Shown: positions 1 through 44,182 of the stretch, piece after piece | Numbering within the stretch: position 1 is the stretch's first letter | How the letters are laid out: each line of letters begins with the position of its first letter | From: Nanobdellota archaeon | GTDB taxonomy: Archaea > Nanobdellota > Nanobdellia > Woesearchaeales > GW2011-AR4 | NCBI GenBank assembly: GCA_038046185.1 | Contig: JBBSWR010000144.1 | Coordinates: 1 to 44,182 of the forward strand | DNA length: 44,182 bases | Direction: 5' to 3' | Notes under the pieces: model-generated | Told to the model about the DNA's origin: nothing | The model's database searches: none | The model's input: only the letters and a program-made list of their open reading frames with translations | Program-made: the position numbers and the translations under genes

Positions 1-1193
1 ATTATGGGCAAAATAGTTCTTATTTAGCATCTACAACAACTAATGTTGATGTTGTTTTGAATACGACAAGAGCAAGCGAGGCAAATGTTACTATAATCGA
101 ATCTCTAAATAACAGCGTAGTAAACAAATTGATAAATTTTAATGTAACGGCAAATATAACCATGCTTGGAAATGATGGAATAGGCTGCAATGCTACAGTA
201 AGTTTTTCCGATGACCAGACTATAAATGTAACCTCCGGGGAAAATCTTACACATGCATTGGGGAATATTCCGTTTGGAAATTCTAAAGTTACTAACTGGA
301 GCCTAACTGGATTACACGAAGGCAGTTCTAATATCACCGTTAGAGCATATTGCGAGTTAGATGGCATAAAACTTGATAAATTGGATTTTTACATACTTCG
401 GAATATTACAATACGAAATCTAGCACCAGTAATAACAAGAATAGCAATAGTTTCACCAATTGATTTGGCAGCTGGCGACAATTTAAGTGTCGAATGTAAT
501 GCCACTGTGAATGAAAATAATACTGTAGCAGATATAAGAAATCTAAATGCTACACTCTATCAGAGTTCGATTGGCCATTATGCTCCTGATGATAATAACA
601 ACCACTATACAAACACTAGCTGCACAAATGTAAGTTCAAATACATTTGAGGCTAATTACTCATGCGGATTTAAGGTTGCATATTATGCCAATAATGGTGA
701 ATGGCAATGTAATGTCAGCGCCGTGGATTTTAGCAATGTAACTGCATTTTTTAATATTTCAACTTCTATAAATGAATTAATGGCAATTGATGTAAGCCCT
801 GCAATAATTGATTATGGAAACTTAAAGGCGACAAATGTCTCAGGTGATTTTAATGTCACAATCAGAAATGTTGGAAATATGCCAATTAATACGACTGTAA
901 GGGGTTTTGCACCCAGTGAGGGCTTGGCTTATTTAAATTTGTCAATGGTATGCGAAAGCAGCAATATATCAAATGCAAATCAAAGGTTTTCTGCTGTAAA
1001 TGGGACAGATTTTACACAAATGACAAAGCTTAATAATGATACTCAAACAATAAATTTAACTCTTCCCCAGAGAACCAACGATCTAAGTTTTGGGAATGAT
1101 TCAAATTTAACTTTTTGGAAACTGCAAGTGCCTCCTCTAAGAGCAGGCATATGCAACGGAACTTTATTGTTTGGGGCTATACCCATGGTTTGA
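1..1193 (+). CDS. Secreted/surface protein very rich in N-glycosylation sequons; 5' end runs off the window (partial)
   Basis: The frame stays open from nt 3 to the stop at 1191-1193 (the track starts it at a TTG at 57). I count about 32 N-x-S/T sequons in the 378 aa shown. The C-terminal block LTLPQRTNDLSFGNDSNLTFWKLQVP..GICNGTLLFGAI is shared with the 10991..11974 product. Confidence 0.6.
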   Translation, partial: YGQNSSYLASTTTNVDVVLNTTRASEANVTIIESLNNSVVNKLINFNVTANITMLGNDGIGCNATVSFSDDQTINVTSGENLTHALGNIPFGNSKVTNWSLTGLHEGSSNITVRAYCELDGIKLDKLDFYILRNITIRNLAPVITRIAIVSPIDLAAGDNLSVECNATVNENNTVADIRNLNATLYQSSIGHYAPDDNNNHYTNTSCTNVSSNTFEANYSCGFKVAYYANNGEWQCNVSAVDFSNVTAFFNISTSINELMAIDVSPAIIDYGNLKATNVSGDFNVTIRNVGNMPINTTVRGFAPSEGLAYLNLSMVCESSNISNANQRFSAVNGTDFTQMTKLNNDTQTINLTLPQRTNDLSFGNDSNLTFWKLQVPPLRAGICNGTLLFGAIPMV

Positions 1194-1206
1194 CAAGCGG
1201 CGTAAA

Positions 1207-2313
1207 ATGAAACGAAACAAAATAGTAAGCACATTCTTTATAATCTTGCTGATGCTGTTATTTTCAGCTGCAACCTCGAAAATAACAAATGCATATTTTT
1301 ACAACATAACTTACAACTGCTTATACGATACTTGCATCAGCGGACAAAATGCAACATGGCATGTCACACTGCTTAATGCTGGAACACAAGAAATCGAATT
1401 TATAAGAATTGGATTATTTGACTCCATAAATAAGAGTTTGTTTGCTTTTCTTGATATTCCTTTTTACCCGAACAGCGATAAAAGAGGCAACTTGATTACA
1501 GTAGGAGCCAATAAAAAGGTTCTTGTAAACATAACAGGCAAGCTTCCAAAAGCTAGTTATGGCAATAACCTTTTGATTTATTATCCCTGTTTTACTGCAA
1601 CTATCACAGACAGCTATATAATAGCCCAGGAAAATAAATATGAAACTACCCACTGCTATTATGTCAATGAAACAATGCTGGTGTACGAATGCATTTCCAA
1701 CGATAATTGCAGGAAAGAGGAATTTTGCAACTTTAATAGCTGCGTTAAACTCAACTGCAAAAATTGCCAGTATATCCAAGACCATAGATGCAGGGATTAT
1801 GAGTGCTGCAGTTCCGGGCAATGCGAATTTAATGAGACATGCTTGAATAATACATGCCAAAATTTAGCCTGTAACTTTGATGAATATATCTACAATAATT
1901 CCTGCAACGCTTTAAGCTGCGCTTTTGACGAGTTTATTTTTAATAAAACATGCATAAAAATAAATTGCGATCTTAACGAGTTCGCTTTCAACCATACATG
2001 CAGGGAATTGAACTGCAGCGATAGTGAGTACTTTGCAAATCACACATGCAAAATGATGGATTGCAAGCAGGAAGAGTATGCGAAAAATCATGCCTGTATT
2101 AAATTAAATTGTCTTAATAACGAAAGTATTTTTAATCACACCTGCAAACCCCTAAATTGTTCCTTTTTTCAGGATATCACTAATCATTCATGCATAAGCA
2201 ATAAAAAGGTTATTTTTAAACTGTCTTTAGAGATAGCAGCTATCATTATGATAGTGCTGTTTTTCGTGATAGATTTTAAAAAATTTGAGAAAAAACGCCA
2301 TGATGAACTATAA
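1207..2313 (+). CDS. Membrane-anchored cysteine-rich tandem-repeat surface protein
   Basis: ATG at 1207 gives MKRNKIVSTFFIILLMLLFSAATS (signal/anchor). C-terminal hydrophobic helix IAAIIMIVLFFVIDF is followed by a basic tail. It contains seven tandem 16-aa units, each with two Cys and an N-x-T/S-C sequon. Confidence 0.65.
   Translation: MKRNKIVSTFFIILLMLLFSAATSKITNAYFYNITYNCLYDTCISGQNATWHVTLLNAGTQEIEFIRIGLFDSINKSLFAFLDIPFYPNSDKRGNLITVGANKKVLVNITGKLPKASYGNNLLIYYPCFTATITDSYIIAQENKYETTHCYYVNETMLVYECISNDNCRKEEFCNFNSCVKLNCKNCQYIQDHRCRDYECCSSGQCEFNETCLNNTCQNLACNFDEYIYNNSCNALSCAFDEFIFNKTCIKINCDLNEFAFNHTCRELNCSDSEYFANHTCKMMDCKQEEYAKNHACIKLNCLNNESIFNHTCKPLNCSFFQDITNHSCISNKKVIFKLSLEIAAIIMIVLFFVIDFKKFEKKRHDEL
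1858..2192 (+). repeat. Seven in-frame tandem ~48-bp (16-aa) repeats inside CDS 1207..2313
   Basis: Units: NLACNFDEYIYNNSC / NALSCAFDEFIFNKTC / IKINCDLNEFAFNHTC / RELNCSDSEYFANHTC / KMMDCKQEEYAKNHAC / IKLNCLNNESIFNHTC / KPLNCSFFQDITNHSC. Confidence 0.8.
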
Positions 2314-3493
2314 AAAATTATTTGGATTTGTAATTTTAATGGCAATGTTTTCATTATTCGCGCCTTATGCCAATGCAGTCAGCATAGGGATAAGCCCAGG
2401 CCGGGTTAAATTTGAGAATGTGCTTAGAGGTGGCTATTCTGAAAGAGCCGTCACAATTAGCACCGGCGGTGAAGAGGAGTTATTTGCCTCCTATCGTGTT
2501 AGTGGAGATATAAAGGATTGGTTAAGGTTTGAGCCGAATTCTACAACTTTTAATTTATCGAGAGGCAGCCCTTACAAGCTAAAAATAATAATACAGCCCC
2601 CGCCTGATGTAAGATTAGGCAATTATTCTGGCAGTATAGAATTTATTACTGAAGGCATTGGAGGCGTACCTGGAAGGGCTGGCGCAGTGATCAAAACCGC
2701 AGTGACTTTGCTGGTTAATATTGAAGTTGGCGGTAAAGAAATTATAAATTGCCGGGCTGGGGGGTTCAACTTTAATGATGCTGAAGTTGGTTTTCCCTTT
2801 GAGTTTGATTTTACCATGATTAATGATGGCAATGTTAGGCTAAAGCCAACTCTTGCACTGGATATATGGGACCAGCCGCAGGAAAATTTACTTCTTAGCC
2901 GGAAATTTGCTGGTGATGAAGTGCTGCCTACAACTCAAAAAATAATACATGGAACAATTCCCAATAATCTAAAAGAAGGCCAATACTGGGTGAATATGGG
3001 GGTTGAGGAATGCAAAGTAAGCAGCTTTTCAACTTTTAGTGTTGTTGAGAAGGGAGGTATTGTTGATAAAGGAGATTTAAAAGAGATTATTAACAAGCCA
3101 TGGGCATACACCAATGAAACGATACAAATAAAAGCGAAATTCGAAAATTCAGGAAAAAGATCTGTATCAGCAAAATTCAAGGGCGTGATAAAACTTGATG
3201 ACAGAGTCGTTAAACTTATAGAAACAGAAGAGATAATTGTGCCAGCAGGCCAAACATCTGACTTTGACCTATTCTTTCAGCCCGAAGCGCCGGGAAGATA
3301 CGTGCTTACAGGCAGGGTAATCTACAATAAAAAATTGACTTTTGAAAAAGGCACTGTGCTAAACGTAAATACTCCGCCGGAAGAAGAAAAGAAAACTAAT
3401 CTTACCCTGTTGCCACTGTTGATTTATGCCACTATAATTGTAACCATCCTATTTATAATGCGCAAAATATTCAAAGAGAAAACAAAATTTTAG
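2300..3493 (+). CDS. Surface protein with signal peptide, beta-rich ectodomain and C-terminal TM anchor
   Basis: ATG at 2300 gives MMNYKKLFGFVILMAMFSLFAPYANA. C-terminal helix LLPLLIYATIIVTILFI is followed by RKIFKEKTKF. The ectodomain sequence style (ISPGRVKFENV.., GNYSGSIEFIT) resembles the ectodomains of the ATPase proteins at 19756 and 25551. It overlaps the upstream gene by 14 nt. Confidence 0.65.
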   Translation: MMNYKKLFGFVILMAMFSLFAPYANAVSIGISPGRVKFENVLRGGYSERAVTISTGGEEELFASYRVSGDIKDWLRFEPNSTTFNLSRGSPYKLKIIIQPPPDVRLGNYSGSIEFITEGIGGVPGRAGAVIKTAVTLLVNIEVGGKEIINCRAGGFNFNDAEVGFPFEFDFTMINDGNVRLKPTLALDIWDQPQENLLLSRKFAGDEVLPTTQKIIHGTIPNNLKEGQYWVNMGVEECKVSSFSTFSVVEKGGIVDKGDLKEIINKPWAYTNETIQIKAKFENSGKRSVSAKFKGVIKLDDRVVKLIETEEIIVPAGQTSDFDLFFQPEAPGRYVLTGRVIYNKKLTFEKGTVLNVNTPPEEEKKTNLTLLPLLIYATIIVTILFIMRKIFKEKTKF

Positions 3494-3521
3494 CATACAC
3501 AATCTGAATAATAATGCTGAG

Positions 3522-3944
3522 TTACATCTCTGCTGTTTTTACTTTAAACTGGAGCTCATGTTTTCTAATTTCCCTAATCCATATAAGCCCTATCCTAATC
3601 ATTAATTTATTGAAATTCTCAGATAACTTATAAGTCCTCTTGTAGAGGTCATAATCAATAATGCCCATGGCTCTCAGGGGAGTCAATATTCTATCATAAA
3701 ACTGCCTTTTGTTATAGGATAGTTTGACTGTTTTGCCCTTATAAGGCTCTTCATCAATTTGCGTTATAAGTTCACCCTCGTGAAGTTTTGTAGCGAACAA
3801 GGACATCTCTGTTTTACTCATCTCACTGTTGTTCTCTTTAAAACAATTAATCAGGACTTTTCCTACTATTTTTTGCTGTGAAGTCGCGAAAATTATATCA
3901 TATATATTACCAGGCAGATTATACTGATTAACCAAAATAACCAC
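3522..3944 (-). CDS. Hypothetical protein, possibly a small DNA-binding (winged-helix-like) protein
   Basis: 140-aa ORF with an apparent GTG start. It is the only minus-strand ORF in a + strand block and is divergent from the glycosyltransferase gene. No motif I can name with certainty. Confidence 0.4.
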   Translation of the reverse strand: MVILVNQYNLPGNIYDIIFATSQQKIVGKVLINCFKENNSEMSKTEMSLFATKLHEGELITQIDEEPYKGKTVKLSYNKRQFYDRILTPLRAMGIIDYDLYKRTYKLSENFNKLMIRIGLIWIREIRKHELQFKVKTAEM

Positions 3945-4328
3945 CTTACCACCCCAAAATGAACTAGATATAAACTAATATATAAATATTACGTTTTTGT
4001 ATAAAGGGTGGGTAAAACATAGAGAATTTTGAATATTATAGATTGCAACAATTTATAATTTATTTTTGACGATTTCCGACGTTTCAAAGTTTCCTATACT
4101 GACGCTGTTGCACAATTAGCCATTTTTGACATTTTTTATTGAATTTACGAGTGAAGCTTCTGGAAAAAGAAGCTCAAATAAGGGTTATGCAATAGCGTCA
4201 TACTTGTCAATTTTTATTAGATGCCCCTCATAAGTTAAAACAAAAGTTTTTAATGACTTTAAGTTCAAAATTGAATTTGGGGCAACTTGGGGTGGATATT
4301 GATGTTTGAAATAAAAAGGAACATATAA

Positions 4329-5525
4329 ATGAAAGTTCTTATGTTTGGATGGGAATTTCCTCCGTATAGCAGCGGCGGCTTAGGAACAGCTTGCTATGGT
4401 TTAACAAAAAGCTTGAGCAAACAGAATGTTGATATAACTTTTGTTTTGCCATGCTCACTTAATACATCAGAGTCTGGTTTTATAAACATAATATCCACAA
4501 ATGTTAAAATCAAATCAATAAAATCTATTTTAAGCCCTTACTTAACTTCTCAAAGCTACTATAAAATAAAAGATAAAATTCAACCGCAGATTTATGGTGA
4601 TTCTTTATTTGATGAAGTGTATAGATATTCAGAAGAAGCAAAAAGAATAGCTTTAGAAGAGAATTTTGATATAATACACTGCCATGATTGGATGACTTTC
4701 AAAGCAGGAATTAATGCAAAAAGATTAAAGAATAAGCCCTTAATTGTCCACATCCATTCTACAGAATTTGACAGAACAGGGGGCAGCTGCATAAACCAGT
4801 ATGTGTATGACACGGAAAAAGAGGGCATGGAAGCTGCTGACGCAGTTATAGCAGTAAGCAATTTCACAAAAAATAAGATTTTACGGCATTATGGCATAAA
4901 TCCAGATAAGGTTCATGTGGTTCATAACGCTGTAGAGCTTAAAGACTGCGATGGTAACGAGAATTTTGAAATTAAAAGATACGATAAAATTGTTTTGTTC
5001 TTAGGCAGGATAACCCTTCAAAAAGGACCTGATTATTTCTTGTATGCAGCAAAAAAAGCTCTAGAATATGAACCTGATATTAAATTTATTATAGCCGGCT
5101 CGGGCGACATGGAACCATTCATTATAGAGAAAGCTGCTGAGCTTGGAATTGCAGACAAGGTTTTATTTGCAGGTTTTTTACAAGGCGAGGACGTCGATAG
5201 AGCATATAAAATGGCTGATTTATATGTTATGCCGTCTGTTTCTGAGCCATTTGGAATAACAGCTTTGGAAGCAATGAGAAATGGCACTCCTATATTAATA
5301 TCAAAGCAAAGCGGCGTTTCAGAAGTGATACAACATTGCTTAACAGCAGATTTTTGGAATATAGACGATATAGCGGATAAGATAATAGCCGCGCTTAGGT
5401 ATAAAGCACTGCATCAAAGCTTGAAAGAGCATGGCTCATTGGAAGTGAGAAAATTTAATTGGGACGAGCCAGCCGGAAAATGCATAAATATTTATAATGA
5501 GTTATTAACAAAATGCGGAGGCTGA
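4329..5525 (+). CDS. Glycosyltransferase, GT-B fold, group 1 (glycogen/starch-synthase-like)
   Basis: N-terminus MKVLMFGWEFPPYSSGGLGTACYGLTKSL matches the K-x-G-G-L style donor-binding start of GlgA-like enzymes. C-terminal VMPSVSEPFGITALEAM is the E-x7-E motif of GT1/GT4-type transferases. Confidence 0.8.
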   Translation: MKVLMFGWEFPPYSSGGLGTACYGLTKSLSKQNVDITFVLPCSLNTSESGFINIISTNVKIKSIKSILSPYLTSQSYYKIKDKIQPQIYGDSLFDEVYRYSEEAKRIALEENFDIIHCHDWMTFKAGINAKRLKNKPLIVHIHSTEFDRTGGSCINQYVYDTEKEGMEAADAVIAVSNFTKNKILRHYGINPDKVHVVHNAVELKDCDGNENFEIKRYDKIVLFLGRITLQKGPDYFLYAAKKALEYEPDIKFIIAGSGDMEPFIIEKAAELGIADKVLFAGFLQGEDVDRAYKMADLYVMPSVSEPFGITALEAMRNGTPILISKQSGVSEVIQHCLTADFWNIDDIADKIIAALRYKALHQSLKEHGSLEVRKFNWDEPAGKCINIYNELLTKCGG

Positions 5526-5530
5526 TAAAA

Positions 5531-5836
5531 ATGTCTAGAACAAGCAAAGAAGATGCAAAAAATATTTTGAGTAACGTGCCGGAGGACAAAGTCTTTTGGT
5601 TAAATAATGGGGGAGTATTAAGAAATTTACAGGAACTGTCATCAGCGTTGGCTGATATTAGTGAAGAAACATTTGGATATTATGTAAATAATGAAAAAAA
5701 TGATTTTAAGAATTGGGTTAATGATGTAATTGGCGACAAAAAGCTTGCTGATGAAATAGCAAAAACAAAATCTAAAGAGCACCTATTAAGCAGAGTTAAC
5801 AAAAGGATTAATCAGCTAAATACATTAATTAAGTAA
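5531..5836 (+). CDS. Small protein with N-D-F-x-x-W helical domain (paralog 1 of 3)
   Basis: ATG at 5531 is preceded by GGAGG. Motif: NGGVLRNLQELSSAL..FGYYVNNEKNDFKNWVNDVIGDKKLADEIAK. It aligns with the products of 6027..6317 and 6397..6729 and with the C-terminus of the 19756..22095 ATPase. Confidence 0.7.
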   Translation: MSRTSKEDAKNILSNVPEDKVFWLNNGGVLRNLQELSSALADISEETFGYYVNNEKNDFKNWVNDVIGDKKLADEIAKTKSKEHLLSRVNKRINQLNTLIK

Positions 5837-5875
5837 AGAGAATTTTGAAATATATCCTTTTTGTCAAAATTCTCT
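5837..5875. repeat. Palindromic intergenic unit AGAGAATTTTGAA...TCAAAATTCTCT
   Basis: agagaattttga (5837-5848) is the exact reverse complement of tcaaaattctct (5864-5875). Confidence 0.8.
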
Positions 5876-5876
5876 A

Positions 5877-5981
5877 AGAGAACTTTGAATGTCCTAAAAA
5901 ATTGCAATGCAATTTTTGGGAACTTGAAAATCTTGGATTTTCAAGTAAATGGCAAAAATAAGGGATTATTTAAAGTTCTCT
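5877..5981. repeat. ~100-nt double-hairpin intergenic element, copy 1
   Basis: The outer arms agagaactttgaa ... tttaaagttctct enclose the hairpins aaaaattgca/tgcaattttt and acttgaaaatc/gattttcaagt. It is homologous to 29961..30056. Confidence 0.75.
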
Positions 5982-6026
5982 AAAGATTATCCAGCAAATT
6001 TAAATGTCAAATAAAAGGTGGTAAAA

Positions 6027-6317
6027 ATGGTTATTAAAAATTTAGTTTTTGATTGTGAAGAAGAGTGCGGCTTTAAGCTGGCTAATGGGGGAATATTAAG
6101 AAATTTAAATGACCTTAATGGCAGTTTGGATGAGATGGATGAAGGTGTTTTTAGGCATCACGTAACTGACGAAAAAAATGACTTTGGCAATTGGGTAAGG
6201 GAGGTTTTAGGGGACGAAAAGCTTGCAGACGATTTAGCCATAGCAAAAAACAAAAACATGGCTCAAGTGGCAGTTCTGAAAAGAATGATTGAATTGGTAA
6301 AAGATATCATTAAATAA
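6027..6317 (+). CDS. Small protein with N-D-F-x-x-W helical domain (paralog 2 of 3)
   Basis: ATG at 6027 follows AGGTGG. Motif: NGGILRNLNDLNGSL..FRHHVTDEKNDFGNWVREVLGDEKLADDLA. Confidence 0.7.
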   Translation: MVIKNLVFDCEEECGFKLANGGILRNLNDLNGSLDEMDEGVFRHHVTDEKNDFGNWVREVLGDEKLADDLAIAKNKNMAQVAVLKRMIELVKDIIK

Positions 6318-6396
6318 AAATATAATAGATTATGGTAAAATTTCATGACTAATCGAAAGGTTTATATTGCTTTCAATTTAAATTGCTGGCGGTCAA

Positions 6397-6729
6397 ATGA
6401 AAAAAAAAGGCGGAAAAATCAGGGTTAGGAAAAAAGGCAGTTATAAAAGGACATTAAGGCTATCCGATACAAAACCAGAGTTCTATTTTAAGTTGATTAA
6501 TGGTAAAAGCATAAAAAATATTTTGGGTTTAGCAGATGATTTGGATAAAATACCGGATGAAGTACTTTATCATCATGTAAACCCGCAAAGAAATGATTTC
6601 AGTAATTGGCTCAGGGATATTTTTAAGCAGAAAAAGTTAGCAGACGAAATATCAAAAGTGCAAAGCAGGCTGGAAATCCAGGTAATTTTATTAAAGTTTA
6701 TTGTCAAACAATTAAAAAGGTTACGCTAA
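6397..6729 (+). CDS. Small protein with N-D-F-x-x-W helical domain (paralog 3 of 3), basic N-terminal extension
   Basis: Motif: NGKSIKNILGLADDL..LYHHVNPQRNDFSNWLRDIFKQKKLADEISK. N-terminus is MKKKGGKIRVRKKGSYKR. Confidence 0.7.
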   Translation: MKKKGGKIRVRKKGSYKRTLRLSDTKPEFYFKLINGKSIKNILGLADDLDKIPDEVLYHHVNPQRNDFSNWLRDIFKQKKLADEISKVQSRLEIQVILLKFIVKQLKRLR

Positions 6730-6731
6730 AG

Positions 6732-8417
6732 ATGAGCCGCACAAAAAAAATCTCAATTTTGTTTTTATTTTTGATATTTTTGCTGCAATCGGTAATCGCA
6801 GCTGAACCGGACAGGATTCTATCAAACTCAGAAGACTGGAGGGATGTTTATTCAGTAATACTTTACGGAAACTTAGTGGGCAAGCAAGCCAGCTTTTTAG
6901 TTAGCGATAGGCATGCAACCCTTATACTTAACCAAATACCAAAATACAGCCACATATGGGCAATTAGTTCAAAAAAAGTCCCTTATGTAGTTGGATACAA
7001 AAATCTTTTGGAAAGCAAGGGGTATACAGCAGAGGAATTTGCTTATGATAATGCAAATTTGGAGCTTGCAAAGAAGTTAGGGGAGATAACTAATTTCATA
7101 ATAATTGATGACTCTTATGGGTATAATGCGATTTCAGTTGCCCCTTATACAGTTACTGCAAAGTATTATGTATTATTTGCTGATAAAGATAATATCAAAG
7201 ATGTTGATAAATTTCTAAGTGGAAGGAAGGTAAACAAGATTTTGCTTTACGGGAACTTGGACAGAGAAGTTAAAAATACACTTTCTAAGTATAATCCTGA
7301 GATAATAAATAAAGAGGGCGACAGATTTCTTAATAACATAGAGATAGTAAAGAAGTATCAGGAGATAAAGCATTCTAAACAGGCAGTCCTAACAAATGGG
7401 GAGTTTATTGAGCATGAGATAATGTCCGGTGCAGAGCCGGTTATCTTTATTGGGACTAACAATGTTCCTGATGCTGTTAGAGATTATATAAAAAGCAGTG
7501 ATATTGAAGTTGGCGTATTAATAGGAAATGAGCTGGTTGGCACAGCAACTTTCATAAGAAGGCAAATCGGCATTAGCGTTTTCGTTAAATTTGCCCAAGG
7601 CGCAAGAGCGCCGCAGGGGGCAATTTCACAGGTCGAAGCATTAGACATGTTTTATCTGCCAACATCCAATTTGAATTTAGAGGTAGAATCTATAAAATAT
7701 AATAAAGCAACAAACAAGCTGGAAGTGACTGTTAAAAATACAGAAGCTCAGGCGGTTTATTTCATAGGAACTTACTCTTTGACCGCCTCCGACGGCGCAA
7801 AACAAACTATGGGAGATATAGGGGTAAATTTTATTGATGGAAAGGAGACAAAAACACTGACTTATGACGTAGAGACAATGCCTGATGGCGATATAGGCGT
7901 GGACATTTTTATTATTTACGGCGAATCAAAAGGCTCTCTTGAGAAGGAAATAAGAAAGAGTATGCAAGTGCAGACTGTAAGAGTTTTAGACGAATGCCAA
8001 GTTGAAATCAAAGAAACTATGTTCAACAAGGGAAATAAGCAATTCTATATTGCTGTTGAGAATACTGGGAAGGTTGACTGCTATGTTGATGCCGAAATTA
8101 TTGACATCCTGATTGCCGGAGAGAAATCAACTTTTGGGCTGGATAATCCGTCATTTTTAAACAGCGGCAGCAAAAAGAACTTGATAATAAAAGTTGATAA
8201 TTTGCAAGAAGAGGACTTGGCAGACAATGAAAAAATAAAGGTACGGGCTTATTATGGGGAAAGAGAGGGCACTTTAGTAAAAGTGATTGAGGGCACTTTC
8301 GAGCTGATAGTGAAGAGTATTGATTACTTATTCTATTCATTACTTTTAGTGATAATTTTGTTAGTCATTTTGATTATATGGAAAAGACGAAAAAGGAAGG
8401 AAGAAAAAAGCCATTAA
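6732..8417 (+). CDS. Large secreted protein with signal peptide and C-terminal TM anchor
   Basis: Starts 2 nt after the previous stop. Signal-like ISILFLFLIFLLQSVIAAEP. C-terminal helix LLLVIILLVILIIW is followed by KRRKRKEEK. The N-terminal half vaguely resembles cell-wall-binding repeat modules (unverified). Confidence 0.65.
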   Translation: MSRTKKISILFLFLIFLLQSVIAAEPDRILSNSEDWRDVYSVILYGNLVGKQASFLVSDRHATLILNQIPKYSHIWAISSKKVPYVVGYKNLLESKGYTAEEFAYDNANLELAKKLGEITNFIIIDDSYGYNAISVAPYTVTAKYYVLFADKDNIKDVDKFLSGRKVNKILLYGNLDREVKNTLSKYNPEIINKEGDRFLNNIEIVKKYQEIKHSKQAVLTNGEFIEHEIMSGAEPVIFIGTNNVPDAVRDYIKSSDIEVGVLIGNELVGTATFIRRQIGISVFVKFAQGARAPQGAISQVEALDMFYLPTSNLNLEVESIKYNKATNKLEVTVKNTEAQAVYFIGTYSLTASDGAKQTMGDIGVNFIDGKETKTLTYDVETMPDGDIGVDIFIIYGESKGSLEKEIRKSMQVQTVRVLDECQVEIKETMFNKGNKQFYIAVENTGKVDCYVDAEIIDILIAGEKSTFGLDNPSFLNSGSKKNLIIKVDNLQEEDLADNEKIKVRAYYGEREGTLVKVIEGTFELIVKSIDYLFYSLLLVIILLVILIIWKRRKRKEEKSH

Positions 8418-8950
8418 GTTTTTTGTAGTTTTTATTTCTTCGTTTTTACCAAAACATAAAAATTGCTGTTGGTATAGCAAAATACACAAGTTCTTAGGCA
8501 TAATTATGCCTTTTGCTTGTCAAAAATCAGAGATTCGTCAGAAGTGAAACATTTTCGACATGCGAGTGTTCGAAAATTCTATATAAAATTTTTGATATAT
8601 TACGAACGGACAACAATTGTCTAATTATTTTTGTCCGTGAGTATAGCCCCATCTTTGCAGATGCCAATTCCTGCTCTTTTATAGATTTCTATAGGGAATT
8701 TTAAAATATTATCAATTATTTAAAAATTACTAATTTTTAAACAAAGCAAATCAGAGATTTGCTAGTCTCGAAAATCTATGATTTTCGAAATTTCAAAAAC
8801 CCAATGGGTTTTCTCTACGCTAAAGTTCTCTTTAACTCCATTTACAAATGAAAAAAGTTCATTATTAAAAAATTTTACTCTATAATTATGTCAATACTTA
8901 ATTTTCTCTTTAATTATTTTAGTTTAAAAATTACAATAATACAGTAGAAA

Positions 8951-8968
8951 ACGAAACATTTAAATATA
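8951..8968 (+). promoter_or_regulatory. BRE/TATA-like promoter box upstream of the ArsR-family gene
   Basis: acgaaacatttaaatata lies 44 bp upstream of the 9012 start. The same box occurs at 15002 and 25222. Confidence 0.55.
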
Positions 8969-9011
8969 AGTTAGGTTATAGCAAATTGGTGTATGTTTTT
9001 GTATACTGAGA

Positions 9012-9662
9012 TTGGAAACAATAGATAATGTATATTCAACTAAAATGGAACTAGAATTGTTATTTTCAGACCAAAAGTGGAACATTCTAAAATGCCTTTC
9101 AGAGAATAAGTACAGCCCAATTCAGCTTGCTGAAAAACTTAATACAAGTACTGCTAATATAAGCCAGCAAATGAGGCTGCTGGAAGCGGCAAATCTTGTC
9201 AAAAAGGAAAAAATAAAAAATAGGGACAAAGGCAAGCCAAGAACTTTATTTTCCCTGACAGAAGATTATGCTTACTTGATTCCGGCAATGAATGGTTTTG
9301 CGGATAAGAAACTTCTAAAGGTGCAAGATCATCACAAAATTATTTTGAAAATCTGGTTTTTAGAAAATCCGGATTTGCACCCGCAGCTTGAGTACCTATG
9401 CTGGAAGATTGAGCCTTATCTTGCAAATATAGATGCTATTGCTGTTAATAAATCTTCCAAAATTGTAATTATAGTATCAAACAAGAGAGACGAAATCATG
9501 AAAATTGCTGAAAAAAATAAATCAATAAATGTGGAAGTTTTTTCGATAGAAGAAGCTGAAAGTTATTTGAAACACGGTAAAAAGCCCTTATTTTCGATTA
9601 TTGATTTGGCTATAATTCATGACCGCAATAAAATTTTTTCAAAGAAATTAGTGCCTGTATAA
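9012..9662 (+). CDS. ArsR/SmtB-family winged-HTH transcriptional regulator with C-terminal extension
   Basis: KWNILKCLSENKYSPIQLAEKLNTSTANISQQMRLLEAANLVKKEK..GKPRTLFSL is a typical ArsR HTH plus wing. Start is either the TTG at 9012 or the ATG at 9045. A BRE/TATA-like box lies at 8951-8968. Confidence 0.75.
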   Translation: METIDNVYSTKMELELLFSDQKWNILKCLSENKYSPIQLAEKLNTSTANISQQMRLLEAANLVKKEKIKNRDKGKPRTLFSLTEDYAYLIPAMNGFADKKLLKVQDHHKIILKIWFLENPDLHPQLEYLCWKIEPYLANIDAIAVNKSSKIVIIVSNKRDEIMKIAEKNKSINVEVFSIEEAESYLKHGKKPLFSIIDLAIIHDRNKIFSKKLVPV

Positions 9663-9686
9663 AATGTTTGCAATTTATTGAAGAGT

Positions 9687-9753
9687 TGGAATTTTGGCAG
9701 AAAACATCCTAAAACACCTCGAAATGAAGAAAGATGTTCTAAGGCCAAAATTC
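9687..9753. repeat. 67-bp hairpin repeat, copy 1 (upstream of CDS 9804..10550)
   Basis: tggaattttggcagaaaacatcctaaaacacctcgaaatgaagaaagatgttctaaggccaaaattc is identical to 10611..10677. The ends gaattttggc/gccaaaattc are inverted repeats. Confidence 0.9.
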
Positions 9754-9803
9754 CTCTCTTTTTATTTGATCTCAAAAAATAAAGTGCAGGAGGGTAAACG
9801 AAA

Positions 9804-10550
9804 ATGAAAGTGTTAAGCGTAATTGTAGCGATAATTGGTTTGGTTTTACTAAGTTATACGGTATTTGCAGATCCGGTGGGACCTGGAACGGTTCAAGTAC
9901 AAAGTCCTGCTGACAGAAGAACAACAGGTATAGATGCAACAACAGGAATAGGAGTTCAGGCTCAAGCAGGCAACGTGACTGCATTGAACATCAACTCAAC
10001 AAGGCTGACAAGCAGGTGGCAGGGCTACTATGGAAATGTATCAGGGGTGATAACACTAGATGATGCAACTAATAATACATTATACAATTGGCAAATAGCA
10101 AGCCCTCGAGGTGAGATTTATGCAGTAAACCACACCACAACGCCTACATGGGCTAATGTTGAATGCTTTAACTTTACTGATGCCTCGCAAAACGTCACTT
10201 TGGGTGGGCTAGAGAGTTCTATAGGAGCAGCACAAACAGATAGAGACGGTGTGAATGAAACATTTAATCTTACTTACAGCGGTTCATTTAGTGCCGGCAG
10301 TAAAACTATATTAGCAGGAGATGGATGTCCAATAGCATCTTTGTATGTCAGCGATGCTTGGACTGGAACCAAATTCAACGAGACAATATTGTTCGAAAAT
10401 CAGTCAGCTGAAAGAGTGATATATGTAGCGTTGCTTGAGCAGGACCAAACCGGCTTTTCAGGAAGCAGTCTAGACTTTGAGATGTTAGTTGGTGAGAATG
10501 GTGATAGCGTACAGGCAACTAGCTATTACTTTTTCGTAGAGCTGACATAA
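9804..10550 (+). CDS. Secreted hypothetical protein (signal peptide, sequon-rich)
   Basis: GGAGGG lies 8 nt upstream of the ATG. N-terminus MKVLSVIVAIIGLVLLSYTVFADP. The gene is bracketed by identical 67-bp hairpin repeats. Confidence 0.65.
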   Translation: MKVLSVIVAIIGLVLLSYTVFADPVGPGTVQVQSPADRRTTGIDATTGIGVQAQAGNVTALNINSTRLTSRWQGYYGNVSGVITLDDATNNTLYNWQIASPRGEIYAVNHTTTPTWANVECFNFTDASQNVTLGGLESSIGAAQTDRDGVNETFNLTYSGSFSAGSKTILAGDGCPIASLYVSDAWTGTKFNETILFENQSAERVIYVALLEQDQTGFSGSSLDFEMLVGENGDSVQATSYYFFVELT

Positions 10551-10610
10551 GGCTAAAGCAGTAAATGAAACTAGAAGGAGGTAGCCTAAATATAATAATC
10601 AAAACCTGGC

Positions 10611-10677
10611 TGGAATTTTGGCAGAAAACATCCTAAAACACCTCGAAATGAAGAAAGATGTTCTAAGGCCAAAATTC
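10611..10677. repeat. 67-bp hairpin repeat, copy 2 (downstream of CDS 9804..10550)
   Basis: Identical over 67 bp to 9687..9753 by direct reading. Confidence 0.9.
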
Positions 10678-10834
10678 TTTGCCTTAATTTTTGATTAAAA
10701 AAAGTGAAAATGATTTAATATCCAAATCTTGAGCCAAGCTACATCAAATTCATGGAAGAGGTTGCATTTAATCGGCTTTCAAGGCTAAACAAAAATGCCA
10801 AAAAAAGAAAAAACAGTTATTACGTCAGTAAAAA

Positions 10835-10984
10835 ATGGTAGTTAAGGAAGGAAACTGCAAAGTATGTAGCCAAAAATTACACACGAGAGAGAATAGAGAT
10901 AGTACCTTACTAGTCTGCATTAACCCAAGGTGCAATAACTACTGGATAAATCAAGGTTCTGAAATAATCATGATATTAAAATAA
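10835..10984 (+). CDS. Possible small zinc-ribbon protein (49 aa, below the ORF-track cutoff)
   Basis: Hand translation: MVVKEGNCKVCSQKLHTRENRDSTLLVCINPRCNNYWINQGSEIIMILK. It has a CxxC...CxxxxC arrangement and ends 6 nt before the next gene. Confidence 0.3.
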   Translation: MVVKEGNCKVCSQKLHTRENRDSTLLVCINPRCNNYWINQGSEIIMILK

Positions 10985-10990
10985 CTATAC

Positions 10991-11974
10991 ATGATAATAA
11001 AAATTAAAAAAAAAATCTTGCAACTTACAGCATATTTATTAGTTGGTATTCTGTTGGCAATCACACTTTTTTCAGGAGTTTCTTTGATAACAAACAGTGT
11101 GATGGGGCTTAATGTTACTAATCAAACTGTTATAGCAAGAGTTAACGTATCTAATACTGAGCCAACTTTATATGAGGTTAAAATTGACTCTCCTCTGGAT
11201 GCGCAAAGAAATATAGATCTTACCGCTAACACAGTAACAGCAGTAATATGCAATGGTTCGGTATTCGATATTAATGGTTTCCTGGATATTAAAAATGTAA
11301 CAGCTACACTTTATGACATTTCAGTTGCTTCAAATGCGCTTGATGATAATAATACCCATTACACAAACTCGACTTGCGGCAATTGCACTTCTATTCCCGG
11401 AACAAACAATCAAAACGCAAGCTGCTTGTGCCAATTTCCTGTTCAATATTATGCTAATTCGGCTAACTGGCAGTGCAATATGACAGTCAATGACAGCGGA
11501 GGATTATCAAGCAATAGGAACTCCAGTTTTTTTAACCTGAATGAAGTTGTGGGCATAAATGTTGAAAATCCTGTTCTAGATTATGGAAATATGTCTGTAT
11601 CGCAAACATCTAATTATATAAGGCAAAATATCACGAATGGGGGCAATATCCCAATAAATGTTACTCTAAGAGGTTATGGCGGAGATAATGAAAGCATCGG
11701 GCAGAACGTAACAATGATATGCGAATCAGGCACAAACATAACATTTGGCAATCAAAGATTTTATCCCGGCAATAACTTGGCATTTGGTGAAATGTATAAT
11801 CTTACAAACCAGACAAGGCAGATATTTAATTTAACAATACCCCAAAGAACAAATGACCGCAGTTTTGGAAATAGCAGCAACTCTTCATTTTGGAAACTTC
11901 AGGTGCCATTAGGCGCAAGCGGCGTCTGCAACGGCACAATAATCTTTGGGGCTATTGATGCGACTTTAACTTAA
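10991..11974 (+). CDS. Secreted/surface sequon-rich protein, paralog of the 1..1193 product
   Basis: N-terminal anchor LQLTAYLLVGILLAITLFSGV. Blocks shared with ORF 1..1193: DDNN.HYTN..C, YYAN...WQCN, VLDYGN, LTIPQRTNDRSFGNSSNSSFWKLQVP..GVCNGTIIFGAI. Confidence 0.7.
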   Translation: MIIKIKKKILQLTAYLLVGILLAITLFSGVSLITNSVMGLNVTNQTVIARVNVSNTEPTLYEVKIDSPLDAQRNIDLTANTVTAVICNGSVFDINGFLDIKNVTATLYDISVASNALDDNNTHYTNSTCGNCTSIPGTNNQNASCLCQFPVQYYANSANWQCNMTVNDSGGLSSNRNSSFFNLNEVVGINVENPVLDYGNMSVSQTSNYIRQNITNGGNIPINVTLRGYGGDNESIGQNVTMICESGTNITFGNQRFYPGNNLAFGEMYNLTNQTRQIFNLTIPQRTNDRSFGNSSNSSFWKLQVPLGASGVCNGTIIFGAIDATLT

Positions 11975-12016
11975 TACGGCAAAAGATTTATAAGCAATAA
12001 CGGAACTTACGCATTG

Positions 12017-12568
12017 ATGAGAATCTTTAGTTTTGTTGCAGGAATTATTGCTCTGTTTCTGATAACTTTGATTGCCGGATGCGGGAATAAGCCCACAGAT
12101 GATACCGGCAGCATTAGCCAGAAACTCATATTCAGGAGCGAAAATTATGGGTTTTCTTTTGAGTATCCAAGCGGAATGGAAGAGATTACTAAAGATTTGC
12201 CGGACAGGTGGGCATTATTAGACAACAGGAAAAATACCATATTATTTATGGTGAGCAAACCAAAAGTGAAAGATACACTGGCAGCAGGAAGGTTGCAAGC
12301 ATTGAGGGATTTCTATAATGATGATAATATTTCGAATTTGAAAGAAGAAGATGTTAAAAAAGTTTTTAGCGTTGTCAAATTGGAAAACTTCAATAATGAA
12401 ACATGGTATACTTATGGAATAAATTTTAATGACAAAAATGCTGATTCGCTGGTTTCCGGGATTTTATGCGATGATAACGAAATTATACTTGTGGTTGTGA
12501 GCGAGTCTTCGCATTTCGAGCAAAATAAGCTAACTTATATTAACCTGCTTAATAGTTTTAAATGTTAA
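12017..12568 (+). CDS. Putative lipoprotein
   Basis: MRIFSFVAGIIALFLITLIAGCGNK contains a lipobox-like L-I-A-G-C after a hydrophobic helix. Confidence 0.6.
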   Translation: MRIFSFVAGIIALFLITLIAGCGNKPTDDTGSISQKLIFRSENYGFSFEYPSGMEEITKDLPDRWALLDNRKNTILFMVSKPKVKDTLAAGRLQALRDFYNDDNISNLKEEDVKKVFSVVKLENFNNETWYTYGINFNDKNADSLVSGILCDDNEIILVVVSESSHFEQNKLTYINLLNSFKC

Positions 12569-12580
12569 AAAAGGGAAACA

Positions 12581-13765
12581 ATGAATGTAATAGTTTTTTT
12601 GAATGCTGCGGCATATTTGGCAGTTTCATTGGTATCTTTTTATGTCTATTACTTTTTTTTAAAAAAGGGAGAAATTTTGTATAAGATTGGAACTATCCTG
12701 GGGGTAATTGGAATTTTCTATCTGTTAATGTCTTCCTTAAATTTCTTCTGGGTTTTTAATGTACTAGAGCCTAATGATAAGGATTTTATTCTTATGAGCA
12801 TGATTTTAACTGTTTTAAGCGCCATGCTAATATTATACATTGTATATAAACTTACAAATAACAAGAAATTAATTTACTTGCTTGTTCTTTTTATAACTAC
12901 TATTTTTGCCATTAACTATAGTTTTAAGGCGTTTTTTATAATTACCGTGGGCATCTCTTATTTGCTTATGATTTTAGTTTTTCTTGACTTAGTTTTATTC
13001 TCAAATTTCTATTTAAGATTAGCTGGCTACTCAGGCCTGTCCTATGCGATAATCTCCATATTCCTCTCCGCCCTTATCTATCTAGGAAAAATATCCTATA
13101 AGTTGTATTGGTTTTTACCTACGACTTTGATGTTTTTTGTATTCTTATTGATTTATCTCGATATTAAAAAAATAGGAGTAATAAAAGAAAGCCCAAAACG
13201 AAAAAAACCTAATTTGTTTTTATCATACACTGCCGTCTTAATCAAGTTTTTAATATTTATTACTTCAATAAGCGCGTTCATTTTTATAAGTACTATTTCT
13301 GTACATGAGCTTGGTCATGCTTATCTGGCCCAGTATTATGGCTGTAATCAGTTTAAAGCTGTGATTTATGACATAATAGCTCCGCATACAGAGATTAGAT
13401 GCGATGTTTATTATAATAATACGGCGCTGACATTAGCGGGCCTTGCAGCAACTATAGCAGTTGCTTTGATATTTATGCTGACTGGGAGCCAATTCACAAA
13501 AGGCGTGGCTTATTTGCTGTTTGGTTTCGGATTTTTGGTGTCTTATGGCGATCTAATTGATCTTGGAATTTCTAAGAATCTTATTACAACCACTATTTTG
13601 ATGGGATTGGTGATTACAATATTGGCCGTAGTCAACACATCTAATTACTATTTAAAGGAGCAAGAAATATTTAAAAACGGACTTAATAATGGATTCAAAC
13701 TGCTTGCGGAAGGCCACCCGCACGTCAGTAAAATTTTAACTTATGAACCTAAAAGTGCAAAATGA
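12581..13765 (+). CDS. Polytopic membrane zinc metalloprotease (site-2 protease / M50-like)
   Basis: Many hydrophobic helices. The HExxH motif is embedded in a membrane segment (ISVHELGHAYLAQYYG), as in M50-type intramembrane proteases. Confidence 0.6.
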   Translation: MNVIVFLNAAAYLAVSLVSFYVYYFFLKKGEILYKIGTILGVIGIFYLLMSSLNFFWVFNVLEPNDKDFILMSMILTVLSAMLILYIVYKLTNNKKLIYLLVLFITTIFAINYSFKAFFIITVGISYLLMILVFLDLVLFSNFYLRLAGYSGLSYAIISIFLSALIYLGKISYKLYWFLPTTLMFFVFLLIYLDIKKIGVIKESPKRKKPNLFLSYTAVLIKFLIFITSISAFIFISTISVHELGHAYLAQYYGCNQFKAVIYDIIAPHTEIRCDVYYNNTALTLAGLAATIAVALIFMLTGSQFTKGVAYLLFGFGFLVSYGDLIDLGISKNLITTTILMGLVITILAVVNTSNYYLKEQEIFKNGLNNGFKLLAEGHPHVSKILTYEPKSAK

Positions 13766-14073
13766 TGGACGACAAAGCAAAATTTTATAAAGGTGTTTTA
13801 GTGAAAAACTTAAAACTTGTGCTGATTGTTGTTTTGGCTGCTGTATTATTGCTTCTTTTTACAATAGACGGCTACACCAAAAACAATATATCATTTAAAA
13901 TAGAAGATAAGTGCGGAAAATTCATTAACTTGCTCTCCCACACTGTTGAAGACGAAAATGCCTGTAAAGTAAGATGCAACTCACAATGCCAATCTCTTAA
14001 TTATAAATTTAGAAGAACCGATTTCACTAAAAATGAAAGTAATTGCAATTCTTGCATATGTTATTGTGGTTGA
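13762..14073 (+). CDS. Small membrane-anchored cysteine-rich protein
   Basis: ATGA start/stop overlap with the upstream gene. TM helix LVLIVVLAAVLLLLF. The C-terminal half has about 10 Cys (..CKVRCNSQCQS..CNSCICYCG). Confidence 0.5.
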   Translation: MMDDKAKFYKGVLVKNLKLVLIVVLAAVLLLLFTIDGYTKNNISFKIEDKCGKFINLLSHTVEDENACKVRCNSQCQSLNYKFRRTDFTKNESNCNSCICYCG

Positions 14074-14075
14074 GA

Positions 14076-14321
14076 ATGGATGAAGAAGAAATCAATAACT
14101 GGTATGAAGAGCAGAAGCAGAAATGTATGGACGAGTACCTTTCTGAAATAGAAAAAAATAAATTGCATGAAGAAGCTGAAAGAAAATACGAAGAAAAGCT
14201 GAGTAAGATTATGGAAAAATACAGCAAATTAATGGAGAAATTTATACAGGATAATACTGTTACAAAGGCGACATTTTTTTCTAAAATAAAGGATAAAATT
14301 AAATTGCTTGGAAGAAAATGA
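14076..14321 (+). CDS. Small charged coiled-coil protein
   Basis: ATG at 14076 (MDEEEINNWYEEQKQKCMDEYL...). It is E/K-rich and sits in an operon context. Confidence 0.45.
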   Translation: MDEEEINNWYEEQKQKCMDEYLSEIEKNKLHEEAERKYEEKLSKIMEKYSKLMEKFIQDNTVTKATFFSKIKDKIKLLGRK

Positions 14322-14656
14322 AATCAAGAATAACATCAATTTTGATGGCTTTTCTAGTGGTCTCTGCTGTATTAATCAGTGGCTGCAGCGGCATTACTCA
14401 AACCCAGGCAGAAGCAAAAGCATTGGAGTTTGTAAATCAAAATGTAAAATTTTTTGCTAAGGTAGAGAATTCAACATTAAATCTGCCTCAATATAATGTT
14501 AGCAGCGTTAATAGTCATCAGGAAAATAAAAACTGGGTTGTTATCGTTCACATATTTGCAGAGCTGGATAATAGCACTAAGAAGAATGATTTAGTTATAA
14601 AGTTGAACAGCAAGGGCGATATAACAGAGTTTAATGGCAAAAAAGTGCCAGAATGA
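14318..14656 (+). CDS. Putative lipoprotein
   Basis: ATGA overlap with the upstream gene. ILMAFLVVSAVLISGCSG has a lipobox-like sequence. Confidence 0.55.
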   Translation: MKSRITSILMAFLVVSAVLISGCSGITQTQAEAKALEFVNQNVKFFAKVENSTLNLPQYNVSSVNSHQENKNWVVIVHIFAELDNSTKKNDLVIKLNSKGDITEFNGKKVPE

Positions 14657-14945
14657 AAGTTTTACTGCGCTTTTTTTCTGTCAAAAACACCCATCCAAAT
14701 AGATGGCACGTTTGCTTATTTTAACCATGGTGTGGTTTTTTTGTGAAATGTGAGTGAGTCACTTATTTATGAGAGTGTTCGCAAGCTCACACTCAAATTC
14801 ACGAGCCTCACAAGCAACATGAACTCACCCACCATTTGACCGATTTCCAATATTTGAGCGCACAAAATTCCATGCTATGTTCGCTTGCACTTAAACCACT
14901 TACCATAGAATAAGTGGAATTTTGTTCTTTGAATAAATTACTATA

Positions 14946-14989
14946 AGATTACCAACAGATTACATATAGCTTACCAATAACTTACTAGT
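14946..14989 (+). promoter_or_regulatory. Four tandem 11-bp repeats centred on TTAC; candidate operator array
   Basis: TTAC occurs at 14949, 14960, 14971 and 14982, exactly 11 bp apart. Two more lie at 15053 and 15064, just before the RHH start codon. Confidence 0.45.
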
Positions 14990-15001
14990 CGGTGAATAAA
15001 A

Positions 15002-15017
15002 ACGAAAGATTTATATA
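15002..15017 (+). promoter_or_regulatory. BRE/TATA-like promoter box of locus copy 1 (RHH pair + giant gene)
   Basis: acgaaagatttatata ends 52 bp upstream of the ATG at 15070. Confidence 0.55.
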
Positions 15018-15069
15018 AGACTTAGAAGTAAGTATATTATCATACAAACATCTTACTAAAAGATTACAA

Positions 15070-15240
15070 ATGAATGACATAGAGATACTTAACGTAAGAT
15101 TGCCATCTGAGATAGTTCAATGGCTTGATTCCTTAGTAGAGAAAGGAATATACAACAGCAGATCCGAGGCTATAAGGGAATTCTGTAGAGAACATATAGC
15201 ACAGTTTAAAGACAATACCGGAGTTGATAACAGTGCATGA
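15070..15240 (+). CDS. Ribbon-helix-helix (CopG/Arc-like) DNA-binding protein, 56 aa (below ORF-track cutoff)
   Basis: Hand translation: MNDIEILNVRLPSEIVQWLDSLVEKGIYNSRSEAIREFCREHIAQFKDNTGVDNSA. It shows the beta-strand (LNVRLP) plus two-helix pattern of RHH proteins. BRE/TATA lies at 15002-15017. Confidence 0.65.
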   Translation: MNDIEILNVRLPSEIVQWLDSLVEKGIYNSRSEAIREFCREHIAQFKDNTGVDNSA

Positions 15241-15244
15241 TGTC

Positions 15245-15520
15245 ATGGTCAGTGTTAGAATGCCTAAATCTTTAGTTTCTAGACTTAAGGAATTAGCTAA
15301 AACTCAACATTTCTTGGATTTAAGCGAAGAAGTGAGGGGCATTATAAGAAAAAAGTGGAGTTTCCACGCTAATCCTGAGCTTTTTGAGATAAAAAAATTG
15401 AGAGAAGGCATAGAACGGGAGATAAGGCAAAAAAGCGTCAAAAGAATTCATGAAGAGGTCTCTAAAGAGCTTGACAAGATTAAATCGCAATTAAAAAAGG
15501 GTGATTGGATAAATGAATAA
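15245..15520 (+). CDS. Ribbon-helix-helix DNA-binding protein with charged C-terminal helix
   Basis: MVSVRMPKSLVSRLKELAKTQHFLDLSEEVRGIIRKK fits the RHH pattern. The track starts it at a TTG at 15224. Its stop lies inside the ATGAATAA that starts the next gene. Confidence 0.6.
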   Translation: MVSVRMPKSLVSRLKELAKTQHFLDLSEEVRGIIRKKWSFHANPELFEIKKLREGIEREIRQKSVKRIHEEVSKELDKIKSQLKKGDWINE

Positions 15521-18500
15521 AGCCGGTAATAAACAAAGTGAAAAAAAATTAATGTTTCATATCATTCTACTTATACTTATATTATGCTTCTGGTTAATTT
15601 TTGCTTTAGCAGTTAAGGCATATCAGAATGAAAAAGGAATTTATCTGAGCATAGATAATTTGGAGCTAAACCAGCAAGATGTTATTTTTGACTTAGACAA
15701 TGTCAATTCTGGCTTGCATAGCAAAAATAAAACAATCTTTTTGAATTTAAAATATGGTGATGATATAAATTACGATAAAGATAATGATGGCATAGAAAAA
15801 ATAAACGGGGTTATAGATTTTGTTGCTGATGCAAAGTTTAATTGGGATGTTTATGAGGATAAGCTTTGCGCCAGATGGGAAATATATTCAATAGAAAAAA
15901 ACAGCTTAACTGCAATTTGTTATGGCAGCCAAAAATGCTGCGGGTTCGTAAGTCTTGACTCAACAAGGGAAAATTGGAGTACCCCTTTATATTTAACATA
16001 TGGTATGCACGATGCTTCTGAAAATAATATTATAAGTGCCCAAGTTATATATGTTGACTATAACTTAAGCAGAGAAAGGCCTTATTCAGAAATATATTAC
16101 TCGCGATGGAGCAGTTTAACAGCGAGGTTTGAAGAAAGCATTGGCTCAGTTAAAAACATTAGCATGGAAGAAGCGCTGAGAAGTGTTGATAAGATAAGAA
16201 GAAATAATACACAAATCAAAAAAATAGACTTAAAAGACAAATATGGTAATGAATTAAGAGAATTGAGCCAAGGCAAGAACGCCAGTATGGTGTTTAGTGT
16301 TGCTCATAGTAAGGTGAATGATAATTCAACCAGCCGCTTGTCCAGGCAAAATGTAAATAACGAAATAATAGTATCTTTGAACGATTTCAACGCATCAAAT
16401 GCAGACTGGGACAGCAGCAAAAACATCAAGATAAAAACAGAGAATATAGGTTTAGAAGATTCGCTGAAGCAATATGGCATGGATACCAAGGCAATCGTCT
16501 CCGTTCAGGGAGTTGACGATTTCATATCCGATAAAAACTACTATGGCACTGTCAAATTTAACATATCTGACGTTTTCAATGTTGTAATATACTGCCCGGA
16601 CGACAAAATCGGCTCTTGCAGATATGCGCAAGAATGCATTAATGGTTTTAAGGGCGTTGAATGCTATGTTAAAAATCTAAGCTCATTGATAATCTATGTG
16701 CCTCATTTCTCTTCCATAATCCTTGGATTAGACAACAGAACGGCAAATCTTACAATAAAAAGCCCTGAAAACTCAAGCGTTCTGCAAAGCGGAGAAAATA
16801 TATACCTAAATTTTACAATAAATGAGACTGTAAATGCAAATTATTCCCTGGATGCAAAACCATTTATTAATTTAGGCAATGAAGCATCGTTCAGCGGCTT
16901 GCTTAATGGCAGTATAAATTACGGAATCTTGGAAAATGGTGCGCATAATATTTCAATTAATATACGGGACATTTTCGGAAATAAAGCCATTATAAATTAT
17001 TCTTTTTGGGTTAATGATACAGCGGCACCTAATGTTTTATTAAATATAACAAACAATACGGCATTCAGCGGAACGAGCGGGTTGATTTCTGCCAGCTTTA
17101 ATTCCAGCGAATACTCTACTTTAAGCTATAAAATAAACAACAATAATTTCTCAAATCCAATCGACCTAGGCGCAAATAAATACAAAATTATGAATATAAC
17201 ATTCTCGGGCGGGGTAAACAACCTGACAATTAATGCTTCAGATTTCCATAATAATGGCAATTTGAACTATTTTAGCTTCAATTTTACACTCTTTCAACAG
17301 CCTTCTTGTTCAGATGCATTGCAAAATGGGGATGAAACTGGAGTTGATTGTGGCGGGGGGTGCGGAACTTGCATAAATTTCAGTGTTGCGACTGATAGGG
17401 AATCTTATAATCTGACGGATAATGTCTTTGTAACTGTTATAGCACGAGCAAATTCCACAGTCAATTTGACAATAATACGGCAAGACTTAGTTGCTTATAG
17501 GCACACTTTCATTCCTGTATTCAGCGGCGCACCTGTTGCTGAAACAAGAATAATTTCAAACACTAGCAATGCAGGAAATTATACAATCAATGCTACTCTG
17601 TACTATTTGAACATAACTCAATATATAAACAGGACATTTGAAATATTGCCTCCAGTGGCGAGCCCTATTGCTGTTACAATTATGCCTAACGCAACAACAA
17701 TAAAGGAAGGAAATCCCGTATTCTTTGCCTCAAGCGTATCAGGCAATAATAGTGCAGTTTCTTATAAATGGGATTTCCAAAATGATGGCGTTATAGACAG
17801 CACCAGCGATAGCCAAGTTTTCACATATGCATCAAATGGAACCTATACCGTAAATCTGACTGTAAGCGACTCAAAGTGGAACCAAACCGATTTAGAGACA
17901 ATTTATGTTAAAAAAGTGTATAATGTTACAGTGATAGTTAGGGATAACTCTACTTCTTCTGCTATCCAAAATGCAGAAATCTGGCTTGAGGACGAAATCA
18001 GAAATACAACTGGTTCAGGGACTGCTGATTATTCAAACATAGCTGGGTTTTACAGGTTGATGGTCAAAAAACCCGGCTATGCACAATTTTCAAATAAAAC
18101 AGAAATAAATGGCAATTCATTGCTCGAAGTCGTCTTGATAGAAGATGACAATTTGCCTCCGATAATACAGCTCATTAGTCCGACAGACAAATCAACAATT
18201 TCCAATGGCATAATTTCCTTTGTGTATAGAGCCTTAGACAAATCCCTCTTAAGCTGTACATTATACACAAAAATGAATTCAAGCGAGTGGAAAATATCTG
18301 GCGTTGATTCAAATCTGCAAAGCAATGCAGAGAACTCATTTACTATCAGCGGATTGAAAAATACAACATACGAGTGGAAAATAGGCTGCATAGACGCTGG
18401 AAGCAATTCGAATTATAGTGAAATATACTCGTTTACAGTTGACGCATCTTTAATAGAAAATCAGCTTTCTATCGATTTAAATGAGGAAGATAAGAATTCT

Positions 18501-19751
18501 GAAGATATACTGTCTCAAATAAGTGAAATTATGTCGGAGATTGGCAGCTTAAATGCAGAAAACAAAGAAGCTGCAGAAGCGCTGCAATTAAAGAACAATT
18601 TAGATAAAGCAGTAATAGCCGTACAGAGGGCTAACAGAGACTTACACAGCCTACAATGGAGAAAACTAAATGACACCGAATTAGAGGAAGAAACAAAAAA
18701 TATCCTCAATAGAATAAAAATTTTGAAGGATACTACTCCAAAAACTATAAAAGTAATTGATAAAAATGAATTTGTTAAGTATCCCAACAAGGAGGATATA
18801 AATAATGCGCTTCAAATACTGGCTAATTCCACAAATGCCAAATTAAGCAAAAACAATTTGAACGACCTAGTGCAGCAAAACTTTAAGTTGCAGTCTTTGA
18901 TTAGTGTTACAACAAAAGCCAAAATAATCGACGTTGAGTACATATCTGGAAATAAAAATACAATAACCCTTATACAAAAAATAGTCAACTTTGATAAAGA
19001 CTTTAAAGATTTAGTCTATTTTGAAGTTATACCAAAGGGCATTGCAAAAAATTTAACCGAGCTTAAATTATTGTTTGATTATGAGGTTGTTGATAATGAC
19101 CCTGTTATTAAGATTGACCTATCAAAGATAAAAGATTATTCTTTCTACGTGGAAAAAAAAGTGAGCCTAGAGAGCACCGAGGAAATAAAATCTGTGTTGT
19201 TAAGCAAAAACTTGAAATCCGAAAGCGGAAACTTACTGACAGGATTTTCTGTATTTGACCAGATTCCGGGAAATTTAGTTAAAACATTGAATGCAAGATT
19301 AATTATCGAGTTTGCCGTTATGATAATCCTGCTGCTTGTGTTTTTGCATTACCAGTTTGGAAGCTCTGGTAAATTTAAGTACGCATTTAATGGGAAGGAA
19401 TTAAATGAAACCAAACAGCTGATAGATTCGGCCCTAGTTGAAGTTAATAATAATAATTATGAAAAATCTTCCTTGATATACAAAGAGGTTAATATTAAAT
19501 TTAATAATCTTGATAAAAAGAAAAAAGATATGATTAAGGATTCTGTTATAGAATTGATAAATAGAATTAATAGATTATACATTAATCAGCTGGCAGAAAA
19601 GGCAAATAACTGCATAAAGGCAAATAATAAGCAGGCGGCATTTGCAATTTATTCTCAAATACAATCTTTGTATAGGGTAATACCTAAGAATTACAAGGCT
19701 GAAGTTTCAAAGAAATGTTTGGAACTTTATAGTGCAATGAACTCAAATTAA
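15513..19751 (+). CDS. Giant (1412 aa) type-I-like surface protein: N-terminal anchor, sequon-rich ectodomain with PKD-like and carboxypeptidase-regulatory-like domains, C-terminal TM and cytoplasmic helical tail
   Basis: N-terminal TM LMFHIILLILILCFWLIFALAV. PKD-like stretch VSYKWDFQNDGVIDSTSDSQVFTYASNGTYTVNLTVSD. Cys knot QNGDETGVDCGGGCGTC. CarboxypepD_reg-like stretch VTVIVRDNSTSSAIQNAEIWL..GFYRLMVKKPGY. C-terminal TM LIIEFAVMIILLLVFLHY followed by a ~120-aa tail. Confidence 0.8.
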   Translation: MNKAGNKQSEKKLMFHIILLILILCFWLIFALAVKAYQNEKGIYLSIDNLELNQQDVIFDLDNVNSGLHSKNKTIFLNLKYGDDINYDKDNDGIEKINGVIDFVADAKFNWDVYEDKLCARWEIYSIEKNSLTAICYGSQKCCGFVSLDSTRENWSTPLYLTYGMHDASENNIISAQVIYVDYNLSRERPYSEIYYSRWSSLTARFEESIGSVKNISMEEALRSVDKIRRNNTQIKKIDLKDKYGNELRELSQGKNASMVFSVAHSKVNDNSTSRLSRQNVNNEIIVSLNDFNASNADWDSSKNIKIKTENIGLEDSLKQYGMDTKAIVSVQGVDDFISDKNYYGTVKFNISDVFNVVIYCPDDKIGSCRYAQECINGFKGVECYVKNLSSLIIYVPHFSSIILGLDNRTANLTIKSPENSSVLQSGENIYLNFTINETVNANYSLDAKPFINLGNEASFSGLLNGSINYGILENGAHNISINIRDIFGNKAIINYSFWVNDTAAPNVLLNITNNTAFSGTSGLISASFNSSEYSTLSYKINNNNFSNPIDLGANKYKIMNITFSGGVNNLTINASDFHNNGNLNYFSFNFTLFQQPSCSDALQNGDETGVDCGGGCGTCINFSVATDRESYNLTDNVFVTVIARANSTVNLTIIRQDLVAYRHTFIPVFSGAPVAETRIISNTSNAGNYTINATLYYLNITQYINRTFEILPPVASPIAVTIMPNATTIKEGNPVFFASSVSGNNSAVSYKWDFQNDGVIDSTSDSQVFTYASNGTYTVNLTVSDSKWNQTDLETIYVKKVYNVTVIVRDNSTSSAIQNAEIWLEDEIRNTTGSGTADYSNIAGFYRLMVKKPGYAQFSNKTEINGNSLLEVVLIEDDNLPPIIQLISPTDKSTISNGIISFVYRALDKSLLSCTLYTKMNSSEWKISGVDSNLQSNAENSFTISGLKNTTYEWKIGCIDAGSNSNYSEIYSFTVDASLIENQLSIDLNEEDKNSEDILSQISEIMSEIGSLNAENKEAAEALQLKNNLDKAVIAVQRANRDLHSLQWRKLNDTELEEETKNILNRIKILKDTTPKTIKVIDKNEFVKYPNKEDINNALQILANSTNAKLSKNNLNDLVQQNFKLQSLISVTTKAKIIDVEYISGNKNTITLIQKIVNFDKDFKDLVYFEVIPKGIAKNLTELKLLFDYEVVDNDPVIKIDLSKIKDYSFYVEKKVSLESTEEIKSVLLSKNLKSESGNLLTGFSVFDQIPGNLVKTLNARLIIEFAVMIILLLVFLHYQFGSSGKFKYAFNGKELNETKQLIDSALVEVNNNNYEKSSLIYKEVNIKFNNLDKKKKDMIKDSVIELINRINRLYINQLAEKANNCIKANNKQAAFAIYSQIQSLYRVIPKNYKAEVSKKCLELYSAMNSN

Positions 19752-19755
19752 TTAT

Positions 19756-22095
19756 ATGAAATCAATAAAAGAAGTGCAAAATAATAAATTAATAGAGCTC
19801 GTAGTAATAATATCCTTATTCTTTATACTCAGTATAGACCTCCATGCTTTCGCCCAAACCAGCGTTAAAATTGAGCCTGAGCAAATAACTAAAAGAGTAA
19901 AACTAGGAGATTTCGTTGAAGTTCCAATCAAAATAACAAATGACGGCACTACTCAATTATCCTTAAGATTTGGCATTGAAGGCGATTTGATTAAAGTTGC
20001 GGCATTAGATAAAAATGGCGCTGCTATAGAGCCTGGGGCTGCTGAGCAGATAAAGCTAACTGTATTCGGAGAAAATATAACCACGCTTACAGGGCATTTT
20101 ACTGTTTCAGGAACAATTGAAGAAAGAATACCAATTAACATAACTGTAACTAGCTTAGACACAATTCCTGTAGAAGCATTACTGATTGAAATAGAACCCA
20201 TAACCGAAAAAGCAAAAATAGGGGACATCTTTAAGTATAAGATAAGCCTGCAAAATCTCATAACCGACAGAACATATAATGTTACATTATCTTCAAGCAT
20301 AGACAGATTGGAAGACCAATCAACTTATAAATTTGAAAAATCATTTTTTACGGAAACGGATGATGTGCAGCTATCCACTGCTTTTTCCCTAGTGAAGGAA
20401 TTTGCCATGCCTGATTTTATCAGACCGGGAGAATATGTGATAAACGTAAAGGCAGAGTATCTTGGCTTGTCATCGTCATCCAGCAAACGCTTTAGGGTAG
20501 TAGAGCCAATTCTTGACTATGAGTTATTGGGCATACTGCCCATTAGATGGGCATTGTTCTCAGGAATATTTGTTATAACCGGATTATTATCCTTTTTTAT
20601 CTATAAGAAGAGGAAGGCTAAAAATAAGCGATATGTTGCAAAAGTTGAATATAGCCTGTTGCCCCAGCCAGGCCCAAGATCAGCGTATATAGGTATGATA
20701 CCGGAAACAAACAAAAAAACTTATTTTGACATAGACCAATTGCAGACGCATACACTAGTTGCCGGCTCCACAGGCGGCGGCAAGACAGTATCAGCTGAGG
20801 TTCTGGTCGAGGAAGCTTTAATTAAAGGAACGGCTGTGATAGTCTTTGATCCCACTGCCCAATGGACGGGCTTCTTAAGAAAGAATGCTGATAAAAGAAT
20901 GTTTGCCCTCTATCCAAAATTTGGCCTTAAGAAGACTGATGCAAGGGCTTTCAATGGAAATATAAGGCAGATTATGAATGCAAGGGAGATTATAGATATT
21001 AAAAAATTTATTAAGCCCGGGGAAATAAACATTTTTTCAGTGAGCAAATTAGATCCTGAAGATATTGATATACTTGTTGCAAATACCGTAAGGGAAGTAT
21101 TTCATGCAAACCTTCCTGAAAGCAGCCAGTTAAAACTTCTCATAATTTTTGATGAAGTTCACAGATTATTGCCAAAATTTGGCGGCTCAGGGCAAGGTTT
21201 CATACAGATAGAAAGAGCAGCCAGAGAATTCAGAAAGTGGGGAGTCGGCTTGATACTAATAAGCCAAGTTTTGACAGATTTTGTAGGAGAGACAAAAGCC
21301 AATATAAACACAGAAATACAAATGAGAACCAGAGATCAAGGAGACCTCGAGAGGATAAAGAACAAGTATGGCTCTTACATGCTTCAGTCATTGCTTAAAT
21401 CTGCAACCGGCACAGGCATGATGGAAAACGCAGCATATAATAAAGGCAATCCTTATTTCGTATCTTTTAAGCCGCTGCTGCACGAGCATGCGCGCTTAAG
21501 CGACGAGGAATTGGATAATTACAACAAATACAATGAAGTTATAGAAGATTTAGACTACCAGCTTGAGCAGCTTGAAAAATCTGGAGTGGATATATTTGAT
21601 CTAAAGCTCGAGGTTAAGATGGCCCTTGATAAGGTAAAGTCAGGGAGCTTCAATATGGTTAATATATATCTTGAAGGGCTTACTCCAAGGATAAAATCCA
21701 ATTGGGATAAATTAGGCAAACAGCCTGAAAAAAGGAGATTAAAACTGGTTACAGAATCAGAATTAAAAGAAGAGCTGGAACGAGCCAAAGAAGCGAGAAA
21801 AAAATTCGAAGATCATCAGAAATCGGCTCCTAAATCTGGTTTAGAGGAACATGGAGTTCTCACGCTAAAAAATGGAATTGTAATAGCAAAGAAAAAAGAA
21901 ATGTTAGACGCGCTTCAGGCAATAGACGATAAAACATTCATAGCTCATGTTAACGAGCAGAGAAATGATTTCAGTGATTGGCTGGCAAATATCGATAAGG
22001 AAGCAGCTGAAAAAATAAAGGCAATAAAGACAAGAAAAGAGATGATAGAGATTTTAAAAAAGCTTGAAGCGCAAAATCAGGCAATTCCAAGTTAA
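19756..22095 (+). CDS. Bitopic membrane protein: ectodomain - TM - cytoplasmic HerA/FtsK-like (DUF87-type) P-loop ATPase - C-terminal N-D-F-x-x-W domain
   Basis: Signal/anchor LIELVVIISLFFILSIDLHAFA. TM WALFSGIFVITGLLSFFIY followed by KKRKAKNKRY. Walker A VAGSTGGGKT. Walker B LLIIFDEVH. HerA-like AAREFRKWGVGLILISQ. C-terminus FIAHVNEQRNDFSDWLANI. Confidence 0.8.
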   Translation: MKSIKEVQNNKLIELVVIISLFFILSIDLHAFAQTSVKIEPEQITKRVKLGDFVEVPIKITNDGTTQLSLRFGIEGDLIKVAALDKNGAAIEPGAAEQIKLTVFGENITTLTGHFTVSGTIEERIPINITVTSLDTIPVEALLIEIEPITEKAKIGDIFKYKISLQNLITDRTYNVTLSSSIDRLEDQSTYKFEKSFFTETDDVQLSTAFSLVKEFAMPDFIRPGEYVINVKAEYLGLSSSSSKRFRVVEPILDYELLGILPIRWALFSGIFVITGLLSFFIYKKRKAKNKRYVAKVEYSLLPQPGPRSAYIGMIPETNKKTYFDIDQLQTHTLVAGSTGGGKTVSAEVLVEEALIKGTAVIVFDPTAQWTGFLRKNADKRMFALYPKFGLKKTDARAFNGNIRQIMNAREIIDIKKFIKPGEINIFSVSKLDPEDIDILVANTVREVFHANLPESSQLKLLIIFDEVHRLLPKFGGSGQGFIQIERAAREFRKWGVGLILISQVLTDFVGETKANINTEIQMRTRDQGDLERIKNKYGSYMLQSLLKSATGTGMMENAAYNKGNPYFVSFKPLLHEHARLSDEELDNYNKYNEVIEDLDYQLEQLEKSGVDIFDLKLEVKMALDKVKSGSFNMVNIYLEGLTPRIKSNWDKLGKQPEKRRLKLVTESELKEELERAKEARKKFEDHQKSAPKSGLEEHGVLTLKNGIVIAKKKEMLDALQAIDDKTFIAHVNEQRNDFSDWLANIDKEAAEKIKAIKTRKEMIEILKKLEAQNQAIPS

Positions 22096-22118
22096 GTGTG
22101 TTTTTATTTTACACACAC
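22096..22118 (+). terminator. Hairpin immediately after the stop of the 779-aa ATPase gene
   Basis: gtgtgt-ttttatttt-acacac has perfect 6-bp arms and a T-rich loop, starting 1 nt after the TAA. Confidence 0.4.
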
Positions 22119-22121
22119 TAA

Positions 22122-22209
22122 GCCAACAATAATGGCAGCTGTCGTCACTTCGTTCCCCGTCGGACATCCTGTAGGGAGCATCCCCTATCCGACCAGCGCC
22201 ATTGTTGGC
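22122..22209. ncRNA. Candidate structured RNA/DNA element (GC-rich, long closing helix); strand and class unknown
   Basis: gccaacaat(aat)ggc-a-gctg ... cagc-gccattgttggc closes a ~16-bp helix. The inner helix is gtcgga/tccgac and the apical helix is ggga-gca-tccc. It is far more GC-rich than the flanks. Confidence 0.4.
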
Positions 22210-22290
22210 TTTGAATTTTCCCACTTAACTTGACTTTACCGCAAAATCAATAGGTTTATTAATAAGTAATCCAGCAGCATTTAGAAGAAA

Positions 22291-22614
22291 ATGGATACTC
22301 AACAAGATTTTAGGTACATCCCGAAAAGGAAGCTATCAGAAGCGGAAAAACAAATAATAATGCTCAGAATAGAAAAACTTAAGCTGCATAGAGAAAAATC
22401 ACTTCTCATATTGAATAAAGGAATAATACTATTTTTTGTATTTTTGGCAGTTGCTGTTGTAGGTTTGGTAAACAAAATGGTTACTGTTATGCAGCTTAAT
22501 ATACTTGTTTTAACTGGATTTCTGGCTTTGATTGTGGGTGTTTTGCCTTATAGTTTTGCAACAAGAAAAGAAGAAAAAGAGCTGGAAAAAACTATAGACG
22601 AGCTGATAAACTAA
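22291..22614 (+). CDS. Small membrane protein (N-terminal charged helix + two TM helices)
   Basis: Two hydrophobic helices: GIILFFVFLAVAVVGLV and LNILVLTGFLALIVGVLPY. Its stop lies 2 nt before the first KaiC-like gene. Confidence 0.55.
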   Translation: MDTQQDFRYIPKRKLSEAEKQIIMLRIEKLKLHREKSLLILNKGIILFFVFLAVAVVGLVNKMVTVMQLNILVLTGFLALIVGVLPYSFATRKEEKELEKTIDELIN

Positions 22615-22616
22615 AA

Positions 22617-23294
22617 ATGGAAAGGGTCAAATCTGGAATAAACGGATTGGATGCTCTCGTAAATGGCGGCTTTCCAAGAGGTCATTCTATACTTTTATGC
22701 GGAGCGCCTGGCACTGGTAAAACCATATTTGGGCTGCAATTTTTGTATAAGGGTGCAAAGAATTTTAACGAGAATGGCTTGTATGTAAGCATAGAGGAAA
22801 ATCCAAGTAAATTAAAAGATTATTCCAAAGAATTCGGCTGGAAGGATATAGACAAACTCGAAAAGGATGGCAAAATACAATTTCTTAGAGTTCCCCCAGA
22901 CAAAAGAAAATTTGATATAGTTGATTCTGTCAGGCAGAAAGTGCAGGAAATTAATGCAAAAAGGCTGGTTGTGGATTCTTTGTCTGCGGTTTATCTGGCA
23001 TTTGAAGATATTACGCAATTCGTATATCACTTTATAAATTTAATAGAAGAACTTGGAATAACCTGCATCTTCATAACAGATTCCCCGCATGGCTCCAGCG
23101 AGTTAACAAAAGATGGCGTATCTGAATTTGTATGCGATGGGGTCATACAACTCCAGCTTAATGATGCCAGCAAAATTGTAAACAGGACGATTGCTGTCAA
23201 GAAGATGAGAGGCACAAGCATAGTTCCAGGACTGAATAGCTTGAAATTTACTGAATCAGGACTAGAAGTTGAGGAATATAAAGCATTTTATTGA
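22617..23294 (+). CDS. Single-domain KaiC/RadA-superfamily ATPase (KaiC-like 1)
   Basis: GINGLDALVNGGFPRGHSILLCGAPGTGKTIFGLQFLYKG (Walker A) and RLVVDSLS (Walker B). 225 aa is the typical archaeal single-domain KaiC-like size. Confidence 0.8.
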   Translation: MERVKSGINGLDALVNGGFPRGHSILLCGAPGTGKTIFGLQFLYKGAKNFNENGLYVSIEENPSKLKDYSKEFGWKDIDKLEKDGKIQFLRVPPDKRKFDIVDSVRQKVQEINAKRLVVDSLSAVYLAFEDITQFVYHFINLIEELGITCIFITDSPHGSSELTKDGVSEFVCDGVIQLQLNDASKIVNRTIAVKKMRGTSIVPGLNSLKFTESGLEVEEYKAFY

Positions 23295-23313
23295 TTTCGC
23301 AATACAACAAAAA

Positions 23314-24015
23314 ATGAACAAAGAAGAGAGGATTACTACGGGAATAAAAGGGCTGGATAAATTAACAGACGGGGGTTTTGAGAAAAATAGCGCTGTTTTA
23401 GTTCAAGGAGGAGGAGGCAGCGGAAAGAGCATTTTTGCTACCCAGTTTTTGGCTGAGGGTATACTGCATAATAACGAAACCGGCATTTACATATCATTTG
23501 AGGAGGTCAAAGAAAGGTTTTATAAGCACATGCTGGTATTTGGATGGGACTTGAAGAAGGTTGAGGAGCAGGGAAGATTCATATTCTTAAAGTATAGTCC
23601 TGAGAGGATAGCAAAAATAGTCAAGGAAAGGAGCAAAGAAATTGAAAACTCGATAAAGGAAGTGGAAGCAAAAAGAATAGTGATTGATTCGCTGTCAGCA
23701 TACACTTCGCTGTTCGAAAGTGAGTCAGAAAAAAGAAAAATGCTTGTAGCATTATTTGACATGATTAAGGAGTGGGATTGCACGACTGTTGTTGTTGCCG
23801 AAGAGGATAATCATCCAGATCAGTATAATTCCTCGGTTATGGGTTTTATGGCTGATGCAATTATATTATTTTACAACGAAAGAGAGCCAAAAGGATTGCG
23901 CTTTAGAGCTGTAGAGGTATTTAAAATGAGGGGTACAAAGCACGAGTCAAAGATATGCTCAATGAAGATTACAGAACATGGGATTGAAGTTTATCCCGAT
24001 ACTATTGTGTTATAG
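23314..24015 (+). CDS. Single-domain KaiC/RadA-superfamily ATPase (KaiC-like 2, divergent)
   Basis: ATG at 23314. GIKGLDKLTDGGFEKNSAVLVQGGGGSGKSIFATQFLAEG (Walker A GGGGSGKS) and RIVIDSLS (Walker B). Confidence 0.75.
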   Translation: MNKEERITTGIKGLDKLTDGGFEKNSAVLVQGGGGSGKSIFATQFLAEGILHNNETGIYISFEEVKERFYKHMLVFGWDLKKVEEQGRFIFLKYSPERIAKIVKERSKEIENSIKEVEAKRIVIDSLSAYTSLFESESEKRKMLVALFDMIKEWDCTTVVVAEEDNHPDQYNSSVMGFMADAIILFYNEREPKGLRFRAVEVFKMRGTKHESKICSMKITEHGIEVYPDTIVL

Positions 24016-24080
24016 TCATAATTTTAACTTAAAAAAAGTTTAAATAAAAAACAAAAGCACAAATGATGTTGGGTGATTGA

Positions 24081-24842
24081 ATGAAAAAAATAAAAAGTGG
24101 TATAAGGGGACTTGACGCACTTATTGGCGGCGGATTTCTTGATGGGCATTCCGTATTAATATGCGGTGCTCCCGGCACAGGGAAGACTATTTTTGGGCTG
24201 CAGTTCCTGTATAAAGGAATAAAAGAAGAGAATGAAAATGGATTATTTGTAAGCGTTGAAGATAAAACAGAAAAATTGCTGTATTATGCCAGCCAGTTTG
24301 GGTGGAGTTTAGAGCAGTTTTTGAAAGAAAGAAAAATAGAATTCATGAAAGTTCCGATAGACCAGCGCGGATTTATGCTCGTTGATGCAATAACAGAAAA
24401 AGCTAAGAAGATAAATGCGAAAAGAATTGTCATTGATTCGCTGTCTGCATTGTCTATAAATGCAAAGATGTTCAATCTCCCATTGCACAACCAGCCTGAT
24501 CCAACAGGAACAATAAAGAAAAAAATCCTGAAGACGGCGGGCTACACCCCTTTTGAAGATATTTCACAGTTTACATATTTGTTTATAGACAGGATTGGTG
24601 ACATAAACGCCACAACCTTGTTTTTGACTGATACTGATGGCTCAGCGACATTGACCAGAGACGGGGTCTCAGAGTATGTCTGCGATGGCGTTATATTCTT
24701 ACAGCTGCATGACACAAGCAAGAATGTAAGCAGAACATTATCTGTTAAAAAAATGAGAGGCTGCGACATAATTCCGGGCATGAATAGCCTAAAGTTTACA
24801 AAAAGCGGCTTAGAAGTGGAAGAATTTAAGGCATTTTATTAG
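24081..24842 (+). CDS. Single-domain KaiC/RadA-superfamily ATPase (KaiC-like 3, close paralog of 1 with an insertion)
   Basis: GIRGLDALIGGGFLDGHSVLICGAPGTGKTIFGLQFLYKG. C-terminus MNSLKFTKSGLEVEEFKAFY compares with LNSLKFTESGLEVEEYKAFY in KaiC-like 1. There is a ~28-aa insertion after Walker B. Confidence 0.8.
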   Translation: MKKIKSGIRGLDALIGGGFLDGHSVLICGAPGTGKTIFGLQFLYKGIKEENENGLFVSVEDKTEKLLYYASQFGWSLEQFLKERKIEFMKVPIDQRGFMLVDAITEKAKKINAKRIVIDSLSALSINAKMFNLPLHNQPDPTGTIKKKILKTAGYTPFEDISQFTYLFIDRIGDINATTLFLTDTDGSATLTRDGVSEYVCDGVIFLQLHDTSKNVSRTLSVKKMRGCDIIPGMNSLKFTKSGLEVEEFKAFY

Positions 24843-25221
24843 ATAAATCATAAAATCAGAAATTTTTACGTGCGTAAGTGGAAAGCATGGAGTGAACTCT
24901 GTTGTTTAGTCAAGAATTTTTCAGGTAATTTAATAATAAACGGAGTAATTTTCCTATTTATTCTATTGGGAATCGATAACACCCGGTTAGCATACCAGTA
25001 AAAAATGCTAAGTAATAATTGAGAAAATTAGCAAAAAAAGAATTAATAATCTATTGATTTTCTGGTTCATAACAAAAATGGAATGTGAGTCGTATTATAT
25101 ATATATATCAATTTAATCTTTACTAAACTTAAATAATTTTGTATTTAATTAATTATTTAATTGCATACTCAATATGTATTTATATGTAATTAATATACAT
25201 TTTTCTATACTAATTACAAAA

Positions 25222-25237
25222 ACGAAACATTTATATA
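25222..25237 (+). promoter_or_regulatory. BRE/TATA-like promoter box of locus copy 2
   Basis: acgaaacatttatata ends 32 bp upstream of the ATG at 25270, implying a short or absent leader. Confidence 0.55.
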
Positions 25238-25269
25238 TGATTTAATATGATTAAGTATGTAGTAATAAT

Positions 25270-25434
25270 ATGAAAGAACGAATTACCATAAACTTGGATA
25301 AAGAATTTCTTAATTGGCTAGACCAAAAAATAGCCGAAAAAGTGTTCGCAAACAGAAGCCATGGATTTGAATATTTAATCAAGAAAAAAATGCAGTTGGA
25401 AGATGAAAGAAAGACTAACAATTACTCTGGATAA
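25270..25434 (+). CDS. Ribbon-helix-helix protein, 54 aa (below ORF-track cutoff)
   Basis: Hand translation: MKERITINLDKEFLNWLDQKIAEKVFANRSHGFEYLIKKKMQLEDERKTNNYSG. BRE/TATA lies at 25222-25237. Confidence 0.55.
   Translation: MKERITINLDKEFLNWLDQKIAEKVFANRSHGFEYLIKKKMQLEDERKTNNYSG
25313..25374 (+). repeat. 62-nt near-identical segment (1 mismatch) repeated at 25446..25507; core of a 133-bp tandem duplication of the RHH gene
   Basis: attggctagaccaaaaaatagccgaaaaagtgttcgcaaacagaagccatgg[a/g]tttgaatat occurs in both copies at an offset of 133 bp. Confidence 0.9.
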
Positions 25435-25558
25435 GGAATTGCTCGATTGGCTAGACCAAAAAATAGCCGAAAAAGTGTTCGCAAACAGAAGCCATGGGTT
25501 TGAATATATGATTATGGAAAAGATTAGAGAGAAAACTAAGGAAGAGAAAAATGAATAG
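25403..25558 (+). CDS. Ribbon-helix-helix protein, 51 aa, tandem duplicate of 25270..25434
   Basis: Hand translation: MKERLTITLDKELLDWLDQKIAEKVFANRSHGFEYMIMEKIREKTKEEKNE. It starts inside the 3' end of the first copy in another frame. Its stop lies inside the ATGAATAG that starts the next gene. Confidence 0.55.
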   Translation: MKERLTITLDKELLDWLDQKIAEKVFANRSHGFEYMIMEKIREKTKEEKNE

Positions 25559-28500
25559 CAAGAAAAAAATCTTTGACTACAAATTTATGTACGTCATATT
25601 ACTAATCGTATTATTAGGTGGAGCTATTATTGGTTTGGTTATGGTTAAAAAATTTATAGGGTTTGCCGGCACTCAAATTCCTGCACAAGCGGGTTACATT
25701 ACTACTGTAGCAATAGATCATAGAGAAATAACCTCCTATTGGGCAGGTATTTTTGGCCTTGTTTTTTCACAGGAGGGATTCGATGAAACACAAACTATAG
25801 CTGCGACTTCTGGGGCAATTTCAGCAGAGACTTTTGTATTTGAGTGCATGGACCCAACAAAAGCCGTTAATGAAATGTATGCAAGCAATAATATCACAAT
25901 AAATTTCTCGAATGTTATTGCCGGAAATACTGATATGATTGACCGGGATTTGCTGAATTTAAGCAATAATACCAAAGAAAGAGCAAATAATACTTTTACT
26001 TATAATGAATCAATATTGCTTGGCACAACAAATATATCTGGCATTCCTTCTGTGTATACCAATGTTAATGATGCTCCAAACAATACGCTGTTTTTTACCG
26101 GTATACTTAATTCAAGCGGCAAGCTTGTTCTGGTCATCAAAGTTTTTGCTGCCTCCAAAAGAAGTTTTAAAGGTACACTTATTGACTATCAGGCACTGCT
26201 GCCTGTAAAAAATAATTCAGCAACATGGTATTTTTTTGCAGATCCAAATGACAACTGCCCAGCCGGCTTCGGTTCAGGACAAATCGGAGATTCAGTAATA
26301 AGTGGTTTTGTATTTGAATCAAATAGCACACTTCCAATTTCAGATGCAACAGTCAGCGCGGGCGGCAATGTTTCTCTAACAGATTCTAATGGGTTTTTCA
26401 ATTTCACGGCTCCTGGGGGGGTGACATACCATATAATAGCAATTAAGTCCGGATATGTTACCAATATAAGCGTAATAAATACGACAATTGGCGAAGAAAC
26501 AAAACAAAACATGACACTTGCGAAATTCTTTGGATTTTTGGGTGCAAACGCTACAATATCTGGCTACGTAAAAGACAACTCAACTAACGCTACAATTGCC
26601 AATGTTACTATTAGCATTGCCGGACTGACTGCACAATCAAATGCAACCGGAAACTATTCTATTTTGATACCAGAGGGAACGCATGTAATAGCTGCCGTTA
26701 AAAGCGGCTACAGCAATTTTGTCGGCAATTTTTCAATAAGGGACAGCCAAAATTTAAGCTTTATAATTAATATGACAGCTGCAATTAGTGCAGTGGCTCA
26801 AACCCAAAATGGAACACTGCTTAACAATGGAACTATACAAGGATTTGTAACAGACAACTCAACCAACCTTAGCCTGGCAAATGTTATTGTAACTGTAGCT
26901 GGAGTGTCAAACGCAACAAATAGCTCTGGATTTTATAACATAACAGCTTTGCAAGGCACAACCAATCTAGTTGCAACAAAAAGCGGTTATAATGCTTACG
27001 CAAGAGAAGTAGATATATTAGCAAATAACATAACGATACTGAATTTTAGCATGAGTCCTATTTCCGTGGCTGTAGGAGTAGGTAATGGTTCAGTAAAGGG
27101 ATTAGTAAAAACATCTTCAGGAACTTTGATTAGCGATGTTGCAGTAAGCGTTGCCGGAAAATCAAATTCAAGCAACTCCAGCGGCGGATACTTTTTAGGC
27201 CAAGTGTTAGCAGGAACTCATAATCTAGTTGCTACAAGATCTGGTTTCAATAACTATGTAGCTGTGATAAATGTCACAGAAAGTGCAACAACAGAGCATA
27301 ACATAACAATGATAACCACAACAGAGGCTGGCTTAGGCGCTGGAAGCGGCGCCGGTCAAGGCGCCGGTCAAGGCGCCGGTCAAGGCGCTGGAAGCGGCGC
27401 AGGCACAGGCATTCAGTCACAATTAGAGCAGCCTACACGTGTAGTTGATTACGAGATATCTGTCAAGAAAATATTGAGAAAATTGAAAGTAGGTAACTTT
27501 ATTGGTGTTCCTATAGATATTTCCAACTATAAAACACAATCAATGGACTTAAAGTTTTCAATAGAAGGAGACGTCAAGAAAATTGCAAGGATTGATAAGG
27601 AAAGACTTGTTATAGATGCTGGTTCCAGTGGGGAAGTTATGGTTACCTTACTTGGAAACGTTGAGCCCGGAGTATATGATGGTTTCCTTGCCATAACTGG
27701 CGATATAAACGAGCAAATTCCAATTTACGTATTAGTACTTGAAAAAGACAGGTTATCAGTTGAAGCTCTAGTTATAAAGATTTCTTCTCAGGACAAAAGG
27801 GTAGCAGCAGGCGACATATTCAAATATACAGTTGACTTGCAAAATTTATTGAGTGAAGAGAAATATAAAGTTGCATTATCTTACAGTTTGCAAGGCATTA
27901 ATAATAACAAGAGCACGTTTCTGGAAAAGGAAGAGATTGTGATGTATACTTCATTTTCTTTATTAAAAAGTTTCCAAGTTCCCAGCGATTTGCCTGTAGG
28001 AGATTATGCGTTGAAAGTAAAAGCGGATTTTCTTGATTTGACAGCAGAACAATCTACAATATTTACGGTAGTTGAACCAATCTACAAATACGCTTTATTC
28101 GGGATTATTCCCGCATGGATTTTGGCTGCTTTAATTCTTACACTTTCGCTAGGGACTTTTTCAACATTAGTTTACAAAAAAAGAAAAGAAGAAAAAAGAA
28201 GGTATCAGATAGAGTTAGATTATTCACAATTGCCGCAGCCAGGCCCAAGATCAGTATATATAGGGCATATCGCAGAAACGAGTAATAAAACCTATTTTGA
28301 CCTTGACACATTCCAAGTTCATACATTAGTGGCTGGCTCAAGCGGCTCCGGAAAAAGCCTGGCTGCACAGATTTTAGTGGAAGAAGCTTTGCTAAAGGGC
28401 GTGGCAGTAATAGTCTTTGATCCAACTGCCCAATGGACAGGATTTCTGAGAAAACTGGAAGATAAGAGATTGCTAAGCATGTACAAAGGATATGACCTAA

Positions 28501-29714
28501 GAAGGACAGATGCACGGGCATTCAATGGAAATGTGCGTCAAGTTACAAATGCGCGGGAATTAATAGAATTCAAGAAATTCATGAAACCGGGAGAAATAAA
28601 CATATTCGTAACTAATAAGCTTGAAATAAAGGACATAGAGTTATTTGTGGCAAATACAATAAGGGAGGTTTTCCATGCAAATCTGCCCGAAAGCCGAGAA
28701 TTAAAGTACTTGATGGTATATGACGGAATACACGCTTTATTGCCAAAATTTGGCGGCTCCGGCCAGGTTTTTGTGCAGATAGAAAGAGCAGCCAGAGAAT
28801 TCAGAAAGTGGGGAGTCGGCTTGGTATTGATAAGCCAGGTGCTAAGTGATTTCCCTCAAGAAGTACTTGCAAACATCAATACGGAGATAATGCTAAGAAC
28901 AAGGGATGAGGGCGACCTCAACAGGATTAAGGAGAAATATGGCGATAAGATACTGCAGTCAGTTGTCAAAGCTGCTGTAGGCACTGGAGTTATACAAAAC
29001 TCTTCCAACAACAAAGGTAAGCCGTATTTCGTGAGTTTTAGGCCGCCGATGCACAGCATTCAAAGTATAAGCGAAGAGGAATTAGAGAAATACAACAACT
29101 ATAATGAGATAATAGAAGATTTGAGCTACCAGCTTGAGCAATTAGAAAATGAAGGTATTGATATATTTGACTTAAAGCTGGAATTAAAGCTCTCGCAAGA
29201 TAAGGTAAAATCCGGCAATTTCAATATGGTCAATATATATTTAGACGGCCTAAAACCAAGGATAAAATCCCAGTGGGAAAAACTTGGAAAAAAACCCAAA
29301 AAAAGAGAAATAAAATATATATCGGAAGGGGAGTTGGAAGGGGAGTGGGAATTAGCAACGCAGGAAAGGAAGAAATACATAAGCAAAGATAAATTAGCAG
29401 AAGAGAGCAAAAACGGAGAGCAAAAAGAGGGTACTGAAATGGAAGACACAAGCTCTAAAGAAAAAAAAGAAAGCTTTGAAGCATCATCCAACAAAATGAT
29501 TGACCCTGATGATGACCAAAACAATAATTTGGAAATGTCGTTCGAGAAATTGTATATCCAAACAAAGAATCTGATTGCAAAAAATGAAAAAGAGAAAGCG
29601 GGCAACCTATACCACGAAATACAGAATATTTATAAGAGCGCGCCCAAGGAAATCAAATCAAAGATACTGGCGAAATGCATTGAAATACAAAAAAATTTAA
29701 GTAATGTAAAATAA
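25551..29714 (+). CDS. 1387-aa fusion protein: N-terminal anchor + four carboxypeptidase-regulatory-like repeats + Gly/Ala/Gln linker + ectodomain-TM-HerA/FtsK-like ATPase module + acidic region + helical tail
   Basis: TM1 FMYVILLIVLLGGAIIGLVMV. Four ~90-aa repeats (ISGFVFESNS.., ISGYVKDNST.., IQGFVTDNST.., VKGLVKTSSG..). Linker GLGAGSGAGQGAGQGAGQGAGSGAGTG. From ~aa 625 it is collinear with the 779-aa protein. Walker A VAGSSGSGKS. Walker B region YLMVYDGIH. AAREFRKWGVGLVLISQ. Confidence 0.8.
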   Translation: MNSKKKIFDYKFMYVILLIVLLGGAIIGLVMVKKFIGFAGTQIPAQAGYITTVAIDHREITSYWAGIFGLVFSQEGFDETQTIAATSGAISAETFVFECMDPTKAVNEMYASNNITINFSNVIAGNTDMIDRDLLNLSNNTKERANNTFTYNESILLGTTNISGIPSVYTNVNDAPNNTLFFTGILNSSGKLVLVIKVFAASKRSFKGTLIDYQALLPVKNNSATWYFFADPNDNCPAGFGSGQIGDSVISGFVFESNSTLPISDATVSAGGNVSLTDSNGFFNFTAPGGVTYHIIAIKSGYVTNISVINTTIGEETKQNMTLAKFFGFLGANATISGYVKDNSTNATIANVTISIAGLTAQSNATGNYSILIPEGTHVIAAVKSGYSNFVGNFSIRDSQNLSFIINMTAAISAVAQTQNGTLLNNGTIQGFVTDNSTNLSLANVIVTVAGVSNATNSSGFYNITALQGTTNLVATKSGYNAYAREVDILANNITILNFSMSPISVAVGVGNGSVKGLVKTSSGTLISDVAVSVAGKSNSSNSSGGYFLGQVLAGTHNLVATRSGFNNYVAVINVTESATTEHNITMITTTEAGLGAGSGAGQGAGQGAGQGAGSGAGTGIQSQLEQPTRVVDYEISVKKILRKLKVGNFIGVPIDISNYKTQSMDLKFSIEGDVKKIARIDKERLVIDAGSSGEVMVTLLGNVEPGVYDGFLAITGDINEQIPIYVLVLEKDRLSVEALVIKISSQDKRVAAGDIFKYTVDLQNLLSEEKYKVALSYSLQGINNNKSTFLEKEEIVMYTSFSLLKSFQVPSDLPVGDYALKVKADFLDLTAEQSTIFTVVEPIYKYALFGIIPAWILAALILTLSLGTFSTLVYKKRKEEKRRYQIELDYSQLPQPGPRSVYIGHIAETSNKTYFDLDTFQVHTLVAGSSGSGKSLAAQILVEEALLKGVAVIVFDPTAQWTGFLRKLEDKRLLSMYKGYDLRRTDARAFNGNVRQVTNARELIEFKKFMKPGEINIFVTNKLEIKDIELFVANTIREVFHANLPESRELKYLMVYDGIHALLPKFGGSGQVFVQIERAAREFRKWGVGLVLISQVLSDFPQEVLANINTEIMLRTRDEGDLNRIKEKYGDKILQSVVKAAVGTGVIQNSSNNKGKPYFVSFRPPMHSIQSISEEELEKYNNYNEIIEDLSYQLEQLENEGIDIFDLKLELKLSQDKVKSGNFNMVNIYLDGLKPRIKSQWEKLGKKPKKREIKYISEGELEGEWELATQERKKYISKDKLAEESKNGEQKEGTEMEDTSSKEKKESFEASSNKMIDPDDDQNNNLEMSFEKLYIQTKNLIAKNEKEKAGNLYHEIQNIYKSAPKEIKSKILAKCIEIQKNLSNVK
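27348..27383 (+). repeat. Three perfect tandem 12-bp repeats (ggcgccggtcaa) encoding (GAGQ)3 inside CDS 25551..29714
   Basis: Read directly. They are flanked on both sides by ggcgctggaagcggcgc. It is a GC-rich island in an AT-rich gene. Confidence 0.9.
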
Positions 29715-29715
29715 A

Positions 29716-29961
29716 ATGGCCGAAGGCATAGATTTAACTGTAGAAAATTTAAAACAGGAGTTAAATCAAATCAAGGATAAAATTAGCCAATGCAGGAAAA
29801 AGGGAATGGATACTAAAATCGCAGAGCTTAAGATTATGGCCATACCCTCAAAAATCAAGATGCTTGAAGTAACAAAAGATTTCAAGGATGTGCAAAAAAT
29901 AGCTAAACTTTTAAATGATGCTATAGCTGAAATAGACAATGTAGAAAAAGGAGGATTATAG
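29716..29961 (+). CDS. Small coiled-coil protein
   Basis: Starts 1 nt after the stop of the fusion gene. The 81 aa are heptad-like and K/E/I-rich. Confidence 0.5.
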   Translation: MAEGIDLTVENLKQELNQIKDKISQCRKKGMDTKIAELKIMAIPSKIKMLEVTKDFKDVQKIAKLLNDAIAEIDNVEKGGL

Positions 29962-30056
29962 GGAGTTTTGAATGTCCTAAAAAATGCATTGCATTTTTGG
30001 GAACTTGAACTCGGTTCAAGTAAATGGGAAAAATAATGAATTTTTCAAAATTCTTT
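29961..30056. repeat. ~100-nt double-hairpin intergenic element, copy 2
   Basis: gggagttttgaatgtcctaaaaaatgcattgcatttttgggaacttgaactcggttcaagtaaatgggaaaaataa...ttcaaaattcttt. It has the same order of blocks as 5877..5981. Confidence 0.75.
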
Positions 30057-30082
30057 ATAATATCCCCATGAAGTGATTTGCT

Positions 30083-31168
30083 ATGATGTTTTTCAAGAAA
30101 AAAAATAAGGAAGAAGAACCAAAGCCAGCGGAAGCCGAGCTAGACGAAGAAGGTAATTTGATAGTTCCGGTTGCATCATCGCCGCACAGCGAAAAAACAC
30201 CAGAAAGTAGTGATGTTTCGGTTGGAATGCTAACTGCTGATGTCGAAAAGCTGAAAGCACAGTTTAGTACATTCTATGAATTACAAAAAACTTCTACAGA
30301 GCGTTTTTCTATGATAAACCAGCAAATTGGTGAGTTAAGGAGCATGCTAATCGACAGGGACAAAGCTGCTCAGCACCTAGAGGCAAAAGCTACGCAAGCA
30401 ATTGACATTGTAAAAACGGTGCAGCCAGACAAGCTTATGATTGAGATGAGAAAAACAGATGGTAAGATTGAGGCTTTACGGGCAAATCTGGAAAGTACGG
30501 AGAACACAATAAATAATGTTGTCAATGAAATTAAAGAAGTCAAGAATAAAATGAATGTTTTTAGGGGTATGGAACAAGTCATAAGCTTAAACGAAGAAGC
30601 AAAAAAAGAGCTTATGGATATAAAAAAAGTGCAGGCAATTGTCGAGAGGCATGCGGATAAGGTTGAGACGGTATTTACTGAAATGCAGAAAAAATCCAGC
30701 GAATTTGTTAAGGTTGGAGATACTGTTAAAGATCTTGACAAATCCTTCAAGCAAATAAGCTCTGAGTTTGATTCAATAAAAATTAAGATTTCGGATTTGG
30801 CACATAAAAAGGAAGTCGAAAACCTTATATCTAAGTTTGACGACTTTGAAAATTATGCTGGCAATATACTCAAGTTAATAAACAGCAAATTTGAAAAAAT
30901 GGAAAAAGAATTAGGTCTAGAGTTTAATAAAAAGTTCGAAGAAACAGATAAATTGCTGAAAGGATTTGAGATGTTGTCGCAAAAAATACCGGATTTGGAC
31001 AAGTATTTCAATTTACTTCAAGATGAAGCAAAAAAAGTGCCGCCGGATGGATCGAAGGTAGAAAAAATAAAGGAAATAGGAGAAGAAAGTCCTGAAGTGA
31101 CTGTTGAGCCAAATAACCCCGGCATATTTGGAAAAATAAAGGGTTTTGCAGGCAAATTCAAAAAATGA
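30083..31168 (+). CDS. Long coiled-coil protein with C-terminal amphipathic basic tail
   Basis: 361 aa, almost entirely heptad-like charged sequence. The C-terminus GIFGKIKGFAGKFKK resembles a membrane-targeting amphipathic helix. Confidence 0.6.
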   Translation: MMFFKKKNKEEEPKPAEAELDEEGNLIVPVASSPHSEKTPESSDVSVGMLTADVEKLKAQFSTFYELQKTSTERFSMINQQIGELRSMLIDRDKAAQHLEAKATQAIDIVKTVQPDKLMIEMRKTDGKIEALRANLESTENTINNVVNEIKEVKNKMNVFRGMEQVISLNEEAKKELMDIKKVQAIVERHADKVETVFTEMQKKSSEFVKVGDTVKDLDKSFKQISSEFDSIKIKISDLAHKKEVENLISKFDDFENYAGNILKLINSKFEKMEKELGLEFNKKFEETDKLLKGFEMLSQKIPDLDKYFNLLQDEAKKVPPDGSKVEKIKEIGEESPEVTVEPNNPGIFGKIKGFAGKFKK

Positions 31169-31353
31169 TCCAATTTAGCTGAGATACCGGAACAAGGCTA
31201 TACATAGGAAGTATTTATAGTAGTAAAATAAGTTAAATAATAAAATATAATCTGCTGGAAAATCAAATTATGTGTTAAAAATAAATACTTGCAAATTTAG
31301 CTAAAAAGAAAAATAAGATAGAAAAGGGTGGGCATTGCGACTAAGGATAGATG

Positions 31354-31385
31354 CTCGGCGGGAGCATTTTTTATTTTTCTAAGTA
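31354..31385 (+). terminator. Hairpin plus T-run in the convergent intergenic region
   Basis: gatgctc-ggcg-ggagcat is followed by tttttatttttc. Confidence 0.3.
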
Positions 31386-31413
31386 TATTCAGATACAAAA
31401 CAAGAATAATAGT

Positions 31414-31959
31414 TTATCTCCTGTGTTTTCTTTTGAACTTTTTCTCATATGCCTTGATGCCTTCTCTTATTAGTTTATAAGCAGCCCTTCTTGTCAGGAA
31501 TCCCAGAACTTTTACTTTCTTGCCTTCAAGGTTTTTGTATGTTTCAAAAAATTCCCTGTATTCTTTTGTTGTATGCTCAGGCAGATCTTTCAAGTCCTTG
31601 ATATTGGCGCATCTCGGGTCTTTGACATAAACACCTATTATTTTGTCATCCCGCTCGCCGGTGTCTATCATTCTCATCACGCCTATGGGCCTAAACAGGG
31701 CAATCGTCTGCGGCAGCACAATGCCGTTCGTATAGACCAGTATGTCCAGCGCATCACCATCACCGCCATAAGTCTGGGGTATAAAACCGTAATCTCCGGG
31801 ATAATGAACTGCTGAATATACAAACCTGTCCAGCATCATAAGGCCGTGCTCCTTGTCAATCTCGTACTTGGTGCTGGAGCCTTTAGAAATCTCGATAAGA
31901 ACATTCACTTCTCTTGGAACATCTTCCCCTAACTTAATGTCGTGCCATTGCCTAATCAT
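31414..31959 (-). CDS. ppa: Inorganic pyrophosphatase (family I)
   Basis: EISKGSSTKYEIDKE, YPGDYGFIPQT and DGDALDILV are canonical family I PPase active-site blocks. Confidence 0.9.
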   Translation of the reverse strand: MIRQWHDIKLGEDVPREVNVLIEISKGSSTKYEIDKEHGLMMLDRFVYSAVHYPGDYGFIPQTYGGDGDALDILVYTNGIVLPQTIALFRPIGVMRMIDTGERDDKIIGVYVKDPRCANIKDLKDLPEHTTKEYREFFETYKNLEGKKVKVLGFLTRRAAYKLIREGIKAYEKKFKRKHRR

Positions 31960-32133
31960 TTCTAATCACCTTTTTTATATAGATAGCACAATCATGTATC
32001 TGGTATATAAACTTTATTTATGCAACGTGTGAAACACACGCAAATGGCAGGCCTGACTGCAAAATTTTGGCAGTCTGGCTTAACTTTTTCCTTTCATAAA
32101 CCTTTATAAACCCAATTTTATTCCTACTTACTA

Positions 32134-32490
32134 ATGGCAAAAACTTATTCAGAGCTTGAAGCATGGGGGATTTTCGCAGGAGCTTTAGTTATAGGTGTTG
32201 TGCTGACAAGCGTATTCTGGGCATACATAACAATCGCTCCGGAAAAGAAAGCAATACAGGAAGAAATAAAGAATGCAACAGAAAGCTTCAATGCTGAGAT
32301 TCCCACTACTTTTATTGATTTCTGCAATGGAGTAGACGGAAAATCCAATTGGGACAGCACCGGCCTCAAGCAGTGCACAGTAGATGAGCCTTCGGAGAAA
32401 AATTTGATAGTAATGAAATTATTATGCAGGAAGTTCAACCTGAGTTTAAGCTACGGCTCGTTCGGTGTTAAATGTGAAGGAAAAGGCTGA
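32134..32490 (+). CDS. Hypothetical membrane-anchored protein
   Basis: N-terminal helix WGIFAGALVIGVVLTSVFWAYITIA. Four Cys in the C-terminal part. Confidence 0.45.
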   Translation: MAKTYSELEAWGIFAGALVIGVVLTSVFWAYITIAPEKKAIQEEIKNATESFNAEIPTTFIDFCNGVDGKSNWDSTGLKQCTVDEPSEKNLIVMKLLCRKFNLSLSYGSFGVKCEGKG

Positions 32491-33082
32491 AAGTATTCTA
32501 AGAAAGTTATTTGGAGGATTAAGGGCAAAAGAACCACCTCAATTAGTTCAATCTTTGGAGGGGGTAACAGCTGCACAAACTCCGCAAACAAATTTACAAA
32601 GCATTGACTCTGTTGTTTGGCCATCACTCGAGGAAATGGAATCAAACAAGGATAAAAGATATAGAATTGCACAAATAGAGTATGATGGCAGAACTTATTA
32701 TAGAATAACACCATCATTTCTAAAAGTAAGTCCTCACGAAGAAACAATAAAAATTGCTGAAAGGCTGAGTTTTCCAGGAGTATGGGGGGAGAAGGAAAAA
32801 GATGGGCATCCAGTTGCTTTTGATAGTTTTGTAAGGGAAATTGCCCAGAAAGGATATGACCCGTCAAGAGTAACCAAAGTCAGAGGGTGCGATGCACGAT
32901 ACATTAATTTGGATATTGAGATGGTCAAAAGAGATGCCAGCAAAGTTGATTTTTACATATACGGAAAATCATTCACTTTCGGAAAACCAGAGGGCAATAT
33001 GCAGCAAGATTTAATTTCATCTAATCCGCCCCACCTTAAGCTTCACTTTGGACCACCTCCGGGTTTTGAATACTTAGCTTAA
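32465..33082 (+). CDS. Hypothetical protein
   Basis: 205-aa ORF with balanced composition and a GTG start overlapping the upstream gene. Preferred over the antisense ORF 32451..32867, which is Leu/Phe-rich. Confidence 0.45.
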   Translation: MLNVKEKAESILRKLFGGLRAKEPPQLVQSLEGVTAAQTPQTNLQSIDSVVWPSLEEMESNKDKRYRIAQIEYDGRTYYRITPSFLKVSPHEETIKIAERLSFPGVWGEKEKDGHPVAFDSFVREIAQKGYDPSRVTKVRGCDARYINLDIEMVKRDASKVDFYIYGKSFTFGKPEGNMQQDLISSNPPHLKLHFGPPPGFEYLA

Positions 33083-33128
33083 TGTTCTTCTAAAACTTTA
33101 AATACTCGCCCAAAAAATATTATTTTAT

Positions 33129-33212
33129 GCCACTGTCGCATAACCCGGTAGTGCGGCGGTCTCGAAAACCGCTTTCCGCAAGGATTTCCCGGTTCAAATC
33201 CGGGCGGTGGCG
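33129..33212 (+). tRNA. tRNA-Ser (anticodon CGA), type II, no intron, no encoded CCA
   Basis: Hand fold: acceptor GCCACTG/CGGTGGC (one G-U), D arm GCAT-AACCCGGTA-GTGC, anticodon arm GCGGT-CTCGAAA-ACCGC, 15-nt variable arm, T arm CCCGG-TTCAAAT-CCGGG, discriminator G, then a T-run. Confidence 0.8.
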
Positions 33213-33227
33213 TTTTTCACAAAAGGG

Positions 33228-34244
33228 GTGTTTAATATATCAAATAAAAAATACAATTTTTGTTATTTGGTTTTCCCAATCTTATTATTGATAGCGTGCA
33301 GCCAGAGTTTAACAGAAGAAGAATACCAGGATAGCTCAATAACAGGGCAGGCAATTGCAACGGAAATTCTAAGGGCATGCAAATATCCAAATGATAAATT
33401 CTGCGAGGAAAGATGCTGCCAAACCGAAGAAAGCTGCGGGGACGGCGGCTTTGCATATATGGAATGTGACCTGAAAACTGGAGAATGGATTGATAAAACT
33501 TATTCGGATTCTGAATGCGCTTCCGAATGTGAAACGGCAAAACCGACAGAAGGAACTAAAAATAAAGCGGCAAAAGAAAATAAAACTGTACAATCATGCC
33601 CGGAAGGGTGGAAATGCCTGAACAAATTCGAGAGAATCTACAGGAATGCTGATTGCTCATTCGGAGAAACAGAAAAGTGCAGCACTGGATGCGTGAATGA
33701 CACTTGTGCCCAGCTCTGCAGTCCAAACACTTTCAGCTGCAGAAAGGATGTGCTGAGAAAATGTGATGAGAATGCCAACGACTGGATTTATTTTACGACT
33801 TGCGATTATGGGTGCGAAAACGGGCAATGCCTGAATTCTTCGCTGCAAACAAATCAAACTCAAAATACAACACAGCCACAAAATGTATGCGGCAGTACTT
33901 GTTTTTCAATAACAAACTTCCATTACGATCCCGAAGGAAATGAATGCCAGGCTGCTTTTTTGAATGGTGAATATGTGACATTCAGGAATAATTGCGACTA
34001 CGCATGTGATTTAACCGAATGGATTATAAGTGATGACAAAGATCACACTTATGTGTTCCCTTCATTTACTATAGGCGTTCAAGAAGAGTTTAGCTTATAC
34101 AGCGGCTCAGGCACAGATTCAGCATCTGAATTATACTGGAACAGCCCTTTTTATCCTTGCAAAGCAATATGGAATAATAATGGAGACACATTGTATCTTA
34201 AAAACCAAAATAGGGAATTGATATTCTCCCAAAACTATACATAA
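33228..34244 (+). CDS. Cysteine-rich lipoprotein with C-terminal lamin-tail-domain (LTD)-like module
   Basis: The track ORF start (33207) overlaps the tRNA, so I prefer the GTG at 33228. Lipobox-like LLLIACS. The C-terminus NGEYVTFRNN..DLTEWIISDDKDHTYVFPSFTI..WNNNGDTLYLKNQNRELI matches the LTD pattern as I recall it. Confidence 0.55.
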   Translation: MFNISNKKYNFCYLVFPILLLIACSQSLTEEEYQDSSITGQAIATEILRACKYPNDKFCEERCCQTEESCGDGGFAYMECDLKTGEWIDKTYSDSECASECETAKPTEGTKNKAAKENKTVQSCPEGWKCLNKFERIYRNADCSFGETEKCSTGCVNDTCAQLCSPNTFSCRKDVLRKCDENANDWIYFTTCDYGCENGQCLNSSLQTNQTQNTTQPQNVCGSTCFSITNFHYDPEGNECQAAFLNGEYVTFRNNCDYACDLTEWIISDDKDHTYVFPSFTIGVQEEFSLYSGSGTDSASELYWNSPFYPCKAIWNNNGDTLYLKNQNRELIFSQNYT

Positions 34245-35252
34245 ATGCCAAAACAAACAATATCCTTATGCATGATAGTAAAGAACGAAGAGAAATATTT
34301 AGAGCAATGCCTTAATTCTGTTAAAGGTATTGTCGATGAAATAATAATTGTAGATACTGGCAGCACGGACAAAACAAAAGAAATAGCAAAAAAGTTTAAA
34401 GCAAAAGTTTTTGATTTCAAATGGGGTGACGATTTTTCTGAGGCGAGAAATGAAAGCCTGAAGCATGCAACAGGGGAGTGGATATTGGTTTTGGATGCTG
34501 ATGAGTTTATTGACGAGACTGGCTCAGAAAAGATAAAAAAAGCAATTGAGCACAAGGGCAACATGTCCGGCTTCCAGCTTGAGCAGAGATCTTACCTGGA
34601 GAATTACTTTGAAGGCGCTTATGAAAATAAATCAAATTTGGAGCAAGTCAAGAAATACTATTTTTACATCTCAAATTTTCTTGCGCGCCTGTTTAAGAAC
34701 AGGCTAGGCATCTATTTTAAGCACAGGGTGCATGAATTAGTTGAGGATTCAATGAATGAGCAAAAGCTTGAATTCCGAAAGGAAGATATTATAATTCATC
34801 ACTTTGGGACGCTAAAGGAGAGGGGACTGATAAGCAGCAAAGTTGACATGTATTCTAGGATGATACTGCACCAGATTGAGGAGCATCCTGATAGCCCAAG
34901 ATATTCATACCAGGCTGCGAGAATGTATCTCGGCAGGAATGATTTGACAAATGCTCTGAAATTTTTTAATAGGACAGCAGAAATCGACCCCCATTACAAG
35001 CTTGTATTTTCGGAAATAGCCAAAATCTACATGAGGATGAATGATAAAAATAAAATTATTGAGAATTTCATGAAAAGCATGGAATTAAATTCCGACAACC
35101 CTTCACCTGCAAACAACCTTGCTGTGGTTTATATGTCTATGGGGAAATTTGAAAGCGCAAAGAAAATTCTTGAAGAGCAATTAAAGAAGAATCCGGAGAA
35201 TGAAGCGTTAAAATATAATTATGAAGAATGCCTGAAGAACCTGAAAAAATAA
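34245..35252 (+). CDS. Family 2 glycosyltransferase fused to TPR repeats
   Basis: ISLCMIVKNEEKYLEQCLNSV..DEIIIVDTGSTDKT..ARNESLKHATGEWILVLDADE is the GT2 DxD architecture. The C-terminal ~110 aa have TPR-like periodicity. Confidence 0.8.
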   Translation: MPKQTISLCMIVKNEEKYLEQCLNSVKGIVDEIIIVDTGSTDKTKEIAKKFKAKVFDFKWGDDFSEARNESLKHATGEWILVLDADEFIDETGSEKIKKAIEHKGNMSGFQLEQRSYLENYFEGAYENKSNLEQVKKYYFYISNFLARLFKNRLGIYFKHRVHELVEDSMNEQKLEFRKEDIIIHHFGTLKERGLISSKVDMYSRMILHQIEEHPDSPRYSYQAARMYLGRNDLTNALKFFNRTAEIDPHYKLVFSEIAKIYMRMNDKNKIIENFMKSMELNSDNPSPANNLAVVYMSMGKFESAKKILEEQLKKNPENEALKYNYEECLKNLKK

Positions 35253-35257
35253 ATTTT

Positions 35258-35806
35258 TCATCTCCACTTAATCGAGCATCCGACTGCCGGCGTTAATTCA
35301 ATCCCGACTTTCCTGTCATGAACTACAGCATCGACCGCGTTTCTCAGGTCATTGGTATTGACTGCCTTTTCATCCTTATAGTTGTCATCAATCCTTCCGT
35401 GATATCTTAACTTGCGCTCGCCGTCAAAAACAAATGCTTCCGGGGTGCATTGTGCGCCGTAAGCGGATGCAGCAGCCTGGACTTCGTCCCTTAAATATGC
35501 AAAATTTAATTTTTTGGCTTTGCCCATTTCCACCATCTTATCAAAGCTGTCATCCGGATAATTAACTTCGTCGTTTGAATTGATGCCGACAACCTGAACC
35601 CCCTTTATTCCAAATTCACTTTGCATTGCTTTTATTCTTTCAATATAAGCCTGAACATAAGGGCAGTGGTTGCACATGAAAACGATCACTAAAACTTTCT
35701 TCTTGAAATCAGCAAGCCTGTAAATTTTCCCATCAACAGCCGTCAAGCTGAAATCCGGGGCTTTGTCTCTTATTTTCAGTTTTAAATTCTGCGTGTTCAT
35801 TTCCAT
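35258..35806 (-). CDS. Thioredoxin-fold thiol-disulfide oxidoreductase / peroxiredoxin-like (AhpC/TSA-redoxin family)
   Basis: DKAPDFSLTAVDGKIYRLADFKKKVLVIVFMCNHCPYV has the CxxC in redoxin context. Start is the ATG at 35806 or the GTG at 35815. Confidence 0.75.
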   Translation of the reverse strand: MEMNTQNLKLKIRDKAPDFSLTAVDGKIYRLADFKKKVLVIVFMCNHCPYVQAYIERIKAMQSEFGIKGVQVVGINSNDEVNYPDDSFDKMVEMGKAKKLNFAYLRDEVQAAASAYGAQCTPEAFVFDGERKLRYHGRIDDNYKDEKAVNTNDLRNAVDAVVHDRKVGIELTPAVGCSIKWR

Positions 35807-35863
35807 GAAAATCACCTTTAAAGAACAATAATTTCAGATTATTAAAAATTTGTGATTTTAAAA

Positions 35864-36003
35864 TGCCGAAGGGGAGACTTGCATGCGGCAAGCATGCTCG
35901 CTTGCCACAATTTGAACTCCCGACAGACACCTTTCCAAGTTTCCTTATGAGAGTGTCACTCTAGTGCCCAATAGGTTATATTACCAGGCTGAGTTACTTC
36001 GGC
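35864..36003 (-). tRNA. tRNA with CAT anticodon (elongator Met or Ile2-type), apparently interrupted by three introns (D-loop, anticodon loop, T-loop)
   Basis: Hand fold of the reverse complement: GCCGAAG-TA-ACTC-AGCCTGGTA[20 nt]GAGT-G-ACACT-CTCATA[13 nt]A-GGTGT-CTGTC-GGGAG-TTCAAAT[33 nt]CTCCC-CTTCGGC-A. The exon sum is 74 nt. Confidence 0.65.
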
Positions 36004-36054
36004 ATGAGTCAAAAGAATAATAGGGCTTTTAAAAAGCTTACTAATAATAATAAT

Positions 36055-36465
36055 TCACAAAAACTTCTTTACCTTCTCGGCGTATTCTTTCATCTCGCCA
36101 TCTTTGTATTTTGTGTGCGACCATTTTATTTTCAGGCCGTCATCTTTAAACCTTGGAACTATATGAAGGTGAGAGTGAAACACAACCTGGCCGGCTTCCA
36201 GGCCATTGCTCATAACCAGGTTAAATCCCTGACAGCCTAAGCTCAAAGACAGGGCTTTTGAAACCCTTTTGGCTACTTTTATAGCCGCTTCCGCATCTTC
36301 ATCCTTCATGTCAGACAAATCTTTTGAATGATTTTTTGGGATTACAAGGCAGTGCCCCTTATTTGCCGGCATTATGTCCAGAAAACAGATTACCCTGTCA
36401 TCCTCATAAATTTTAGCAGAAGGAATTTTTCCTTCAATTATTTTGCAAAATATGCAGTCTTCCAT
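36055..36465 (-). CDS. HIT-family (histidine triad) nucleotide hydrolase/transferase
   Basis: CIFCKII N-terminal zinc motif and the HSHLHIVPR histidine triad. Confidence 0.9.
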   Translation of the reverse strand: MEDCIFCKIIEGKIPSAKIYEDDRVICFLDIMPANKGHCLVIPKNHSKDLSDMKDEDAEAAIKVAKRVSKALSLSLGCQGFNLVMSNGLEAGQVVFHSHLHIVPRFKDDGLKIKWSHTKYKDGEMKEYAEKVKKFL

Positions 36466-36469
36466 TTTC

Positions 36470-36949
36470 CTAGATTGGGTAAAATTCTAATTTATCATCT
36501 TGGGCATCAAGCATGGCAACAGTATACGGGTAAACCCGAAATAATGCTCCGGGATTTATAATCCTTGTTTTTCCTATTTTATCGTCCCGCTTCGTGTGAG
36601 TGTGCCCCGTTAGGACATAATCATATTTATTGCTTTGGATTGCGTTATTGAGAATTTTTGATTTTGTTCCGTGATAAACATAGAATTTTTTTCCGTCATG
36701 CGTGAATTCAATTTCGTCTTTTATTTCGTCAAAATCAAGCTTTTTGCACATTTCTTTTAAGCCCGCTCTTTCCCCGTCATTGTTGCCATAAACAAATTTC
36801 ATTTTAAGTTCCTTGAAATATTCAAGCATTGGGGGGCTTACAATATCTCCGCAGTGGACAACAAAATCAACATTCTTCTCCTTGAATAAAGCAACTGCTT
36901 TCTTAATTGCTTCTTCGTTTTCGTGAGTGTCTGAGATTATTCCTATCAT
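36470..36949 (-). CDS. Metallophosphoesterase, YfcE/MJ0936 family
   Basis: IGIISDTHEN, VVHCGDIVS, GNNDGE and LTGHTH are the calcineurin-like phosphoesterase motifs at MJ0936-like size. Confidence 0.85.
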   Translation of the reverse strand: MIGIISDTHENEEAIKKAVALFKEKNVDFVVHCGDIVSPPMLEYFKELKMKFVYGNNDGERAGLKEMCKKLDFDEIKDEIEFTHDGKKFYVYHGTKSKILNNAIQSNKYDYVLTGHTHTKRDDKIGKTRIINPGALFRVYPYTVAMLDAQDDKLEFYPI

Positions 36950-36990
36950 GGATTCACGCAGTATTTCAGAATATTTAAATTATTTCTATA

Positions 36991-37052
36991 GGGAACTTTG
37001 AATAATTCATTATTTTGGCATTTTCATTCAAAGTTCTCTTAGAGAATTTTGA
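36991..37052. repeat. Palindromic intergenic units of the AGAGAAYTTTGAA family
   Basis: gggaactttgaa (36991-37002) pairs with ttcaaagttctct (37026-37038), followed by tagagaattttga (37040-37052). Confidence 0.7.
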
Positions 37053-37140
37053 CATAGAGAAAACCTATCCGGTTTTCGAAATCTGAAAATTTATAATTTT
37101 CAGATAATTGGTAATATTTCAAAATCCCCTATATAAAAAA

Positions 37141-37309
37141 TGGACCGGCCGGGATTTGAATTTCCGTGCCAAAAATCATAGATTTTTTAGCATCCCGGAG
37201 CCTCACCCATGCCATGGGTGCGTTATGTTCTCCAACTGGGGCTTTATGCCCCGAATTTTGGTAAAGCTTTTGGCTTGCCCAAAAGGTTTCCGGATTTAAC
37301 TACCGGCCC
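37141..37309 (-). tRNA. tRNA-Ala (anticodon GGC) with two large insertions/introns in the D-loop (~60 nt) and at the T-stem/T-loop junction (~33 nt)
   Basis: Reverse-complement hand fold: GGGCCGG-TA-GTTA[71 nt incl. D-loop]TAAC-G-CACCC-ATGGCAT-GGGTG-AGGCT-CCGGG[33 nt]TTCAAAT-CCCGG-CCGGTCC-A. It has the G3-U70 pair and A73 typical of tRNA-Ala. Exact splice points are uncertain. Confidence 0.6.
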
Positions 37310-37368
37310 ATCAATCTAAGGATAAACACTGCTGTTTAAAAGATTTTCTTAAAAATGGATTAGAATTC

Positions 37369-37584
37369 TTAGTGTTTTGCTGCCAGCCTTACGTCGCCTT
37401 CATGTACTGTCTTTCTGCCGGCGTGCTTTGCTATCTGCGATGCTCTGGAAGAAATCTTCACTCCAAGGTCTGTAAGCACCTCTGCAAAAGTGTCCACCGC
37501 GCCAGAAGAAACTCTTTTGGCTCCCGCTTTCATCAGAATTCTTGCAACGCTTGCCTTCGGAATTGTAGAAGTTTTCCTGCCCAT
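37369..37584 (-). CDS. Archaeal histone (HMf family, histone fold)
   Basis: IPKASVARILMKAGAKRVSSGAVDTFAEVLTDLGVKISSRASQIAKHAGRKTVHEGDVRLA aligns with archaeal histone A/B in length and motifs. Confidence 0.85.
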   Translation of the reverse strand: MGRKTSTIPKASVARILMKAGAKRVSSGAVDTFAEVLTDLGVKISSRASQIAKHAGRKTVHEGDVRLAAKH

Positions 37585-37700
37585 AAAAAATACCCCTTAG
37601 TCTTTGTGATTAGGTTTTCCTGCGGGAAGTTGTTTAAATAGTTTTCGATTTTACTCGTAAATCGCATATTTTAAATATTCAAACTATAAACAATCTGTAT

Positions 37701-39389
37701 ATGGATCCATCACTAAAACAAACAGTCACAAAGTATGCCCTTCAGAATGCAGTCAAATACAAAGGCAAAGCAAATCCTGGCGCAGTCATAGGGAGAGTTC
37801 TCGGAGAAAATCCTGAACTAAAGGAAAAGGCGCAGGAATTAAGCAAGGAAGTTGTCAAAATAATTTCTGAAATAAATAAATTAGGCTTGGAGAAGCAGGA
37901 AAAGAAACTGCAGGAAATAGCTCCTGAACTTTTAGAGAAAAAAGAAAAGCCGGAAGAAAAAAATATTTTTGCATTTTTGGATATAAGAGAAGGAGAAAAT
38001 GTTGTAACCGCTTTTCCTCCGGAACCGAGCAAATATCCTCATATCGGGCACGCTAAAGCAATAATTGTTAATTATGAATTGGCTAAACATTACAACGGAA
38101 AATTTGTCCTGAGATTTGAAGATACAAATCCGGAGCTTGCAAAAGAAGAATTCTACAAAATACACCTTGACAATTACGAATGGCTTGGGATTAAGCCAGA
38201 CAAAGTTGACCATGCGTCGGACCACATGGAAGAAATGTACCAGTATGCTGAAAAGATAATAAGGGAAAATCATGCTTATATCTGCCTATGCAAGCAGGAA
38301 CAGATTAAGGAGATGAGGAAGGTTGGAATTGAGTGCGAGCACAGGTATTACCAGCCCGATAAAAATCTTGAGTTATGGAAAGAGATGTTCACGGCAAAAG
38401 CCGGGAAAATGATTTTAAGGCTGAAGGGCCACATGCAAAGCCCGAATTCTACTCTAAGGGATCCTGCAATATTCAGGGTTATTGACGAGCCCCATCCACG
38501 GCACAAGAAAAAATACAGGGTATGGCCGATGTATGATTTTGAAAACGCAATAATGGACGGAATTGAAGGCGTAACCCACAGGCTGAGAAGCAAGGAATTC
38601 GAGCTGAGAAATGAGCTGCAGAGGCTGATACAGACAGTTGCAGGCTTTCCTGAAACTAAAATTTACGAGTTTGCAAGATTCAACATGGAAGGGGTTGAAA
38701 GCTCCGGAAGAATCATAAGAGAAAAAGTCCAGAAAAAGCAGCTGATTGGATGGGACGATCCTTCACTGACAACTCTGGTTGCCCTGAAGAGAAGAGGATT
38801 TTTGCCGGAAGCCATTAAAGACTTTGTTTTATCTACGGGATTGACTAAAAATGAATCTGTCCTGACCTGGGATGATTTGATTGTGCACAACAGGAGGCTG
38901 CTTGACAAGGAGTGCAGCAGGTATTTCTTTGTTGAAAATCCAAAAGAAATCAAAGTTGAAAATGCCCCAGAGCAGAATGTTGAATTAAAATTGCACCCTG
39001 AGTCCAAAGAAAGGGGCGTAAGAAAATTCAAGGCAAAAGACAAATTTTACGTTGCTGAAAAAGATTTTAAGGAATTCAAGGAAGGAAAATTAGTCAGATT
39101 GATGGATTGCCTGAATTTCAAAAAAGTTAAGAATAAATTTATTTTTGATTCTGTTGAATATGAAAAGTACAAATCACACGGCGACAAAATAATCCACTGG
39201 TTGCCTGCGCAAAAAGATTTAATCAAGGTGGAAGTGCTGATGCCAGACAAGAAAGTTGCAAAAGGGTTGGCAGAGCCAATGGTTAAGAATTTAAAAATAG
39301 GGGATATTGTTCAGTTCAGCAGGTTTGGATTCTGCAAACTGGATTCAAAGGACAAAGATAAATTAAAGTTTTGGTATACGCATGATTAA
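37701..39389 (+). CDS. gltX: Glutamyl-tRNA synthetase, archaeal/eukaryal type
   Basis: N-terminus YALQNAVKYKGKANPGAVIGRVLGENPEL. HIGH motif PSKYPHIGHAKA. LRFEDTNP and WPMYDFENAIMDGIEGVTHRLRSKEF are class I GluRS/GlnRS core blocks. The length is typical for archaeal GluRS. Confidence 0.9.
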   Translation: MDPSLKQTVTKYALQNAVKYKGKANPGAVIGRVLGENPELKEKAQELSKEVVKIISEINKLGLEKQEKKLQEIAPELLEKKEKPEEKNIFAFLDIREGENVVTAFPPEPSKYPHIGHAKAIIVNYELAKHYNGKFVLRFEDTNPELAKEEFYKIHLDNYEWLGIKPDKVDHASDHMEEMYQYAEKIIRENHAYICLCKQEQIKEMRKVGIECEHRYYQPDKNLELWKEMFTAKAGKMILRLKGHMQSPNSTLRDPAIFRVIDEPHPRHKKKYRVWPMYDFENAIMDGIEGVTHRLRSKEFELRNELQRLIQTVAGFPETKIYEFARFNMEGVESSGRIIREKVQKKQLIGWDDPSLTTLVALKRRGFLPEAIKDFVLSTGLTKNESVLTWDDLIVHNRRLLDKECSRYFFVENPKEIKVENAPEQNVELKLHPESKERGVRKFKAKDKFYVAEKDFKEFKEGKLVRLMDCLNFKKVKNKFIFDSVEYEKYKSHGDKIIHWLPAQKDLIKVEVLMPDKKVAKGLAEPMVKNLKIGDIVQFSRFGFCKLDSKDKDKLKFWYTHD

Positions 39390-39394
39390 GTTCA

Positions 39395-39541
39395 ATGGTT
39401 AAAAAAAGAATTTGTCCAAAATGCAAAAGCACAAATGTAGAAGAAGATATGTCAGCTTTACAAGTTAATCAAAAATTTGTTCCACCAATGTTTATATGCA
39501 ATGATTGTAGCAATACTGGAATTTTTCCAGAAATAAACTAA
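39395..39541 (+). CDS. Possible small zinc-ribbon protein (48 aa, below ORF-track cutoff)
   Basis: Hand translation: MVKKRICPKCKSTNVEEDMSALQVNQKFVPPMFICNDCSNTGIFPEIN. It has CxxC...CxxC and starts 6 nt after gltX. Confidence 0.4.
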   Translation: MVKKRICPKCKSTNVEEDMSALQVNQKFVPPMFICNDCSNTGIFPEIN

Positions 39542-39560
39542 ATTATCTATTAAAATAAAA

Positions 39561-39674
39561 CGCCGCGGCTGGGATTTTCACCCATGAGGTTATCCATCAA
39601 AGGATTTGAACCCAGATGCCCTTTCAGACAGGAGGTTCTTAGGCTCCCGCACTTCCAGATTATGCGACCGCGGC
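39561..39674 (-). tRNA. Type II (long variable arm) tRNA with apparent AAG anticodon, Ser-like body, 30-nt intron in the T-arm
   Basis: Reverse-complement hand fold: GCCGCGG-TC-GCAT-AATCTGGAA-GTGC-G-GGAGC-CTAAGAA-CCTCC-[15-nt variable arm]-CTGGG-TTCAAAT-CC[30 nt]CAG-CCGCGGC-G. The exon sum of 84 nt equals the tRNA-Ser at 33129. Confidence 0.55.
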
Positions 39675-39900
39675 ATGAAAAGTTTTATATAGTCAAAGTG
39701 TTTTGATAATACTGGTTCTTAGGCTTCTGTACCGCCAGGTTGTGCGGCTTTTTTCTTTTTATTTTAGATGATGATGCAGTTAAAACTCCTTTATAAATCT
39801 CATGTGAAGATGTCCAGTGTCCATTGCTACTCTAAAATATAGGTTAAAGAATAAAATTCAAAACAGAAAGTATTTAAGGAATAATAAAAAGTATTGATTT

Positions 39901-40083
39901 ATGACTAAATCAATAATTGTTAAATCACAGGTAAAGGAACTGGCGAAGATAGACGGCAAATCGCTTAGCGTTGCAGAAGAGTTCTACAAAGCCCTGGAAG
40001 AGAAGAACCAGCAGTTGGTTGCAGAAGCGTGTAAAAGGGCCAAGTCAAACAGCAGGAACACAATTATGGCAAGGGATCTATAG
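39901..40083 (+). CDS. Small histone-fold-like protein (DUF1931-like, assignment from memory)
   Basis: IIVKSQVKELAK..SVAEEFYKALEEKNQQLVAEACKRAKSNSRNTIMARDL. The size and the C-terminal R-x-T-[IV]-M-A-R-D pattern match what I recall of the Aq_328/DUF1931 family. Confidence 0.5.
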   Translation: MTKSIIVKSQVKELAKIDGKSLSVAEEFYKALEEKNQQLVAEACKRAKSNSRNTIMARDL

Positions 40084-40167
40084 AAAATTTTGAGAAATTA
40101 ATAATACAAAATTTTCTAAGAGAATTTTGAATAGTTTATTATTTTAAAATTCTTTCAAAATTATCTG
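40082..40167. repeat. Two adjacent palindromic units of the AGAGAAYTTTGAA family between convergent genes
   Basis: agaaaattttga...caaaattttct, then aagagaattttgaa...ttaaaattcttt / ttcaaaatt. The position suits a bidirectional terminator. Confidence 0.65.
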
Positions 40168-40170
40168 TAA

Positions 40171-40650
40171 TCAAGAATTAAAATATTCGTCTCTGTCTAT
40201 TTTTTTGTTTATTTTATTTTCCAGCATGCTCAGCTTTCGCTGCCTTTTGGCTTTGTCCATGTGAAGAATTCTCATTCTGTGCTTAACTGCCTCAAGGGAA
40301 TCCGACATCTCCTTCATTCTTTCGTTGTTCTCGCTCACTATCCTGTATTTTTCTTCCCTTTCGTTTCGGATTTCCCCCTCAAGCAAGGCTATCCTATCTT
40401 TCAAATCCTTGATTTCGCTGTCTTCCGGCCTAAAGAATTTTGAATATTTTCTTTCCAGGTCGATTAAAATATTAATTTTATCTTTCAGCCTGTCAATGTC
40501 ATTGTAGCTGAGGCTCATCCTGATAATTGATTTCCTCATTTTAGCGAGGTGAGCCTTCACTTCATCCTCCGCTTTTTGCTTTTGCGAATGGACTTTGCTT
40601 ATCAGAAAAACATGCCTTGCAAAATTCCCCATTGCTTTTGTGTTTTGCAT
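40171..40650 (-). CDS. Coiled-coil hypothetical protein
   Basis: 159-aa ORF with an ATG start. It is charged, heptad-like sequence lying immediately downstream of 40809..41492 on the same strand. Confidence 0.5.
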   Translation of the reverse strand: MQNTKAMGNFARHVFLISKVHSQKQKAEDEVKAHLAKMRKSIIRMSLSYNDIDRLKDKINILIDLERKYSKFFRPEDSEIKDLKDRIALLEGEIRNEREEKYRIVSENNERMKEMSDSLEAVKHRMRILHMDKAKRQRKLSMLENKINKKIDRDEYFNS

Positions 40651-40808
40651 TTTGAATTTTATTTATTGTGGAGATTCAATTTAATTCTTCAGGGAGGGAA
40701 TGGTTAATTGCACCAAAAGTGCCTTCTGTTGCCCTCCACCCACCCGGTAATGTGAAACAATCAAGTGCAAACGTGACCAATAAAATTATAAAAATTCTAA
40801 AAAATGAC

Positions 40809-41492
40809 CTACTTCTTGAACATTCCGAAAAGTCCTTTTTTCTTTTGAGTGTCATCATCCAGCGGAAAAGGCTCGTCCGGAAAATCCAGGTCCGGCATCG
40901 GGGCGGGCTGCATCGGAGGAAGCTGCATGCCAAAATCAGTGCTTGGCGGCGCCAAATTAGTCGGAGACATCGGCGGAGAAATTTGAGGTGTCATTTGAAA
41001 ATTCGGCTGTGACATCTGCTGGAATGACGGCGGCGCCACTGAACCCATTGGCTGAGGCCTCTGCATTGAAGTGTCGGGCTTCCATTCCGGCTTTGAGAAT
41101 GATTTGGGCTCGGGCTTAAACATCGGAGCTGCATCTTCTTTTACAGGCGAATAATCCTCCTTTTCCATTGAGCTGAGCTTTTCCTTCACGAGCTCGACTA
41201 TTGCAACCATTCCCTCTGCAATCGTCTTATTTTGGTCAATCAATTTATCGAGCTTTGAAATTATATTCTCGTGTTTTTTTGCTTCCGCCTCATAGCCTTT
41301 GTCCTCCAGCTTCATTTGTTCTGCTGCTGCGCCGAACACTTCAAGCATTCCGCTTACCGTGTCTGCCAGCCTGTGCACAGCCTCGTAAAGCTCTTTGGGA
41401 GAAACATCTTTCCTGTCCTGAATAGTCTCCAGCTCCCTCTTTAAATCAGAAATATTCTTATATGAAACAAAGCTATCATCCCCTTCAGCCAT
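40809..41492 (-). CDS. Coiled-coil protein with Pro/Met/Gln-rich disordered region and C-terminal amphipathic basic tail
   Basis: ATG at 41492 (the track uses the TTG at 41501). N-terminal helical region, then PQPMGSVAPPSFQQMSQPNFQMTPQISPPMSP.., ending in an acidic patch plus KKKGLFGMFKK. Confidence 0.55.
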   Translation of the reverse strand: MAEGDDSFVSYKNISDLKRELETIQDRKDVSPKELYEAVHRLADTVSGMLEVFGAAAEQMKLEDKGYEAEAKKHENIISKLDKLIDQNKTIAEGMVAIVELVKEKLSSMEKEDYSPVKEDAAPMFKPEPKSFSKPEWKPDTSMQRPQPMGSVAPPSFQQMSQPNFQMTPQISPPMSPTNLAPPSTDFGMQLPPMQPAPMPDLDFPDEPFPLDDDTQKKKGLFGMFKK

Positions 41493-41646
41493 CTCAATCA
41501 ACCTCTTTTTTACTTAACCAACCCTATTATATGAGAATAAAAATAATGATATATAAAGATTTCTATTTGACTTTTATTTTATTTTGTTATCACTTTATAA
41601 AAGTAACTTTAGAAAGATTTAAAAAGGATATGGCTACACTTGGGAT

Positions 41647-42213
41647 ATGGATGGAGTCAATGCAGTTTTATTGGTAGACGCTTTGGAAAGTCACCCTCCC
41701 TTAACAGAAGGGATTCTGCCGAATAGGCAAGAGTTAGTGGATTTATTAATCTCTACTCCTGTACCCCCTTCCAAAAGGTTTTATGAATCTGTTGGGGATA
41801 ACTCGCAAAGGATACCTGATTCAGGGAATGATGTGTCACACAACGTCGCGATAAGAAGAATTTTAAGAAATAATTTAGCTTCTGATTATGAAGGCGGAAC
41901 TCTTAGGAGATTGTATGAAGCGGCCTATGATGCTTTAGAATCTAGATTTGGCGCGTATGACTCTAATGTTATGTTAAGAAAGGCAAGAGCTAACCTGATG
42001 ATAGCGGCACTAATGCAACAGGCACATCAAGCTGGACATCCATATTCTTTATCTGGAAAATTAGAAACATTTGATGAAATTTCTGGAAAAGTGTCTACTA
42101 TTCCTCTGATAATCATACCGGGCATAAGTAATCAAGATATGTACAAAGTATTAGCTTGGGAATTGTCCCATATTAACCCTAAACGACCAGAAGATAATTA
42201 TAAACCAAATTAA
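41647..42213 (+). CDS. Hypothetical protein (composition atypical for this window)
   Basis: 188-aa ORF. It is visibly poorer in Lys/Asn/Ile and richer in Ala/Arg/Pro/Gly than neighbouring genes. No recognisable motif. Confidence 0.45.
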   Translation: MDGVNAVLLVDALESHPPLTEGILPNRQELVDLLISTPVPPSKRFYESVGDNSQRIPDSGNDVSHNVAIRRILRNNLASDYEGGTLRRLYEAAYDALESRFGAYDSNVMLRKARANLMIAALMQQAHQAGHPYSLSGKLETFDEISGKVSTIPLIIIPGISNQDMYKVLAWELSHINPKRPEDNYKPN

Positions 42214-42245
42214 GTTTAAGATTGAGAATCTCGTTCTTAATTTTT

Positions 42246-43109
42246 CTAAAACTCTTTCAGAAATTTCACCAGCTCATTTGCCTCTTCAAACTCCATAAAT
42301 TCTTTTTTTGTGAGCGAAGGAATATTTTTCGGCTTTTTTTTGTTGAAAATGACAAGATTGTCCGCTTCCAATAATTTGGATAAGGACTGCATCTGCGGAT
42401 TTACCTTGTCGCTCACTTCAGTCAGGATTATTTCACTGCCTTTCCTTGCAATGATGTCAAAGGGGGTCTTCTTTGTATCAGTTGCGTCAAATCCCAGCTC
42501 AACATATTTTTTTGAAACTGCCGTCTCAAATTTTCCGTGCGGAGAGCTTTGCTGTGAAAATATGTTTACTTCGTTGAAAACCTGGTGGCCGAAAAGGTCA
42601 TAAAGTTTTTTTGCGCGGTTGATTGTTATTTCAGAATTTTCATTCTCGTATTTGACGATCATCCTGCTCGTGACGCCAATTTTTTTTGACAGGGAGTTCA
42701 AGGAATATCCCAGCTCCTCCCTTTTCTCCTTCAGCTTTTTGCCGACAACAGACGCAGTCAGGCCCGCCTGGCTTCTTTTCAGGAACGGAAATTTATTGTT
42801 GACGCAGTTCAGGAAAGTGCCGTAGTTAAGGGTGTAAATGTCAAATCTTGAATAAACAACGTTGTCATCCAGCATATCTCCGGCTTTTTCGGCGAGTATC
42901 AAAGGGGAAGCTTCTATGTAAGAGGCAATTGACATCATTTCTTCCGCATATTCCCTTGTGATTGAATTTGCATCTTCAAGAACCTTGATCAAAAGTATCT
43001 GCTCGTTTCTCCTTGCGAGAATGTCAAAGCAGGTCCTTGTCAGATTTTTTATTGTGAATCCTCTCTTGAGCAGAAAAATATTGAGCTTGTCCAGGAGATT
43101 TTGCTTCAT
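42246..43109 (-). CDS. Archaeal putative HTH-type (Cro/C1, XRE-like) transcriptional regulator of the MJ1164-like family
   Basis: Central HTH LKEKREELGYSLNSLSKKIGVTSRMIVKYENENSEITINRAKKLYDLFG is flanked by N- and C-terminal domains at ~290 aa, the conserved archaeal architecture. Likely start is the ATG at 43109 (MKQNLLDKL..). Confidence 0.7.
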   Translation of the reverse strand: MKQNLLDKLNIFLLKRGFTIKNLTRTCFDILARRNEQILLIKVLEDANSITREYAEEMMSIASYIEASPLILAEKAGDMLDDNVVYSRFDIYTLNYGTFLNCVNNKFPFLKRSQAGLTASVVGKKLKEKREELGYSLNSLSKKIGVTSRMIVKYENENSEITINRAKKLYDLFGHQVFNEVNIFSQQSSPHGKFETAVSKKYVELGFDATDTKKTPFDIIARKGSEIILTEVSDKVNPQMQSLSKLLEADNLVIFNKKKPKNIPSLTKKEFMEFEEANELVKFLKEF

Positions 43110-43199
43110 AATCCGATAAAAGAAATAATGATTTAAAAATGTTGCCATAAATATTTCAAAAAACAAAATTATAAATACTAATTCCTACATCAGCCTAGC

Positions 43200-43736
43200 A
43201 TGATTGTAACAATTTCCGGAAAAGCCGGCTCGGGAAAAAGCACAGTTGCCAAACTGCTTTCTGAAAAATTAAAGTTAAGGCATTATTCTATAGGGGACTT
43301 AATGAGGGCAATGGCTTCTGACAAAGGGATCGGCCTGATGGAATTAAACAAGCTGGCCGAAAAGGATAATTCAATTGACCTGGAACTGGACAAAAGGCTG
43401 AAAGAGCTTGGAAAAACAAAAGATAATTTTGTGGTTGACGGCAGGCTGGCCGCTTTTTTTATTCCAAATGCGCAGGTCAGGGTTTTTCTTGACACCAACG
43501 ATAAAGTAAGGGCTGAGAGAATCCTGAAAGACAAAAGAGAGCATGAGCAAAGCAAGGACCTGAATGAAATGGTAAAAAAAATACAGGAAAGGGAAAAGAG
43601 CGAGAAGAAAAGATACCAGCAGTACTATAGTGTTGATTATCTGGATAAAAAACTGTATAATTTATTTATTGACACTACTGAATTAAACCCGAATGGTGTT
43701 GTTGACAGGATAATCAAATTTATGAAGCATATTTGA
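43200..43736 (+). CDS. cmk: Cytidylate (CMP) kinase, archaeal type
   Basis: MIVTISGKAGSGKSTVAKLLSEKLKLRHYSIGDLMR contains the P-loop. The ~178 aa length and DGRLA motif match archaeal Cmk. Confidence 0.8.
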   Translation: MIVTISGKAGSGKSTVAKLLSEKLKLRHYSIGDLMRAMASDKGIGLMELNKLAEKDNSIDLELDKRLKELGKTKDNFVVDGRLAAFFIPNAQVRVFLDTNDKVRAERILKDKREHEQSKDLNEMVKKIQEREKSEKKRYQQYYSVDYLDKKLYNLFIDTTELNPNGVVDRIIKFMKHI

Positions 43737-43787
43737 TGAATGCTTGCCTTAGAAAAATATTAATAGCGAGCCGATATTTCTTTCATT

Positions 43788-44162
43788 ATGAAAGTAAAAA
43801 TTGATTATAGGCCCGGTCAGGCGCTTCCTTGGAGTGCAACTTATGAGAAACCAGGATGGAGTATTGTAGATTCTGGCTTAGGTTCTCCAGCCAGTATTAC
43901 TGTAAGAAGTAAAGATGAACTCTCCCTTTTAGTTAAGGCACTGCAAGGTTTATGTAGTGCACGAAGTCCTTCAACCGGTGCAGGCGTCCTGCAAAGAGCA
44001 CAAGATGCGACCACAAGCCAAGGCGAAATTATTGAAGCAGAATATGGAAGTAATGTGCCTAAAGAGTTTAGAGAAGCAATCATACCAGTTCTTTCACTTT
44101 ACAATAATAGAAGATTAGCCATAGTAAGTATAGATGACCACATCGAACTTCACTCATTGTAA
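43788..44162 (+). CDS. Hypothetical protein (composition atypical for this window)
   Basis: 124-aa ORF, Ala/Ser/Gly/Pro-rich and Lys/Asn-poor relative to neighbours. No recognisable motif. Confidence 0.4.
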   Translation: MKVKIDYRPGQALPWSATYEKPGWSIVDSGLGSPASITVRSKDELSLLVKALQGLCSARSPSTGAGVLQRAQDATTSQGEIIEAEYGSNVPKEFREAIIPVLSLYNNRRLAIVSIDDHIELHSL

Positions 44163-44182
44163 ATCCAAGATTTTAACATTAG

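Follow-up and report, generated by a model that had tools for sequence, protein, structure and literature searches.

The window analysed here, a 44,182-nt stretch from a Nanobdellota archaeon (contig JBBSWR010000144.1), contains exactly four copies of a protein unit of ~75–90 aa, all encoded on the forward strand. Three are stand-alone genes, which we refer to as unit genes A (5531–5836), B (6027–6317) and C (6397–6729); the fourth comprises residues ~696–769 (21841–22062) of a 779-aa membrane-anchored ATPase (ORF 19756–22095). Gene A, called as P0001 (101 aa), encodes a single soluble unit and starts 5 nt past the stop codon of a 398-aa GT4-family glycosyltransferase gene (4329–5525). A Shine-Dalgarno-like GGAGG lies upstream of this start, and an alternative ATG at 5513 would yield 107 aa. 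Gene B, called as P0003 (96 aa), also encodes a single unit; a Shine-Dalgarno-like GGTGG is found 5–10 nt before its ATG at 6027, and there is an alternative GTG at 6018. Gene C encodes a 110-aa single unit with a basic N-terminal extension, and its stop codon lies 2 nt ahead of the start of a gene for a 561-aa membrane protein (6732–8417). The latter, with TM segments at residues 4–27 and 525–554, has an N-terminal signal or anchor, a large outside domain and a C-terminal TM segment; it matched no Pfam family. A separate wHTH regulator is encoded at 9012–9662, and its homologs join the unit gene cluster in 8 other loci.

The four units belong to one Pfam family, and the three genes are old paralogs

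Pairwise BLASTP comparison of the four units gave 26–45% identity over 68–87 residues (40–80 bits), in agreement with the original prediction that homologous blocks occur at these four places. The positions invariant in the four-way alignment are L, N, G, L, V, N-D-F, W and A; they include the L-x-N-G segment that had been predicted to precede each block. A profile of family units matched all four at E ≤ 6e-15, and when searched against the six-frame translation of the window it found only these four, the runner-up having E > 0.5. The string NDF..W likewise occurs exactly four times. A chance motif is ruled out by the four significant profile matches and the absence of any background in the six-frame scan.

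All four units match PF19027 (DUF5752), the family that had been named tentatively in the original prediction. Units B (29.2 bits) and C (33.9 bits) score above the Pfam gathering cutoff of 23 bits, and unit A (21.6 bits) and the ATPase tail (16.2 bits) score below it; DUF5752 was matched by 56 of 56 aligned relatives. Each window unit corresponds to half of the 208-position Pfam model (positions ~15–100 or ~126–204), so that the window proteins are single-unit variants rather than full-length DUF5752/OrfY proteins with two tandem units. The single unit is also the commonest form in the database, where the family numbers 5179 clusters at 50% identity. Searches of viral contigs found no relatives of the unit.

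Comparison with orthologs 76–81% identical gave dN/dS values of 0.17 for unit A and 0.12 for unit C, indicating that the unit genes are real. Synonymous sites between the A, B and C paralogs are saturated (dS 1.2–2.9), which rules out a recent tandem amplification. The proposal of a domain "amplified threefold" is also at odds with the presence of separate orthologs of A and C in relatives with two units, and with the assignment of A and C to different unit types (type-2-like and type-1-like, respectively; see below). From these substitution patterns we conclude that the paralogs A, B and C are of ancient origin and evolve under purifying selection.

The unit is related in sequence to OrfY

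A profile search of the PDB identified 4CSO, the OrfY protein of Thermoproteus tenax (9e-7), in which both repeats contain NDFxRW. A single-sequence search with a compact two-unit protein gave no significant match to 4CSO (E 0.45); hence, the relationship to OrfY is seen by profiles only. A search for OrfY homologs with 73 aa of its sequence, taken from the HMMER alignment, yielded no candidates. OrfY and PF19027 share with the window units an F-x-L-x-(N/D)-G hairpin, an HHV segment and the NDFxxW motif, but OrfY and the Pfam model comprise two tandem units in a chain of ~210 aa, whereas each window unit stands alone, either in a protein of ~100 aa or as the tail of an ATPase.

Structure prediction, which had been suggested for the unit, produced an AF2 model of unit C (pLDDT 86.5, pTM 0.75). 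The modelled fold is compact (~75 aa), with four to five helices coming after a beta-hairpin, and the NDFxxW motif, placed at the start of a helix, probably has a structural role. In Foldseek searches 4CSO was the sole PDB match (probabilities 1.0 and 0.96). For the predicted unit, the probability was 1.0 with an E value of 0.03 and a TM score of 0.47; the rmsd was large because the alignment spans both OrfY repeats. The 4CSO entry was released in 2014; we did not find an accompanying paper, and a literature search on DUF5752, OrfY and 4CSO returned nothing relevant. Among the 56 members, weak recurrent Pfam matches to MitMem_reg (12/56), DUF5789 (9/56), DUF7893 (6/56) and DUF7890 (4/56) are uninformative. 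The units are mildly acidic, with a median pI of 6.2 and a net charge of −2.

Units are associated with alpha-glucan gene clusters

The glycosyltransferase preceding gene A matches Pfam Glycos_transf_1 (1e-36), Glyco_transf_4 and Glyco_transf_5, and its best PDB match is the alpha-maltose-1-phosphate synthase GlgM (6TVP; 2e-21). Against the NCBIfam model glgA_Coryne (TIGR02149), it aligns over positions 1–390 of 391 with 147 bits, under the 302-bit cutoff. By these matches, the enzyme is a GT4-fold glycosyltransferase of glycogen type, GlgM/GlgA-like.

We surveyed synteny in 79 loci from other genomes. The association of units with a glycogen-synthase-like glycosyltransferase, noted originally for the window, is strongly conserved: a GT4 gene lies within 4 genes of the units, on their upstream side, in 53/79 loci, and a GH57 gene lies within the same distance in 59/79. 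The canonical order is GT4, GH57, a type-1 unit and a type-2 unit; genes for MinD/ParA, a GT3 glycogen synthase (near units in 28/79 loci) and a GalT-like protein often come next. Homologs of the 561-aa membrane protein are encoded immediately downstream of a unit in three loci (L003, L008 and L010). This alpha-glucan (glycogen-type) cluster with units is found in DPANN archaea and some Chloroflexota. At one bacterial locus (L080), the unit adjoins a GT35 phosphorylase and three GH57-like genes, assigned by reading the sequence rather than by Pfam; other bacterial neighbours are GT4 (L066, L069) and GlgE (L062). In one case a GT3 gene comes after a gene for the debranching enzyme GDE, and the end of this GT3 gene is overlapped by the gene for a compact two-unit protein. 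No glycogen enzyme encountered in the survey bears a unit.

The window contains no homologs of GH57, GT3 or GalT-like proteins, and its cluster also lacks MinD and a tail-anchored unit. By gene content, it is a reduced version of the canonical cluster from which GH57 has been lost. The units run in the order type-2-like, ambiguous, type-1-like rather than type 1 then type 2. Since the window cluster is atypical in these respects, what is inferred from canonical clusters may transfer to it incompletely. Its closest relatives (L081–L084) have only the glycosyltransferase and orthologs of A (70–81% identity) and C (66–76% identity), without unit B and without GH57. The nearest homolog of unit B is 57% identical, and the comparison identifies B as an extra paralog.

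Passages of a published review of archaeal glycogen metabolism treat GT4 together with GH57 as a likely component whose role awaits clarification, and GT3 glycogen synthase as typical of DPANN (PMC11046441). The window differs from the archaeal GT4 and GH57 clusters described there in having neither GH57 nor GT3. The passages of that account on Thermoproteus tenax, GH57 and DPANN make no mention of small DUF5752 genes between GT4/GH57-type enzymes.

Two unit types differ in their attached parts

Units at the first position of the cluster best match other first-position units in 54 of 59 cases, and those at the second position best match second-position units in 43 of 51. We conclude that, on sequence similarity, types 1 and 2 are two old position-specific subfamilies. 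Their genes are separated by a median gap of 6 nt. In the window, unit A scores 115.9 bits with the type-2 profile and 94.4 bits with the type-1 profile, and has no TM segment; unit C scores 108 bits with type 1 and 84 bits with type 2.

Type 1 is a bare soluble unit in all but one of 59 loci. Type 2 consists of a unit and a tail, which in 25 of 51 cases contains a C-terminal TM segment. At all ten loci with MinD, the gene just before MinD encodes a unit protein and runs up to the start of MinD or into it, the overlap being 4 nt in six; six of the ten proteins carry a conserved terminal peptide, [IVL](L/I)SHLK(K/R)V(Y/F)(K/E). A Bacteroidales member has a unit with a Lys/Ala-rich, H1-like tail. 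Natural two-unit proteins are mostly type-2-like or ambiguous and are not fusions of type 1 with type 2; thus, there is no Rosetta-stone signal.

Fusion partners were surveyed as had been proposed. Among the top 150 family representatives there were ~29 with TM anchors, 3 fusions to KaiC and ~7 to HerA-like proteins, and further fusions join the unit to acetate kinase, transketolase-like enzymes, ScpA and a P-type ATPase.

The ATPase tail unit is conserved but is not tied to the glycosyltransferase cluster by synteny

The 779-aa protein scores 41.1 bits with Pfam DUF87, where the cutoff is 23.2, and 30.8 bits with HerA_C, where it is 22; it has a Walker A motif, GSTGGGKT, at residue 337, and so combines the DUF87/HerA domain and Walker A of HerA/FtsK-type P-loop ATPases. 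Against the NCBIfam equivalogs for the HerA DNA-repair helicase, CedD and TraD, all matches were partial, the best reaching 42.5 bits against an 800-bit cutoff. The N-terminal domain of the protein lies outside and is followed by a TM segment (257–283), a cytoplasmic P-loop core, a charged helical linker and the C-terminal unit (residues 696–769; profile match 1e-15). There are 870 homologs, in Woesearchaeota and Nanoarchaeota. Fusion of the unit to the ATPase C-terminus, as originally observed, is a conserved feature, retained in 74/80 short and 37/40 long homologs. The 779-aa protein and the second ATPase of the window are 55% identical as far as residue 694 of the former, which is the short one, and then have different tails; the similarity thus stops right before the unit. 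These DPANN ATPases share the P-loop core with the HerA/FtsK superfamily but differ in having the outside N-terminal domain, the TM anchor and exchangeable cytoplasmic tails, which may be a DUF5752 unit, TPR repeats or a TPR-like motif; their genes adjoin those for giant surface proteins.

In two-unit ATPase tails, the units are predicted with pLDDT ~90, and the K/E/P-rich linkers of 60–180 aa between them with pLDDT below 35. The AF2 model of a natural tail of this kind consists of two folded beads on a disordered linker, with no confident packing (pTM 0.44), and superposes poorly on 4CSO (Foldseek TM 0.25).

The original prediction also held that the shared unit ties the ATPase system to the glycosyltransferase operon. 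We rejected linkage of the two clusters by synteny: a HerA-like gene lies near units in only 1 of the 79 other loci, and Dehalococcoidia loci with free units and glycogen genes lack a HerA-like gene within their flanks. Having a promiscuous module in common is no evidence that the operon and the ATPase act in a single pathway.

Discussion

Taken with the range of architectures, the sequence data suggest that the DUF5752/OrfY unit in DPANN archaea most likely acts as a cytoplasmic docking or tethering head, and the adaptor role suggested originally is the predicted role that best fits these architectures. The model that we favour, to which we give an even chance, is that docking is the job of the unit and that the anchor is supplied by whatever is joined to it. 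Candidate anchors encountered are a TM helix, a peptide at the C-terminus with translational coupling to a MinD/ParA ATPase, the long disordered linker of a HerA-like motor in the membrane, a KaiC-like or P-type ATPase, and a metabolic enzyme. The tail-less units A, B and C would then be free partners associating with the glycogen machinery or granule, and what the unit binds might be a second unit, one of the glycogen enzymes or the glucan. Free units could pair with tethered ones, such as the unit of the ATPase tail. Pairing is suggested by the tandem form of OrfY and the Pfam model, but was not supported by the AF2 model of the two-unit tail or by its superposition on 4CSO.

We considered direct binding of the unit to the alpha-glucan polymer or granule, where it would serve as a tether like Stbd1 or in positioning by MinD/ParA in the manner of phasins, PhaM or McdB. 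Glycogen is the common factor over the loci, where neighbours include GT4, GT3, GT35, GH57, GH133 (GDE) and GlgE; glycogen clusters include TM-anchored and MinD-coupled forms; the fusions to enzymes of sugar and energy metabolism are consistent with such a role; and the Lys/Ala-rich, H1-like tail of the Bacteroidales protein recalls the similar tail of PhaM. However, known carbohydrate-binding modules are nearly all beta-sandwiches and the unit is a small helical domain, its conserved residues seem to occupy core or helix-cap positions rather than an aromatic platform, and Pfam and Foldseek searches gave no similarity to a CBM. Moreover, the HerA-like, KaiC and ScpA fusions would be left unexplained. 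We regard direct glucan binding as unlikely. A role as a small-molecule sensor, relaying a metabolite or energy signal to enzymes and ATPases in the way of ACT or CBS pairs, is a little harder still to credit. The distribution of the unit is ACT/CBS-like (stand-alone, in tandem pairs, and fused to metabolic enzymes and to ATPases, a P-type transporter among them), and the units have invariant N, D and H residues. However, many fused units sit on long disordered or coiled-coil linkers, which are poor at transmitting allostery, many members consist of a unit with only a membrane anchor or low-complexity tail and so have nothing to regulate in cis, and the invariant N and D lie at helix starts in the model, where they may serve in capping.

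The label of 4CSO, "OrfY protein, transcription factor", the weak match of 2/56 members to the winged helix of TBPIP_N and the location of unit genes beside operons might suggest that unit proteins regulate transcription of the adjacent glycosyltransferase operon. We consider this highly improbable, given that Pfam and NCBIfam scans, including those of the 56 members, found no significant HTH, RHH, wHTH or other DNA-binding family, that the units are mildly acidic and are fused to membrane ATPase tails and TM anchors, and that the window already encodes the wHTH regulator described above. A generic helical or low-complexity repeat, which the original prediction raised as a caveat, can be dismissed almost entirely: only the composition of the genome, which is AT-rich (36% GC) and Lys/Glu-rich, favours it, and against it stand a specific Pfam family with a solved relative, purifying selection, conserved synteny and the restriction of significant profile matches to the four units.

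The docking-head model could be extended to a DPANN-wide cytoplasmic docking system, which we think rather doubtful. Type-1 units would mark the glycogen machinery or granule and pair with units tethered on TM anchors, on the partner protein of MinD/ParA or on the flexible tails of HerA-like motors at the cell surface, and the unit would act as a tag by which acetate kinase, transketolase-like enzymes, ScpA and KaiC are recruited. If true, this would be a previously unrecognised form of storage-granule positioning or metabolon organisation in ultra-small archaea. A literature search on ParA/MinD and glycogen granules found nothing relevant.

McdB of carboxysomes, PhaM of PHB granules and Stbd1 of glycogen resemble the unit proteins by analogy, in logic only: each would combine a small cargo-binding head, a disordered region and an anchor, encoded within a storage-body cluster. 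The kinds of anchor are also comparable, being a peptide at the terminus that acts on a ParA/MinD ATPase, a basic tail for binding DNA, or a TM helix. There is no similarity of sequence or fold, and the window itself has neither a MinD/ParA gene nor an anchored stand-alone unit. In T. tenax, OrfY presumably has the same kind of genomic association with an NDP-sugar glycosyltransferase, through linkage of orfY to TreT; Kouril et al. (2008, Arch Microbiol 190:355) reportedly described that orfY is co-transcribed with this GT4 enzyme.

DUF5752 is a catalogued Pfam family, and the window genes are ordinary members of it in a reduced cluster; the findings for the window itself are modest. The survey adds that the evolutionary unit is half of the Pfam model, and that two co-conserved unit types are near-obligatory in GT4-GH57(-MinD-GT3) clusters of DPANN and some Chloroflexota, with type-2 units membrane-anchored or translationally coupled to a MinD/ParA ATPase. 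It also shows the unit attached to ATPases of the HerA-like, KaiC-like and P-type kinds and to several metabolic enzymes. Questions raised in passages on archaeal glycogen include the role of GT4, priming without glycogenin and granule organisation (PMC11046441). Unit proteins are definite candidates, open to test, for accessory factors that are still missing from this metabolism.

A minor observation concerns transcription in the window. A candidate archaeal promoter, AAAGG followed by TTTATAT (6356–6367, forward strand), can be read in the sequence ~30 nt before the start of gene C, and might split the region into two transcription units, one with the glycosyltransferase and A (and possibly B), the other with C and the membrane protein.

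Four homologous units in the window

Pairwise BLASTP comparison of the four repeated segments gave 26–45% identity and 40–80 bits, and a profile of the unit matches all four, in agreement with the original prediction that they are homologous. Three are small ORFs on the + strand directly downstream of a 398-aa glycosyltransferase (GT; 4329–5525): A (5513/5531–5836; called protein P0001, 101 aa), B (6018/6027–6317; P0003, 96 aa) and C (6397–6729; P0002, 110 aa). The fourth lies in the ORF of a 779-aa ATPase (19756–22095). The start codons initially assigned to A and B (5531 and 6027) are those of public-collection gene calls, with GGAGG and GGTGG, respectively, just 5′. A four-way alignment shows L-x-N-G, V, N-D-F, W and A to be invariant. 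In a six-frame translation of the window, the unit profile found exactly these four matches and no fifth unit; the string NDF..W likewise occurs exactly four times.

The family name tentatively proposed at first, DUF5752, proved correct: every copy matches Pfam PF19027, with scores that exceed the gathering cutoff for B and C and fall just short of it for A and the ATPase tail. Each unit aligns to just one half of the 208-position model (~15–100 or 126–204), so that the model represents a tandem duplication of the unit. The family comprises 5179 clusters at 50% identity with E ≤ 1e-3, 3965 of them with E ≤ 1e-10; named matches come from Woesearchaeota, Altiarchaeales and similar groups, some already called ‘DUF5752 family protein’ by NCBI, and viral contigs yielded no relatives. 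A literature search found no paper mentioning DUF5752 and none on OrfY, the protein of the only matching structure. We conclude that the window proteins belong to a catalogued but uncharacterised family.

That structure, 4CSO (‘OrfY protein, transcription factor’, Thermoproteus tenax, 216 aa), was matched twice by a profile of the four copies, once per half, with NDFxRW in each. Given a 56-sequence alignment, AlphaFold2 modelled C confidently (pLDDT 86.5, pTM 0.75) as a β-hairpin followed by helices, with N-D at a helix start. Foldseek comparison of this model with the PDB returned 4CSO alone (probability 1.0, E 0.03), and no other structure of note.

Orthologs of A and C on related metagenomic contigs are 76–81% identical, with dN/dS of 0.17 for A and 0.12 for C, showing that the unit genes are under purifying selection. 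Within the window (36% GC), dS between the paralogs is 1.2–2.9, such that synonymous sites are saturated. We conclude that A, B and C are real, old genes, and that the proposed threefold amplification is not borne out.

Free units accompany α-glucan genes

Scanning one genome per species yielded 80 loci, 79 besides the window. The conserved gene order is GT4 (~400 aa), GH57 (~400–430 aa), unit, unit, and the cluster often continues with a MinD/ParA-like ATPase, a eukaryote-type GT3 glycogen synthase and a GalT-like nucleotidyltransferase; identities of the neighbouring genes were confirmed by Pfam. No more than four genes from a unit, GH57 is found in 59 of the 79 other loci, GT3 in 28 and GT4 in 53, the last figure upholding the predicted association of unit and glycosyltransferase. 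In Dehalococcoidia, one unit adjoins genes for a GT35 phosphorylase and three GH57-like proteins, assigned by reading the sequences, and another lies behind a GT4; in a Chloroflexota MAG, a unit adjoins GlgE. Elsewhere, a GT3 gene preceded by one for a GDE debranching enzyme is overlapped at its 3′ end by the gene of a compact two-unit protein. The synteny link is thus to α-glucan metabolism in general, rather than to any single enzyme family. A recent review (PMC11046441) notes that archaeal clusters of GT4 and GH57 lack an explanation and that DPANN typically have GT3; its consulted passages make no mention of the small unit genes.

Many MAGs named ‘uncultured Methanosarcinales archaeon (binchicken...)’ share the cluster of Woesearchaeota (L001, L002, L008, L011 and ~20 more loci). 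Their units are 40–47% identical, and the taxonomic labels may be unreliable. In Bacteroidales (L055 7962–8378, a MAG; also L077 and L079), a single unit carries a Lys/Ala-rich, histone-H1-like tail and lies away from glycogen genes. Because PMC11046441 proposes that Bacteroidetes acquired their GT3 glycogen synthase from DPANN, the unit may have arrived by the same route.

Two unit types, one sometimes coupled to MinD

The best match of a first-position unit is the first-position unit of another locus in 54 of 59 cases, and second-position units match second-position units in 43 of 51; the two genes are tightly spaced (median gap 6 nt). In 58/59 loci, type 1, in first position, is a soluble unit with nothing attached. 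Type 2 has a tail (median 40 aa), which includes a C-terminal transmembrane helix in 25/51. In all ten glycogen clusters with a MinD/ParA-like gene (L030, L042, L048, L050, L052, L073 and four more; e.g. L042 8329–10139), that gene is preceded by a unit protein, which is of type 2 and has its stop at, or overlapping, the MinD start, the overlap being 4 nt in six. This protein ends in a conserved basic peptide, ..LSHLKKVYK, in 6/10 loci, and a GT3 glycogen synthase lies downstream of MinD in 9/10. The type-2 protein and MinD look like an adaptor-ATPase pair.

Units fused to ATPases and other proteins

The 779-aa ATPase has transmembrane segments at residues 9–34 and 257–283, a Walker A motif at residue 337, DUF87 and HerA_C matches above Pfam cutoffs, a charged helical linker of ~100 aa and the C-terminal DUF5752 unit at residues 696–769; this layout places the ATPase core and unit in the cytoplasm. 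The ATPase is 77% identical to a Woesearchaeota protein, which, with the named family matches, assigns the window to a DPANN archaeon. Among 120 ATPase homologs examined, the C-terminal unit is present in 74 of 80 of the ~775-aa form. Most unit-less short homologs have 455–712 aa, below the typical length, and may be fragments. One or two units occur in 37/40 homologs of the ~1300-aa form, several single-unit ones having Pfam TPR matches. Where there are two, 60–180 aa of K/E/P-rich sequence separate them; AlphaFold2 modelled one such tail with confident units (pLDDT ~90) and a disordered linker (pTM 0.44).

A second HerA-like ATPase in the window (1387 aa; 25551–29714) is a paralog of the first, with 55% identity over the shared region. 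Homology stops at residue 694 of the shorter protein, beyond which the tails differ, and the longer one lacks a DUF5752 unit. A TPR-like helical motif of 52 aa is common to the tail of the 1387-aa protein (29547–29687) and the cytoplasmic tail of a 1412-aa PKD surface protein (19572–19727; 35 bits), and is thus a second cytoplasmic module found in more than one protein of the window's cell-surface gene cluster. The tails are hence exchangeable modules. A Gly-Ala/Ser/Gln low-complexity run (GAGSGAGQGAGQGAGQGAGSGAGTG; 27330–27410) is present in the extracellular portion of the longer ATPase. The unit-bearing ATPase is directly followed by three KaiC-like ATPase genes in tandem (22617–24842), each with a single domain, the first and third 55% identical; in other genomes, KaiC does not consistently neighbour this ATPase.

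The shared domain does not, as had been supposed, link the GT operon and the ATPase system: a HerA-like gene is nearby in only 1 of the 79 other loci, and none was detected in the flanks of Dehalococcoidia loci with free units. At L004, a unit-bearing HerA-like ATPase is <8 kb from a glycogen cluster. At L085 (3314–5101; Woesearchaeota), the surface-protein/ATPase cluster has a GT3 glycogen synthase ~5 kb upstream, encoded on the other strand. Such cases are too rare to indicate linkage.

In the top 150 representatives and in the loci, units are also fused to HerA-like ATPases, to KaiC-like ATPases (2–3 units per protein; P0259, P0266, P0310), to acetate kinase, transketolase/E1-beta-like proteins and the kleisin ScpA; in a P-type cation ATPase, the unit is N-terminal (the last four kinds at L070 8034–9476, L065 2130–3521, L078 7635–8888, L059 1173–2189 and L080 14100–16217). 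Others are joined to one or two transmembrane helices, or belong to proteins of ~400–480 aa in which two adjacent units accompany a coiled coil and low-complexity sequence.

Possible roles of the unit

We favour a model in which the unit would act as a docking or tethering head, with the attached tail or protein supplying location or activity. An adaptor role, as originally suggested, is plausible on these architectures. Were the unit instead a sensor of a small metabolite, it would be harder to explain that many fused units sit on long disordered linkers and that many members are head and anchor, nothing more. The PDB label of OrfY implies a transcription factor, but the unit has a slightly acidic median pI (6.2), has no DNA-binding motif and is often membrane-tethered; we consider this, like the sensor, less likely than a docking head. 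Direct binding of glucan is a live alternative, the polymer being the common denominator of the neighbourhoods.

For the docking head, the tandem form of OrfY and the co-conserved type-1/type-2 pair suggest that units may pair with one another, although two computational tests, AlphaFold2 modelling of a two-unit tail and the unit types in two-unit proteins, did not confirm this. The family-level picture of a half-model unit, two types in glycogen clusters, MinD coupling and promiscuous tagging appears to be undescribed, and yields candidate accessory factors for glycogen metabolism in archaea that can be tested.

A reduced cluster in the window

No GH57, GT3, GalT-like or MinD homolog was found in the window, whose cluster is a reduced, rearranged version of the conserved one. 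Comparison with L003 and L081–L084 indicates that the GH57 gene, usually between GT4 and the units, has been lost from this α-glucan cluster (4329–8417). A is type-2-like but tail-less, B ambiguous and C type-1-like. The closest relatives, L081–L084, have the order GT, A-ortholog, C-ortholog, membrane protein. Since they carry only A- and C-orthologs, B is an extra, older paralog retained in the window's lineage; its nearest homolog is just 57% identical. A starts 5 nt past the GT stop, sequence reading places a TATA-like element ~30 nt upstream of C, and C abuts a 561-aa membrane protein, as in L003, L008 and L010. The ‘three tandem genes’ are probably two transcription units.

Upstream of the GT, three consecutive ORFs of ~380–400 aa (57–3493) have neither a Pfam family nor detectable mutual similarity. 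A divergent 140-aa ORF (3522–3944) has a homolog that accompanies the GT in L003. The window's only tRNA is a tRNA-Ser (CGA) at 33128–33213.

Follow-up and report, generated by a model that had tools for sequence, protein, structure and literature searches.

We analysed a window of 44,182 nucleotides from an uncultured DPANN (Woesearchaeota-type) archaeon, in which positions 15070-31168 hold a gene cluster that suggests an ATP-powered cell-surface device, a function that we infer. All of the open reading frames listed for this region were present, on the + strand, with the following coordinates (features within genes and promoters included):

14938..15070, + strand: promoter region of the first unit, with a BRE/TATA-like block, AAACGAAAGATTTATATA, at 15000-15017
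15070..15240, + strand: RHHa1, 56-aa ribbon-helix-helix (RHH) protein (Pfam RHH_1 27.6 bits, cut-off 20.5)
15245..15520, + strand: RHHa2, 91 aa from ATG, probable RHH protein with a helical C-terminal extension
15513..19751, + strand: BIG1412, 1412-aa bitopic surface protein
19756..22095, + strand: ATP779, short ATPase paralogue
21151..21156, + strand: intact Walker B Asp-Glu (D466-E467) of ATP779
22291..22614, + strand: TM107, small protein predicted to cross the membrane twice; opens the KaiC block
22617..23294, + strand: KaiC-like ATPase 1, single domain (PF06745 196.5 bits; 55% identity to KaiC-like ATPase 3)
23314..24015, + strand: KaiC-like ATPase 2, from ATG (PF06745 198.6 bits)
24081..24842, + strand: KaiC-like ATPase 3, with an insertion (PF06745 167 bits, in two stretches)
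25220..25237, + strand: BRE/TATA-like block of the second unit, AAACGAAACATTTATATA
25270..25434, + strand: RHHb1, 54 aa, tandem paralogue of RHHb2
25403..25558, + strand: RHHb2, 51-aa RHH protein (NikR N-terminal RHH matches, E 4e-7)
25551..29714, + strand: ATP1387, long ATPase paralogue
28722..28727, + strand: degenerate Walker B of ATP1387, Asp-Gly (D1058-G1059) for the family Asp-Glu
29716..29961, + strand: p81, 81-aa small helical cytoplasmic protein
30083..31168, + strand: cc361, 361-aa coiled-coil protein

As the original prediction had proposed, a BRE/TATA-like box precedes each RHH pair: a common block, AAACGAAASATTTATATA, lies at 15000 and 25220 and has 4 matches in the whole window (0.04 expected). 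An 18-nt direct repeat, TTACTA(T/A)AAGATTAC(C/A)AA, at 14938 and 15053, brackets the block of the first unit, as do CTTAC(C/T)A repeats with a spacing of 11 nt; these repeats are candidate RHH operators. The RHH assignments held for RHHa1 and RHHb2, and RHHb1, which had no Pfam match of its own, is 68% identical to RHHb2; RHHa2 is weakly RHH-like (RHH_1/VapB matches, E 0.005-0.03) and is conserved in 57 loci. The mechanical reading frame of RHHa2 begins at TTG 15224, and the gene call in an identical contig gives 91 aa. In both units the second RHH stop codon overlaps the start of the surface gene, as predicted (RHHa2 with BIG1412, RHHb2 with ATP1387).

ATPases and surface proteins

Both ATPases carry a HerA-clade ATPase joined by one TM helix to domains outside the cell. 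In ATP779, a signal-like helix is followed by two Ig-like beta-sandwich ecto domains (aa ~37-249), the TM helix (aa ~259-289) with the flank KKRKAKNKR, the ATPase core (aa ~300-575; Walker A at aa 336-344 and Walker B, FDEVHR, at aa 465-470), a three-helix domain (aa 583-690) and an OrfY/DUF5752-like tail (aa ~700-779). In the second locus, what had been read as a separate surface protein of >1300 aa and an ectodomain-TM-ATPase module proved to be a single open reading frame, ATP1387, which runs from an N-terminal anchor through a conserved tip domain (aa ~40-250; homologous to a 248-aa secreted protein at 9804-10550), four CarboxypepD_reg domains and a Gly/Ala/Gln linker to two Ig-like domains, a TM helix (aa ~849-871) with the flank KKRKEEKRR, an ATPase like that of ATP779 and a helical tail with a TPR-like motif. 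The two proteins are 55% identical over 660 aa (BLASTP E = 0), a common region of two beta-rich ecto domains, one TM helix with its KKRK flank, and the ATPase.

The expected HerA-type signatures were only partly borne out: Walker A (LVAGSTGGGKT in ATP779, LVAGSSGSGKS in ATP1387) and AAREFRKWGVGL[IV]LISQ occur in both copies, whereas Walker B is intact only in ATP779, the corresponding stretch of ATP1387 being YDGIHA, with His-Ala in place of His-Arg. Pfam matches of ATP779 and ATP1387 were above cut-offs throughout (DUF87, 41 and 40 bits; HerA_C, 31 and 37 bits). Sulfolobus HerA (4d2i) was the top match of the ATPase both in a PDB sequence search and, for an AlphaFold model (pLDDT 84), in Foldseek (E 1.6e-12). 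On sequence and model, the family is best placed in the HerA clade, although it is without the HAS barrel of typical HerA. Scores did not reach the level required for membership of NurA-linked HerA, FtsK, VirB4, coupling proteins, Ced or defence HerA, and profile and neighbourhood analysis, in line with the original prediction, found no match for the ATPase among characterised T4SS, Ced, FtsK or pilus systems.

BIG1412 has an N-terminal hydrophobic anchor or signal (aa 16-34) and a variable, sequon-rich distal part. Conservation sets in at about aa 600 and takes in a PKD domain (aa 716-799). Farther along come a helical stalk poor in sequons (aa ~986-1262) and, towards the C terminus, a TM helix (aa 1261-1279), beyond which a tail of 128 aa lies in the cytoplasm. 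The tail resembles that of ATP1387 (E 4e-6), and this 52-aa motif is all that the second locus holds in the way of a BIG1412 counterpart. N-X-S/T sequons are enriched in BIG1412 (49 versus 19.4 expected) and in the ATP1387 ectodomain (40 versus 12.5 expected), but the ATP779 ectodomain, with 3, is not sequon-rich as had been supposed; cytoplasmic parts of these proteins are at or below expectation. Each ATPase has an N-terminal hydrophobic segment and, as anticipated, one TM helix with a positive-inside KKRK flank. Because only the outer parts are enriched in sequons and the basic flank faces inward, the ectodomain is placed out of the cytoplasm, supporting a real envelope-spanning protein in which one TM helix covalently joins a HerA-type ATPase to a glycosylated ectodomain.

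Across the ATPase family (382 representatives at E<=1e-30), a TM or hydrophobic helix lies directly upstream of the ATPase in 251 of 256 members. The part preceding the ATPase ranges from 73 to 5648 aa, with LamG, beta-helix, sialidase-N, subtilase and NPCBM_assoc domains among its components. An ATPase conserved at 45-80% contrasts with hypervariable adhesin-, lectin- or protease-like ectodomains, none of which suggested DNA-binding features.

Of the downstream genes, p81 matches the N-terminal part of a protein of ~240 aa with an OrfY/DUF5752-like domain, found at the same position in most relatives. The cc361 family has conserved basic amphipathic ends (MxFxKKKK at the N terminus and G-hydrophobic-x-K-x-K-G-x-x-K-F-K-K at the C terminus), which make a membrane-peripheral position probable; cc361 lacks both TM helices and sequons. 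It showed no significant sequence or profile similarity to PspA/ESCRT-III, SepF or Cdv proteins. Neither gene has a counterpart in the first locus.

Conservation and history of the operon

A survey of 79 distinct species-level loci (from >540 genomic matches; all labelled Woesearchaeota, Nanoarchaeota or 'archaeon', some with a default Methanosarcinales label) shows the region to be a lineage-specific expansion of one chromosomal operon conserved across Woesearchaeota/Nanoarchaeia. The gene order, kept across these loci, is RHH, RHH, PKD surface protein, ectodomain-TM-HerA ATPase, small OrfY-like protein and coiled-coil protein, recurring as RHHa1-RHHa2-BIG-ATPase-(p81/DUF5752)-cc361. Upstream of the ATPase, RHH genes were found at 39 of 45 long-type and 12 of 13 short-type loci and a BIG surface protein at 37 of 45 long-type loci; downstream of the long type, 41 of 44 loci had cc361 and 38 of 44 the small protein. 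The predicted linkage in related genomes is thus real for the ATPase with surface protein, RHH and coiled-coil genes, though not for KaiC. This conserved cluster, with a HerA-family ATPase inside the cell and a glycosylated surface domain on one chain, is so far undescribed: no account of the family or operon was found in the literature searched. Its neighbourhood is chromosomal and of housekeeping type, with GluRS, pyrophosphatase and tRNA-Ser close by. Further envelope genes, often linked, surround it (wHTH216, u248, u327, u561 and u394).

Rather than two loci of one architecture, as first proposed, the region is one operon with a tandem ATPase duplication and unlike gene content in its halves. 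Relatives usually have a single operon containing one long ATPase; three loci have a short ATPase followed directly by a long one, and in a fourth an RHHb pair lies between them. In a neighbour-joining tree, single-long, short and paired-long ATPases form separate clades, and 9 of 12 paired-long ATPases, the window's included, have D[GS]xH[NSTA] versus DEVHR in the others. These comparisons show that the ATPase gene was duplicated in tandem in the window's lineage, that ATP779 is the copy that lost the distal ectodomain and kept the catalytic residues, and that ATP1387 kept ectodomain and Walker A and lost the Walker B glutamate, a catalytically degenerate copy as judged from sequence. The two-TM gene, the three KaiC-like genes and the second RHH pair were later insertions between the copies.

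That there are three KaiC-like ATPases was confirmed (PF06745 167-199 bits; the second, whose mechanical reading frame starts at TTG 23269, is 30-33% identical to the other two). As a conserved partner the triplet did not survive comparison: only five close relatives (L005-L009) have TM107 and the three KaiC-like genes behind the short ATPase. KaiC with TM107 follows the short ATPase in 3 of the 18 loci with 4 kb of downstream sequence (5 loci if the shorter contigs L005-L009 are all included), and KaiC genes lie near the long-type ATPase in 2-3 of 44 loci. TM107 and the KaiC genes are lineage-specific additions outside the operon core.

Possible functions

As first proposed, the cluster may serve in attachment, uptake or transfer; the candidate activities are translocation of a polymer, probably DNA, at adhesive contacts, or ATP-driven control of surface domains. 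As in other HerA/FtsK-class proteins, the ATPase would form a submembrane ring. Its TM helices and the Ig-like domains next to the membrane would thereby be gathered into a collar, leaving adhesin-, lectin- or hydrolase-type tips exposed at the surface. ATP hydrolysis would then most likely move a polymer at or through the membrane where the ectodomains grip another cell or substrate. By analogy with FtsK/SpoIIIE, TraB, VirD4 and CedB/CedD, to our knowledge the characterised membrane-anchored members of the superfamily and all movers of DNA, that polymer would at best guess be DNA. The short, active paralogue and the long, inactive one would probably cooperate in the window's lineage, possibly in mixed rings, a guess prompted solely by the loss of the catalytic residue. 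The RHH pair would most likely autoregulate the operon via the promoter-flanking repeats, the coiled-coil and OrfY-like proteins would be cytoplasmic scaffold or adaptors, and the KaiC-like proteins, where present, would be a lineage-specific regulatory add-on. CedB and CedD, which are required for archaeal DNA import, are membrane-anchored HerA-clade ATPases (PMC11868833). A ring of single TM helices would be a poor conduit for DNA, and RHH proteins are common generic repressors that give no specific pointer to DNA transfer. The hypervariable ectodomains fit adhesion or envelope roles without transport equally well. Taken whole, an expanded conserved operon whose ring ATPase moves a polymer at cell contacts is the best explanation that we can offer, and a tentative one.

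Neither Pfam profiles nor neighbouring genes revealed a polytopic channel protein (VirB6/CedA/FtsK-N-like), pilin, nuclease or relaxase in the operon. The missing channel-forming partner speaks against polymer transport and would suit a ring that transports nothing. Such a ring would alter the conformation or clustering of its own ectodomains and of the partner PKD protein, much as FtsEX/MacB-type ABC systems do, or integrins in inside-out signalling, though here the motor would be of HerA type, and thereby switch surface adhesion, lectin binding or hydrolase activity. Such switching without transport is possible, if on the doubtful side: ectodomain and ATPase form one polypeptide in those 251 of 256 members, the ectodomains vary on a conserved ATPase and the membrane-proximal Ig-like pair is conserved, but we know of no HerA/FtsK-class ATPase that switches its own ectodomains, one TM helix on a short linker passes on force poorly, and the RHH pair and coiled-coil partner are explained no better. 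It is unlikely that the two anchored glycoproteins are instead major surface-layer or stalk parts tied inward by the ATPase ring and a membrane-lining coiled-coil protein, with a role in assembling the envelope, remodelling the membrane, dividing the cell or anchoring the chromosome. Such a scaffold would accord with an operon very widespread in this archaeal order, usually with one long ATPase per locus, the often-linked envelope genes, the low-sequon stalk before the BIG C-terminal anchor and the basic amphipathic termini of cc361. The resemblance to SlaB (beta-sandwiches, coiled-coil stalk, C-terminal anchor) is, however, architectural only, cc361 has no significant similarity to the PspA/ESCRT-III, SepF or Cdv proteins, and lattice proteins do not usually have enzyme-bearing ectodomains as long as 5600 aa.

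Type VII secretion is driven by FtsK-like ATPases, and a HerA-type ring might likewise thread proteins (in the manner of T7SS EssC), for instance in positioning or releasing the giant surface proteins encoded beside it, whose stop/start overlaps suggest translational coupling. We consider this distinctly improbable, as ordinary N-terminal signal or anchor segments on both large proteins suggest Sec-dependent export and Pfam revealed no FHA domains, tandem ATPase domains or WXG-like substrates. Two complete machine copies bracketing the KaiC triplet as one integrated apparatus, largely refuted by synteny, are very improbable. The genes are all co-directional and closely spaced, five relatives have TM107 and the KaiC genes immediately after the short ATPase, and one giant family member has a C-terminal DUF835 domain, which we take to be related to KaiC-like P-loop domains; yet most loci lack KaiC in the neighbourhood, close relatives carry the two halves on separate scaffolds (L009 versus L034, L013 versus L052), the halves differ in gene content, and the DUF835 tail showed no sequence similarity to the KaiC proteins. 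HerA-like ATPases are frequent in archaeal mobile elements and defence systems (PMC4158269), and PADLOC gave weak HerA and mad8 matches. A mobile-element, viral or anti-phage module nevertheless seems scarcely credible: PADLOC and NCBIfam scores were far under family level (for example 20-21 bits against cut-offs of 800-850 for the anti-phage HerA models), Pfam profiles and neighbouring genes revealed no integrase, Sir2, DUF4297, nuclease or capsid genes, and the chromosomal position and an order conserved across hundreds of species argue for vertical inheritance.

Gene content and organization

Every ORF named in the original prediction was present between positions 15070 and 31168, all co-directional on the + strand:

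RHHa1, 15070-15240, +, ribbon-helix-helix (RHH) protein
RHHa2, 15245-15520, +, probable RHH protein (mechanical ORF start, 15224)
BIG1412, 15513-19751, +, 1412-aa surface protein
ATP779, 19756-22095, +, short ATPase, 779 aa
TM107, 22291-22614, +, 107-aa protein with two transmembrane (TM) helices
KaiC1, 22617-23294, +, KaiC-like ATPase
KaiC2, 23314-24015, +, KaiC-like ATPase
KaiC3, 24081-24842, +, KaiC-like ATPase
RHHb1, 25270-25434, +, RHH protein
RHHb2, 25403-25558, +, RHH protein
ATP1387, 25551-29714, +, long ATPase, 1387 aa
p81, 29716-29961, +, helical protein, 81 aa
cc361, 30083-31168, +, coiled-coil protein, 361 aa

Pfam and NCBIfam searches identified a PKD domain in BIG1412, four CarboxypepD_reg domains in ATP1387, and DUF87 plus HerA_C domains in both ATPases. 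The region had been described as two loci of one architecture, each with a giant surface protein and an ATPase module. Because BIG1412, p81 and cc361 are each confined to one locus (the second has no counterpart of BIG1412, and the first none of p81 or cc361), the two do not share one architecture, and the giant surface protein and ATPase module of the second locus proved to be a single protein, ATP1387.

A predicted single-pass HerA-clade ATPase

ATP779 aligned with residues 635-1286 of ATP1387 (55% identity, E = 0) across two beta-rich ectodomain domains, a TM helix, its basic flank and the ATPase. Each protein begins with an N-terminal hydrophobic segment, followed by one strong TM helix, a KKRK... 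stretch and the P-loop domain. Sequence and modelled fold together place the motor in the HerA clade of the FtsK-HerA superfamily, with a Walker A motif, a Walker B of the form hhhhDE, the ARE-x-RK-x-G motif, and DUF87 and HerA_C matches above gathering score (41.1 and 40.2 bits for DUF87 in the two ATPases, cut-off 23.2; 30.8 and 36.9 bits for HerA_C, cut-off 22). The Walker B sequence is FDEVHR in ATP779 and most family members and YDGIHA in ATP1387, the long protein having lost the catalytic glutamate (Glu to Gly) with Walker A intact.

An AlphaFold model of ATP779 (59-sequence alignment; mean pLDDT 84) consisted, in order, of an N-terminal helix, two Ig-like beta-sandwiches, the TM helix (263-289), a RecA-like core, a three-helix domain and a small alpha/beta tail. 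Searched against the PDB with Foldseek, the model matched Sulfolobus HerA best (4d2i; E 1.6e-12) and other HerA rings next, and its ectodomain domains resembled Ig/ASH-type sandwiches (for example, those of RbmA). No HAS barrel was found in the model, in which a short hairpin (aa 309-325) alone lies between the TM helix and Walker A (337-343).

Relative to expectations from shuffling, sequons were enriched in the ectodomains of ATP1387 (40 observed, 12.5 expected) and BIG1412 (49 observed, 19.4 expected) and not in the predicted cytoplasmic parts (0-3 observed, 1.6-3.3 expected); the conserved membrane-proximal domains of ATP779 are not sequon-rich (3 sequons). The ATPase protein is predicted to cross the membrane once, its outer part putatively glycosylated and its inner part a HerA-type ATPase. 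BIG1412 combines an N-terminal anchor and a variable distal 600 aa with a conserved part, starting at approximately residue 600, that contains the PKD domain, a helical stalk with few sequons and, after a C-terminal TM helix, a cytoplasmic tail of 128 aa; a 52-aa motif is common to this tail and that of ATP1387 (E 4e-6). Sequence searches of the PDB with BIG1412 and the N-terminal half of ATP1387 returned PKD, CarboxypepD_reg and linker matches only.

Searching 5.8 billion proteins recovered >870 homologues in two length classes (~775 and ~1300 aa), their sole annotation being DUF87/HerA-like, those with a source name being Woesearchaeota, Nanoarchaeota/Nanoarchaeia, 'archaeon' and, once, 'bacterium'. 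With only the ATPase domain as query, exhaustive HMMER searching of 1.84 billion cluster representatives yielded 382 matches at E<=1e-30. ATPase identity is 45-80% across the diversity of the family, a few members of which come from bins labelled Altiarchaeota and Hadarchaeales. Of the 256 members whose N-terminal sequence was long enough, 251 have a hydrophobic helix directly before the ATPase, and the length ahead of that helix ranges from 73 to 5648 aa, with LamG, beta-helix, sialidase-N, NPCBM_assoc and subtilase domains in two giant members. One giant family member from outside the window (P0162, 4192 aa) has an N-terminal subtilase domain and, after the HerA domain, a C-terminal DUF835.

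Conservation and gene order among relatives

A scan of one genome per GTDB species yielded >540 confirmed matches, and the window proteins were compared with six-frame ORFs of the best 79 loci. In this best-79 set, long-type ATPase genes were preceded by BIG in 37 of 45 loci and by RHHa1 and RHHa2 in 39 of 45, and were followed by a small p81- or DUF5752-like protein in 38 of 44 and by cc361 in 41 of 44; the prevailing state is therefore a single operon, RHHa1-RHHa2-BIG-long ATPase-small protein-cc361. The partners conserved alongside the ATPase protein are another anchored surface protein, the two RHH proteins, an OrfY-like protein and a coiled-coil protein predicted to be peripheral to the membrane.

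Within the same set, RHHa1-RHHa2-BIG also preceded the short ATPase in 12 of 13 loci. At three loci (L018, L020 and L024), a long ATPase comes immediately after the short one, with p81 and cc361 behind it, and at another (L019) the short and long ATPases are separated by two RHHb genes. Neighbour-joining analysis of the ATPase domains resolved a large clade of single long ATPases (all DE-x-HR), a clade of short ATPases (all DEVHR) and a clade of paired long ATPases, in which 9 of the 12 members, including that of the window, have D[GS]xH[NSTA]. The Walker B sequences predict one active and one degenerate ATPase in this lineage. The simplest reading is a tandem ATPase duplication followed by division of labour, whereby the short copy would have lost the distal ectodomain and kept catalysis, the long copy would have kept the ectodomain and lost catalysis, and the KaiC block and RHHb pair would be later insertions.

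The genes at 22617-24842 are clear members of PF06745 (196.5, 198.6 and 167 bits for KaiC1, KaiC2 and KaiC3; cut-off 26.6), an assignment that applies to these three alone and not to the operon core. They are not of the double-domain clock KaiC type (NF006799, 129-158 bits versus a cut-off of 408); they belong to the same family as archaeal single-domain KaiC-like ATPases, but here the linkage to a HerA operon is limited to a small subclade. The triplet had been proposed as part of the machine, a role that the gene orders of the best 79 loci do not bear out: KaiC lies downstream of the long-type ATPase in 2-3 of 44 loci, and TM107 with KaiC1-3 follows the short ATPase solely in five (L005-L009), from the closest relatives, in whose genomes the half with the long ATPase is located elsewhere (as with L009 versus L034 in one assembly). 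The KaiC-like block would instead be an optional, lineage-specific addition. A possible KaiC link through the DUF835 tail of the giant P0162 was dropped, similarity to the window's KaiC proteins being undetectable. Overall, the original observation was largely right, in that the feature is real, conserved and undescribed, but neither two copies of one architecture nor KaiC-like proteins as a component of the machine found support.

Promoters and RHH genes

The block AAACGAAASATTTATATA lies upstream of both RHH pairs and occurs four times in the window (0.04 expected); because the remaining two copies likewise precede genes, we take it to be the strong BRE/TATA consensus of this organism. An 18-nt direct repeat and CTTACYA repeats at 11-nt spacing flank the first promoter and are plausible candidate RHH operators, and the RHH pair would most likely autoregulate the operon. 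Family support differs among the four small proteins: RHHa1 matched RHH_1 (27.6 bits; cut-off 20.5), RHHb2 matched NikR N-terminal models (E 4e-7), RHHb1 is assigned through its 68% identity to RHHb2, and RHHa2 gave weak RHH matches (E 0.005-0.03). In two relatives (L081, ~20122-21085; L083, ~18964-20042), an RHHb-like gene sits immediately before a KaiC-like gene, ~6 kb downstream of the operon; because of this arrangement, RHHb-type genes may travel with KaiC-like genes instead of with the ATPase.

Accessory proteins

DUF5752 matches were found in the ATP779 tail (19.4 bits, below the cut-off of 23) and in three small upstream genes (5513-6729) adjoining a GT4 glycosyltransferase gene, including the products of 6018-6317 and 6397-6729 (PF19027, 29.2 and 33.9 bits; cut-off 23). 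A profile of the small proteins matched OrfY of Thermoproteus tenax (4cso; E 2.3e-6, two repeats), which was also the sole strong fold match of a predicted small-protein model (pLDDT 83; Foldseek probability 1.0). The repeat is thus common to OrfY, the ATP779 tail, the small proteins at operon position 5 in relatives and the 5513-6729 genes. OrfY itself, deposited as a transcription factor, is a stand-alone protein of two repeats, whereas the domain described here either forms part of a membrane ATPase or is encoded next to one. By phmmer, 112-129 of the 265 ATPase family members are linked to small DUF5752 proteins, and approximately half carry the tail; a homologue search with the 6397-6729 protein recovered eight relatives, all close.

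In the window, the stretch 4329-6729 consists of the GT4 glycosyltransferase gene (with a starch/glycogen-synthase-like N-terminal domain), then the DUF5752/OrfY-like genes 5513-5836, 6018-6317 and 6397-6729 in tandem, an arrangement reminiscent of the glycosyltransferase-OrfY order in the Thermoproteus tenax trehalose operon. Tandem three-gene runs of the small family also lie beside the operon at two other loci (L010 and L011); at L002, a glycogen-synthase-like gene is followed beside the operon by small unannotated genes with no match to the DUF5752/OrfY-like family.

The p81 protein is the counterpart of the N-terminal part of a ~240-aa protein that occupies the same operon position elsewhere and bears an OrfY-like part; a likeness between p81 and a helical hairpin of the ATPase was considered and dropped (BLASTP E = 3). 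The cc361 family comprises >260 proteins of ~345-385 aa with conserved basic amphipathic N- and C-termini, named members coming from Woesearchaeota, Nanoarchaeota/Nanoarchaeia, 'archaeon' and one 'bacterium'. Assignment of cc361 to the PspA/Vipp1/ESCRT-III proteins was not supported (PspA_IM30, 18.7 bits versus a cut-off of 33.9), and a PDB search with a 27-homologue cc361 profile found neither PspA, Vipp1 or ESCRT-III chains nor any other significant solved match.

Comparison with characterized systems

The ATPase lacks defining features of each of the characterized HerA-NurA, FtsK, VirB4/Ced, coupling-protein and defence systems. The core most resembles that of HerA-NurA of Sulfolobus solfataricus (4d2i), with Walker A, a Walker B DE-x-H and ARE-x-RK-x-G-x-G in common, but the HAS barrel and the NurA partner are absent here, and the window proteins are membrane-anchored with a predicted extracellular N-terminal part. 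NurA, Mre11 and Rad50 domains were not found in the window ORFs scanned, and NCBIfam HerA equivalogs scored 18-43 bits versus cut-offs of 800-970. A role in anti-phage defence (Sir2-HerA, DUF4297-HerA or MADS) or in a mobile element would draw on the best PADLOC matches (mad8, 59-60 bits; HerA, 53-58 bits), both partial; these scores, those of the NCBIfam anti-phage HerA models (20-28 bits versus cut-offs of 800-850) and the genomic context argue against either reading, and the effector genes of anti-phage HerA systems were not found.

FtsK/SpoIIIE, Streptomyces TraB and the coupling proteins TrwB/VirD4/TraD belong to the same superfamily and are likewise ring motors anchored by N-terminal TM segments with a cytoplasmic ATPase, but they have 2-5 TM helices and no large ectodomain, whereas the window ATPases have one TM helix. 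Profile matches to these groups were partial or below cut-off: FtsK_SpoIIIE (PF01580) scored 19.3 and 20.3 bits (cut-off 24) over only ~45 residues; TrwB_AAD_bind scored 22.4 bits, its match spanning just the ~45 residues that surround Walker A (aa 327-371; profile positions 12-56 of 387); T4SS-DNA_transf scored 19.2 bits (cut-off 20.1); and TraD models scored 16-37 bits (cut-offs 366-648). An FtsK-type polytopic N-terminal domain and a gamma wHTH domain were not detected in the window ATPases, nor were relaxase or T4SS genes found near them.

The nearest functional analogues are CedB and CedD, TM-tethered archaeal HerA-clade ATPases required for DNA import in Sulfolobales (PMC11868833). Their extra domain, however, is a cytoplasmic VirB4-like N-terminal domain and they have no ectodomain (PMC11868833); the partners with which Ced proteins work, polytopic CedA/CedE and the CedA1 pilin, are all absent here, and neither a VirB6/CedA-like polytopic protein nor a VirB2/CedA1-like pilin was found in the operon. 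VirB4-type AAA_10 scored 24.0 and 19.5 bits (cut-off 27.5), and TraC, VirB4 and CedD models scored 23-42 bits (cut-offs 567-600; for CedD, 29-42 bits versus 600). Literature searches, including archaeal 'dark matter' papers, returned no description of the ATPase family or operon; a membrane-protein paper (PMC5898192) concerns a different, MoxR-based system.

Possible function and significance

Woesearchaeota and related Nanoarchaeia are abundant, uncultured and genome-reduced, and are thought to depend on other cells. A tentative reading, which we consider possible but rather unlikely, is that the operon encodes a new class of archaeal envelope machine, a ring ATPase wired covalently to exchangeable adhesin, lectin or hydrolase tips, with which DPANN (Woesearchaeota-type) cells would grip the surface of a host or substrate and import or export DNA or some other polymer. 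In the broader mechanism that we infer, the ATPases would assemble as a ring beneath the membrane, bringing their TM helices and Ig-like domains together as a collar, and ATP hydrolysis would then move a polymer at the membrane or reshape the surface domains. A conserved motor (45-80% identity) combined with fast-evolving surface domains of up to ~5600 aa is what would be expected of a core machine with host- or substrate-specific tips. To our knowledge, all characterized membrane-anchored relatives of the ATPase move DNA, making DNA the best-guess polymer. The main counter-argument to polymer transport is the absence of any polytopic channel partner, which keeps alive two other readings, mechanotransmission and a scaffold; an envelope scaffold would show how cells tie the surface coat to the cytoplasm.

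A membrane-anchored FtsK/HerA-class motor is known, but the ectodomain fusion and the partner set are unprecedented, and the FtsK-HerA superfamily would gain an undescribed design in which the motor shares a single chain with one TM helix and an extracellular domain. If the envelope-machine reading is right, this would be the long-sought contact and uptake apparatus of these reduced symbionts; the operon, chromosomal and present in hundreds of species, is a concrete candidate for partner attachment and exchange of material, of interest both for how widely it occurs in DPANN and for the part that it may play in dependence between cells. The predicted pairing of degenerate long and active short paralogues would also offer a natural experiment on division of labour in rings.

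Neighbouring envelope genes

The stretch at 6732-14656 carries a set of envelope genes that is repeatedly operon-linked in other genomes, in varying order and strand: u561 (signal peptide and C-terminal TM helix), an ArsR-type wHTH gene (wHTH216), u248, u327, a lipoprotein, a polytopic HExxH membrane protein (12581-13765) and three small proteins. In many relatives, the wHTH216-u248-u327 cluster recurs no more than a few kb from the operon. The u248 product (9804-10550; 248 aa, secreted and sequon-rich) is homologous to the conserved N-terminal tip domain of the long ATPase (aa ~40-231; window 25551-26450), with 29% identity over 213 aa (E 2e-11).

The ORF 57-1193, at the left edge of the window, encodes a paralogue of u327 (10991-11974; 43% identity over 280 aa, E 7e-60), both being extremely sequon-rich. 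The adjacent 1171-2313 gene encodes a 380-aa protein with an N-terminal anchor, a long Cys-rich region of ~10 copies of the repeat C-x-x-x-E-[YF]-x-x-N-x-x-C and a C-terminal TM helix; the protein has no Pfam match. The product of 2285-3493 (402 aa; signal peptide, beta-rich domains, C-terminal TM helix and basic tail) weakly resembles the part of the ATP779 ectodomain nearest the membrane (22% over ~280 aa, E 0.01) and, judged by its sequence, may represent the ectodomain-TM design without the ATPase. Overall, the region from 1 to 31 kb resembles a cell-envelope island. Further downstream, tRNA-Ser(CGA) (33128-33213) overlaps the mechanical start of 33207-34244 (345 aa, lamin-tail domain), the true start of which probably lies further downstream.

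Follow-up and report, generated by a model that had tools for sequence, protein, structure and literature searches.

A TM107–KaiC trio adjoining transmembrane HerA genes in DPANN archaea: a candidate regulatory module of a cell-surface machine

What is a row of three KaiC-like ATPase genes, led by a gene for a small membrane protein, doing between two genes for transmembrane HerA-like (TM-HerA) motors in the genome of a DPANN archaeon? The question arises from a 44,182-nt stretch of DNA (hereafter ‘the window’, in whose numbering all positions are given), in which positions 22291–24842 carry four plus-strand ORFs that encode a 107-aa membrane hairpin protein (TM107) and three single-domain KaiC (PF06745) ATPases (KaiC1, KaiC2, and KaiC3). 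An initial annotation had listed these ORFs and suggested, by analogy with the archaellum, that the trio may regulate or assemble on the HerA-like motors; we recovered all four, on the same strand and at the same coordinates. Since this four-gene unit always adjoins a membrane HerA gene, it probably serves a cell-surface machine as an add-on regulator or assembly ring. The fuller form of this reading, drawn by analogy with known archaeal systems, is that TM107 and the KaiC proteins make up a separately promoted module that was gained once and that regulates or assembles the neighboring TM-HerA motor; we give it about an even chance of being correct.

The module is indeed wedged between two HerA genes, both on the plus strand: HerA1 (positions 19756–22095), encoding a 779-aa transmembrane HerA/FtsK-like ATPase that matches PF01935 and PF05872, lies before it, and HerA2 (positions 25551–29714), encoding a 1387-aa fusion of CarboxypepD_reg ectodomains, a transmembrane segment, and a HerA ATPase (from Pfam matches and synteny), lies after it. 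Within the module, TM107 (positions 22291–22614, plus strand; ORF and translation) is followed by KaiC1 (positions 22617–23294, plus strand; 225 aa; PF06745 E 5.4e-58), which begins 2 nt past the TAA stop codon of TM107, the spacing already noted in the initial annotation. The ORF of KaiC2 (233 aa; PF06745 E 1.2e-58) was listed from position 23269, but its true start is almost certainly the ATG at position 23314, because orthologs measure 232–238 aa; the gene then spans positions 23314–24015 of the plus strand. KaiC3 (positions 24081–24842, plus strand; 253 aa; PF06745 E 5.6e-49) follows after a 65-nt gap. All three proteins cover PF06745 profile positions 1–231 with scores far over the cut-off of 26.6 bits (197 bits for KaiC1, 199 bits for KaiC2, and 167 bits for KaiC3), which bears out the earlier description of three KaiC-like ATPases of about 230–250 aa in a row.

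A TATA-like box (TTTATTAATAA, positions 22255–22265, plus strand), read from the sequence, lies 26–36 nt 5′ of the TM107 ATG, and orthologous loci L001, L004, L008, L011, and L014 have a comparable box (TTTATTAAT, TTTATAA, or TTTAAAT) at roughly this spacing. We infer that this box is likely the module's own promoter, giving rise to a short-leadered or leaderless mRNA, and therefore that the module is probably a transcription unit separate from HerA1. The spacer between HerA1 and TM107 ranges from approximately 35 nt to approximately 1 kb across loci and in one of them (L003) contains a transposase remnant; taken together with the box, this variability means that cotranscription with HerA would not be required. 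A second TATA-like box (TTTAAATAAAA, positions 24039–24049, plus strand) lies in the 65-nt gap before KaiC3 and is followed at positions 24072–24076 of the same strand by GGTGA; the two could possibly serve as an internal promoter and a ribosome-binding site.

The three KaiC proteins appear to be catalytically competent, judging from their motifs. KaiC1 has a Walker A motif (G29–T36), E60–E61, the Walker B residue D120, S169–E170, K196/R198, and the C-terminal tail EEYKAFY, all of them invariant among twelve orthologs, and KaiC3 has the corresponding G29–T36, E60–D61, D119, S197–E198, K224/R226, and the tail EEFKAFY. In KaiC2, the set comprises a GGGGSGKS Walker A motif (residues 32–39), EE, a DS Walker B motif, FKMRGT, and the C-terminal tail PDTIVL. 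Every ortholog of each of the three proteins retains Walker A, EE or ED, Walker B, and the KMRG arginine. KaiC1 S169 aligns with the phospho-site Ser of the IST motif of the KaiC CII domain; KaiC1 and KaiC3 both have this Ser invariantly, followed by Glu instead of Thr, and KaiC2 has neither residue of the pair.

By descent, the trio is drawn from two different DPANN KaiC lineages. KaiC1 and KaiC3 form sister clades (support 100/100), share 55% identity and near-identical ends, and differ by a single 30-residue gap after DSLSA, much as the initial annotation had it when it called them close paralogs separated by an insertion of some 28 aa after Walker B. It had also singled out KaiC2 as divergent, and in the tree this protein, only 34% identical to KaiC1, occupies a separate long branch. 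It is nonetheless encoded by the block's most conserved gene (78–88% identity across loci). The next relatives of KaiC2 are 53–64% identical to it, are solo genes in both cases in which the contig was read (2/2), and have a GGGGSGK[ST]-type P-loop in all four cases in which the sequence was read. From these comparisons, KaiC2 appears to come from a different KaiC family, widespread in DPANN archaea, whose genes stand alone and encode this P-loop; as the P-loop is a trait of the wider family, we rejected its interpretation as a sign of decay.

The insert that sets KaiC3 apart from KaiC1 (roughly residues 125–154, SINAKMFNLPLHNQPDPTGTIKKKILKTAG; positions 24453–24542, plus strand) comprises about 30 residues, directly follows Walker B, and is present with a near-invariant QPDPTG core in all aligned KaiC3 orthologs; the KaiC3 gene of locus L015 ends at a contig edge before the insert. 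AlphaFold2 (AF2) places strands at residues 131–145 and 148–156 with pLDDT of 60–73, so that a long beta-hairpin is predicted with modest confidence. The KaiC3 model as a whole (pLDDT 89.6) has as its top Foldseek matches PH0186 (2zts) and the KaiC CI domain (4tlb), with target-normalized TM-scores of 0.88–0.90, E-values of 1e-22 to 1e-23, and a probability of 1.00.

To which KaiC-like family, then, do these proteins belong? The best sequence matches of the trio are KaiC CI, PH0186, and PH0284 (2dr3), at E-values of 1e-29 to 1e-61, and the same three are the best fold matches (target-normalized TM-scores of 0.86–0.90); KaiC1 scores 125 bits against CI and 72 bits against CII. Shared with them are Walker A, EE, Walker B, KxRG, and a G-V-[ES]-E-F motif typical of CI, whereas the KaiC3 hairpin insert, the -KAFY tails of KaiC1 and KaiC3, and the dedicated membrane protein set the module apart. 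Placement relative to ArlH, which the initial annotation had proposed as a check, gave a clear answer: none of the three is ArlH/FlaH, as KaiC1, KaiC2, and KaiC3 score 40, 51, and 49 bits, respectively, against a cut-off of 215 (NCBIfam NF052589, NF004723, and NF006320), the nearest relatives being the KaiC CI domain and PH0186; the ArlH structure 4wia matches KaiC2 only (E 6e-6).

Circadian KaiC consists of two tandem domains, CI and CII, and is about 500 aa long. Assignment to that family (NF006799/TIGR02655) was rejected since the proteins are single-domain, 225–253 aa long, and score 129–157 bits against a cut-off of 408 and 93–117 bits against one of 546; unlike in the cyanobacterial system, there are no KaiA- or KaiB-like genes nearby, as judged from Pfam scans of the submitted window ORFs. 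All NCBIfam scores are under their cut-offs (e.g. KaiC_arch_3, 147 versus 249 bits; KaiC, 157 versus 408 bits). GvpD was likewise rejected: PF07088 gives 32 bits for KaiC1 and 30 bits for KaiC3, just over its cut-off of 24 and far weaker than the KaiC matches, and the scanned window ORFs include no gvp genes. RadA/Sms, RadB, and DnaB were rejected at 29–37 bits against a cut-off of 403, 27 against 172, and 20–22 against 385, respectively. RadA/Sms proteins have a zinc finger and a Lon domain and DnaB has an N-terminal domain; the three KaiC proteins consist of the ATPase domain only, without such accessory domains.

TM107 was described in the initial annotation as a 107-aa protein with two transmembrane helices, and this description holds. 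From its residues we read two hydrophobic membrane spans, at roughly residues 43–64 and 68–90, with both charged ends apparently cytoplasmic, and the AF2 model (mean pLDDT 77) has two long helices (residues 17–60 and 66–106) folded as a hairpin. The N-terminal motif IPKRKLSEAEKQII and the acidic C-terminal helix would thus both face the cytoplasm. Ortholog alignment places the invariant residues (P11, K12, R13, K14, E17, A18, and K20) in the N-terminal part, the membrane spans being less conserved. The family comprises 52 clusters, all at least 51% identical, and the family search found no remote relatives outside the module. In every orthologous locus, TM107 directly precedes KaiC1; in L003, L004, and L008, the two genes abut or overlap. 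We propose that it is a membrane anchor for the KaiC proteins.

The case for a link to HerA rests on orthologous loci. Trio loci come from about nine distinct Woesearchaeota-type lineages, and eleven of the loci have enough flank to test. (The host group, Woesearchaeota, consists of tiny groundwater archaea.) In every orthologous locus, KaiC1 and KaiC2 follow TM107 in the same order, with KaiC3 next wherever the contig reaches; in L015, a 2-kb insert separates KaiC3 from KaiC2 and only the first ~37 KaiC3 residues are seen. Each of the four module families comprises about 38–52 protein clusters. A TM-HerA gene adjoins the module in 11/11 of the testable loci, so the initial annotation's own ground for abandoning the link, namely trio homologs occurring mostly away from TM-HerA neighbors, did not materialize among orthologs. 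HerA1 is the immediate upstream neighbor in ten of the eleven; L001 and L002 have HerA1 only, and L012 has HerA2 only, downstream of the module. Positions 15070–31168 of the window form the only synteny block common to the compared loci, no gene outside these positions being shared among them, and the KaiC genes are its most conserved part. The locus order is RHH regulators, a giant PKD surface protein, and TM-HerA, then RHH regulators, the fused ectodomain–HerA protein, which heads the downstream locus, and coiled-coil proteins. HerA1 combines an N-terminal ectodomain, one transmembrane helix, and, in the cytoplasm, an ATPase whose DE Walker B motif is intact; the Walker B motif of HerA2 is DG in the window and in L012 but DE in three other orthologs.

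The reverse relationship does not hold. Among eighty metagenomic loci of the wider TM-HerA family, none contains the trio (0/80) and two contain a single, unrelated-looking KaiC gene; these two (L080 and L091), on a distant HerA branch, encode HerA, a V4R protein, one KaiC, and a p361-like protein. The conserved HerA partner in the wider family is the coiled-coil protein p361, often together with p81, and the closest HerA1 relatives that lack the trio (L025, L026, and L068) have a SpoIIM-like membrane protein gene in the module's slot. Trio-bearing HerA1 genes form one clade (support 99). The absence from the wider family and the single HerA1 clade therefore identify the module as a single-gain, lineage-specific accessory; as all trio loci fall into that clade, some of the conserved adjacency may be simple inheritance. 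Hence, the association proposed in the initial annotation stands in one direction, from trio to TM-HerA, and not from TM-HerA to trio. KaiC genes more distantly related to the trio occur singly, in unrelated contexts.

Comparable arrangements are known. ArlH, a KaiC-like protein, assembles into hexamers, phosphorylates itself, and, inside the ArlX ring, regulates the ArlI motor (PMC8978795), and KaiC families recur in the loci of archaeal secretion-type ATPases (PMC4858521). Like ArlH, the KaiC proteins of the module have a single domain, and their genes adjoin one for a hexameric motor ATPase that belongs to the FtsK/HerA-related secretion-ATPase group. TM107, like ArlX, is a small membrane protein whose cytoplasmic part is helical, and its gene lies next to those of the KaiC proteins. 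The differences are considerable: in place of ArlI or another ATPase of the T2SSE family, the motor beside the module is an ectodomain-bearing TM-HerA; the KaiC-like paralogs number three, all with the catalytic Glu, instead of one; ArlX has one transmembrane helix and forms a large ring, whereas TM107 is a two-span hairpin with ~40 cytoplasmic residues N-terminally and ~17 C-terminally; and, in contrast to archaellum loci, no match to the T2SSE, ArlJ, or archaellin families was found among the window ORFs scanned. The three proteins not being ArlH, the comparison with ArlH, ArlI, and ArlX is therefore an analogy of mechanism only, but it is the best one we have; an ArlH/ArlX-like role for the module, which would then be a KaiC ring tethered to the membrane and acting on the HerA motor, is plausible. 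KaiC-like genes, proposed to be regulators, also lie in or beside archaeal loci for surface structures and membrane-associated secretion-type ATPases (Makarova, Koonin, and Albers 2016, PMC4858521). There, however, the pilus systems are of the VirB11/TadC type, the families are arCOG01171–01175, and most cases fall outside DPANN, whereas here a TM-HerA motor with giant surface proteins is accompanied by a fixed KaiC trio and a dedicated anchor. Our literature search found no published description of such a combination beside TM-HerA.

The preferred reading would run as follows. The module would have been gained once in one Woesearchaeota-type DPANN clade, directly downstream of HerA1 in a conserved envelope-apparatus locus. 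Made in fixed proportion, the three paralogs would build rings of the KaiC type, in the simplest case a single mixed hexamer, and TM107 would hold the ring at the membrane through either its conserved cytoplasmic N-terminal motif or its helical stalk. The ring would change conformation as it binds and hydrolyzes ATP, and possibly also through autophosphorylation of the Ser that KaiC1 and KaiC3 conserve in their G[VI]SE[FY] motif, and it would in turn modulate the assembly or activity of the neighboring TM-HerA motor, in functional terms much as ArlH, within the ArlX scaffold, acts on ArlI. Candidate docking elements are the beta-hairpin insert of KaiC3 and the -KAFY tails of KaiC1 and KaiC3. 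With complete active sites (P-loop and Arg finger) in all three paralogs, nothing at the sequence level requires a mixed ring, and three separate homo-hexamers are possible instead. A bolder version, in which an obligate, all-active mixed KaiC ring tethered by TM107 would stack on the cytoplasmic TM-HerA hexamer as a double-ring engine, the DPANN counterpart of ArlH–ArlI, docked through the KaiC3 hairpin and the -KAFY tails and using Ser autophosphorylation to time or gate DNA or protein translocation through a host-contact apparatus, strikes us as quite unlikely.

The strongest competitor, somewhat unlikely in our judgment, is an independent, membrane-associated KaiC signaling hub, the output of which is unrelated to the HerA motor or affects transcription only (e.g. 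via the neighboring RHH regulators). The module would then sit beside HerA1 because it was inserted once and the block was inherited intact, an account that fits the single gain in one HerA1 clade and the empty count in the wider family as well as the TATA-like box and the variable spacer. It also fits the nearest relatives of both KaiC types, which are solo genes in housekeeping contexts, and the proposal that KaiC-like ATPases are general archaeal signaling hubs (Makarova et al. 2017, as cited in PMC5847659). Inheritance of an intact block accounts less readily for an adjacency to TM-HerA that outlasts both rearrangements losing either HerA paralog (L001 and L002 versus L012) and the complete turnover of genes outside the block, or for the uptake of a KaiC gene by a separate HerA branch (L080 and L091); moreover, the Pfam scan found no PAS, GAF, HTH, or KaiB sensor or output domain encoded in the module.

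The HerA genes are also weakly similar to CedD, TraD, and coupling-protein DNA translocases, and this opens a different reading, in which the trio would be a RadA/DnaB-like nucleic acid motor or recombination mediator processing DNA moved by membrane FtsK/HerA-type translocases (e.g. DNA that a DPANN cell auxotrophic for nucleotides takes up). The hairpin of KaiC3, at what we take to be the position of the RecA L1 loop, would then be an L1-type DNA-binding loop. This is improbable: the weak matches to DnaB_C, RadA/Sms, RadB, and phage DnaB/UvsX families that speak for it are far under family cut-offs and much weaker than the KaiC matches, no zinc-finger, Lon, primase, or N-terminal helicase domain is present, the best structural neighbors are KaiC CI and PH0186 rather than helicases, and a membrane-anchor partner would be unexpected for a recombination protein. 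HerA is, furthermore, a frequent defense ATPase, and the HerA and KaiC genes might form an antivirus defense or mobile-element module, given that both HerA proteins match generic HerA and mad8 profiles in PADLOC and that a transposase fragment lies within the L003 locus. Yet KaiC and TM107 match no defense family beyond the superfamily level, no effector nuclease, SIR2, or similar gene lies in the block, viral contigs yield no match except one 33% fragment, and the HerA proteins, with large ectodomains and giant surface proteins as neighbors, are not defense-like, which leaves this reading with hardly any probability.

DPANN archaea depend on other cells, yet their cell-surface machines are almost unknown; one candidate is the apparatus encoded by the TM-HerA locus, which includes giant surface proteins. 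The module offers soluble, probably enzymatically active partners amenable to expression and assay, and the sharply conserved, apparently cytoplasmic N-terminal motif of TM107 offers a handle for pull-downs. If the HerA link is true, control of a hexameric motor by a KaiC-like ring, the principle known from ArlH and ArlI, would reach beyond type IV pilus-like machines to FtsK/HerA-type membrane translocases, and the module would exemplify a KaiC trio whose members are all, by their motifs, live enzymes. If the link fails, the module would still be a clean example of what appears to be a membrane-tethered archaeal KaiC unit.

Between two loci for HerA-like ATPases, the window carries four intact genes, read on the + strand at 22291–24842: that of TM107, a 107-aa membrane hairpin (22291–22614), and those of three single-domain KaiC-like ATPases, KaiC1 (22617–23294; 225 aa), KaiC2 (233 aa) and KaiC3 (24081–24842; 253 aa), all of which match the Pfam KaiC family (PF06745; E 5e-49 to 1e-58). 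The initial annotation's description of a small two-TM protein and three tandem KaiC-like ATPases wedged between two HerA loci is thus real and far beyond chance, and the 2-nt spacing it gave also holds, with the TAA stop of TM107 two bases 5' of the KaiC1 ATG (22617). KaiC2, first listed from a TTG at 23269, is better started at the ATG at 23314, which agrees with orthologs of 232–238 aa and abolishes the overlap with KaiC1; the 65-nt gap 5' of KaiC3 holds TTTAAATAAAA and GGTGA. Upstream lies the gene of HerA1 (19756–22095), a 779-aa HerA/FtsK-like ATPase that we read as having an N-terminal ectodomain and one TM helix. Downstream, two small regulator (RHH) genes precede that of the 1387-aa HerA2 (25551–29714), in which four CarboxypepD_reg domains, a TM helix and a HerA ATPase are fused. 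The window is AT-rich (G+C about 35–39%), records of its close relatives carry the label Candidatus Woesearchaeota, Nanoarchaeia or Nanoarchaeota, and the sequencing runs that contain it are of groundwater metagenome DNA only. An Rfam scan of the window found no family in or beside the module, its sole match being a tRNA-Ser (33129–33212).

Pairwise alignment bears out that KaiC1 and KaiC3 are close paralogs (55% identity, near-identical termini), KaiC3 having an insert after Walker B that appears as a single 30-residue gap following the motif DSLSA, and that KaiC2, with the Walker A sequence GGGGSGKS, is divergent (34% identity to KaiC1). When orthologs of the three from nine other loci were aligned, every copy proved to keep Walker A and Walker B (hhhhDS), the two catalytic acidic residues (EE; ED or EE in KaiC3) and KMRG, arginine included, and none of the three looks inactivated. 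We rejected a degenerate P-loop in KaiC2: GGGGSGK[ST] conforms to the Walker A consensus GxxxxGK[ST] and recurs in more distant solo relatives of KaiC2, which makes it a family trait and not decay. The C-terminal tail E-[EG]-[EFY]-K-[AV]-F-Y is conserved in KaiC1 and KaiC3, and KaiC2 orthologs end in PD[TAV][IV]V[LM].

The closest solved structures for all three proteins are those of cyanobacterial KaiC, PH0186 and PH0284 being good matches too; KaiC1 scores 125 bits against the CI half of KaiC and 72 bits against the CII half. An AlphaFold2 model of KaiC3 (46 sequences; mean pLDDT 89.6) has as its best Foldseek matches PH0186 (2zts) and KaiC CI domains (E about 1e-22; target-normalised TM-scores 0.86–0.90). 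In this model the insert folds into a long beta-hairpin (strands 131–145 and 148–156; pLDDT 60–73). The QPDPTG core of the insert is near-invariant among the aligned KaiC3 orthologs, and its place in the fold would correspond to that of the L1 loop in RecA-fold ring ATPases. The invariant Ser of DG[VI]SE[FY] in KaiC1 and KaiC3 aligns with the Ser of the CII phospho-site motif IST, and the next Glu with the Thr; autophosphorylation of these two proteins is conceivable. KaiC2 has Met/Glu-Gly at the Ser/Thr positions.

None of the three reached an NCBIfam family cut-off (KaiC_arch_3, up to 147 vs 249 bits; circadian KaiC, up to 157 vs 408 bits). Placement against ArlH, which the initial annotation had offered as a model, ruled out that identity (40–51 bits vs a cut-off of 215). 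In a maximum-likelihood tree, the KaiC1 and KaiC3 clades are sisters (support 100/100), and their duplication is older than the divergence of the sampled genomes; KaiC2 stands on a separate long branch. Its grouping (98/97) with the KaiC-like proteins of L080 and L091, two loci of a distant TM-HerA branch, is not relied on, both branches being very long (1.6 and 2.2); the L080 protein scores slightly higher with the KaiC1 profile (112 bits) than with the KaiC2 profile (102 bits). A solo KaiC3-type gene on another contig (L017, 10010–10660) has 68% identity to KaiC3; ~36 N-terminal residues, Walker A among them, are missing, the context is unrelated, with a TPR/PMT_2 (mannosyltransferase-like) gene alongside, and the gene is probably a decaying copy.

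Homologous loci on other contigs (L-numbers) were collected from the contigs of KaiC1 and KaiC3 relatives and by a one-genome-per-species scan with the KaiC1 ortholog alignment, and were then searched with the window proteins, co-occurrence being judged from contig neighbourhoods. The order TM107-KaiC1-KaiC2-KaiC3 adjoins a TM-HerA gene in every orthologous locus with enough flank, L015 in part, so that the orthologs do not show the scatter away from TM-HerA that would have spoken against a link. The gene immediately 5' of the module is HerA1 in the window and in L001, L002, L003, L004, L008, L011, L014, L015 and L016; in L012 that place is taken by the gene of a CARDB surface protein, and the RHH-HerA2 locus lies directly downstream. 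L001 and L002 are without the HerA2 locus, and L013, on a contig too short to judge, is outside the count. Allowing for near-duplicate assemblies, these loci represent about nine distinct lineages. When all 44 window genes were compared, the block common to the loci proved to be exactly 15070–31168, and no window gene outside it recurs in the flanks of other trio loci; the KaiC genes are its best-conserved part, KaiC2 most of all (78–88% identity). More distant KaiC relatives (42–47% identical to KaiC1/KaiC3, or 58–64% to KaiC2) stand alone in unrelated contexts, with Na+/H+ exchanger, ribosomal protein or tRNA synthetase genes, for example, as neighbours.

Some loci have local peculiarities. 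L015 carries a 2-kb insert after KaiC2 (11387–13387) and, at the contig end, a KaiC gene of which only ~37 N-terminal residues are seen; the two inserted genes encode a 257-aa protein on the opposite strand, winged-helix regulator-like by eye, and one of 394 aa that weakly matches calcineurin-like phosphoesterases. A CBS-domain protein (497–704 aa), absent from the window, is encoded between a giant PKD surface protein gene and HerA1 in L003 (4874–6367), L004 (5165–7279) and L008 (4309–5808). Taxonomic labels of several metagenome-bin loci are doubtful: L014 (‘uncultured Methanosarcinales’) and L013 (‘Aenigmatarchaeota’) are protein-identical copies of a Woesearchaeota-type locus, and L015, labelled Methanosarcinales, holds another copy of such a locus, which suggests mis-binning or mislabelling.

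TM107 belongs to a family of 52 protein clusters whose identities to the query are all 51% or more; the cluster search found no remote relatives. Its AlphaFold2 model is a hairpin of two long helices (17–60 and 66–106; pLDDT 77). From the sequence and the positive-inside rule, and not from a topology predictor, we read the hydrophobic stretches ~43–64 and ~68–90 as two membrane spans with a very short loop and both charged ends cytoplasmic. The invariant residues (P11, K12, R13, K14, E17, A18 and K20, within IPKRKLSEAEKQII) all lie in the N-terminal part and the spans are more variable, as would be expected if a membrane anchor used its cytoplasmic part to bind a soluble partner. The TM107 and KaiC1 reading frames abut or overlap, stop codon to start codon, in L003, L004 and L008, which suggests translational coupling.

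A hairpin and T-run directly follow the HerA1 stop, and a TATA-like box, TTTATTAATAA, was read 5' of TM107 (22255–22265, + strand), as were similar boxes in five orthologous loci. The HerA1-TM107 spacer is about 35 nt long at its shortest and about 1 kb at its longest, with a transposase remnant inside it in L003. Given these boxes and the variable spacer, the module probably has its own promoter, which weakens the operon argument and has no bearing on a link at the protein level. Between the terminator-like hairpin and the TM107 promoter, the window has a GC-rich structured element (22122–22209; folding energy -36.9 kcal/mol vs a shuffle mean of -22.4, z = -4.5) that matches no Rfam family and is not conserved in sequence across orthologous spacers; L011 and L015 have other GC-rich inserts there. 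Both RHH-led HerA loci have promoters (14960–15069 and 25150–25269) with AAACGAAA-N-ATTTATATA, which in the former follows four or five repeats that contain TTAC and are spaced roughly 10 bp apart; these repeats are candidate RHH operators. Comparison with the two promoters did not clearly find AAACGAAA-N-ATTTATATA in the TM107 promoter.

Co-occurrence has a second side. A scan of metagenomes with the HerA1 alignment gave 80 loci with relatives at 36–71% identity, and profile searches of their ORFs found the trio in none of them, so that the adjacency seen throughout the orthologous loci does not extend to the wider family. The recurrent partner in the 80 loci is p361, a coiled-coil protein, often together with a second protein, p81; a single KaiC-like gene occurs only in L080 and L091. 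Nine HerA1 sequences come from trio-bearing loci, and the HerA tree unites them in a single clade (support 99) whose nearest relatives lack the trio; the module is thus an accessory gained once, in one lineage, and not a core TM-HerA component. A SpoIIM-like (PF01944) polytopic membrane protein of ~278 aa is encoded 3' of HerA1 in trio-less L025 (1740–2561), L026 (12362–13195) and L068 (1062–1872), and after KaiC3 in trio-bearing L016 (12825–13643), so that the module looks like an insertion between the two genes; the protein also occurs in more distant HerA loci (L035, L046, L052, L053 and L080). L080 (3460–8003) and L091 (3774–8324) share the order HerA (~692 aa), V4R-domain protein (~135 aa), KaiC-like ATPase (~225 aa, with SEP replacing EE), p361-like protein and 2-TM protein with a coiled-coil tail, probably a second, independent recruitment of a KaiC gene to the TM-HerA family.

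Three further observations concern the HerA proteins themselves. The HerA2 Walker B reads YDGIH, with Gly for the catalytic Glu, only in the window (28719–28733) and L012; orthologs in L003, L004 and L008 retain FDEVH, and the loss is recent and not a trait of the whole paralog. Three tandem genes of about 100–110 aa (5513–5836, 6018–6317 and 6397–6729) are homologous (26–41% identity) to the C-terminal ~75 residues of HerA1 (~694–770; DUF5752-like by a weak Pfam match) and to the same region of HerA1 orthologs in other loci, so the tail domain also exists as free-standing paralogs in the source genome. A 248-aa ORF (9804–10550), without a Pfam match, is 29% identical over ~200 residues to the HerA2 N-terminal ectodomain (40–231).

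What the trio does beside HerA1 can be read in several ways. A DNA-processing motor and an anti-virus defence role both have little support; for defence, PADLOC matched generic HerA only. A viral or mobile origin was rejected, as a scan of viral contigs returned one irrelevant 33% fragment and the PHROGs matches were only to the DnaB/UvsX superfamily in general. The chief alternative to a link with HerA is an independent signalling unit of KaiC type, simply passed on next to HerA1. What has been shown is that the four genes are intact and conserved as a unit of fixed stoichiometry, that the KaiC(CI)-type folds of the three ATPases have complete active sites, that the module has a membrane hairpin of its own, and that the adjacency to TM-HerA has outlasted rearrangement and a complete turnover of the genes around the block.

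Motor ATPases with KaiC-like regulators are already known; for DPANN archaea, our literature search found no paper on a KaiC trio that has a TM anchor and only active members and is linked to transmembrane HerA genes. ArlH assembles into hexamers, autophosphorylates, and has both ArlI and the membrane protein ArlX as binding partners (PMC8978795), and KaiC genes recur in archaeal secretion-ATPase loci (PMC4858521); it is on these precedents that the proposal of HerA regulation draws. We judge the chances of a functional link between the module and the HerA motor to be evenly balanced, and those of the following mechanism to be lower. The KaiC proteins would form rings, most simply one mixed hexamer, TM107 would hold the ring at the membrane and, by analogy with ArlH, the ring would regulate the HerA motor or help to assemble it.

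Follow-up and report, generated by a model that had tools for sequence, protein, structure and literature searches.

The window, by which we mean the whole stretch of 44,182 nt analysed here (contig JBBSWR010000144.1 of assembly GCA_038046185.1, forward strand, from a Nanobdellota archaeon), carries a single operon in which the ATPase gene is duplicated, and not two copies of a gene cluster as the preliminary description had assumed. The features considered are as follows.

9804–10550, + strand: secreted, free-standing 248-aa homolog of N-dom (29% identity, E 1e-11)
15070–15240, + strand: 56-aa protein of ribbon-helix-helix (RHH) type at the operon head (ORF call)
15224–15520, + strand: sm, small conserved protein of ~90 aa, first conserved operon gene (homologs elsewhere)
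15513–19751, + strand: BIG, 1412-aa type-I surface protein (Pfam, hydrophobicity, sequons)
19368–19748, + strand: module B tail of BIG, residues 1290–1412 (jackhmmer)
19756–22095, + strand: short ATPase paralog, 779 aa (Pfam DUF87, AF2, Foldseek)
22291–22614, + strand: 107-aa protein with two TM segments, lineage-specific insert (hydrophobic segments)
22617–23294, 23269–24015 and 24081–24842, + strand: tandem trio of KaiC-like ATPases, lineage-specific insert (PF06745)
25551–29714, + strand: long ATPase paralog, 1387 aa, the ORF under study (single ORF)
25647–26285, + strand: N-dom, all-beta extracellular domain at the N-terminus of long forms, residues 33–245 (phmmer, AF2)
26295–27320, + strand: four CarboxypepD_reg-like repeats, residues ~249–590 (PF13620)
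27321–27410, + strand: Gly-rich (GxGx)n linker TEAGLGAG...GAGTG, residues 591–620 (sequence, repeat search)
27453–29420, + strand: core of the long ATPase common with the short paralog, then helices (BLASTP, motifs)
29436–29711, + strand: module B, C-terminal tail of the long ATPase, common to the cytoplasmic tail of BIG (BLASTP, E 4e-6)
29716–29961, + strand: c81, 81-aa helical protein, conserved downstream partner (homology)
30083–31168, + strand: CC361, 361-aa coiled-coil protein, the most widely conserved ATPase partner (homology, adjacency)

Judged from sequence comparison, the operon appears to be conserved across Woesearchaeota (DPANN archaea) in the order RHH, small protein, big surface protein, HerA-type membrane ATPase, small helical protein and coiled-coil protein, and the sole ATPase in most genomes is the long form. 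Among 83 related Woesearchaeota loci that were surveyed, BIG homologs lie upstream of the ATPase in 65; BIG is followed by a short ATPase in 18 loci and directly by a long one in 47, and a long ATPase is followed by CC361, with or without c81, in 56. RHH genes are present at the equivalent position in L001 and L003, and the version of the 56-aa gene on a sibling contig (L084) has a weak RHH_1 match. Homologs of sm, which has no Pfam family, immediately precede BIG in L001, L002 and L003 (47–52% identity) and in most of the loci. The c81 protein is homologous to the N-halves of a 153-aa protein (L004) and a 199-aa protein (L001), and CC361, which has no relative in Pfam or the PDB, is 40–63% identical to its counterparts in L001–L004; a 3381-aa giant family member is also followed by a CC361 homolog (35% identity, E 3e-47). 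In L005–L009 the gene of the 107-aa TM protein lies 3′ of the short ATPase, and the KaiC-like trio (PF06745, E 5e-58, 1e-58 and 6e-49) also follows it. The operon contains no conserved polytopic channel protein. The 248-aa gene further upstream forms a trio with an HTH regulator (9012–9662) and a 327-aa secreted protein (10991–11974), a group also seen close to the operon in L002, L012, L014, L017, L053 and L060.

The long ATPase is encoded by one open frame of 1387 codons without interruption, and ten orthologs (58–75% identity), taken from independent assemblies of ENA, JGI and NCBI, match it in architecture. Long forms consist, from N- to C-terminus, of a signal anchor, N-dom, CarboxypepD_reg repeats, a Gly-rich hinge, a pair of Ig-like ectodomains, one TM helix, a cytoplasmic HerA-like ATPase and a helical tail. 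The bimodal lengths in the family (~770 and ~1250–1350 aa), the N-dom common to long forms in the loci and the Gly/Pro-rich linker of the 40 long homologs examined indicate that the long form is old and widespread. The AF2 model of N-dom has a pLDDT of 88.1, a structure search with this model gave no fold match in the PDB, and phmmer placed the domain at the N-terminus of long ATPases in the loci, with 82 of 89 domain matches in long ATPases. The next region matches PF13620 in four stretches (105.9 bits, cut-off 32.3), and the four carboxypeptidase-regulatory-like repeats of the preliminary description, as well as its view of the N-terminal part as a surface module, were correct. The topology of the ATPase was taken from hydrophobic segments and the AF2 model, with 40 N-glycosylation sequons outside and 3 inside.

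The short paralog contains a signal region (residues 1–35), two beta-sandwich ectodomains (37–249), a TM segment (257–290), a HerA-like ATPase (303–571), long helices (583–690) and a C-terminal module A (695–779). It scores 41.1 bits against DUF87 (Pfam cut-off 23.2), and its AF2 model (pLDDT 78.8) is matched by Foldseek to HerA 4d2i and to tandem Ig-like domains. Residues 635–1286 of the long protein align with residues 38–694 of the short one at 55% identity and 74% positives (BLASTP, 743 bits), and this identity over ~650 aa bears out the claim that the two ATPase cores are paralogs; the peptide pairs quoted earlier are found in both translations. The collinearity had been said to cover the entire 779-aa protein, which holds for residues 38–694, but the signal region (1–37) and the last 85 residues (695–779) have no counterpart at the corresponding positions of the long protein. 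Within the long core, two ectodomains (635–845) precede the TM helix (849–874) and the ATPase (895–1165).

The two paralogs differ at the catalytic site. The short form has a Walker A motif GSTGGGKT (nt 20764–20787) and a Walker B motif LLIIFDEVHR (nt 21136–21165), whereas the long form has a Walker A motif GSSGSGKS (28335–28358) and a degenerate Walker B, YLMVYDGIHA (28707–28736), in which Gly1059 stands in place of the catalytic Glu and Ala1062 in place of the invariant Arg. DEVHR, present in 22 of 22 short forms, has become DGIHA in the long copy of the window, and DGIHS is common to its ten orthologs. Among the loci listed, this Glu was lost from the long form in 10 of 14 two-paralog assemblies compared with 2 of 52 long-only assemblies (Fisher p 2.7e-7), where long-only assemblies are incomplete MAGs for which a short copy was absent among the 80 loci listed; one of the two exceptions (L005) has a truncated short copy. 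Degeneration of Walker B is not obligatory, because four two-paralog assemblies (L001, L034, L038 and L036) keep an intact motif in the long copy. Of 84 columns conserved in the family, the degenerate group shows systematic change at only 4 (T339S, E467G/S, R470S/T/N/A and G481V), and 75 are kept.

We consider it probable that a HerA-type ATPase was duplicated, that the short copy lost its surface module and the long copy its catalytic Glu, and that the two paralogs cooperate in a surface apparatus. The gene was duplicated in the lineage of the window; the 779-aa copy beside BIG appears to have lost an N-terminal surface module of ~600 aa with its catalytic site left intact, and the 1387-aa downstream copy kept and lengthened this module and lost the Walker B Glu and the neighbouring invariant Arg, the remaining fold being conserved. 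The paralogs may then act jointly, probably in one membrane ring, in which the short subunit would hydrolyse ATP and the long subunit would bind ATP without hydrolysis and bear a glycosylated, outward-reaching arm. BIG, the 81-aa protein and CC361 are unduplicated, therefore they would serve both paralogs.

The two ATPases could instead have entered separate complexes after the duplication, which we regard as unlikely. In at least seven assemblies the paralogs occupy separate contigs (e.g. L009 and L034), and they need not be co-transcribed; in the window four inserted genes and a 708-bp gap lie between them, the ancestral partners are split, with BIG beside the short form and c81 and CC361 beside the long form, and both copies are catalytically intact in four lineages. 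A long ATPase working in this way would be a hydrolysis-free nucleotide-binding scaffold or sensor, or would use another catalytic residue. However, BIG, c81 and CC361 remain single-copy, though all of them accompany a single ATPase in the ancestral operon, the Glu loss is tightly tied to the presence of an intact paralog, and the retention of 75 of 84 conserved columns in degenerate copies fits a preserved assembly surface.

The direction of change was examined with a distance-based neighbour-joining tree that covers 181 cores (628 columns, 100 bootstraps) and whose midpoint root has the giant family members on its far side. The short clade and the clade of long forms from the same genomes each have 100% support, and both together 96%; they are nested in a 94% clade that otherwise consists mostly of long forms, and deeper backbone support is 8–15%. 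This sister placement among long forms suggests that the gene was first duplicated and that the short copy then lost its surface module, and speaks against the fusion in the second copy that had been proposed. The opposite polarity, with an ancestral short form onto which N-dom, repeats and linker were fused, seems improbable. The unrooted tree by itself leaves a root on the short branch possible, N-dom exists as a free-standing family that could be captured, and further short members (771–842 aa) are found elsewhere in the family, but such a root would require many independent losses. Moreover, among the loci listed, every genome with a short-clade gene has a sister-clade long form as well, and none of the 52 long-only assemblies has a short copy, even though such a copy would outscore a long one with the query used. 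The sequences themselves show a duplication, after which the short copy apparently lost the module and the long copy lost Glu and Arg.

It had also been suggested that the N-module of the long ATPase is the fused equivalent of the 1412-aa protein, which would be split from the ATPase in one copy and joined to it in the other. Both are large glycosylated surface proteins (52 sequons outside and 1 inside in BIG), and their genes adjoin paralogous ATPases. BIG has an N-terminal anchor, a PKD domain (Pfam), a C-terminal TM segment (1261–1285) and a cytoplasmic tail, and the claim that it too carries the carboxypeptidase-regulatory-like domain is only weakly true: one stretch (residues 805–862) matches at E 0.06 and 14.1 bits, under the cut-off of 32.3, and at E 2e-5 with the L001 ortholog. 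Apart from this sub-threshold domain, the N-terminal 590 aa have no similarity to the 1412-aa protein by BLASTP and Pfam. The only significant similarity of the two proteins is a C-terminal tail of ~50 aa, at the opposite end from the N-module; by jackhmmer this module B is present in the BIG tail at almost every locus, and also in 16 long ATPases from the two-paralog lineage and 9 small proteins encoded downstream. N-dom, which the long forms in the loci carry, has its free-standing relative in the 248-aa ORF. Finally, split and fused states are not alternatives, because in the 47 of 83 loci mentioned above a separate 1412-aa homolog lies immediately 5′ of an already long ATPase; this co-occurrence contradicts the 1412-aa gene as fusion partner, and we consider the fusion very unlikely.

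The linker TEAGLGAGSGAGQGAGQGAGQGAGSGAGTG (residues 591–620, nt 27321–27410) does contain the three perfect 12-bp repeats described before, as a tandem repeat of period 12 with 3.4 copies and 100% match at 27348–27388 (Tandem Repeats Finder). A false join of two genes in the GC-rich repeat (27330–27410), masking a stop or start, had been raised as a possibility and is extremely improbable: although mis-joining at perfect 12-bp repeats is plausible in a genome of 35% GC and the exact 1387-aa product is absent from the assembly index, the frame is open across the junction, the ten independently assembled orthologs share the architecture and a TEAGLGAG...GTG linker of 32–42 aa at residues ~585–610, all 40 long homologs examined have a Gly/Pro-rich linker at the corresponding junction, as have further long forms (>40), and a miscount of repeats would leave the frame unchanged because the unit is four codons.

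The earlier conclusion that surface modules and ATPase act as one physical unit is supported on other grounds than the split-versus-fused argument, which was not borne out. N-terminal extensions of 0 to ~5400 aa are found on a common core across the family, and this core also forms the end of giant surface proteins, the largest with 6253 aa; furthermore, the 1412-aa family and the ATPase are conserved neighbours with a common cytoplasmic tail module. Together these observations support a predicted physical unit of surface modules and ATPase.

The closest known system is HerA, the translocase of archaeal HerA-NurA DNA-end resection (DUF87/PF01935), with which a RecA-like ASCE core with Walker A and B is common. 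HerA 4d2i is the best PDB sequence match (E 1e-7) and a fold match (Foldseek E 6e-8, TMt 0.41), and both DUF87 and HerA_C score over the Pfam cut-offs. Unlike HerA, the DPANN ATPase has no HAS-barrel N-domain; in its place are a signal anchor, a large extracellular portion and a single TM helix that lies ~20 residues ahead of the ATPase fold. The protein scores only 42.5 and 34.6 bits against NCBIfam HerA equivalogs (cut-offs 800 and 970), and no gene for the HerA partner NurA is nearby in the window. In crenarchaeal Ced DNA import, the paralogous membrane-anchored HerA-clade ATPases CedB and CedD co-occur and are both needed, and a mixed assembly has been proposed (PMC11868833). CedD is the top NCBIfam match of the long protein (E 4.6e-11, 42 bits, cut-off 600), but the DPANN operon has no CedA-like polytopic channel or pilin genes, Ced proteins have no ectodomains, and one paralog of the DPANN pair, unlike CedB and CedD, is catalytically degenerate. 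FtsK/SpoIIIE, Streptomyces TraB and type IV coupling proteins (TraD, VirD4, TrwB, DotL) are hexameric pumping ATPases of the same superfamily, likewise held at the membrane through TM segments near the N-terminus. Matches to TraD, TraB, TrwB_AAD_bind, FtsK_SpoIIIE and IcmO are weak, cover ~45–60 residues around the P-loop and are far under equivalog cut-offs; these families have no large extracellular module, and no relaxase or T4SS genes are nearby in the window. Catalytically dead ring subunits are present in F1/V1 (non-catalytic subunits) and in T7SS EccC (degenerate ATPase domains). By analogy, the DPANN pair may resemble them in its duplication, the loss of Walker B catalytic residues in one copy and the retention of nucleotide binding and assembly surfaces, but here the Glu loss is paired with loss of the extracellular module in the other copy, and the mixed ring is putative.

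The complex would be an ATP-driven cell-surface apparatus of a kind undescribed in DPANN archaea, and the membrane-anchored ATPase would be its HerA-type motor. By analogy with its nearest relatives, it may translocate a polymer, DNA or protein, at the cell-cell contact of this probably symbiotic archaeon.

The long ATPase of the window (ORF 25551-29714) is one open frame of 1387 codons, and it shares 55% identity with the 779-aa short ATPase (ORF 19756-22095) over an alignment of its residues 635-1286 to residues 38-694 of the shorter protein. The preliminary description had made the long protein collinear with the entire 779-aa protein; the aligned part is in fact 38-694, and the signal region and the last 85 residues are not common to both. 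The features referred to below are as follows.

9012-11974, trio of genes for an HTH regulator (ArsR/Lrs14-like) and two secreted proteins of 248 and 327 aa
15513-19751, plus strand, BIG, a 1412-aa type-I surface protein
19368-19748, module B (helical) as the cytoplasmic tail of BIG, common to BIG and the long ATPase
19756-22095, plus strand, short ATPase, 779 aa
21838-22092, module A (DUF5752-like) at the end of the short ATPase, shuffled in the same way as module B
22291-24842, insert between the two ATPase genes of the operon: a 107-aa protein with two TM segments, then three KaiC-like ATPases in tandem
25551-29714, plus strand, long ATPase, 1387 aa
29436-29711, module B as the C-terminal tail of the long ATPase
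29716-29961, c81, an 81-aa protein
30083-31168, CC361, a 361-aa coiled-coil protein

The Walker A motif GxxGxGK[ST] is present in both ATPases (short form GSTGGGKT, long form GSSGSGKS), and both have a hydrophobic N-terminal anchor and a second TM segment that is followed by a Lys/Arg-rich stretch. N-glycosylation sequons are denser in the parts predicted to lie outside the cell than in those inside, with 4.9 versus 0.6 per 100 aa in the long ATPase and 4.2 versus 0.8 in the 1412-aa protein. The AF2 model of the 779-aa protein (pLDDT 78.8) contains two beta-sandwich ectodomains (37-132 and 142-249). A TM helix (263-290) leads from these to the RecA-like ATPase (309-571), and behind the ATPase come three long helices (583-690) and, at the C-terminus, a small helical domain. 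In Foldseek searches with this model, the ectodomains matched tandem Ig/FnIII-like domains and the ATPase matched HerA 4d2i (4d2i_B, E 6e-8). Taken together, sequence, models and comparison across genomes identify an ATPase of the HerA clade that is anchored in the membrane and carries a predicted extracellular, glycosylated arm; its conserved operon also encodes a type-I surface protein and coiled-coil partners.

The arm of the long ATPase consists of an N-terminal domain (residues 33-245) and a series of CarboxypepD_reg repeats, which we call the N-module, placed before the core of two ectodomains, TM helix and ATPase. The N-terminal domain is all-beta in its AF2 model (pLDDT 88), and no fold relative was found in the PDB, the top match being a cohesin (E 0.04, probability 0.10). 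It is 29% identical (E 1e-11) to a free-standing secreted 248-aa protein, ORF 9804-10550. A homolog search with the N-terminal 250 aa alone returned 2 short fragments; the distribution of the domain was taken from phmmer over the fetched loci, where it lies at the N-terminus of long ATPases. The repeats form four stretches at residues ~249-590 (PF13620, 105.9 bits against a cut-off of 32.3). The low-complexity linker noted previously at the junction is borne out: the peptide TEAGLGAGSGAGQGAGQGAGQGAGSGAGTG occupies residues 591-620 (nt 27321-27410), and a perfect 12-bp repeat of 3.4 copies lies inside it at 27348-27388. In all of the 40 long homologs examined, the repeats are separated from the first ectodomain by a Gly/Pro-rich low-complexity linker at exactly this junction. 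In ten orthologs from independent assemblies (58-75% identity) the linker has the form TEAGLGAG...GTG, is 32-42 aa long and lies at residues ~585-610. Because the repeat unit is four codons long, a miscounted repeat could neither create nor hide a frame break. The exact 1387-aa product has no record in the assembly index, and the sibling contig of the 779-aa protein among the matches listed (L084, from a Hainich groundwater sample) stops before the long gene. Judged from the orthologous sequences, the join between N-module and core is real.

We fetched 83 related loci and mapped the homologs of the window proteins onto their ORFs. The commonest order is a small protein, BIG, the long ATPase, an optional 81-aa-type protein and CC361; the long ATPase is followed by CC361, with or without c81 in between, in 56 of the 83 loci, and a short ATPase comes directly after BIG in 18. 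The window carries one operon of this kind, with the ATPase gene present twice and with an insert of the 2-TM protein and three KaiC-like ATPases (PF06745; 196.5, 198.6 and 167 bits versus a cut-off of 26.6). The same four-gene insert follows the short ATPase in the nearest relatives (loci L005-L009), and several loci with long forms only (L059, L071, L083) likewise have KaiC-like genes close to the operon. BIG, the 81-aa protein and CC361 are all single-copy, none of them being duplicated alongside the ATPase. Extra ATPase copies occur in two other loci, namely two tandem long ATPases (1416 and 1421 aa) in L038 and three long ATPase genes (1738, 1418 and 1623 aa) within 20 kb in L080. The long ATPase gene of the window is preceded by an AT-rich gap of 708 bp (24843-25550) with short AT-rich tandem repeats at 25134-25259, and this gap probably holds a separate promoter. 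CC361 is the most constant partner of the ATPase, and a large type-I surface protein is the usual companion. A CC361 homolog (L085, 18232-19380; 35% identity, E 3e-47) also follows a 3381-aa giant member of the family, which lies in an archaeal context. Profile searches of the PDB and Pfam gave CC361 no relatives beyond coiled-coil noise, and a weak match to PspA/IM30 (E 0.0014) was not accepted as evidence.

These layouts bear on the Rosetta-stone interpretation of the preliminary description, in which the N-terminus of the long ATPase was the fused counterpart of the separate 1412-aa protein. Its C-terminal half stands, since the 779-aa protein is a homologous separate gene for that part. 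The repeats that it had assigned to both proteins were recovered in the long ATPase, whereas the match in the 1412-aa protein stays below threshold (E 0.06, 14.1 bits versus 32.3). Comparison of the N-terminal part with the 1412-aa protein gave equally sub-threshold similarity (E 0.04-0.11), and the sole significant match between the 1387-aa and 1412-aa proteins is a C-terminal tail of ~50 aa (residues 1333-1379, E 4e-6). Moreover, fused and split forms are not alternative states, since a separate 1412-aa homolog lies directly upstream of the long ATPase in 47 of the 83 loci. Because the supposedly fused ATPase is normally found directly behind a separate BIG gene, the N-module cannot be a fused BIG, and the Rosetta-stone reading fails on both the dissimilarity and the co-occurrence. 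The observation is confirmed, with the corrections given above, and its interpretation is partly supported in spirit and wrong in mechanism; a split-versus-fused pattern in a single genome needs cross-genome context before it is read in this way.

Fusion-type evidence of a real kind comes instead from the small tail modules. Module B is the tail of BIG in nearly all loci, and in the lineage with two ATPase paralogs it is likewise found at the end of the long ATPase and of the small protein downstream. Other long forms have two copies of module A, and several downstream proteins begin with it. This shuffling of modules among components argues for cytoplasmic interactions among BIG, the ATPase and the downstream proteins. 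The core itself is more widely distributed: an exhaustive HMMER search with the 779-aa protein gave 395 representative clusters at E < 1e-30, some of them labelled Aenigmatarchaeota, with the core at the C-terminus of proteins from ~700 to 6253 aa long. Giants of 2000-6253 aa that end in the ectodomain-TM-ATPase core (P0173, P0206, P0201, P0248 and others) have adhesin-like domains in their N-terminal parts, and the three giants examined carry Kelch, Laminin_G_3, CARDB, NPCBM_assoc and Filamin domains.

The two paralogs of the window differ at the Walker B motif (hhhhDE with the catalytic Glu), which is LLIIFDEVHR in the 779-aa protein and YLMVYDGIHA, with Gly1059, in the 1387-aa protein. At this site of the long gene (28707-28736), both the catalytic Glu and the invariant Arg of the family hhhhDEVHR motif are gone. 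All 22 short forms carry GSTGGGKT and DEVHR, and DEVHR is also the Walker B of long forms in single-ATPase operons. The Glu is lost in 10 of 14 two-paralog assemblies versus 2 of 52 with long forms only (Fisher p 2.7e-7), and one of these 2 carries a truncated short copy at the contig end (L005). Loss of the Glu is thus strongly associated with an intact short paralog in the assembly. The other 163 family members define 84 columns with at least 93% conservation; the 18 degenerate sequences kept 75 of these, and systematic changes were confined to four columns (T339S, E467G/S, R470S/T/N/A and G481V), all around the nucleotide site. In ASCE ATPases the Walker B glutamate is the catalytic base, and the long paralog is therefore predicted from its sequence to bind ATP without hydrolysing it. 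Because catalysis is kept in one paralog and the arm in the other, we infer that the two act together, probably in one ring.

Homolog lengths are bimodal, at about 770 and about 1250-1350 aa. In a neighbour-joining (distance) tree of 181 cores (628 columns, 100 bootstraps, midpoint root), the short forms and the long forms from the same genomes are each supported at 100% and joined at 96%. This joint clade is nested in a 94% clade whose remaining members are mostly long forms, and the giants lie across the midpoint root from it. Short-clade genes were seen only in genomes that also carry a long form of the sister clade. No short copy was among the matches listed for the 52 long-only assemblies, although a short form would outrank a long one for the query used. 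The simplest history suggested by the tree, whose deep backbone is weak, and by these incomplete MAGs would be a duplication in one Woesearchaeota subclade and then loss of the N-module in the BIG-adjacent copy.

The region around the operon (window ~36% GC) contains housekeeping genes for inorganic pyrophosphatase, GluRS, glycosyltransferases and tRNA-Ser, and the nearest database relatives of the window are MAGs labelled Woesearchaeota or Nanoarchaeota. The trio at 9012-11974 recurs near the ATPase operon in other Woesearchaeota loci (L002, L012, L014, L017, L053 and L060). Homology of its 248-aa protein to the N-terminal domain of the long ATPase suggests that this protein is a free subunit, which might join the anchored arm. 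ORF 33207-34244 (within 33128-34244) encodes a secreted, Cys-rich protein that has a Lamin Tail Domain. The GTG listed as its start lies within the 3' end of tRNA-Ser(CGA) (33128-33213), and the true start is therefore probably further downstream. Neither a Pfam family nor mutual similarity was found for a row of three ORFs that start with TTG and encode ~380-400 aa each (57-3493) and a 561-aa ORF (6732-8417).

Both ATPases exceed the Pfam cut-off for DUF87 (PF01935; 41.1 and 40.2 bits versus 23.2), which places them in the HerA-FtsK superfamily; HerA_C also exceeds its cut-off, and the top PDB match by sequence is HerA. The named NCBIfam equivalogs HerA, TraD, TraC, CedD and TraB all fall far under their cut-offs. 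HerA proper, of the HerA-NurA system, has an N-terminal HAS-barrel, whereas the 779-aa model has the TM helix at 263-290 and the ATPase fold from ~309 instead. No NurA nuclease gene was found among the neighbours scanned with Pfam, and the score of 42.5 bits against a cut-off of 800 for the HerA equivalog NF040937 separates these ATPases from HerA proper. Membership in the Ced system is contradicted by the CedD equivalog (42.1 bits versus 600), and the operon has no conserved polytopic membrane protein that could be a CedA-type channel partner. For type IV coupling proteins (TraD/VirD4/TrwB), the TraD model gave 36.8 bits versus 366 with no full-length match, and the TrwB_AAD_bind match covers positions 12-56 of the 387 in the profile. 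PADLOC returned generic HerA and mad8 P-loop matches only, and a defence role was rejected on account of the extracellular topology and the chromosomal housekeeping setting. The feature is a member of the HerA-FtsK superfamily in which a surface module is built into the ATPase and which has a degenerate paralog. No description of the operon or of this architecture was found in the full-text literature searched, nor by terms within a Nanobdellota genome preprint. The nearest characterised relatives (HerA, CedB/CedD, TraD, TraB and FtsK) all move DNA or protein, and there is a precedent in CedB and CedD, two HerA-clade paralogs, both anchored in the membrane, that act in the same transport process (PMC11868833).

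The operon probably encodes an ATP-driven surface apparatus. A broader reading, which we consider unlikely, is that the operons represent an undescribed DPANN-wide class of ATP-driven surface organelles. Their defining parts would be CC361 and the core, in which two Ig-like ectodomains and a single TM helix precede a HerA-like ATPase, and adhesin-like arms of 0 to >5000 aa would be built into the motor subunit. In the lineage of the window, the ring would mix catalytic bare subunits with catalytically dead armed ones, and would move DNA or protein across the host-cell contact. If true, this would be an archaeal functional analogue of Ced or of type IV coupling machinery that has no separate channel protein. 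The two paralogs of the window offer a clear natural example of complementary degeneration, with the surface arm lost in one and catalysis in the other; the pair predicts a mixed ring and points to the subunit that should be mutated or purified. DPANN archaea are believed to live attached to host cells, and to our knowledge their means of attachment and material exchange are largely unknown. A HerA-type motor ATPase is physically part of surface proteins throughout Woesearchaeota, extending to Aenigmatarchaeota, and its operon is a concrete candidate, open to testing, for an energised apparatus of attachment or transfer.

Follow-up and report, generated by a model that had tools for sequence, protein, structure and literature searches.

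A tRNA-Ala(GGC) gene of the Woesearchaeales with two probable introns at relaxed splice motifs and a widespread repeat module at the head of one of them

The window studied here is a stretch of 44,182 nucleotides, contig C144 of assembly G000, a Woesearchaeales (DPANN) MAG. The assembly comprises 1.44 Mb in 323 contigs, with 37% GC and 78.6% completeness. Within the window, a 169-nt tRNA-Ala(GGC) gene runs from 37309 to 37141 on the minus strand; the original prediction had already placed such a gene at 37141-37309. We number the gene i1 to i169 from the 5' end of the tRNA, so that the window coordinate equals 37310 - i. Exons of 20, 34 and 20 nt are interrupted by introns of 62 nt and 33 nt, close to the ~60 nt and ~33 nt first estimated. 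The features of the locus are as follows.

37141-37309, minus strand: tRNA-Ala(GGC) gene, three exons and two introns, 169 nt (sequence, ARAGORN on the spliced form, orthologues).
37290-37309, minus strand: exon 1 (i1-20), with the 5' acceptor strand, U8 A9, GTTA and the D-loop AATCCGG to G19 (alignment to the intronless orthologue L010).
37228-37289, minus strand: intron 1 (i21-82), 62 nt, in the D-loop between G19 and C20 (orthologues without the intron: L021, L114, L015 and L010).
37194-37227, minus strand: exon 2 (i83-116), with C20 A21, TAAC, G26, the anticodon arm, AGGCT and CCGGG (orthologues, ARAGORN).
37211-37213, minus strand: anticodon GGC, within exon 2.
37161-37193, minus strand: intron 2 (i117-149), 33 nt, between positions 53 and 54 (orthologues run CCGGG-TTCAAAT unbroken).
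37141-37160, minus strand: exon 3 (i150-169), with TTCAAAT, the 3' strand of the T-stem, the 3' acceptor strand and A73 (sequence, orthologues, ARAGORN).
37335-37350, minus strand: putative promoter, AAGAAAATC-TTTTAAA, read from the sequence.
37135-37140, minus strand: T6 run directly after A73, a likely archaeal terminator (sequence).
37369-37584, minus strand: archaeal histone, neighbouring gene.
37701-39389, plus strand: glutamyl-tRNA synthetase (GluRS), neighbouring gene.

A metallophosphoesterase gene is also among the neighbours. Read along the minus strand, the tRNA gene consists of GGGCCGG, TA, GTTA, AATCCGG, the 62-nt insert, CA, TAAC, G and CACCC-ATGGCAT-GGGTG, followed by AGGCT, CCGGG, the 33-nt insert, TTCAAAT, CCCGG, CCGGTCC and A. 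Hence, every element that had been named in assigning the locus to tRNA-Ala(GGC) is present. The acceptor stem, GGGCCGG/CCGGTCC, contains G3-U70 and is followed by discriminator A73; both identity features are kept in all orthologues. Exon 3 ends at A73 and CCA is not encoded. When both introns were deleted in silico (i21-82 and i117-149), ARAGORN called the resulting 74-mer as tRNA-Ala(ggc), with anticodon GGC (positions 34-36) in the loop ATGGCAT. The 74-mer folds as a cloverleaf with a 7-bp acceptor stem, G18G19, a TTCRANY-type T-loop and a 5-nt variable loop, as is characteristic of archaeal tRNA-Ala. The unspliced gene was not detected by ARAGORN, whose sole call in the window was a tRNA-Ser. 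Similarly, Rfam produced no match at the locus, whether the gathering threshold or a cutoff of E 10 was applied. Because the gene is invisible to both tools, genomes of this group seem to be without tRNA-Ala(GGC) unless intron-aware methods are used. We consider it very likely that the locus is a tRNA-Ala(GGC) gene with two spliceable introns, which would serve in translation.

The exon boundaries were set by comparison with relatives and not by motif search. For this, ~40 orthologous tRNA-Ala(GGC) genes were gathered from the genus and order. Against L114, L116 and L021 (the last as far as its locus reaches), the exons differ at positions 5 and 68 only, and this difference is a compensatory C:G to U:A swap. 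Exon 1 is identical to that of L114 and L021 apart from C5. Such a match lies far beyond chance. The L010 orthologue, from another family, is intronless, has 74 nt and scores 56.9 bits with the Rfam tRNA model RF00005; its D arm reads GTTA-AACCTGGTA-TAAC. L021, the nearest relative judged by GluRS (96% identity), is without both inserts and carries a different intron after the anticodon stem. In all orthologues, the D arm conforms to GTTA-AAYCYGGYA-TAAC. The relatives' exons thus define intron 1 as i21-82 (G19/C20) and intron 2 as i117-149 (53/54). The proposed insert sites, in the D-loop and at the junction of T-stem and T-loop, with none in the anticodon loop, are fixed by this comparison. 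Note that the name 19/20 for the intron 1 site holds only if C17a is counted. The original prediction had left the D arm ambiguous between GTTA/TAAC and GTTC/GAAC. All orthologues support the former. The latter would require removal of 5 nt more, conflicts with every orthologue, and was rejected. The GTTGGAGAAC stretch is instead the 3' end of intron 1, where it provides helix h', helix H' and a bulge.

A different D-loop junction was also considered. Cuts after i21 and i81 would leave an 11-nt D-loop, AAUCCGGAACA, and would be framed by a 4-bp helix, TCCG/UGGA with one G-U pair, and by clean 3-nt bulges. The BHB scan lists this pair (p21/q81) with four H pairs and, by hand reading, the same alternative register is possible in genome G020. 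ARAGORN, too, accepted all three spliced variants as tRNA-Ala. The orthologues are at odds with the i21/i81 junction. Each of those without a D-loop intron has the 9-nt loop AAYCYGG-YA, and only the i20/i82 junction reproduces exactly the D arm of the closest relative, AATCCGGCATAAC. Furthermore, four orthologues (L023, L026, L047 and L124) have a perfect 4-bp helix H at the intron 1 site in the i20/i82 register. Use of the i21/i81 junction is therefore unlikely, and i20/i82 is used throughout what follows. A junction after i22/i84, the remaining variant, would yield the D-loop AAUCCGGAA.

In the canonical geometry at 37/38, exon nucleotides -6 to -3 pair with intron nucleotides -6 to -3 before the 3' site, and each cut falls after the second nucleotide of a 3-nt bulge. 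The corresponding elements at the two sites of the tRNA-Ala(GGC) gene are listed below.

37163-37199, minus strand: HBh' motif of intron 2, the top match in the BHB scan, with an H of 4 bp and an h' of 9 bp.
37196-37199 with 37163-37166, minus strand: helix H of intron 2, TCCG with CGGA, perfectly paired.
37184-37192 with 37167-37175, minus strand: helix h' of intron 2, 9 bp (covariation).
37292-37295, minus strand: exon strand of helix H of intron 1, ATCC (i15-18), paired with GGAG at 37230-37233.
37230-37236, minus strand: 3' end of intron 1, h' GTT (with AAC at 37286-37288) and then H' GGAG (orthologue comparison).
37238-37252, minus strand: second hairpin of intron 1, GGGGC-ATAAA-GCCCC (i58-72; sequence, folding).

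For intron 2, the bulges are GG^A on the 5' side and AA^T on the 3' side. An intron at 53/54 is also found in three other species, with identical H and bulges and with different h' sequences. In the alignment of these four species (A1), 98.1% of cells are paired, compared with 19-50% in slid controls. Helix H is invariant, and six h' pairs are altered on both sides.

For intron 1, helix H (ATCC/GGAG) has three Watson-Crick pairs and one A-G mismatch. The bulges are GG^A and AA^C, the latter being in effect a 2x5 internal loop beside the D stem. Helix h' has 3 bp here (AAC/GTT) and 2-9 bp in the orthologues, with at least 5 in six of them. With G-U pairs allowed, a generic BHB scan returned >100 candidate pairs in the 169 nt. 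Since so loose a scan yields many chance matches, the intron 1 motif is not significant alone, and comparative data were used. The register GG^N...NN^YA is common to 10 orthologues with an intron at this site. Moreover, H' covaries with the exon (ATCC/GGAT, ACCC/GGGA, GCCC/GGGC, ATCT/GGAT and ATCC/GGGT), following exon nucleotides 15-17a. The pair at position 16, for example, is T:A in six genes, C:G in three and T:G in one.

By hand analysis, neither site has the strict hBHBh' form: the 5' bulges are clean, and the outer helix h is unclean at intron 1 and absent at intron 2. With helix h weak or missing in both introns, the motifs are of the relaxed HBh' type. The splice-competent BHB-type motifs that were sought thus appear at both sites, and their assignment as HBh' is supported by covariation across species.

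Folding gave a mixed picture. The whole precursor is more stable than shuffled sequences (z = -3.6), and the local minimum-energy fold of intron 1 contains the D stem and a UCC/GGA helix. In the global minimum fold (-64.7 kcal/mol), CCGGA of the D-loop pairs with TCCGG of the T-stem and the BHB fold is absent. The fold that contains it, at -52 to -58 kcal/mol, was seen in constrained and local folds. Both hairpins originally described in intron 1 are present (i25-31/i37-43 and i58-72), and the GGGGC-ATAAA-GCCCC hairpin recurs in related introns of other tRNAs. We also considered a C/D-box guide RNA in intron 1. The match to the ceN70 snoRNA reached 20 bits against a threshold of 65 bits, and neither intron contains a C box (RUGAUGA) or a D box (CUGA); this candidate was rejected.

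Could the inserts be kept in the mature RNA, as expansion segments such as an enlarged D-loop, or only one of them be removed? The interaction between D-loop and T-loop shapes tRNAs. Placed between G19 and position 20, 62 extra nucleotides would upset it, and a 33-nt insert at 53/54 would break the T arm. In addition, both sites have the geometry of an EndA substrate, with covariation. Orthologues are freely without the inserts, which hence carry no conserved tRNA function. Retention of either insert is barely credible, and excision of both is the reading that we carry forward.

The gene has apparent expression signals. A TATA-like box with the motif AAGAAAATCTTTTAAA is centred ~29 nt upstream of the mature 5' end, and the same motif recurs before the orthologous genes in L021, L023 and L033. 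Demand for the tRNA is evident from the codons: across 334 long ORFs, 41% of Ala codons are GCU or GCC. An intact tRNA-Ala(GGC) gene elsewhere had been named as a possible sign of a pseudogene at this locus. None was found in the 78.6%-complete G000 assembly, where the other Ala gene is Ala(CGC) on C194, itself with D-loop and T-loop introns. Likewise, in the 99%-complete G020, the sole Ala(GGC) gene found carries the D-loop intron, the second match being an intronless Ala(CGC). On contig C186, ARAGORN called a "tRNA-Ala(ggc)" with G3:C70 that is in fact tRNA-Ile(UAU) interrupted by a canonical intron and was discounted. Other interrupted tRNA genes were noticed in G000 in passing.

These data bear on whether the gene has been inactivated by a pair of repeat-DNA insertions, so that no working tRNA is spliced from it. 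The standard finders miss the gene, helix H of intron 1 is imperfect, and the repeat that heads intron 1 (described below) is also present outside RNA genes. Another genome, G017, even has a truncated copy of the 5' half containing intron 1. Against decay, the exons are free of degenerative change, with one compensatory pair apart from close relatives. The promoter and terminator are retained and the splice motifs covary. No other Ala(GGC) gene was found, even with 41% of Ala codons needing one, and the only such gene found in the 99%-complete relative has the same intron at the same site. We regard a disrupted pseudogene as very improbable, and take the locus to be a working gene.

The enzymes for splicing are encoded in G000. 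RtcB was found with 576 bits. A single EndA gene, of 197 aa, lies on C53 and matches PF01974 (102 bits) and PF02778 (55.9 bits). In an alignment with Methanocaldococcus jannaschii EndA, the catalytic Tyr, His and Lys coincide. The solved proteins closest to the G000 EndA are the alpha4 enzyme of M. jannaschii and the alpha subunit of Nanoarchaeum equitans. Over the matched part, residues 50-197, EndA aligns to the M. jannaschii enzyme without gaps, and, from the catalytic Tyr to the His, it is without the 6 residues inserted in N. equitans alpha. Five genus genomes of at least 90% completeness also have one EndA gene each (~200 aa). One EndA gene per genome suggests an alpha4 enzyme. This counts against the splicing reading, as relaxed motifs occur alongside one alpha4-looking EndA gene per genome. 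In the literature, relaxed motifs are described as substrates of (alpha-beta)2 and epsilon2 EndAs (PMC5829648) and the alpha4 enzyme is regarded as strict, although Kaneta et al. (2018; PMC5829648) link DPANN alpha4 enzymes to disrupted tRNAs.

We propose the following pathway. Transcription from the gene's own TATA-type promoter would give a pre-tRNA of ~170 nt containing the 62-nt D-loop intron (19/20) and the 33-nt intron (53/54). At each site, the four exon nucleotides 3-6 nt before the 5' splice site would pair with the four intron nucleotides preceding the 3' bulge, forming helix H. The intron-internal helix h' would close the opposite side, so that the splice sites are presented in 3-nt bulges. 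The single EndA would then cut both bulges and RtcB would join the exons. The product would be a 74-nt tRNA with G3-U70, A73 and the D arm GTTA-AATCCGGCA-TAAC. Our confidence is high in the joint claim that the gene is functional and that its introns are excised by EndA and RtcB by way of HBh' motifs.

Intron 1 begins with a sequence that occurs far beyond this gene.

37256-37288, minus strand: 33-nt module at the 5' end of intron 1, with AACC, a T4-5/A4-5 hairpin and a CTTNACCAAAA tail (model R1, alignment A2).

The covariance model of the module (R1) scores the copy here at 52.8 bits (E 2.4e-11). The hairpin tip is variable in sequence. With this model, 1-17 copies per genome were found in 42 of the 43 genus genomes, roughly 230 copies in all. 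Matches were also obtained in 33 of 120 further genera in the order, each representing a different family. Rfam assigned the copies to no family, the only match being a sub-threshold one to GcvB. Contexts were inspected by eye for ~60 of the ~330 matches, and the BHB boundaries of most family members were worked out by hand.

Many copies lie at the heads of introns. In G000, the module heads introns of tRNA-Thr(TGT) and tRNA-Pro(CGG). In relatives, it heads D-loop introns of Glu, Ala(CGC) and a tRNA(CAT), T-loop introns (~59/60) and anticodon-loop introns of Thr(CGT) and His. A class II tRNA of G005 has a 53/54 intron that matches the whole of intron 1 at 92% over 62 nt. Ribosomal RNA genes also contain copies. 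The 5S rRNA gene of G007 has a 44-nt insert of the module family, to which the simple BHB rule fits, and the 16S rRNA gene of G041 has an insert beginning with the module within the GGATTAGATACCC region, to which it does not. In the RNA-gene copies inspected, the module is always sense and starts 1-3 nt past the inferred 5' splice site. Just ahead of the 3' bulge, four nucleotides correspond to the exon at that site.

Outside RNA genes, several copies adjoin start codons of protein genes and are antisense. In G000, these genes are guaA and a rimK-like gene; such copies are often at contig ends. Other copies follow a tRNA gene encoded on the opposite strand and are flanked on both sides by the 3' end of that tRNA, which is thus duplicated. 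The copy upstream of guaA occurs in 2 of 29 genomes and is missing from the closest relatives, which marks it as an insertion polymorphism. A search by hand for BHB-type boundaries at the protein-gene-start copies and the 16S insert found none, and we therefore do not call these introns.

The introns of tRNA-Ala(GGC) show turnover. Large non-canonical introns were originally called unusual, but they are ordinary in this lineage: the orthologues have 0 to 3 introns each, in differing combinations, with gene lengths from 74 to 268 nt. Comparison of intron positions in related genomes, also originally suggested, showed that they vary. Inserts fall at ~19/20, 21/22, 37/38, 43-45, 53/54, 56/57 and 59/60, with at least seven positions for this one orthologous gene within a single genus. 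Gene structures differ among genomes with ~94-96% identical GluRS or GuaA, and three different structures occur among genomes with ~95% identical proteins. The D-loop intron is present only in the Ala(GGC) orthologues of G000, G020 and G012, and the closest relatives are without it. Taken together, the orthologues offer a closely spaced natural record of introns gained and lost.

These patterns suggest how intron 1 arose. The module is most likely a mobile element. Because its copies are spread over numerous RNA genes and intergenic sites in the order, the D-loop intron most likely arrived as a DNA-level insertion of this multi-copy hairpin-plus-tail element. A fuller scenario, which in our judgement could go either way, is that intron 1 is a recent insertion of an order-wide element (AACC, T/A-arm hairpin, CTTNACCAAAA) that moves at the DNA level. 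The element would enter tRNA, 5S and 16S genes in one polarity, always at the future 5' splice site, and survive where pairing of its 3' end with the exon creates a substrate for EndA. It would also land at the starts of protein genes, perhaps as a promoter or leader. If so, both the donor and the product in the birth of archaeal tRNA introns would be visible in the Woesearchaeales, where an EndA of apparently plain alpha4 type would have to cut relaxed motifs.

A repeat with both intron and non-intron copies bears on how archaeal tRNA introns arrive; their origin is still called open in a 2026 preprint on Asgard tRNAs (10.64898/2026.10.13.758758). Furthermore, one small EndA gene beside many relaxed motifs would question the rule that such introns are processed by (alpha-beta)2 and epsilon2 enzymes only. 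Neither a 5S rRNA intron nor a Woesearchaeales intron family nor intron-type repeats at gene starts turned up in our literature search. The gene itself is of a known kind, as multi-intron DPANN tRNAs and intron transposition in Thermoproteales have already been published.

Multi-intron tRNA genes with non-canonical BHB introns are described for Thermoproteales and Nanoarchaeota (Marck and Grosjean, 2003; Sugahara, 2007, 2008; PMC4090602), with 20/21 and 53/54 among the sites listed (PMC4090602). Our gene resembles these in having introns of the protein-spliced type outside 37/38, with two or three possible per gene, and relaxed HBh' motifs in which half of helix H comes from exon nucleotides. 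It differs in its host, a low-GC, mesophile-type member of the Woesearchaeales with an apparently single EndA gene, and in an intron complement that varies even at 96% identical GluRS. Its D-loop site is also numbered 19/20 (with C17a counted) rather than 20/21. A further precedent is the survey of Kaneta et al. (2018), which included a Woesearchaeota genome. For DPANN lineages whose EndA is of the alpha4 type with inserted loops, that study reported numerous introns that are non-canonical or several to a gene, and it took incomplete tRNA sets as a hint of undetected disrupted genes (PMC5829648). The present gene, missed by ARAGORN and Rfam, is a case of the latter kind. The EndA here has no insertion relative to the M. 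jannaschii enzyme over residues 50-197, and no single Woesearchaeales tRNA-Ala structure or intron family is described in the passages of that study consulted.

Archaeal 16S and 23S rRNA genes carry BHB introns, and EndA substrates are reviewed in PMC7714728. The G041 16S and G007 5S inserts of the module family are comparable, except that they lie in relatives, outside this window. Intron families common to different isotypes are described for Thermoproteales (Fujishima, 2010, as cited in PMC4090602) and were reported to be nearly absent from Asgard archaea (10.64898/2026.10.13.758758). Like the transposed introns of Thermoproteales, ours show related sequence across isotypes and positions, with presence/absence polymorphism at orthologous sites. 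The family spans the D-loops of Ala(GGC), Ala(CGC), Glu and tRNA(CAT), the class II 53/54 site, the T-loop at ~59/60 and the anticodon loops of Thr, Pro and His. Unlike the Thermoproteales families, it is defined by a short invariant 5' module and not by identity of whole introns. Its copies also occur in 5S and 16S genes, beside duplicated tRNA 3' ends and upstream of protein-gene starts, and the module spans many families of one order.

The 33-nt module that begins the D-loop intron of tRNA-Ala(GGC) is also found inside rRNA genes, in two relatives of the genome under study (G000).

Interrupted rRNA genes

L012 (contig C76 of genome G007), about locus 1412-1570, minus strand: 5S rRNA gene, Rfam 53.9 bits
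L148 (contig C7 of genome G041), locus 664-2258, minus strand: 16S rRNA gene, Rfam 1399 bits

The 5S rRNA gene spans 159 nt, compared with 120 positions in the Rfam model. A 44-nt insert, of which the module is the 5' start, separates CCCAT from CCCGAAC. The ends of the insert are BHB-like, with a TCCC/GGGG helix and the bulges AT^A and AA^C (^ marks the cut site). Our literature search found no previous report of a 5S rRNA intron. The 16S rRNA gene is archaeal and full-length; the Rfam match covers 1595 nt, against a 1478-position model. Here, the insert, again with the module at its start, is within the GGATTAGATAC/CC primer-site region. Its ends do not satisfy the simple BHB rule.

Other tRNA genes of G000 are interrupted too.

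Further tRNA loci of G000

C194:3978-4111 (L212), plus strand: tRNA-Ala(CGC)
C30:about 3985-4173, minus strand: tRNA-Thr(TGT)
C232:about 1045-1300, plus strand: tRNA-Pro(CGG)
C186:309-411, minus strand: called tRNA-Ala(ggc) by ARAGORN

The module heads the long anticodon-loop introns of both tRNA-Thr(TGT), which has an unusual T-loop (CGCACAT), and tRNA-Pro(CGG), which has an additional T-loop intron. The D-loop of tRNA-Ala(CGC) contains a short intron, ACAACC-TTTTAGGAAAA-TGTTG-CGGA. The 32-nt intron in its T-loop is of the TTGNNGAAAGCGAGCA...GCATGCAAG family, seen again at position 59/60 in many Ala(GGC) orthologues. The 33-nt T-loop insert of a putative tRNA(CAT) may belong to the same family. 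This gene, with three proposed introns, is at window 35864-36003 (minus strand), 1.1 kb from tRNA-Ala(GGC). The ARAGORN call on C186 was rejected: G3:C70 is present and the sequence reads as tRNA-Ile(UAU), with a canonical 26-nt intron and a perfect CTTA/TAAG helix.

An inverted repeat is positioned between the phosphoesterase gene and tRNA-Ala(GGC).

Window 36988-37041: 14-bp inverted repeat, AGGGAACTTTGAAT...ATTCAAAGTTCTCT

It gave sub-threshold mir-3047 matches on both strands, and may act as a terminator or bind a protein.

EndA of G000 is encoded elsewhere.

C53:1403-4663 (L101): EndA locus

The protein has 197 aa; its N-terminal extension, about 30 residues long, is rich in Lys and Glu. 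Divergently adjacent is the gene for a 296-aa beta-lactamase-fold protein that, by eye, looks like a putative RNase Z. If so, two tRNA-processing genes would have one intergenic region in common.

Longer copies of the repeat, of about 125 nt, are located at contig ends of G000. These have additional hairpins and CTTGAC/GTCAAG long-range pairing.

Longer repeat copies in G000

C184:7571-7694
C26:about 80-214
C51:1-about 80
C161, contig end
C16:about 960-1050

In antisense orientation, these longer copies precede two start codons by 2 nt: that of guaA and that of a rimK-like ATP-grasp gene. Only two of 29 genus genomes have the copy upstream of guaA.

Further copies concern tRNA gene ends and fragments.

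Module copies behind tRNA genes, and a truncated gene

G000:C264:6803-6836: module behind tRNA gene
L163, L177 and L178: module behind tRNA gene
G017:C37:about 9402-9496 (L003/L146): truncated tRNA-Ala(GGC) 5' half with D-loop intron

The truncated copy, in relative G017, is about 900 nt from an intact Ala(GGC) gene lacking a D-loop intron, and may be what is left of a duplication or an integration event. At the other four loci, the module is on the opposite strand, immediately past the tRNA gene, and the tRNA 3' end is duplicated, with one copy each side of the module. This arrangement resembles an integration-type duplication.
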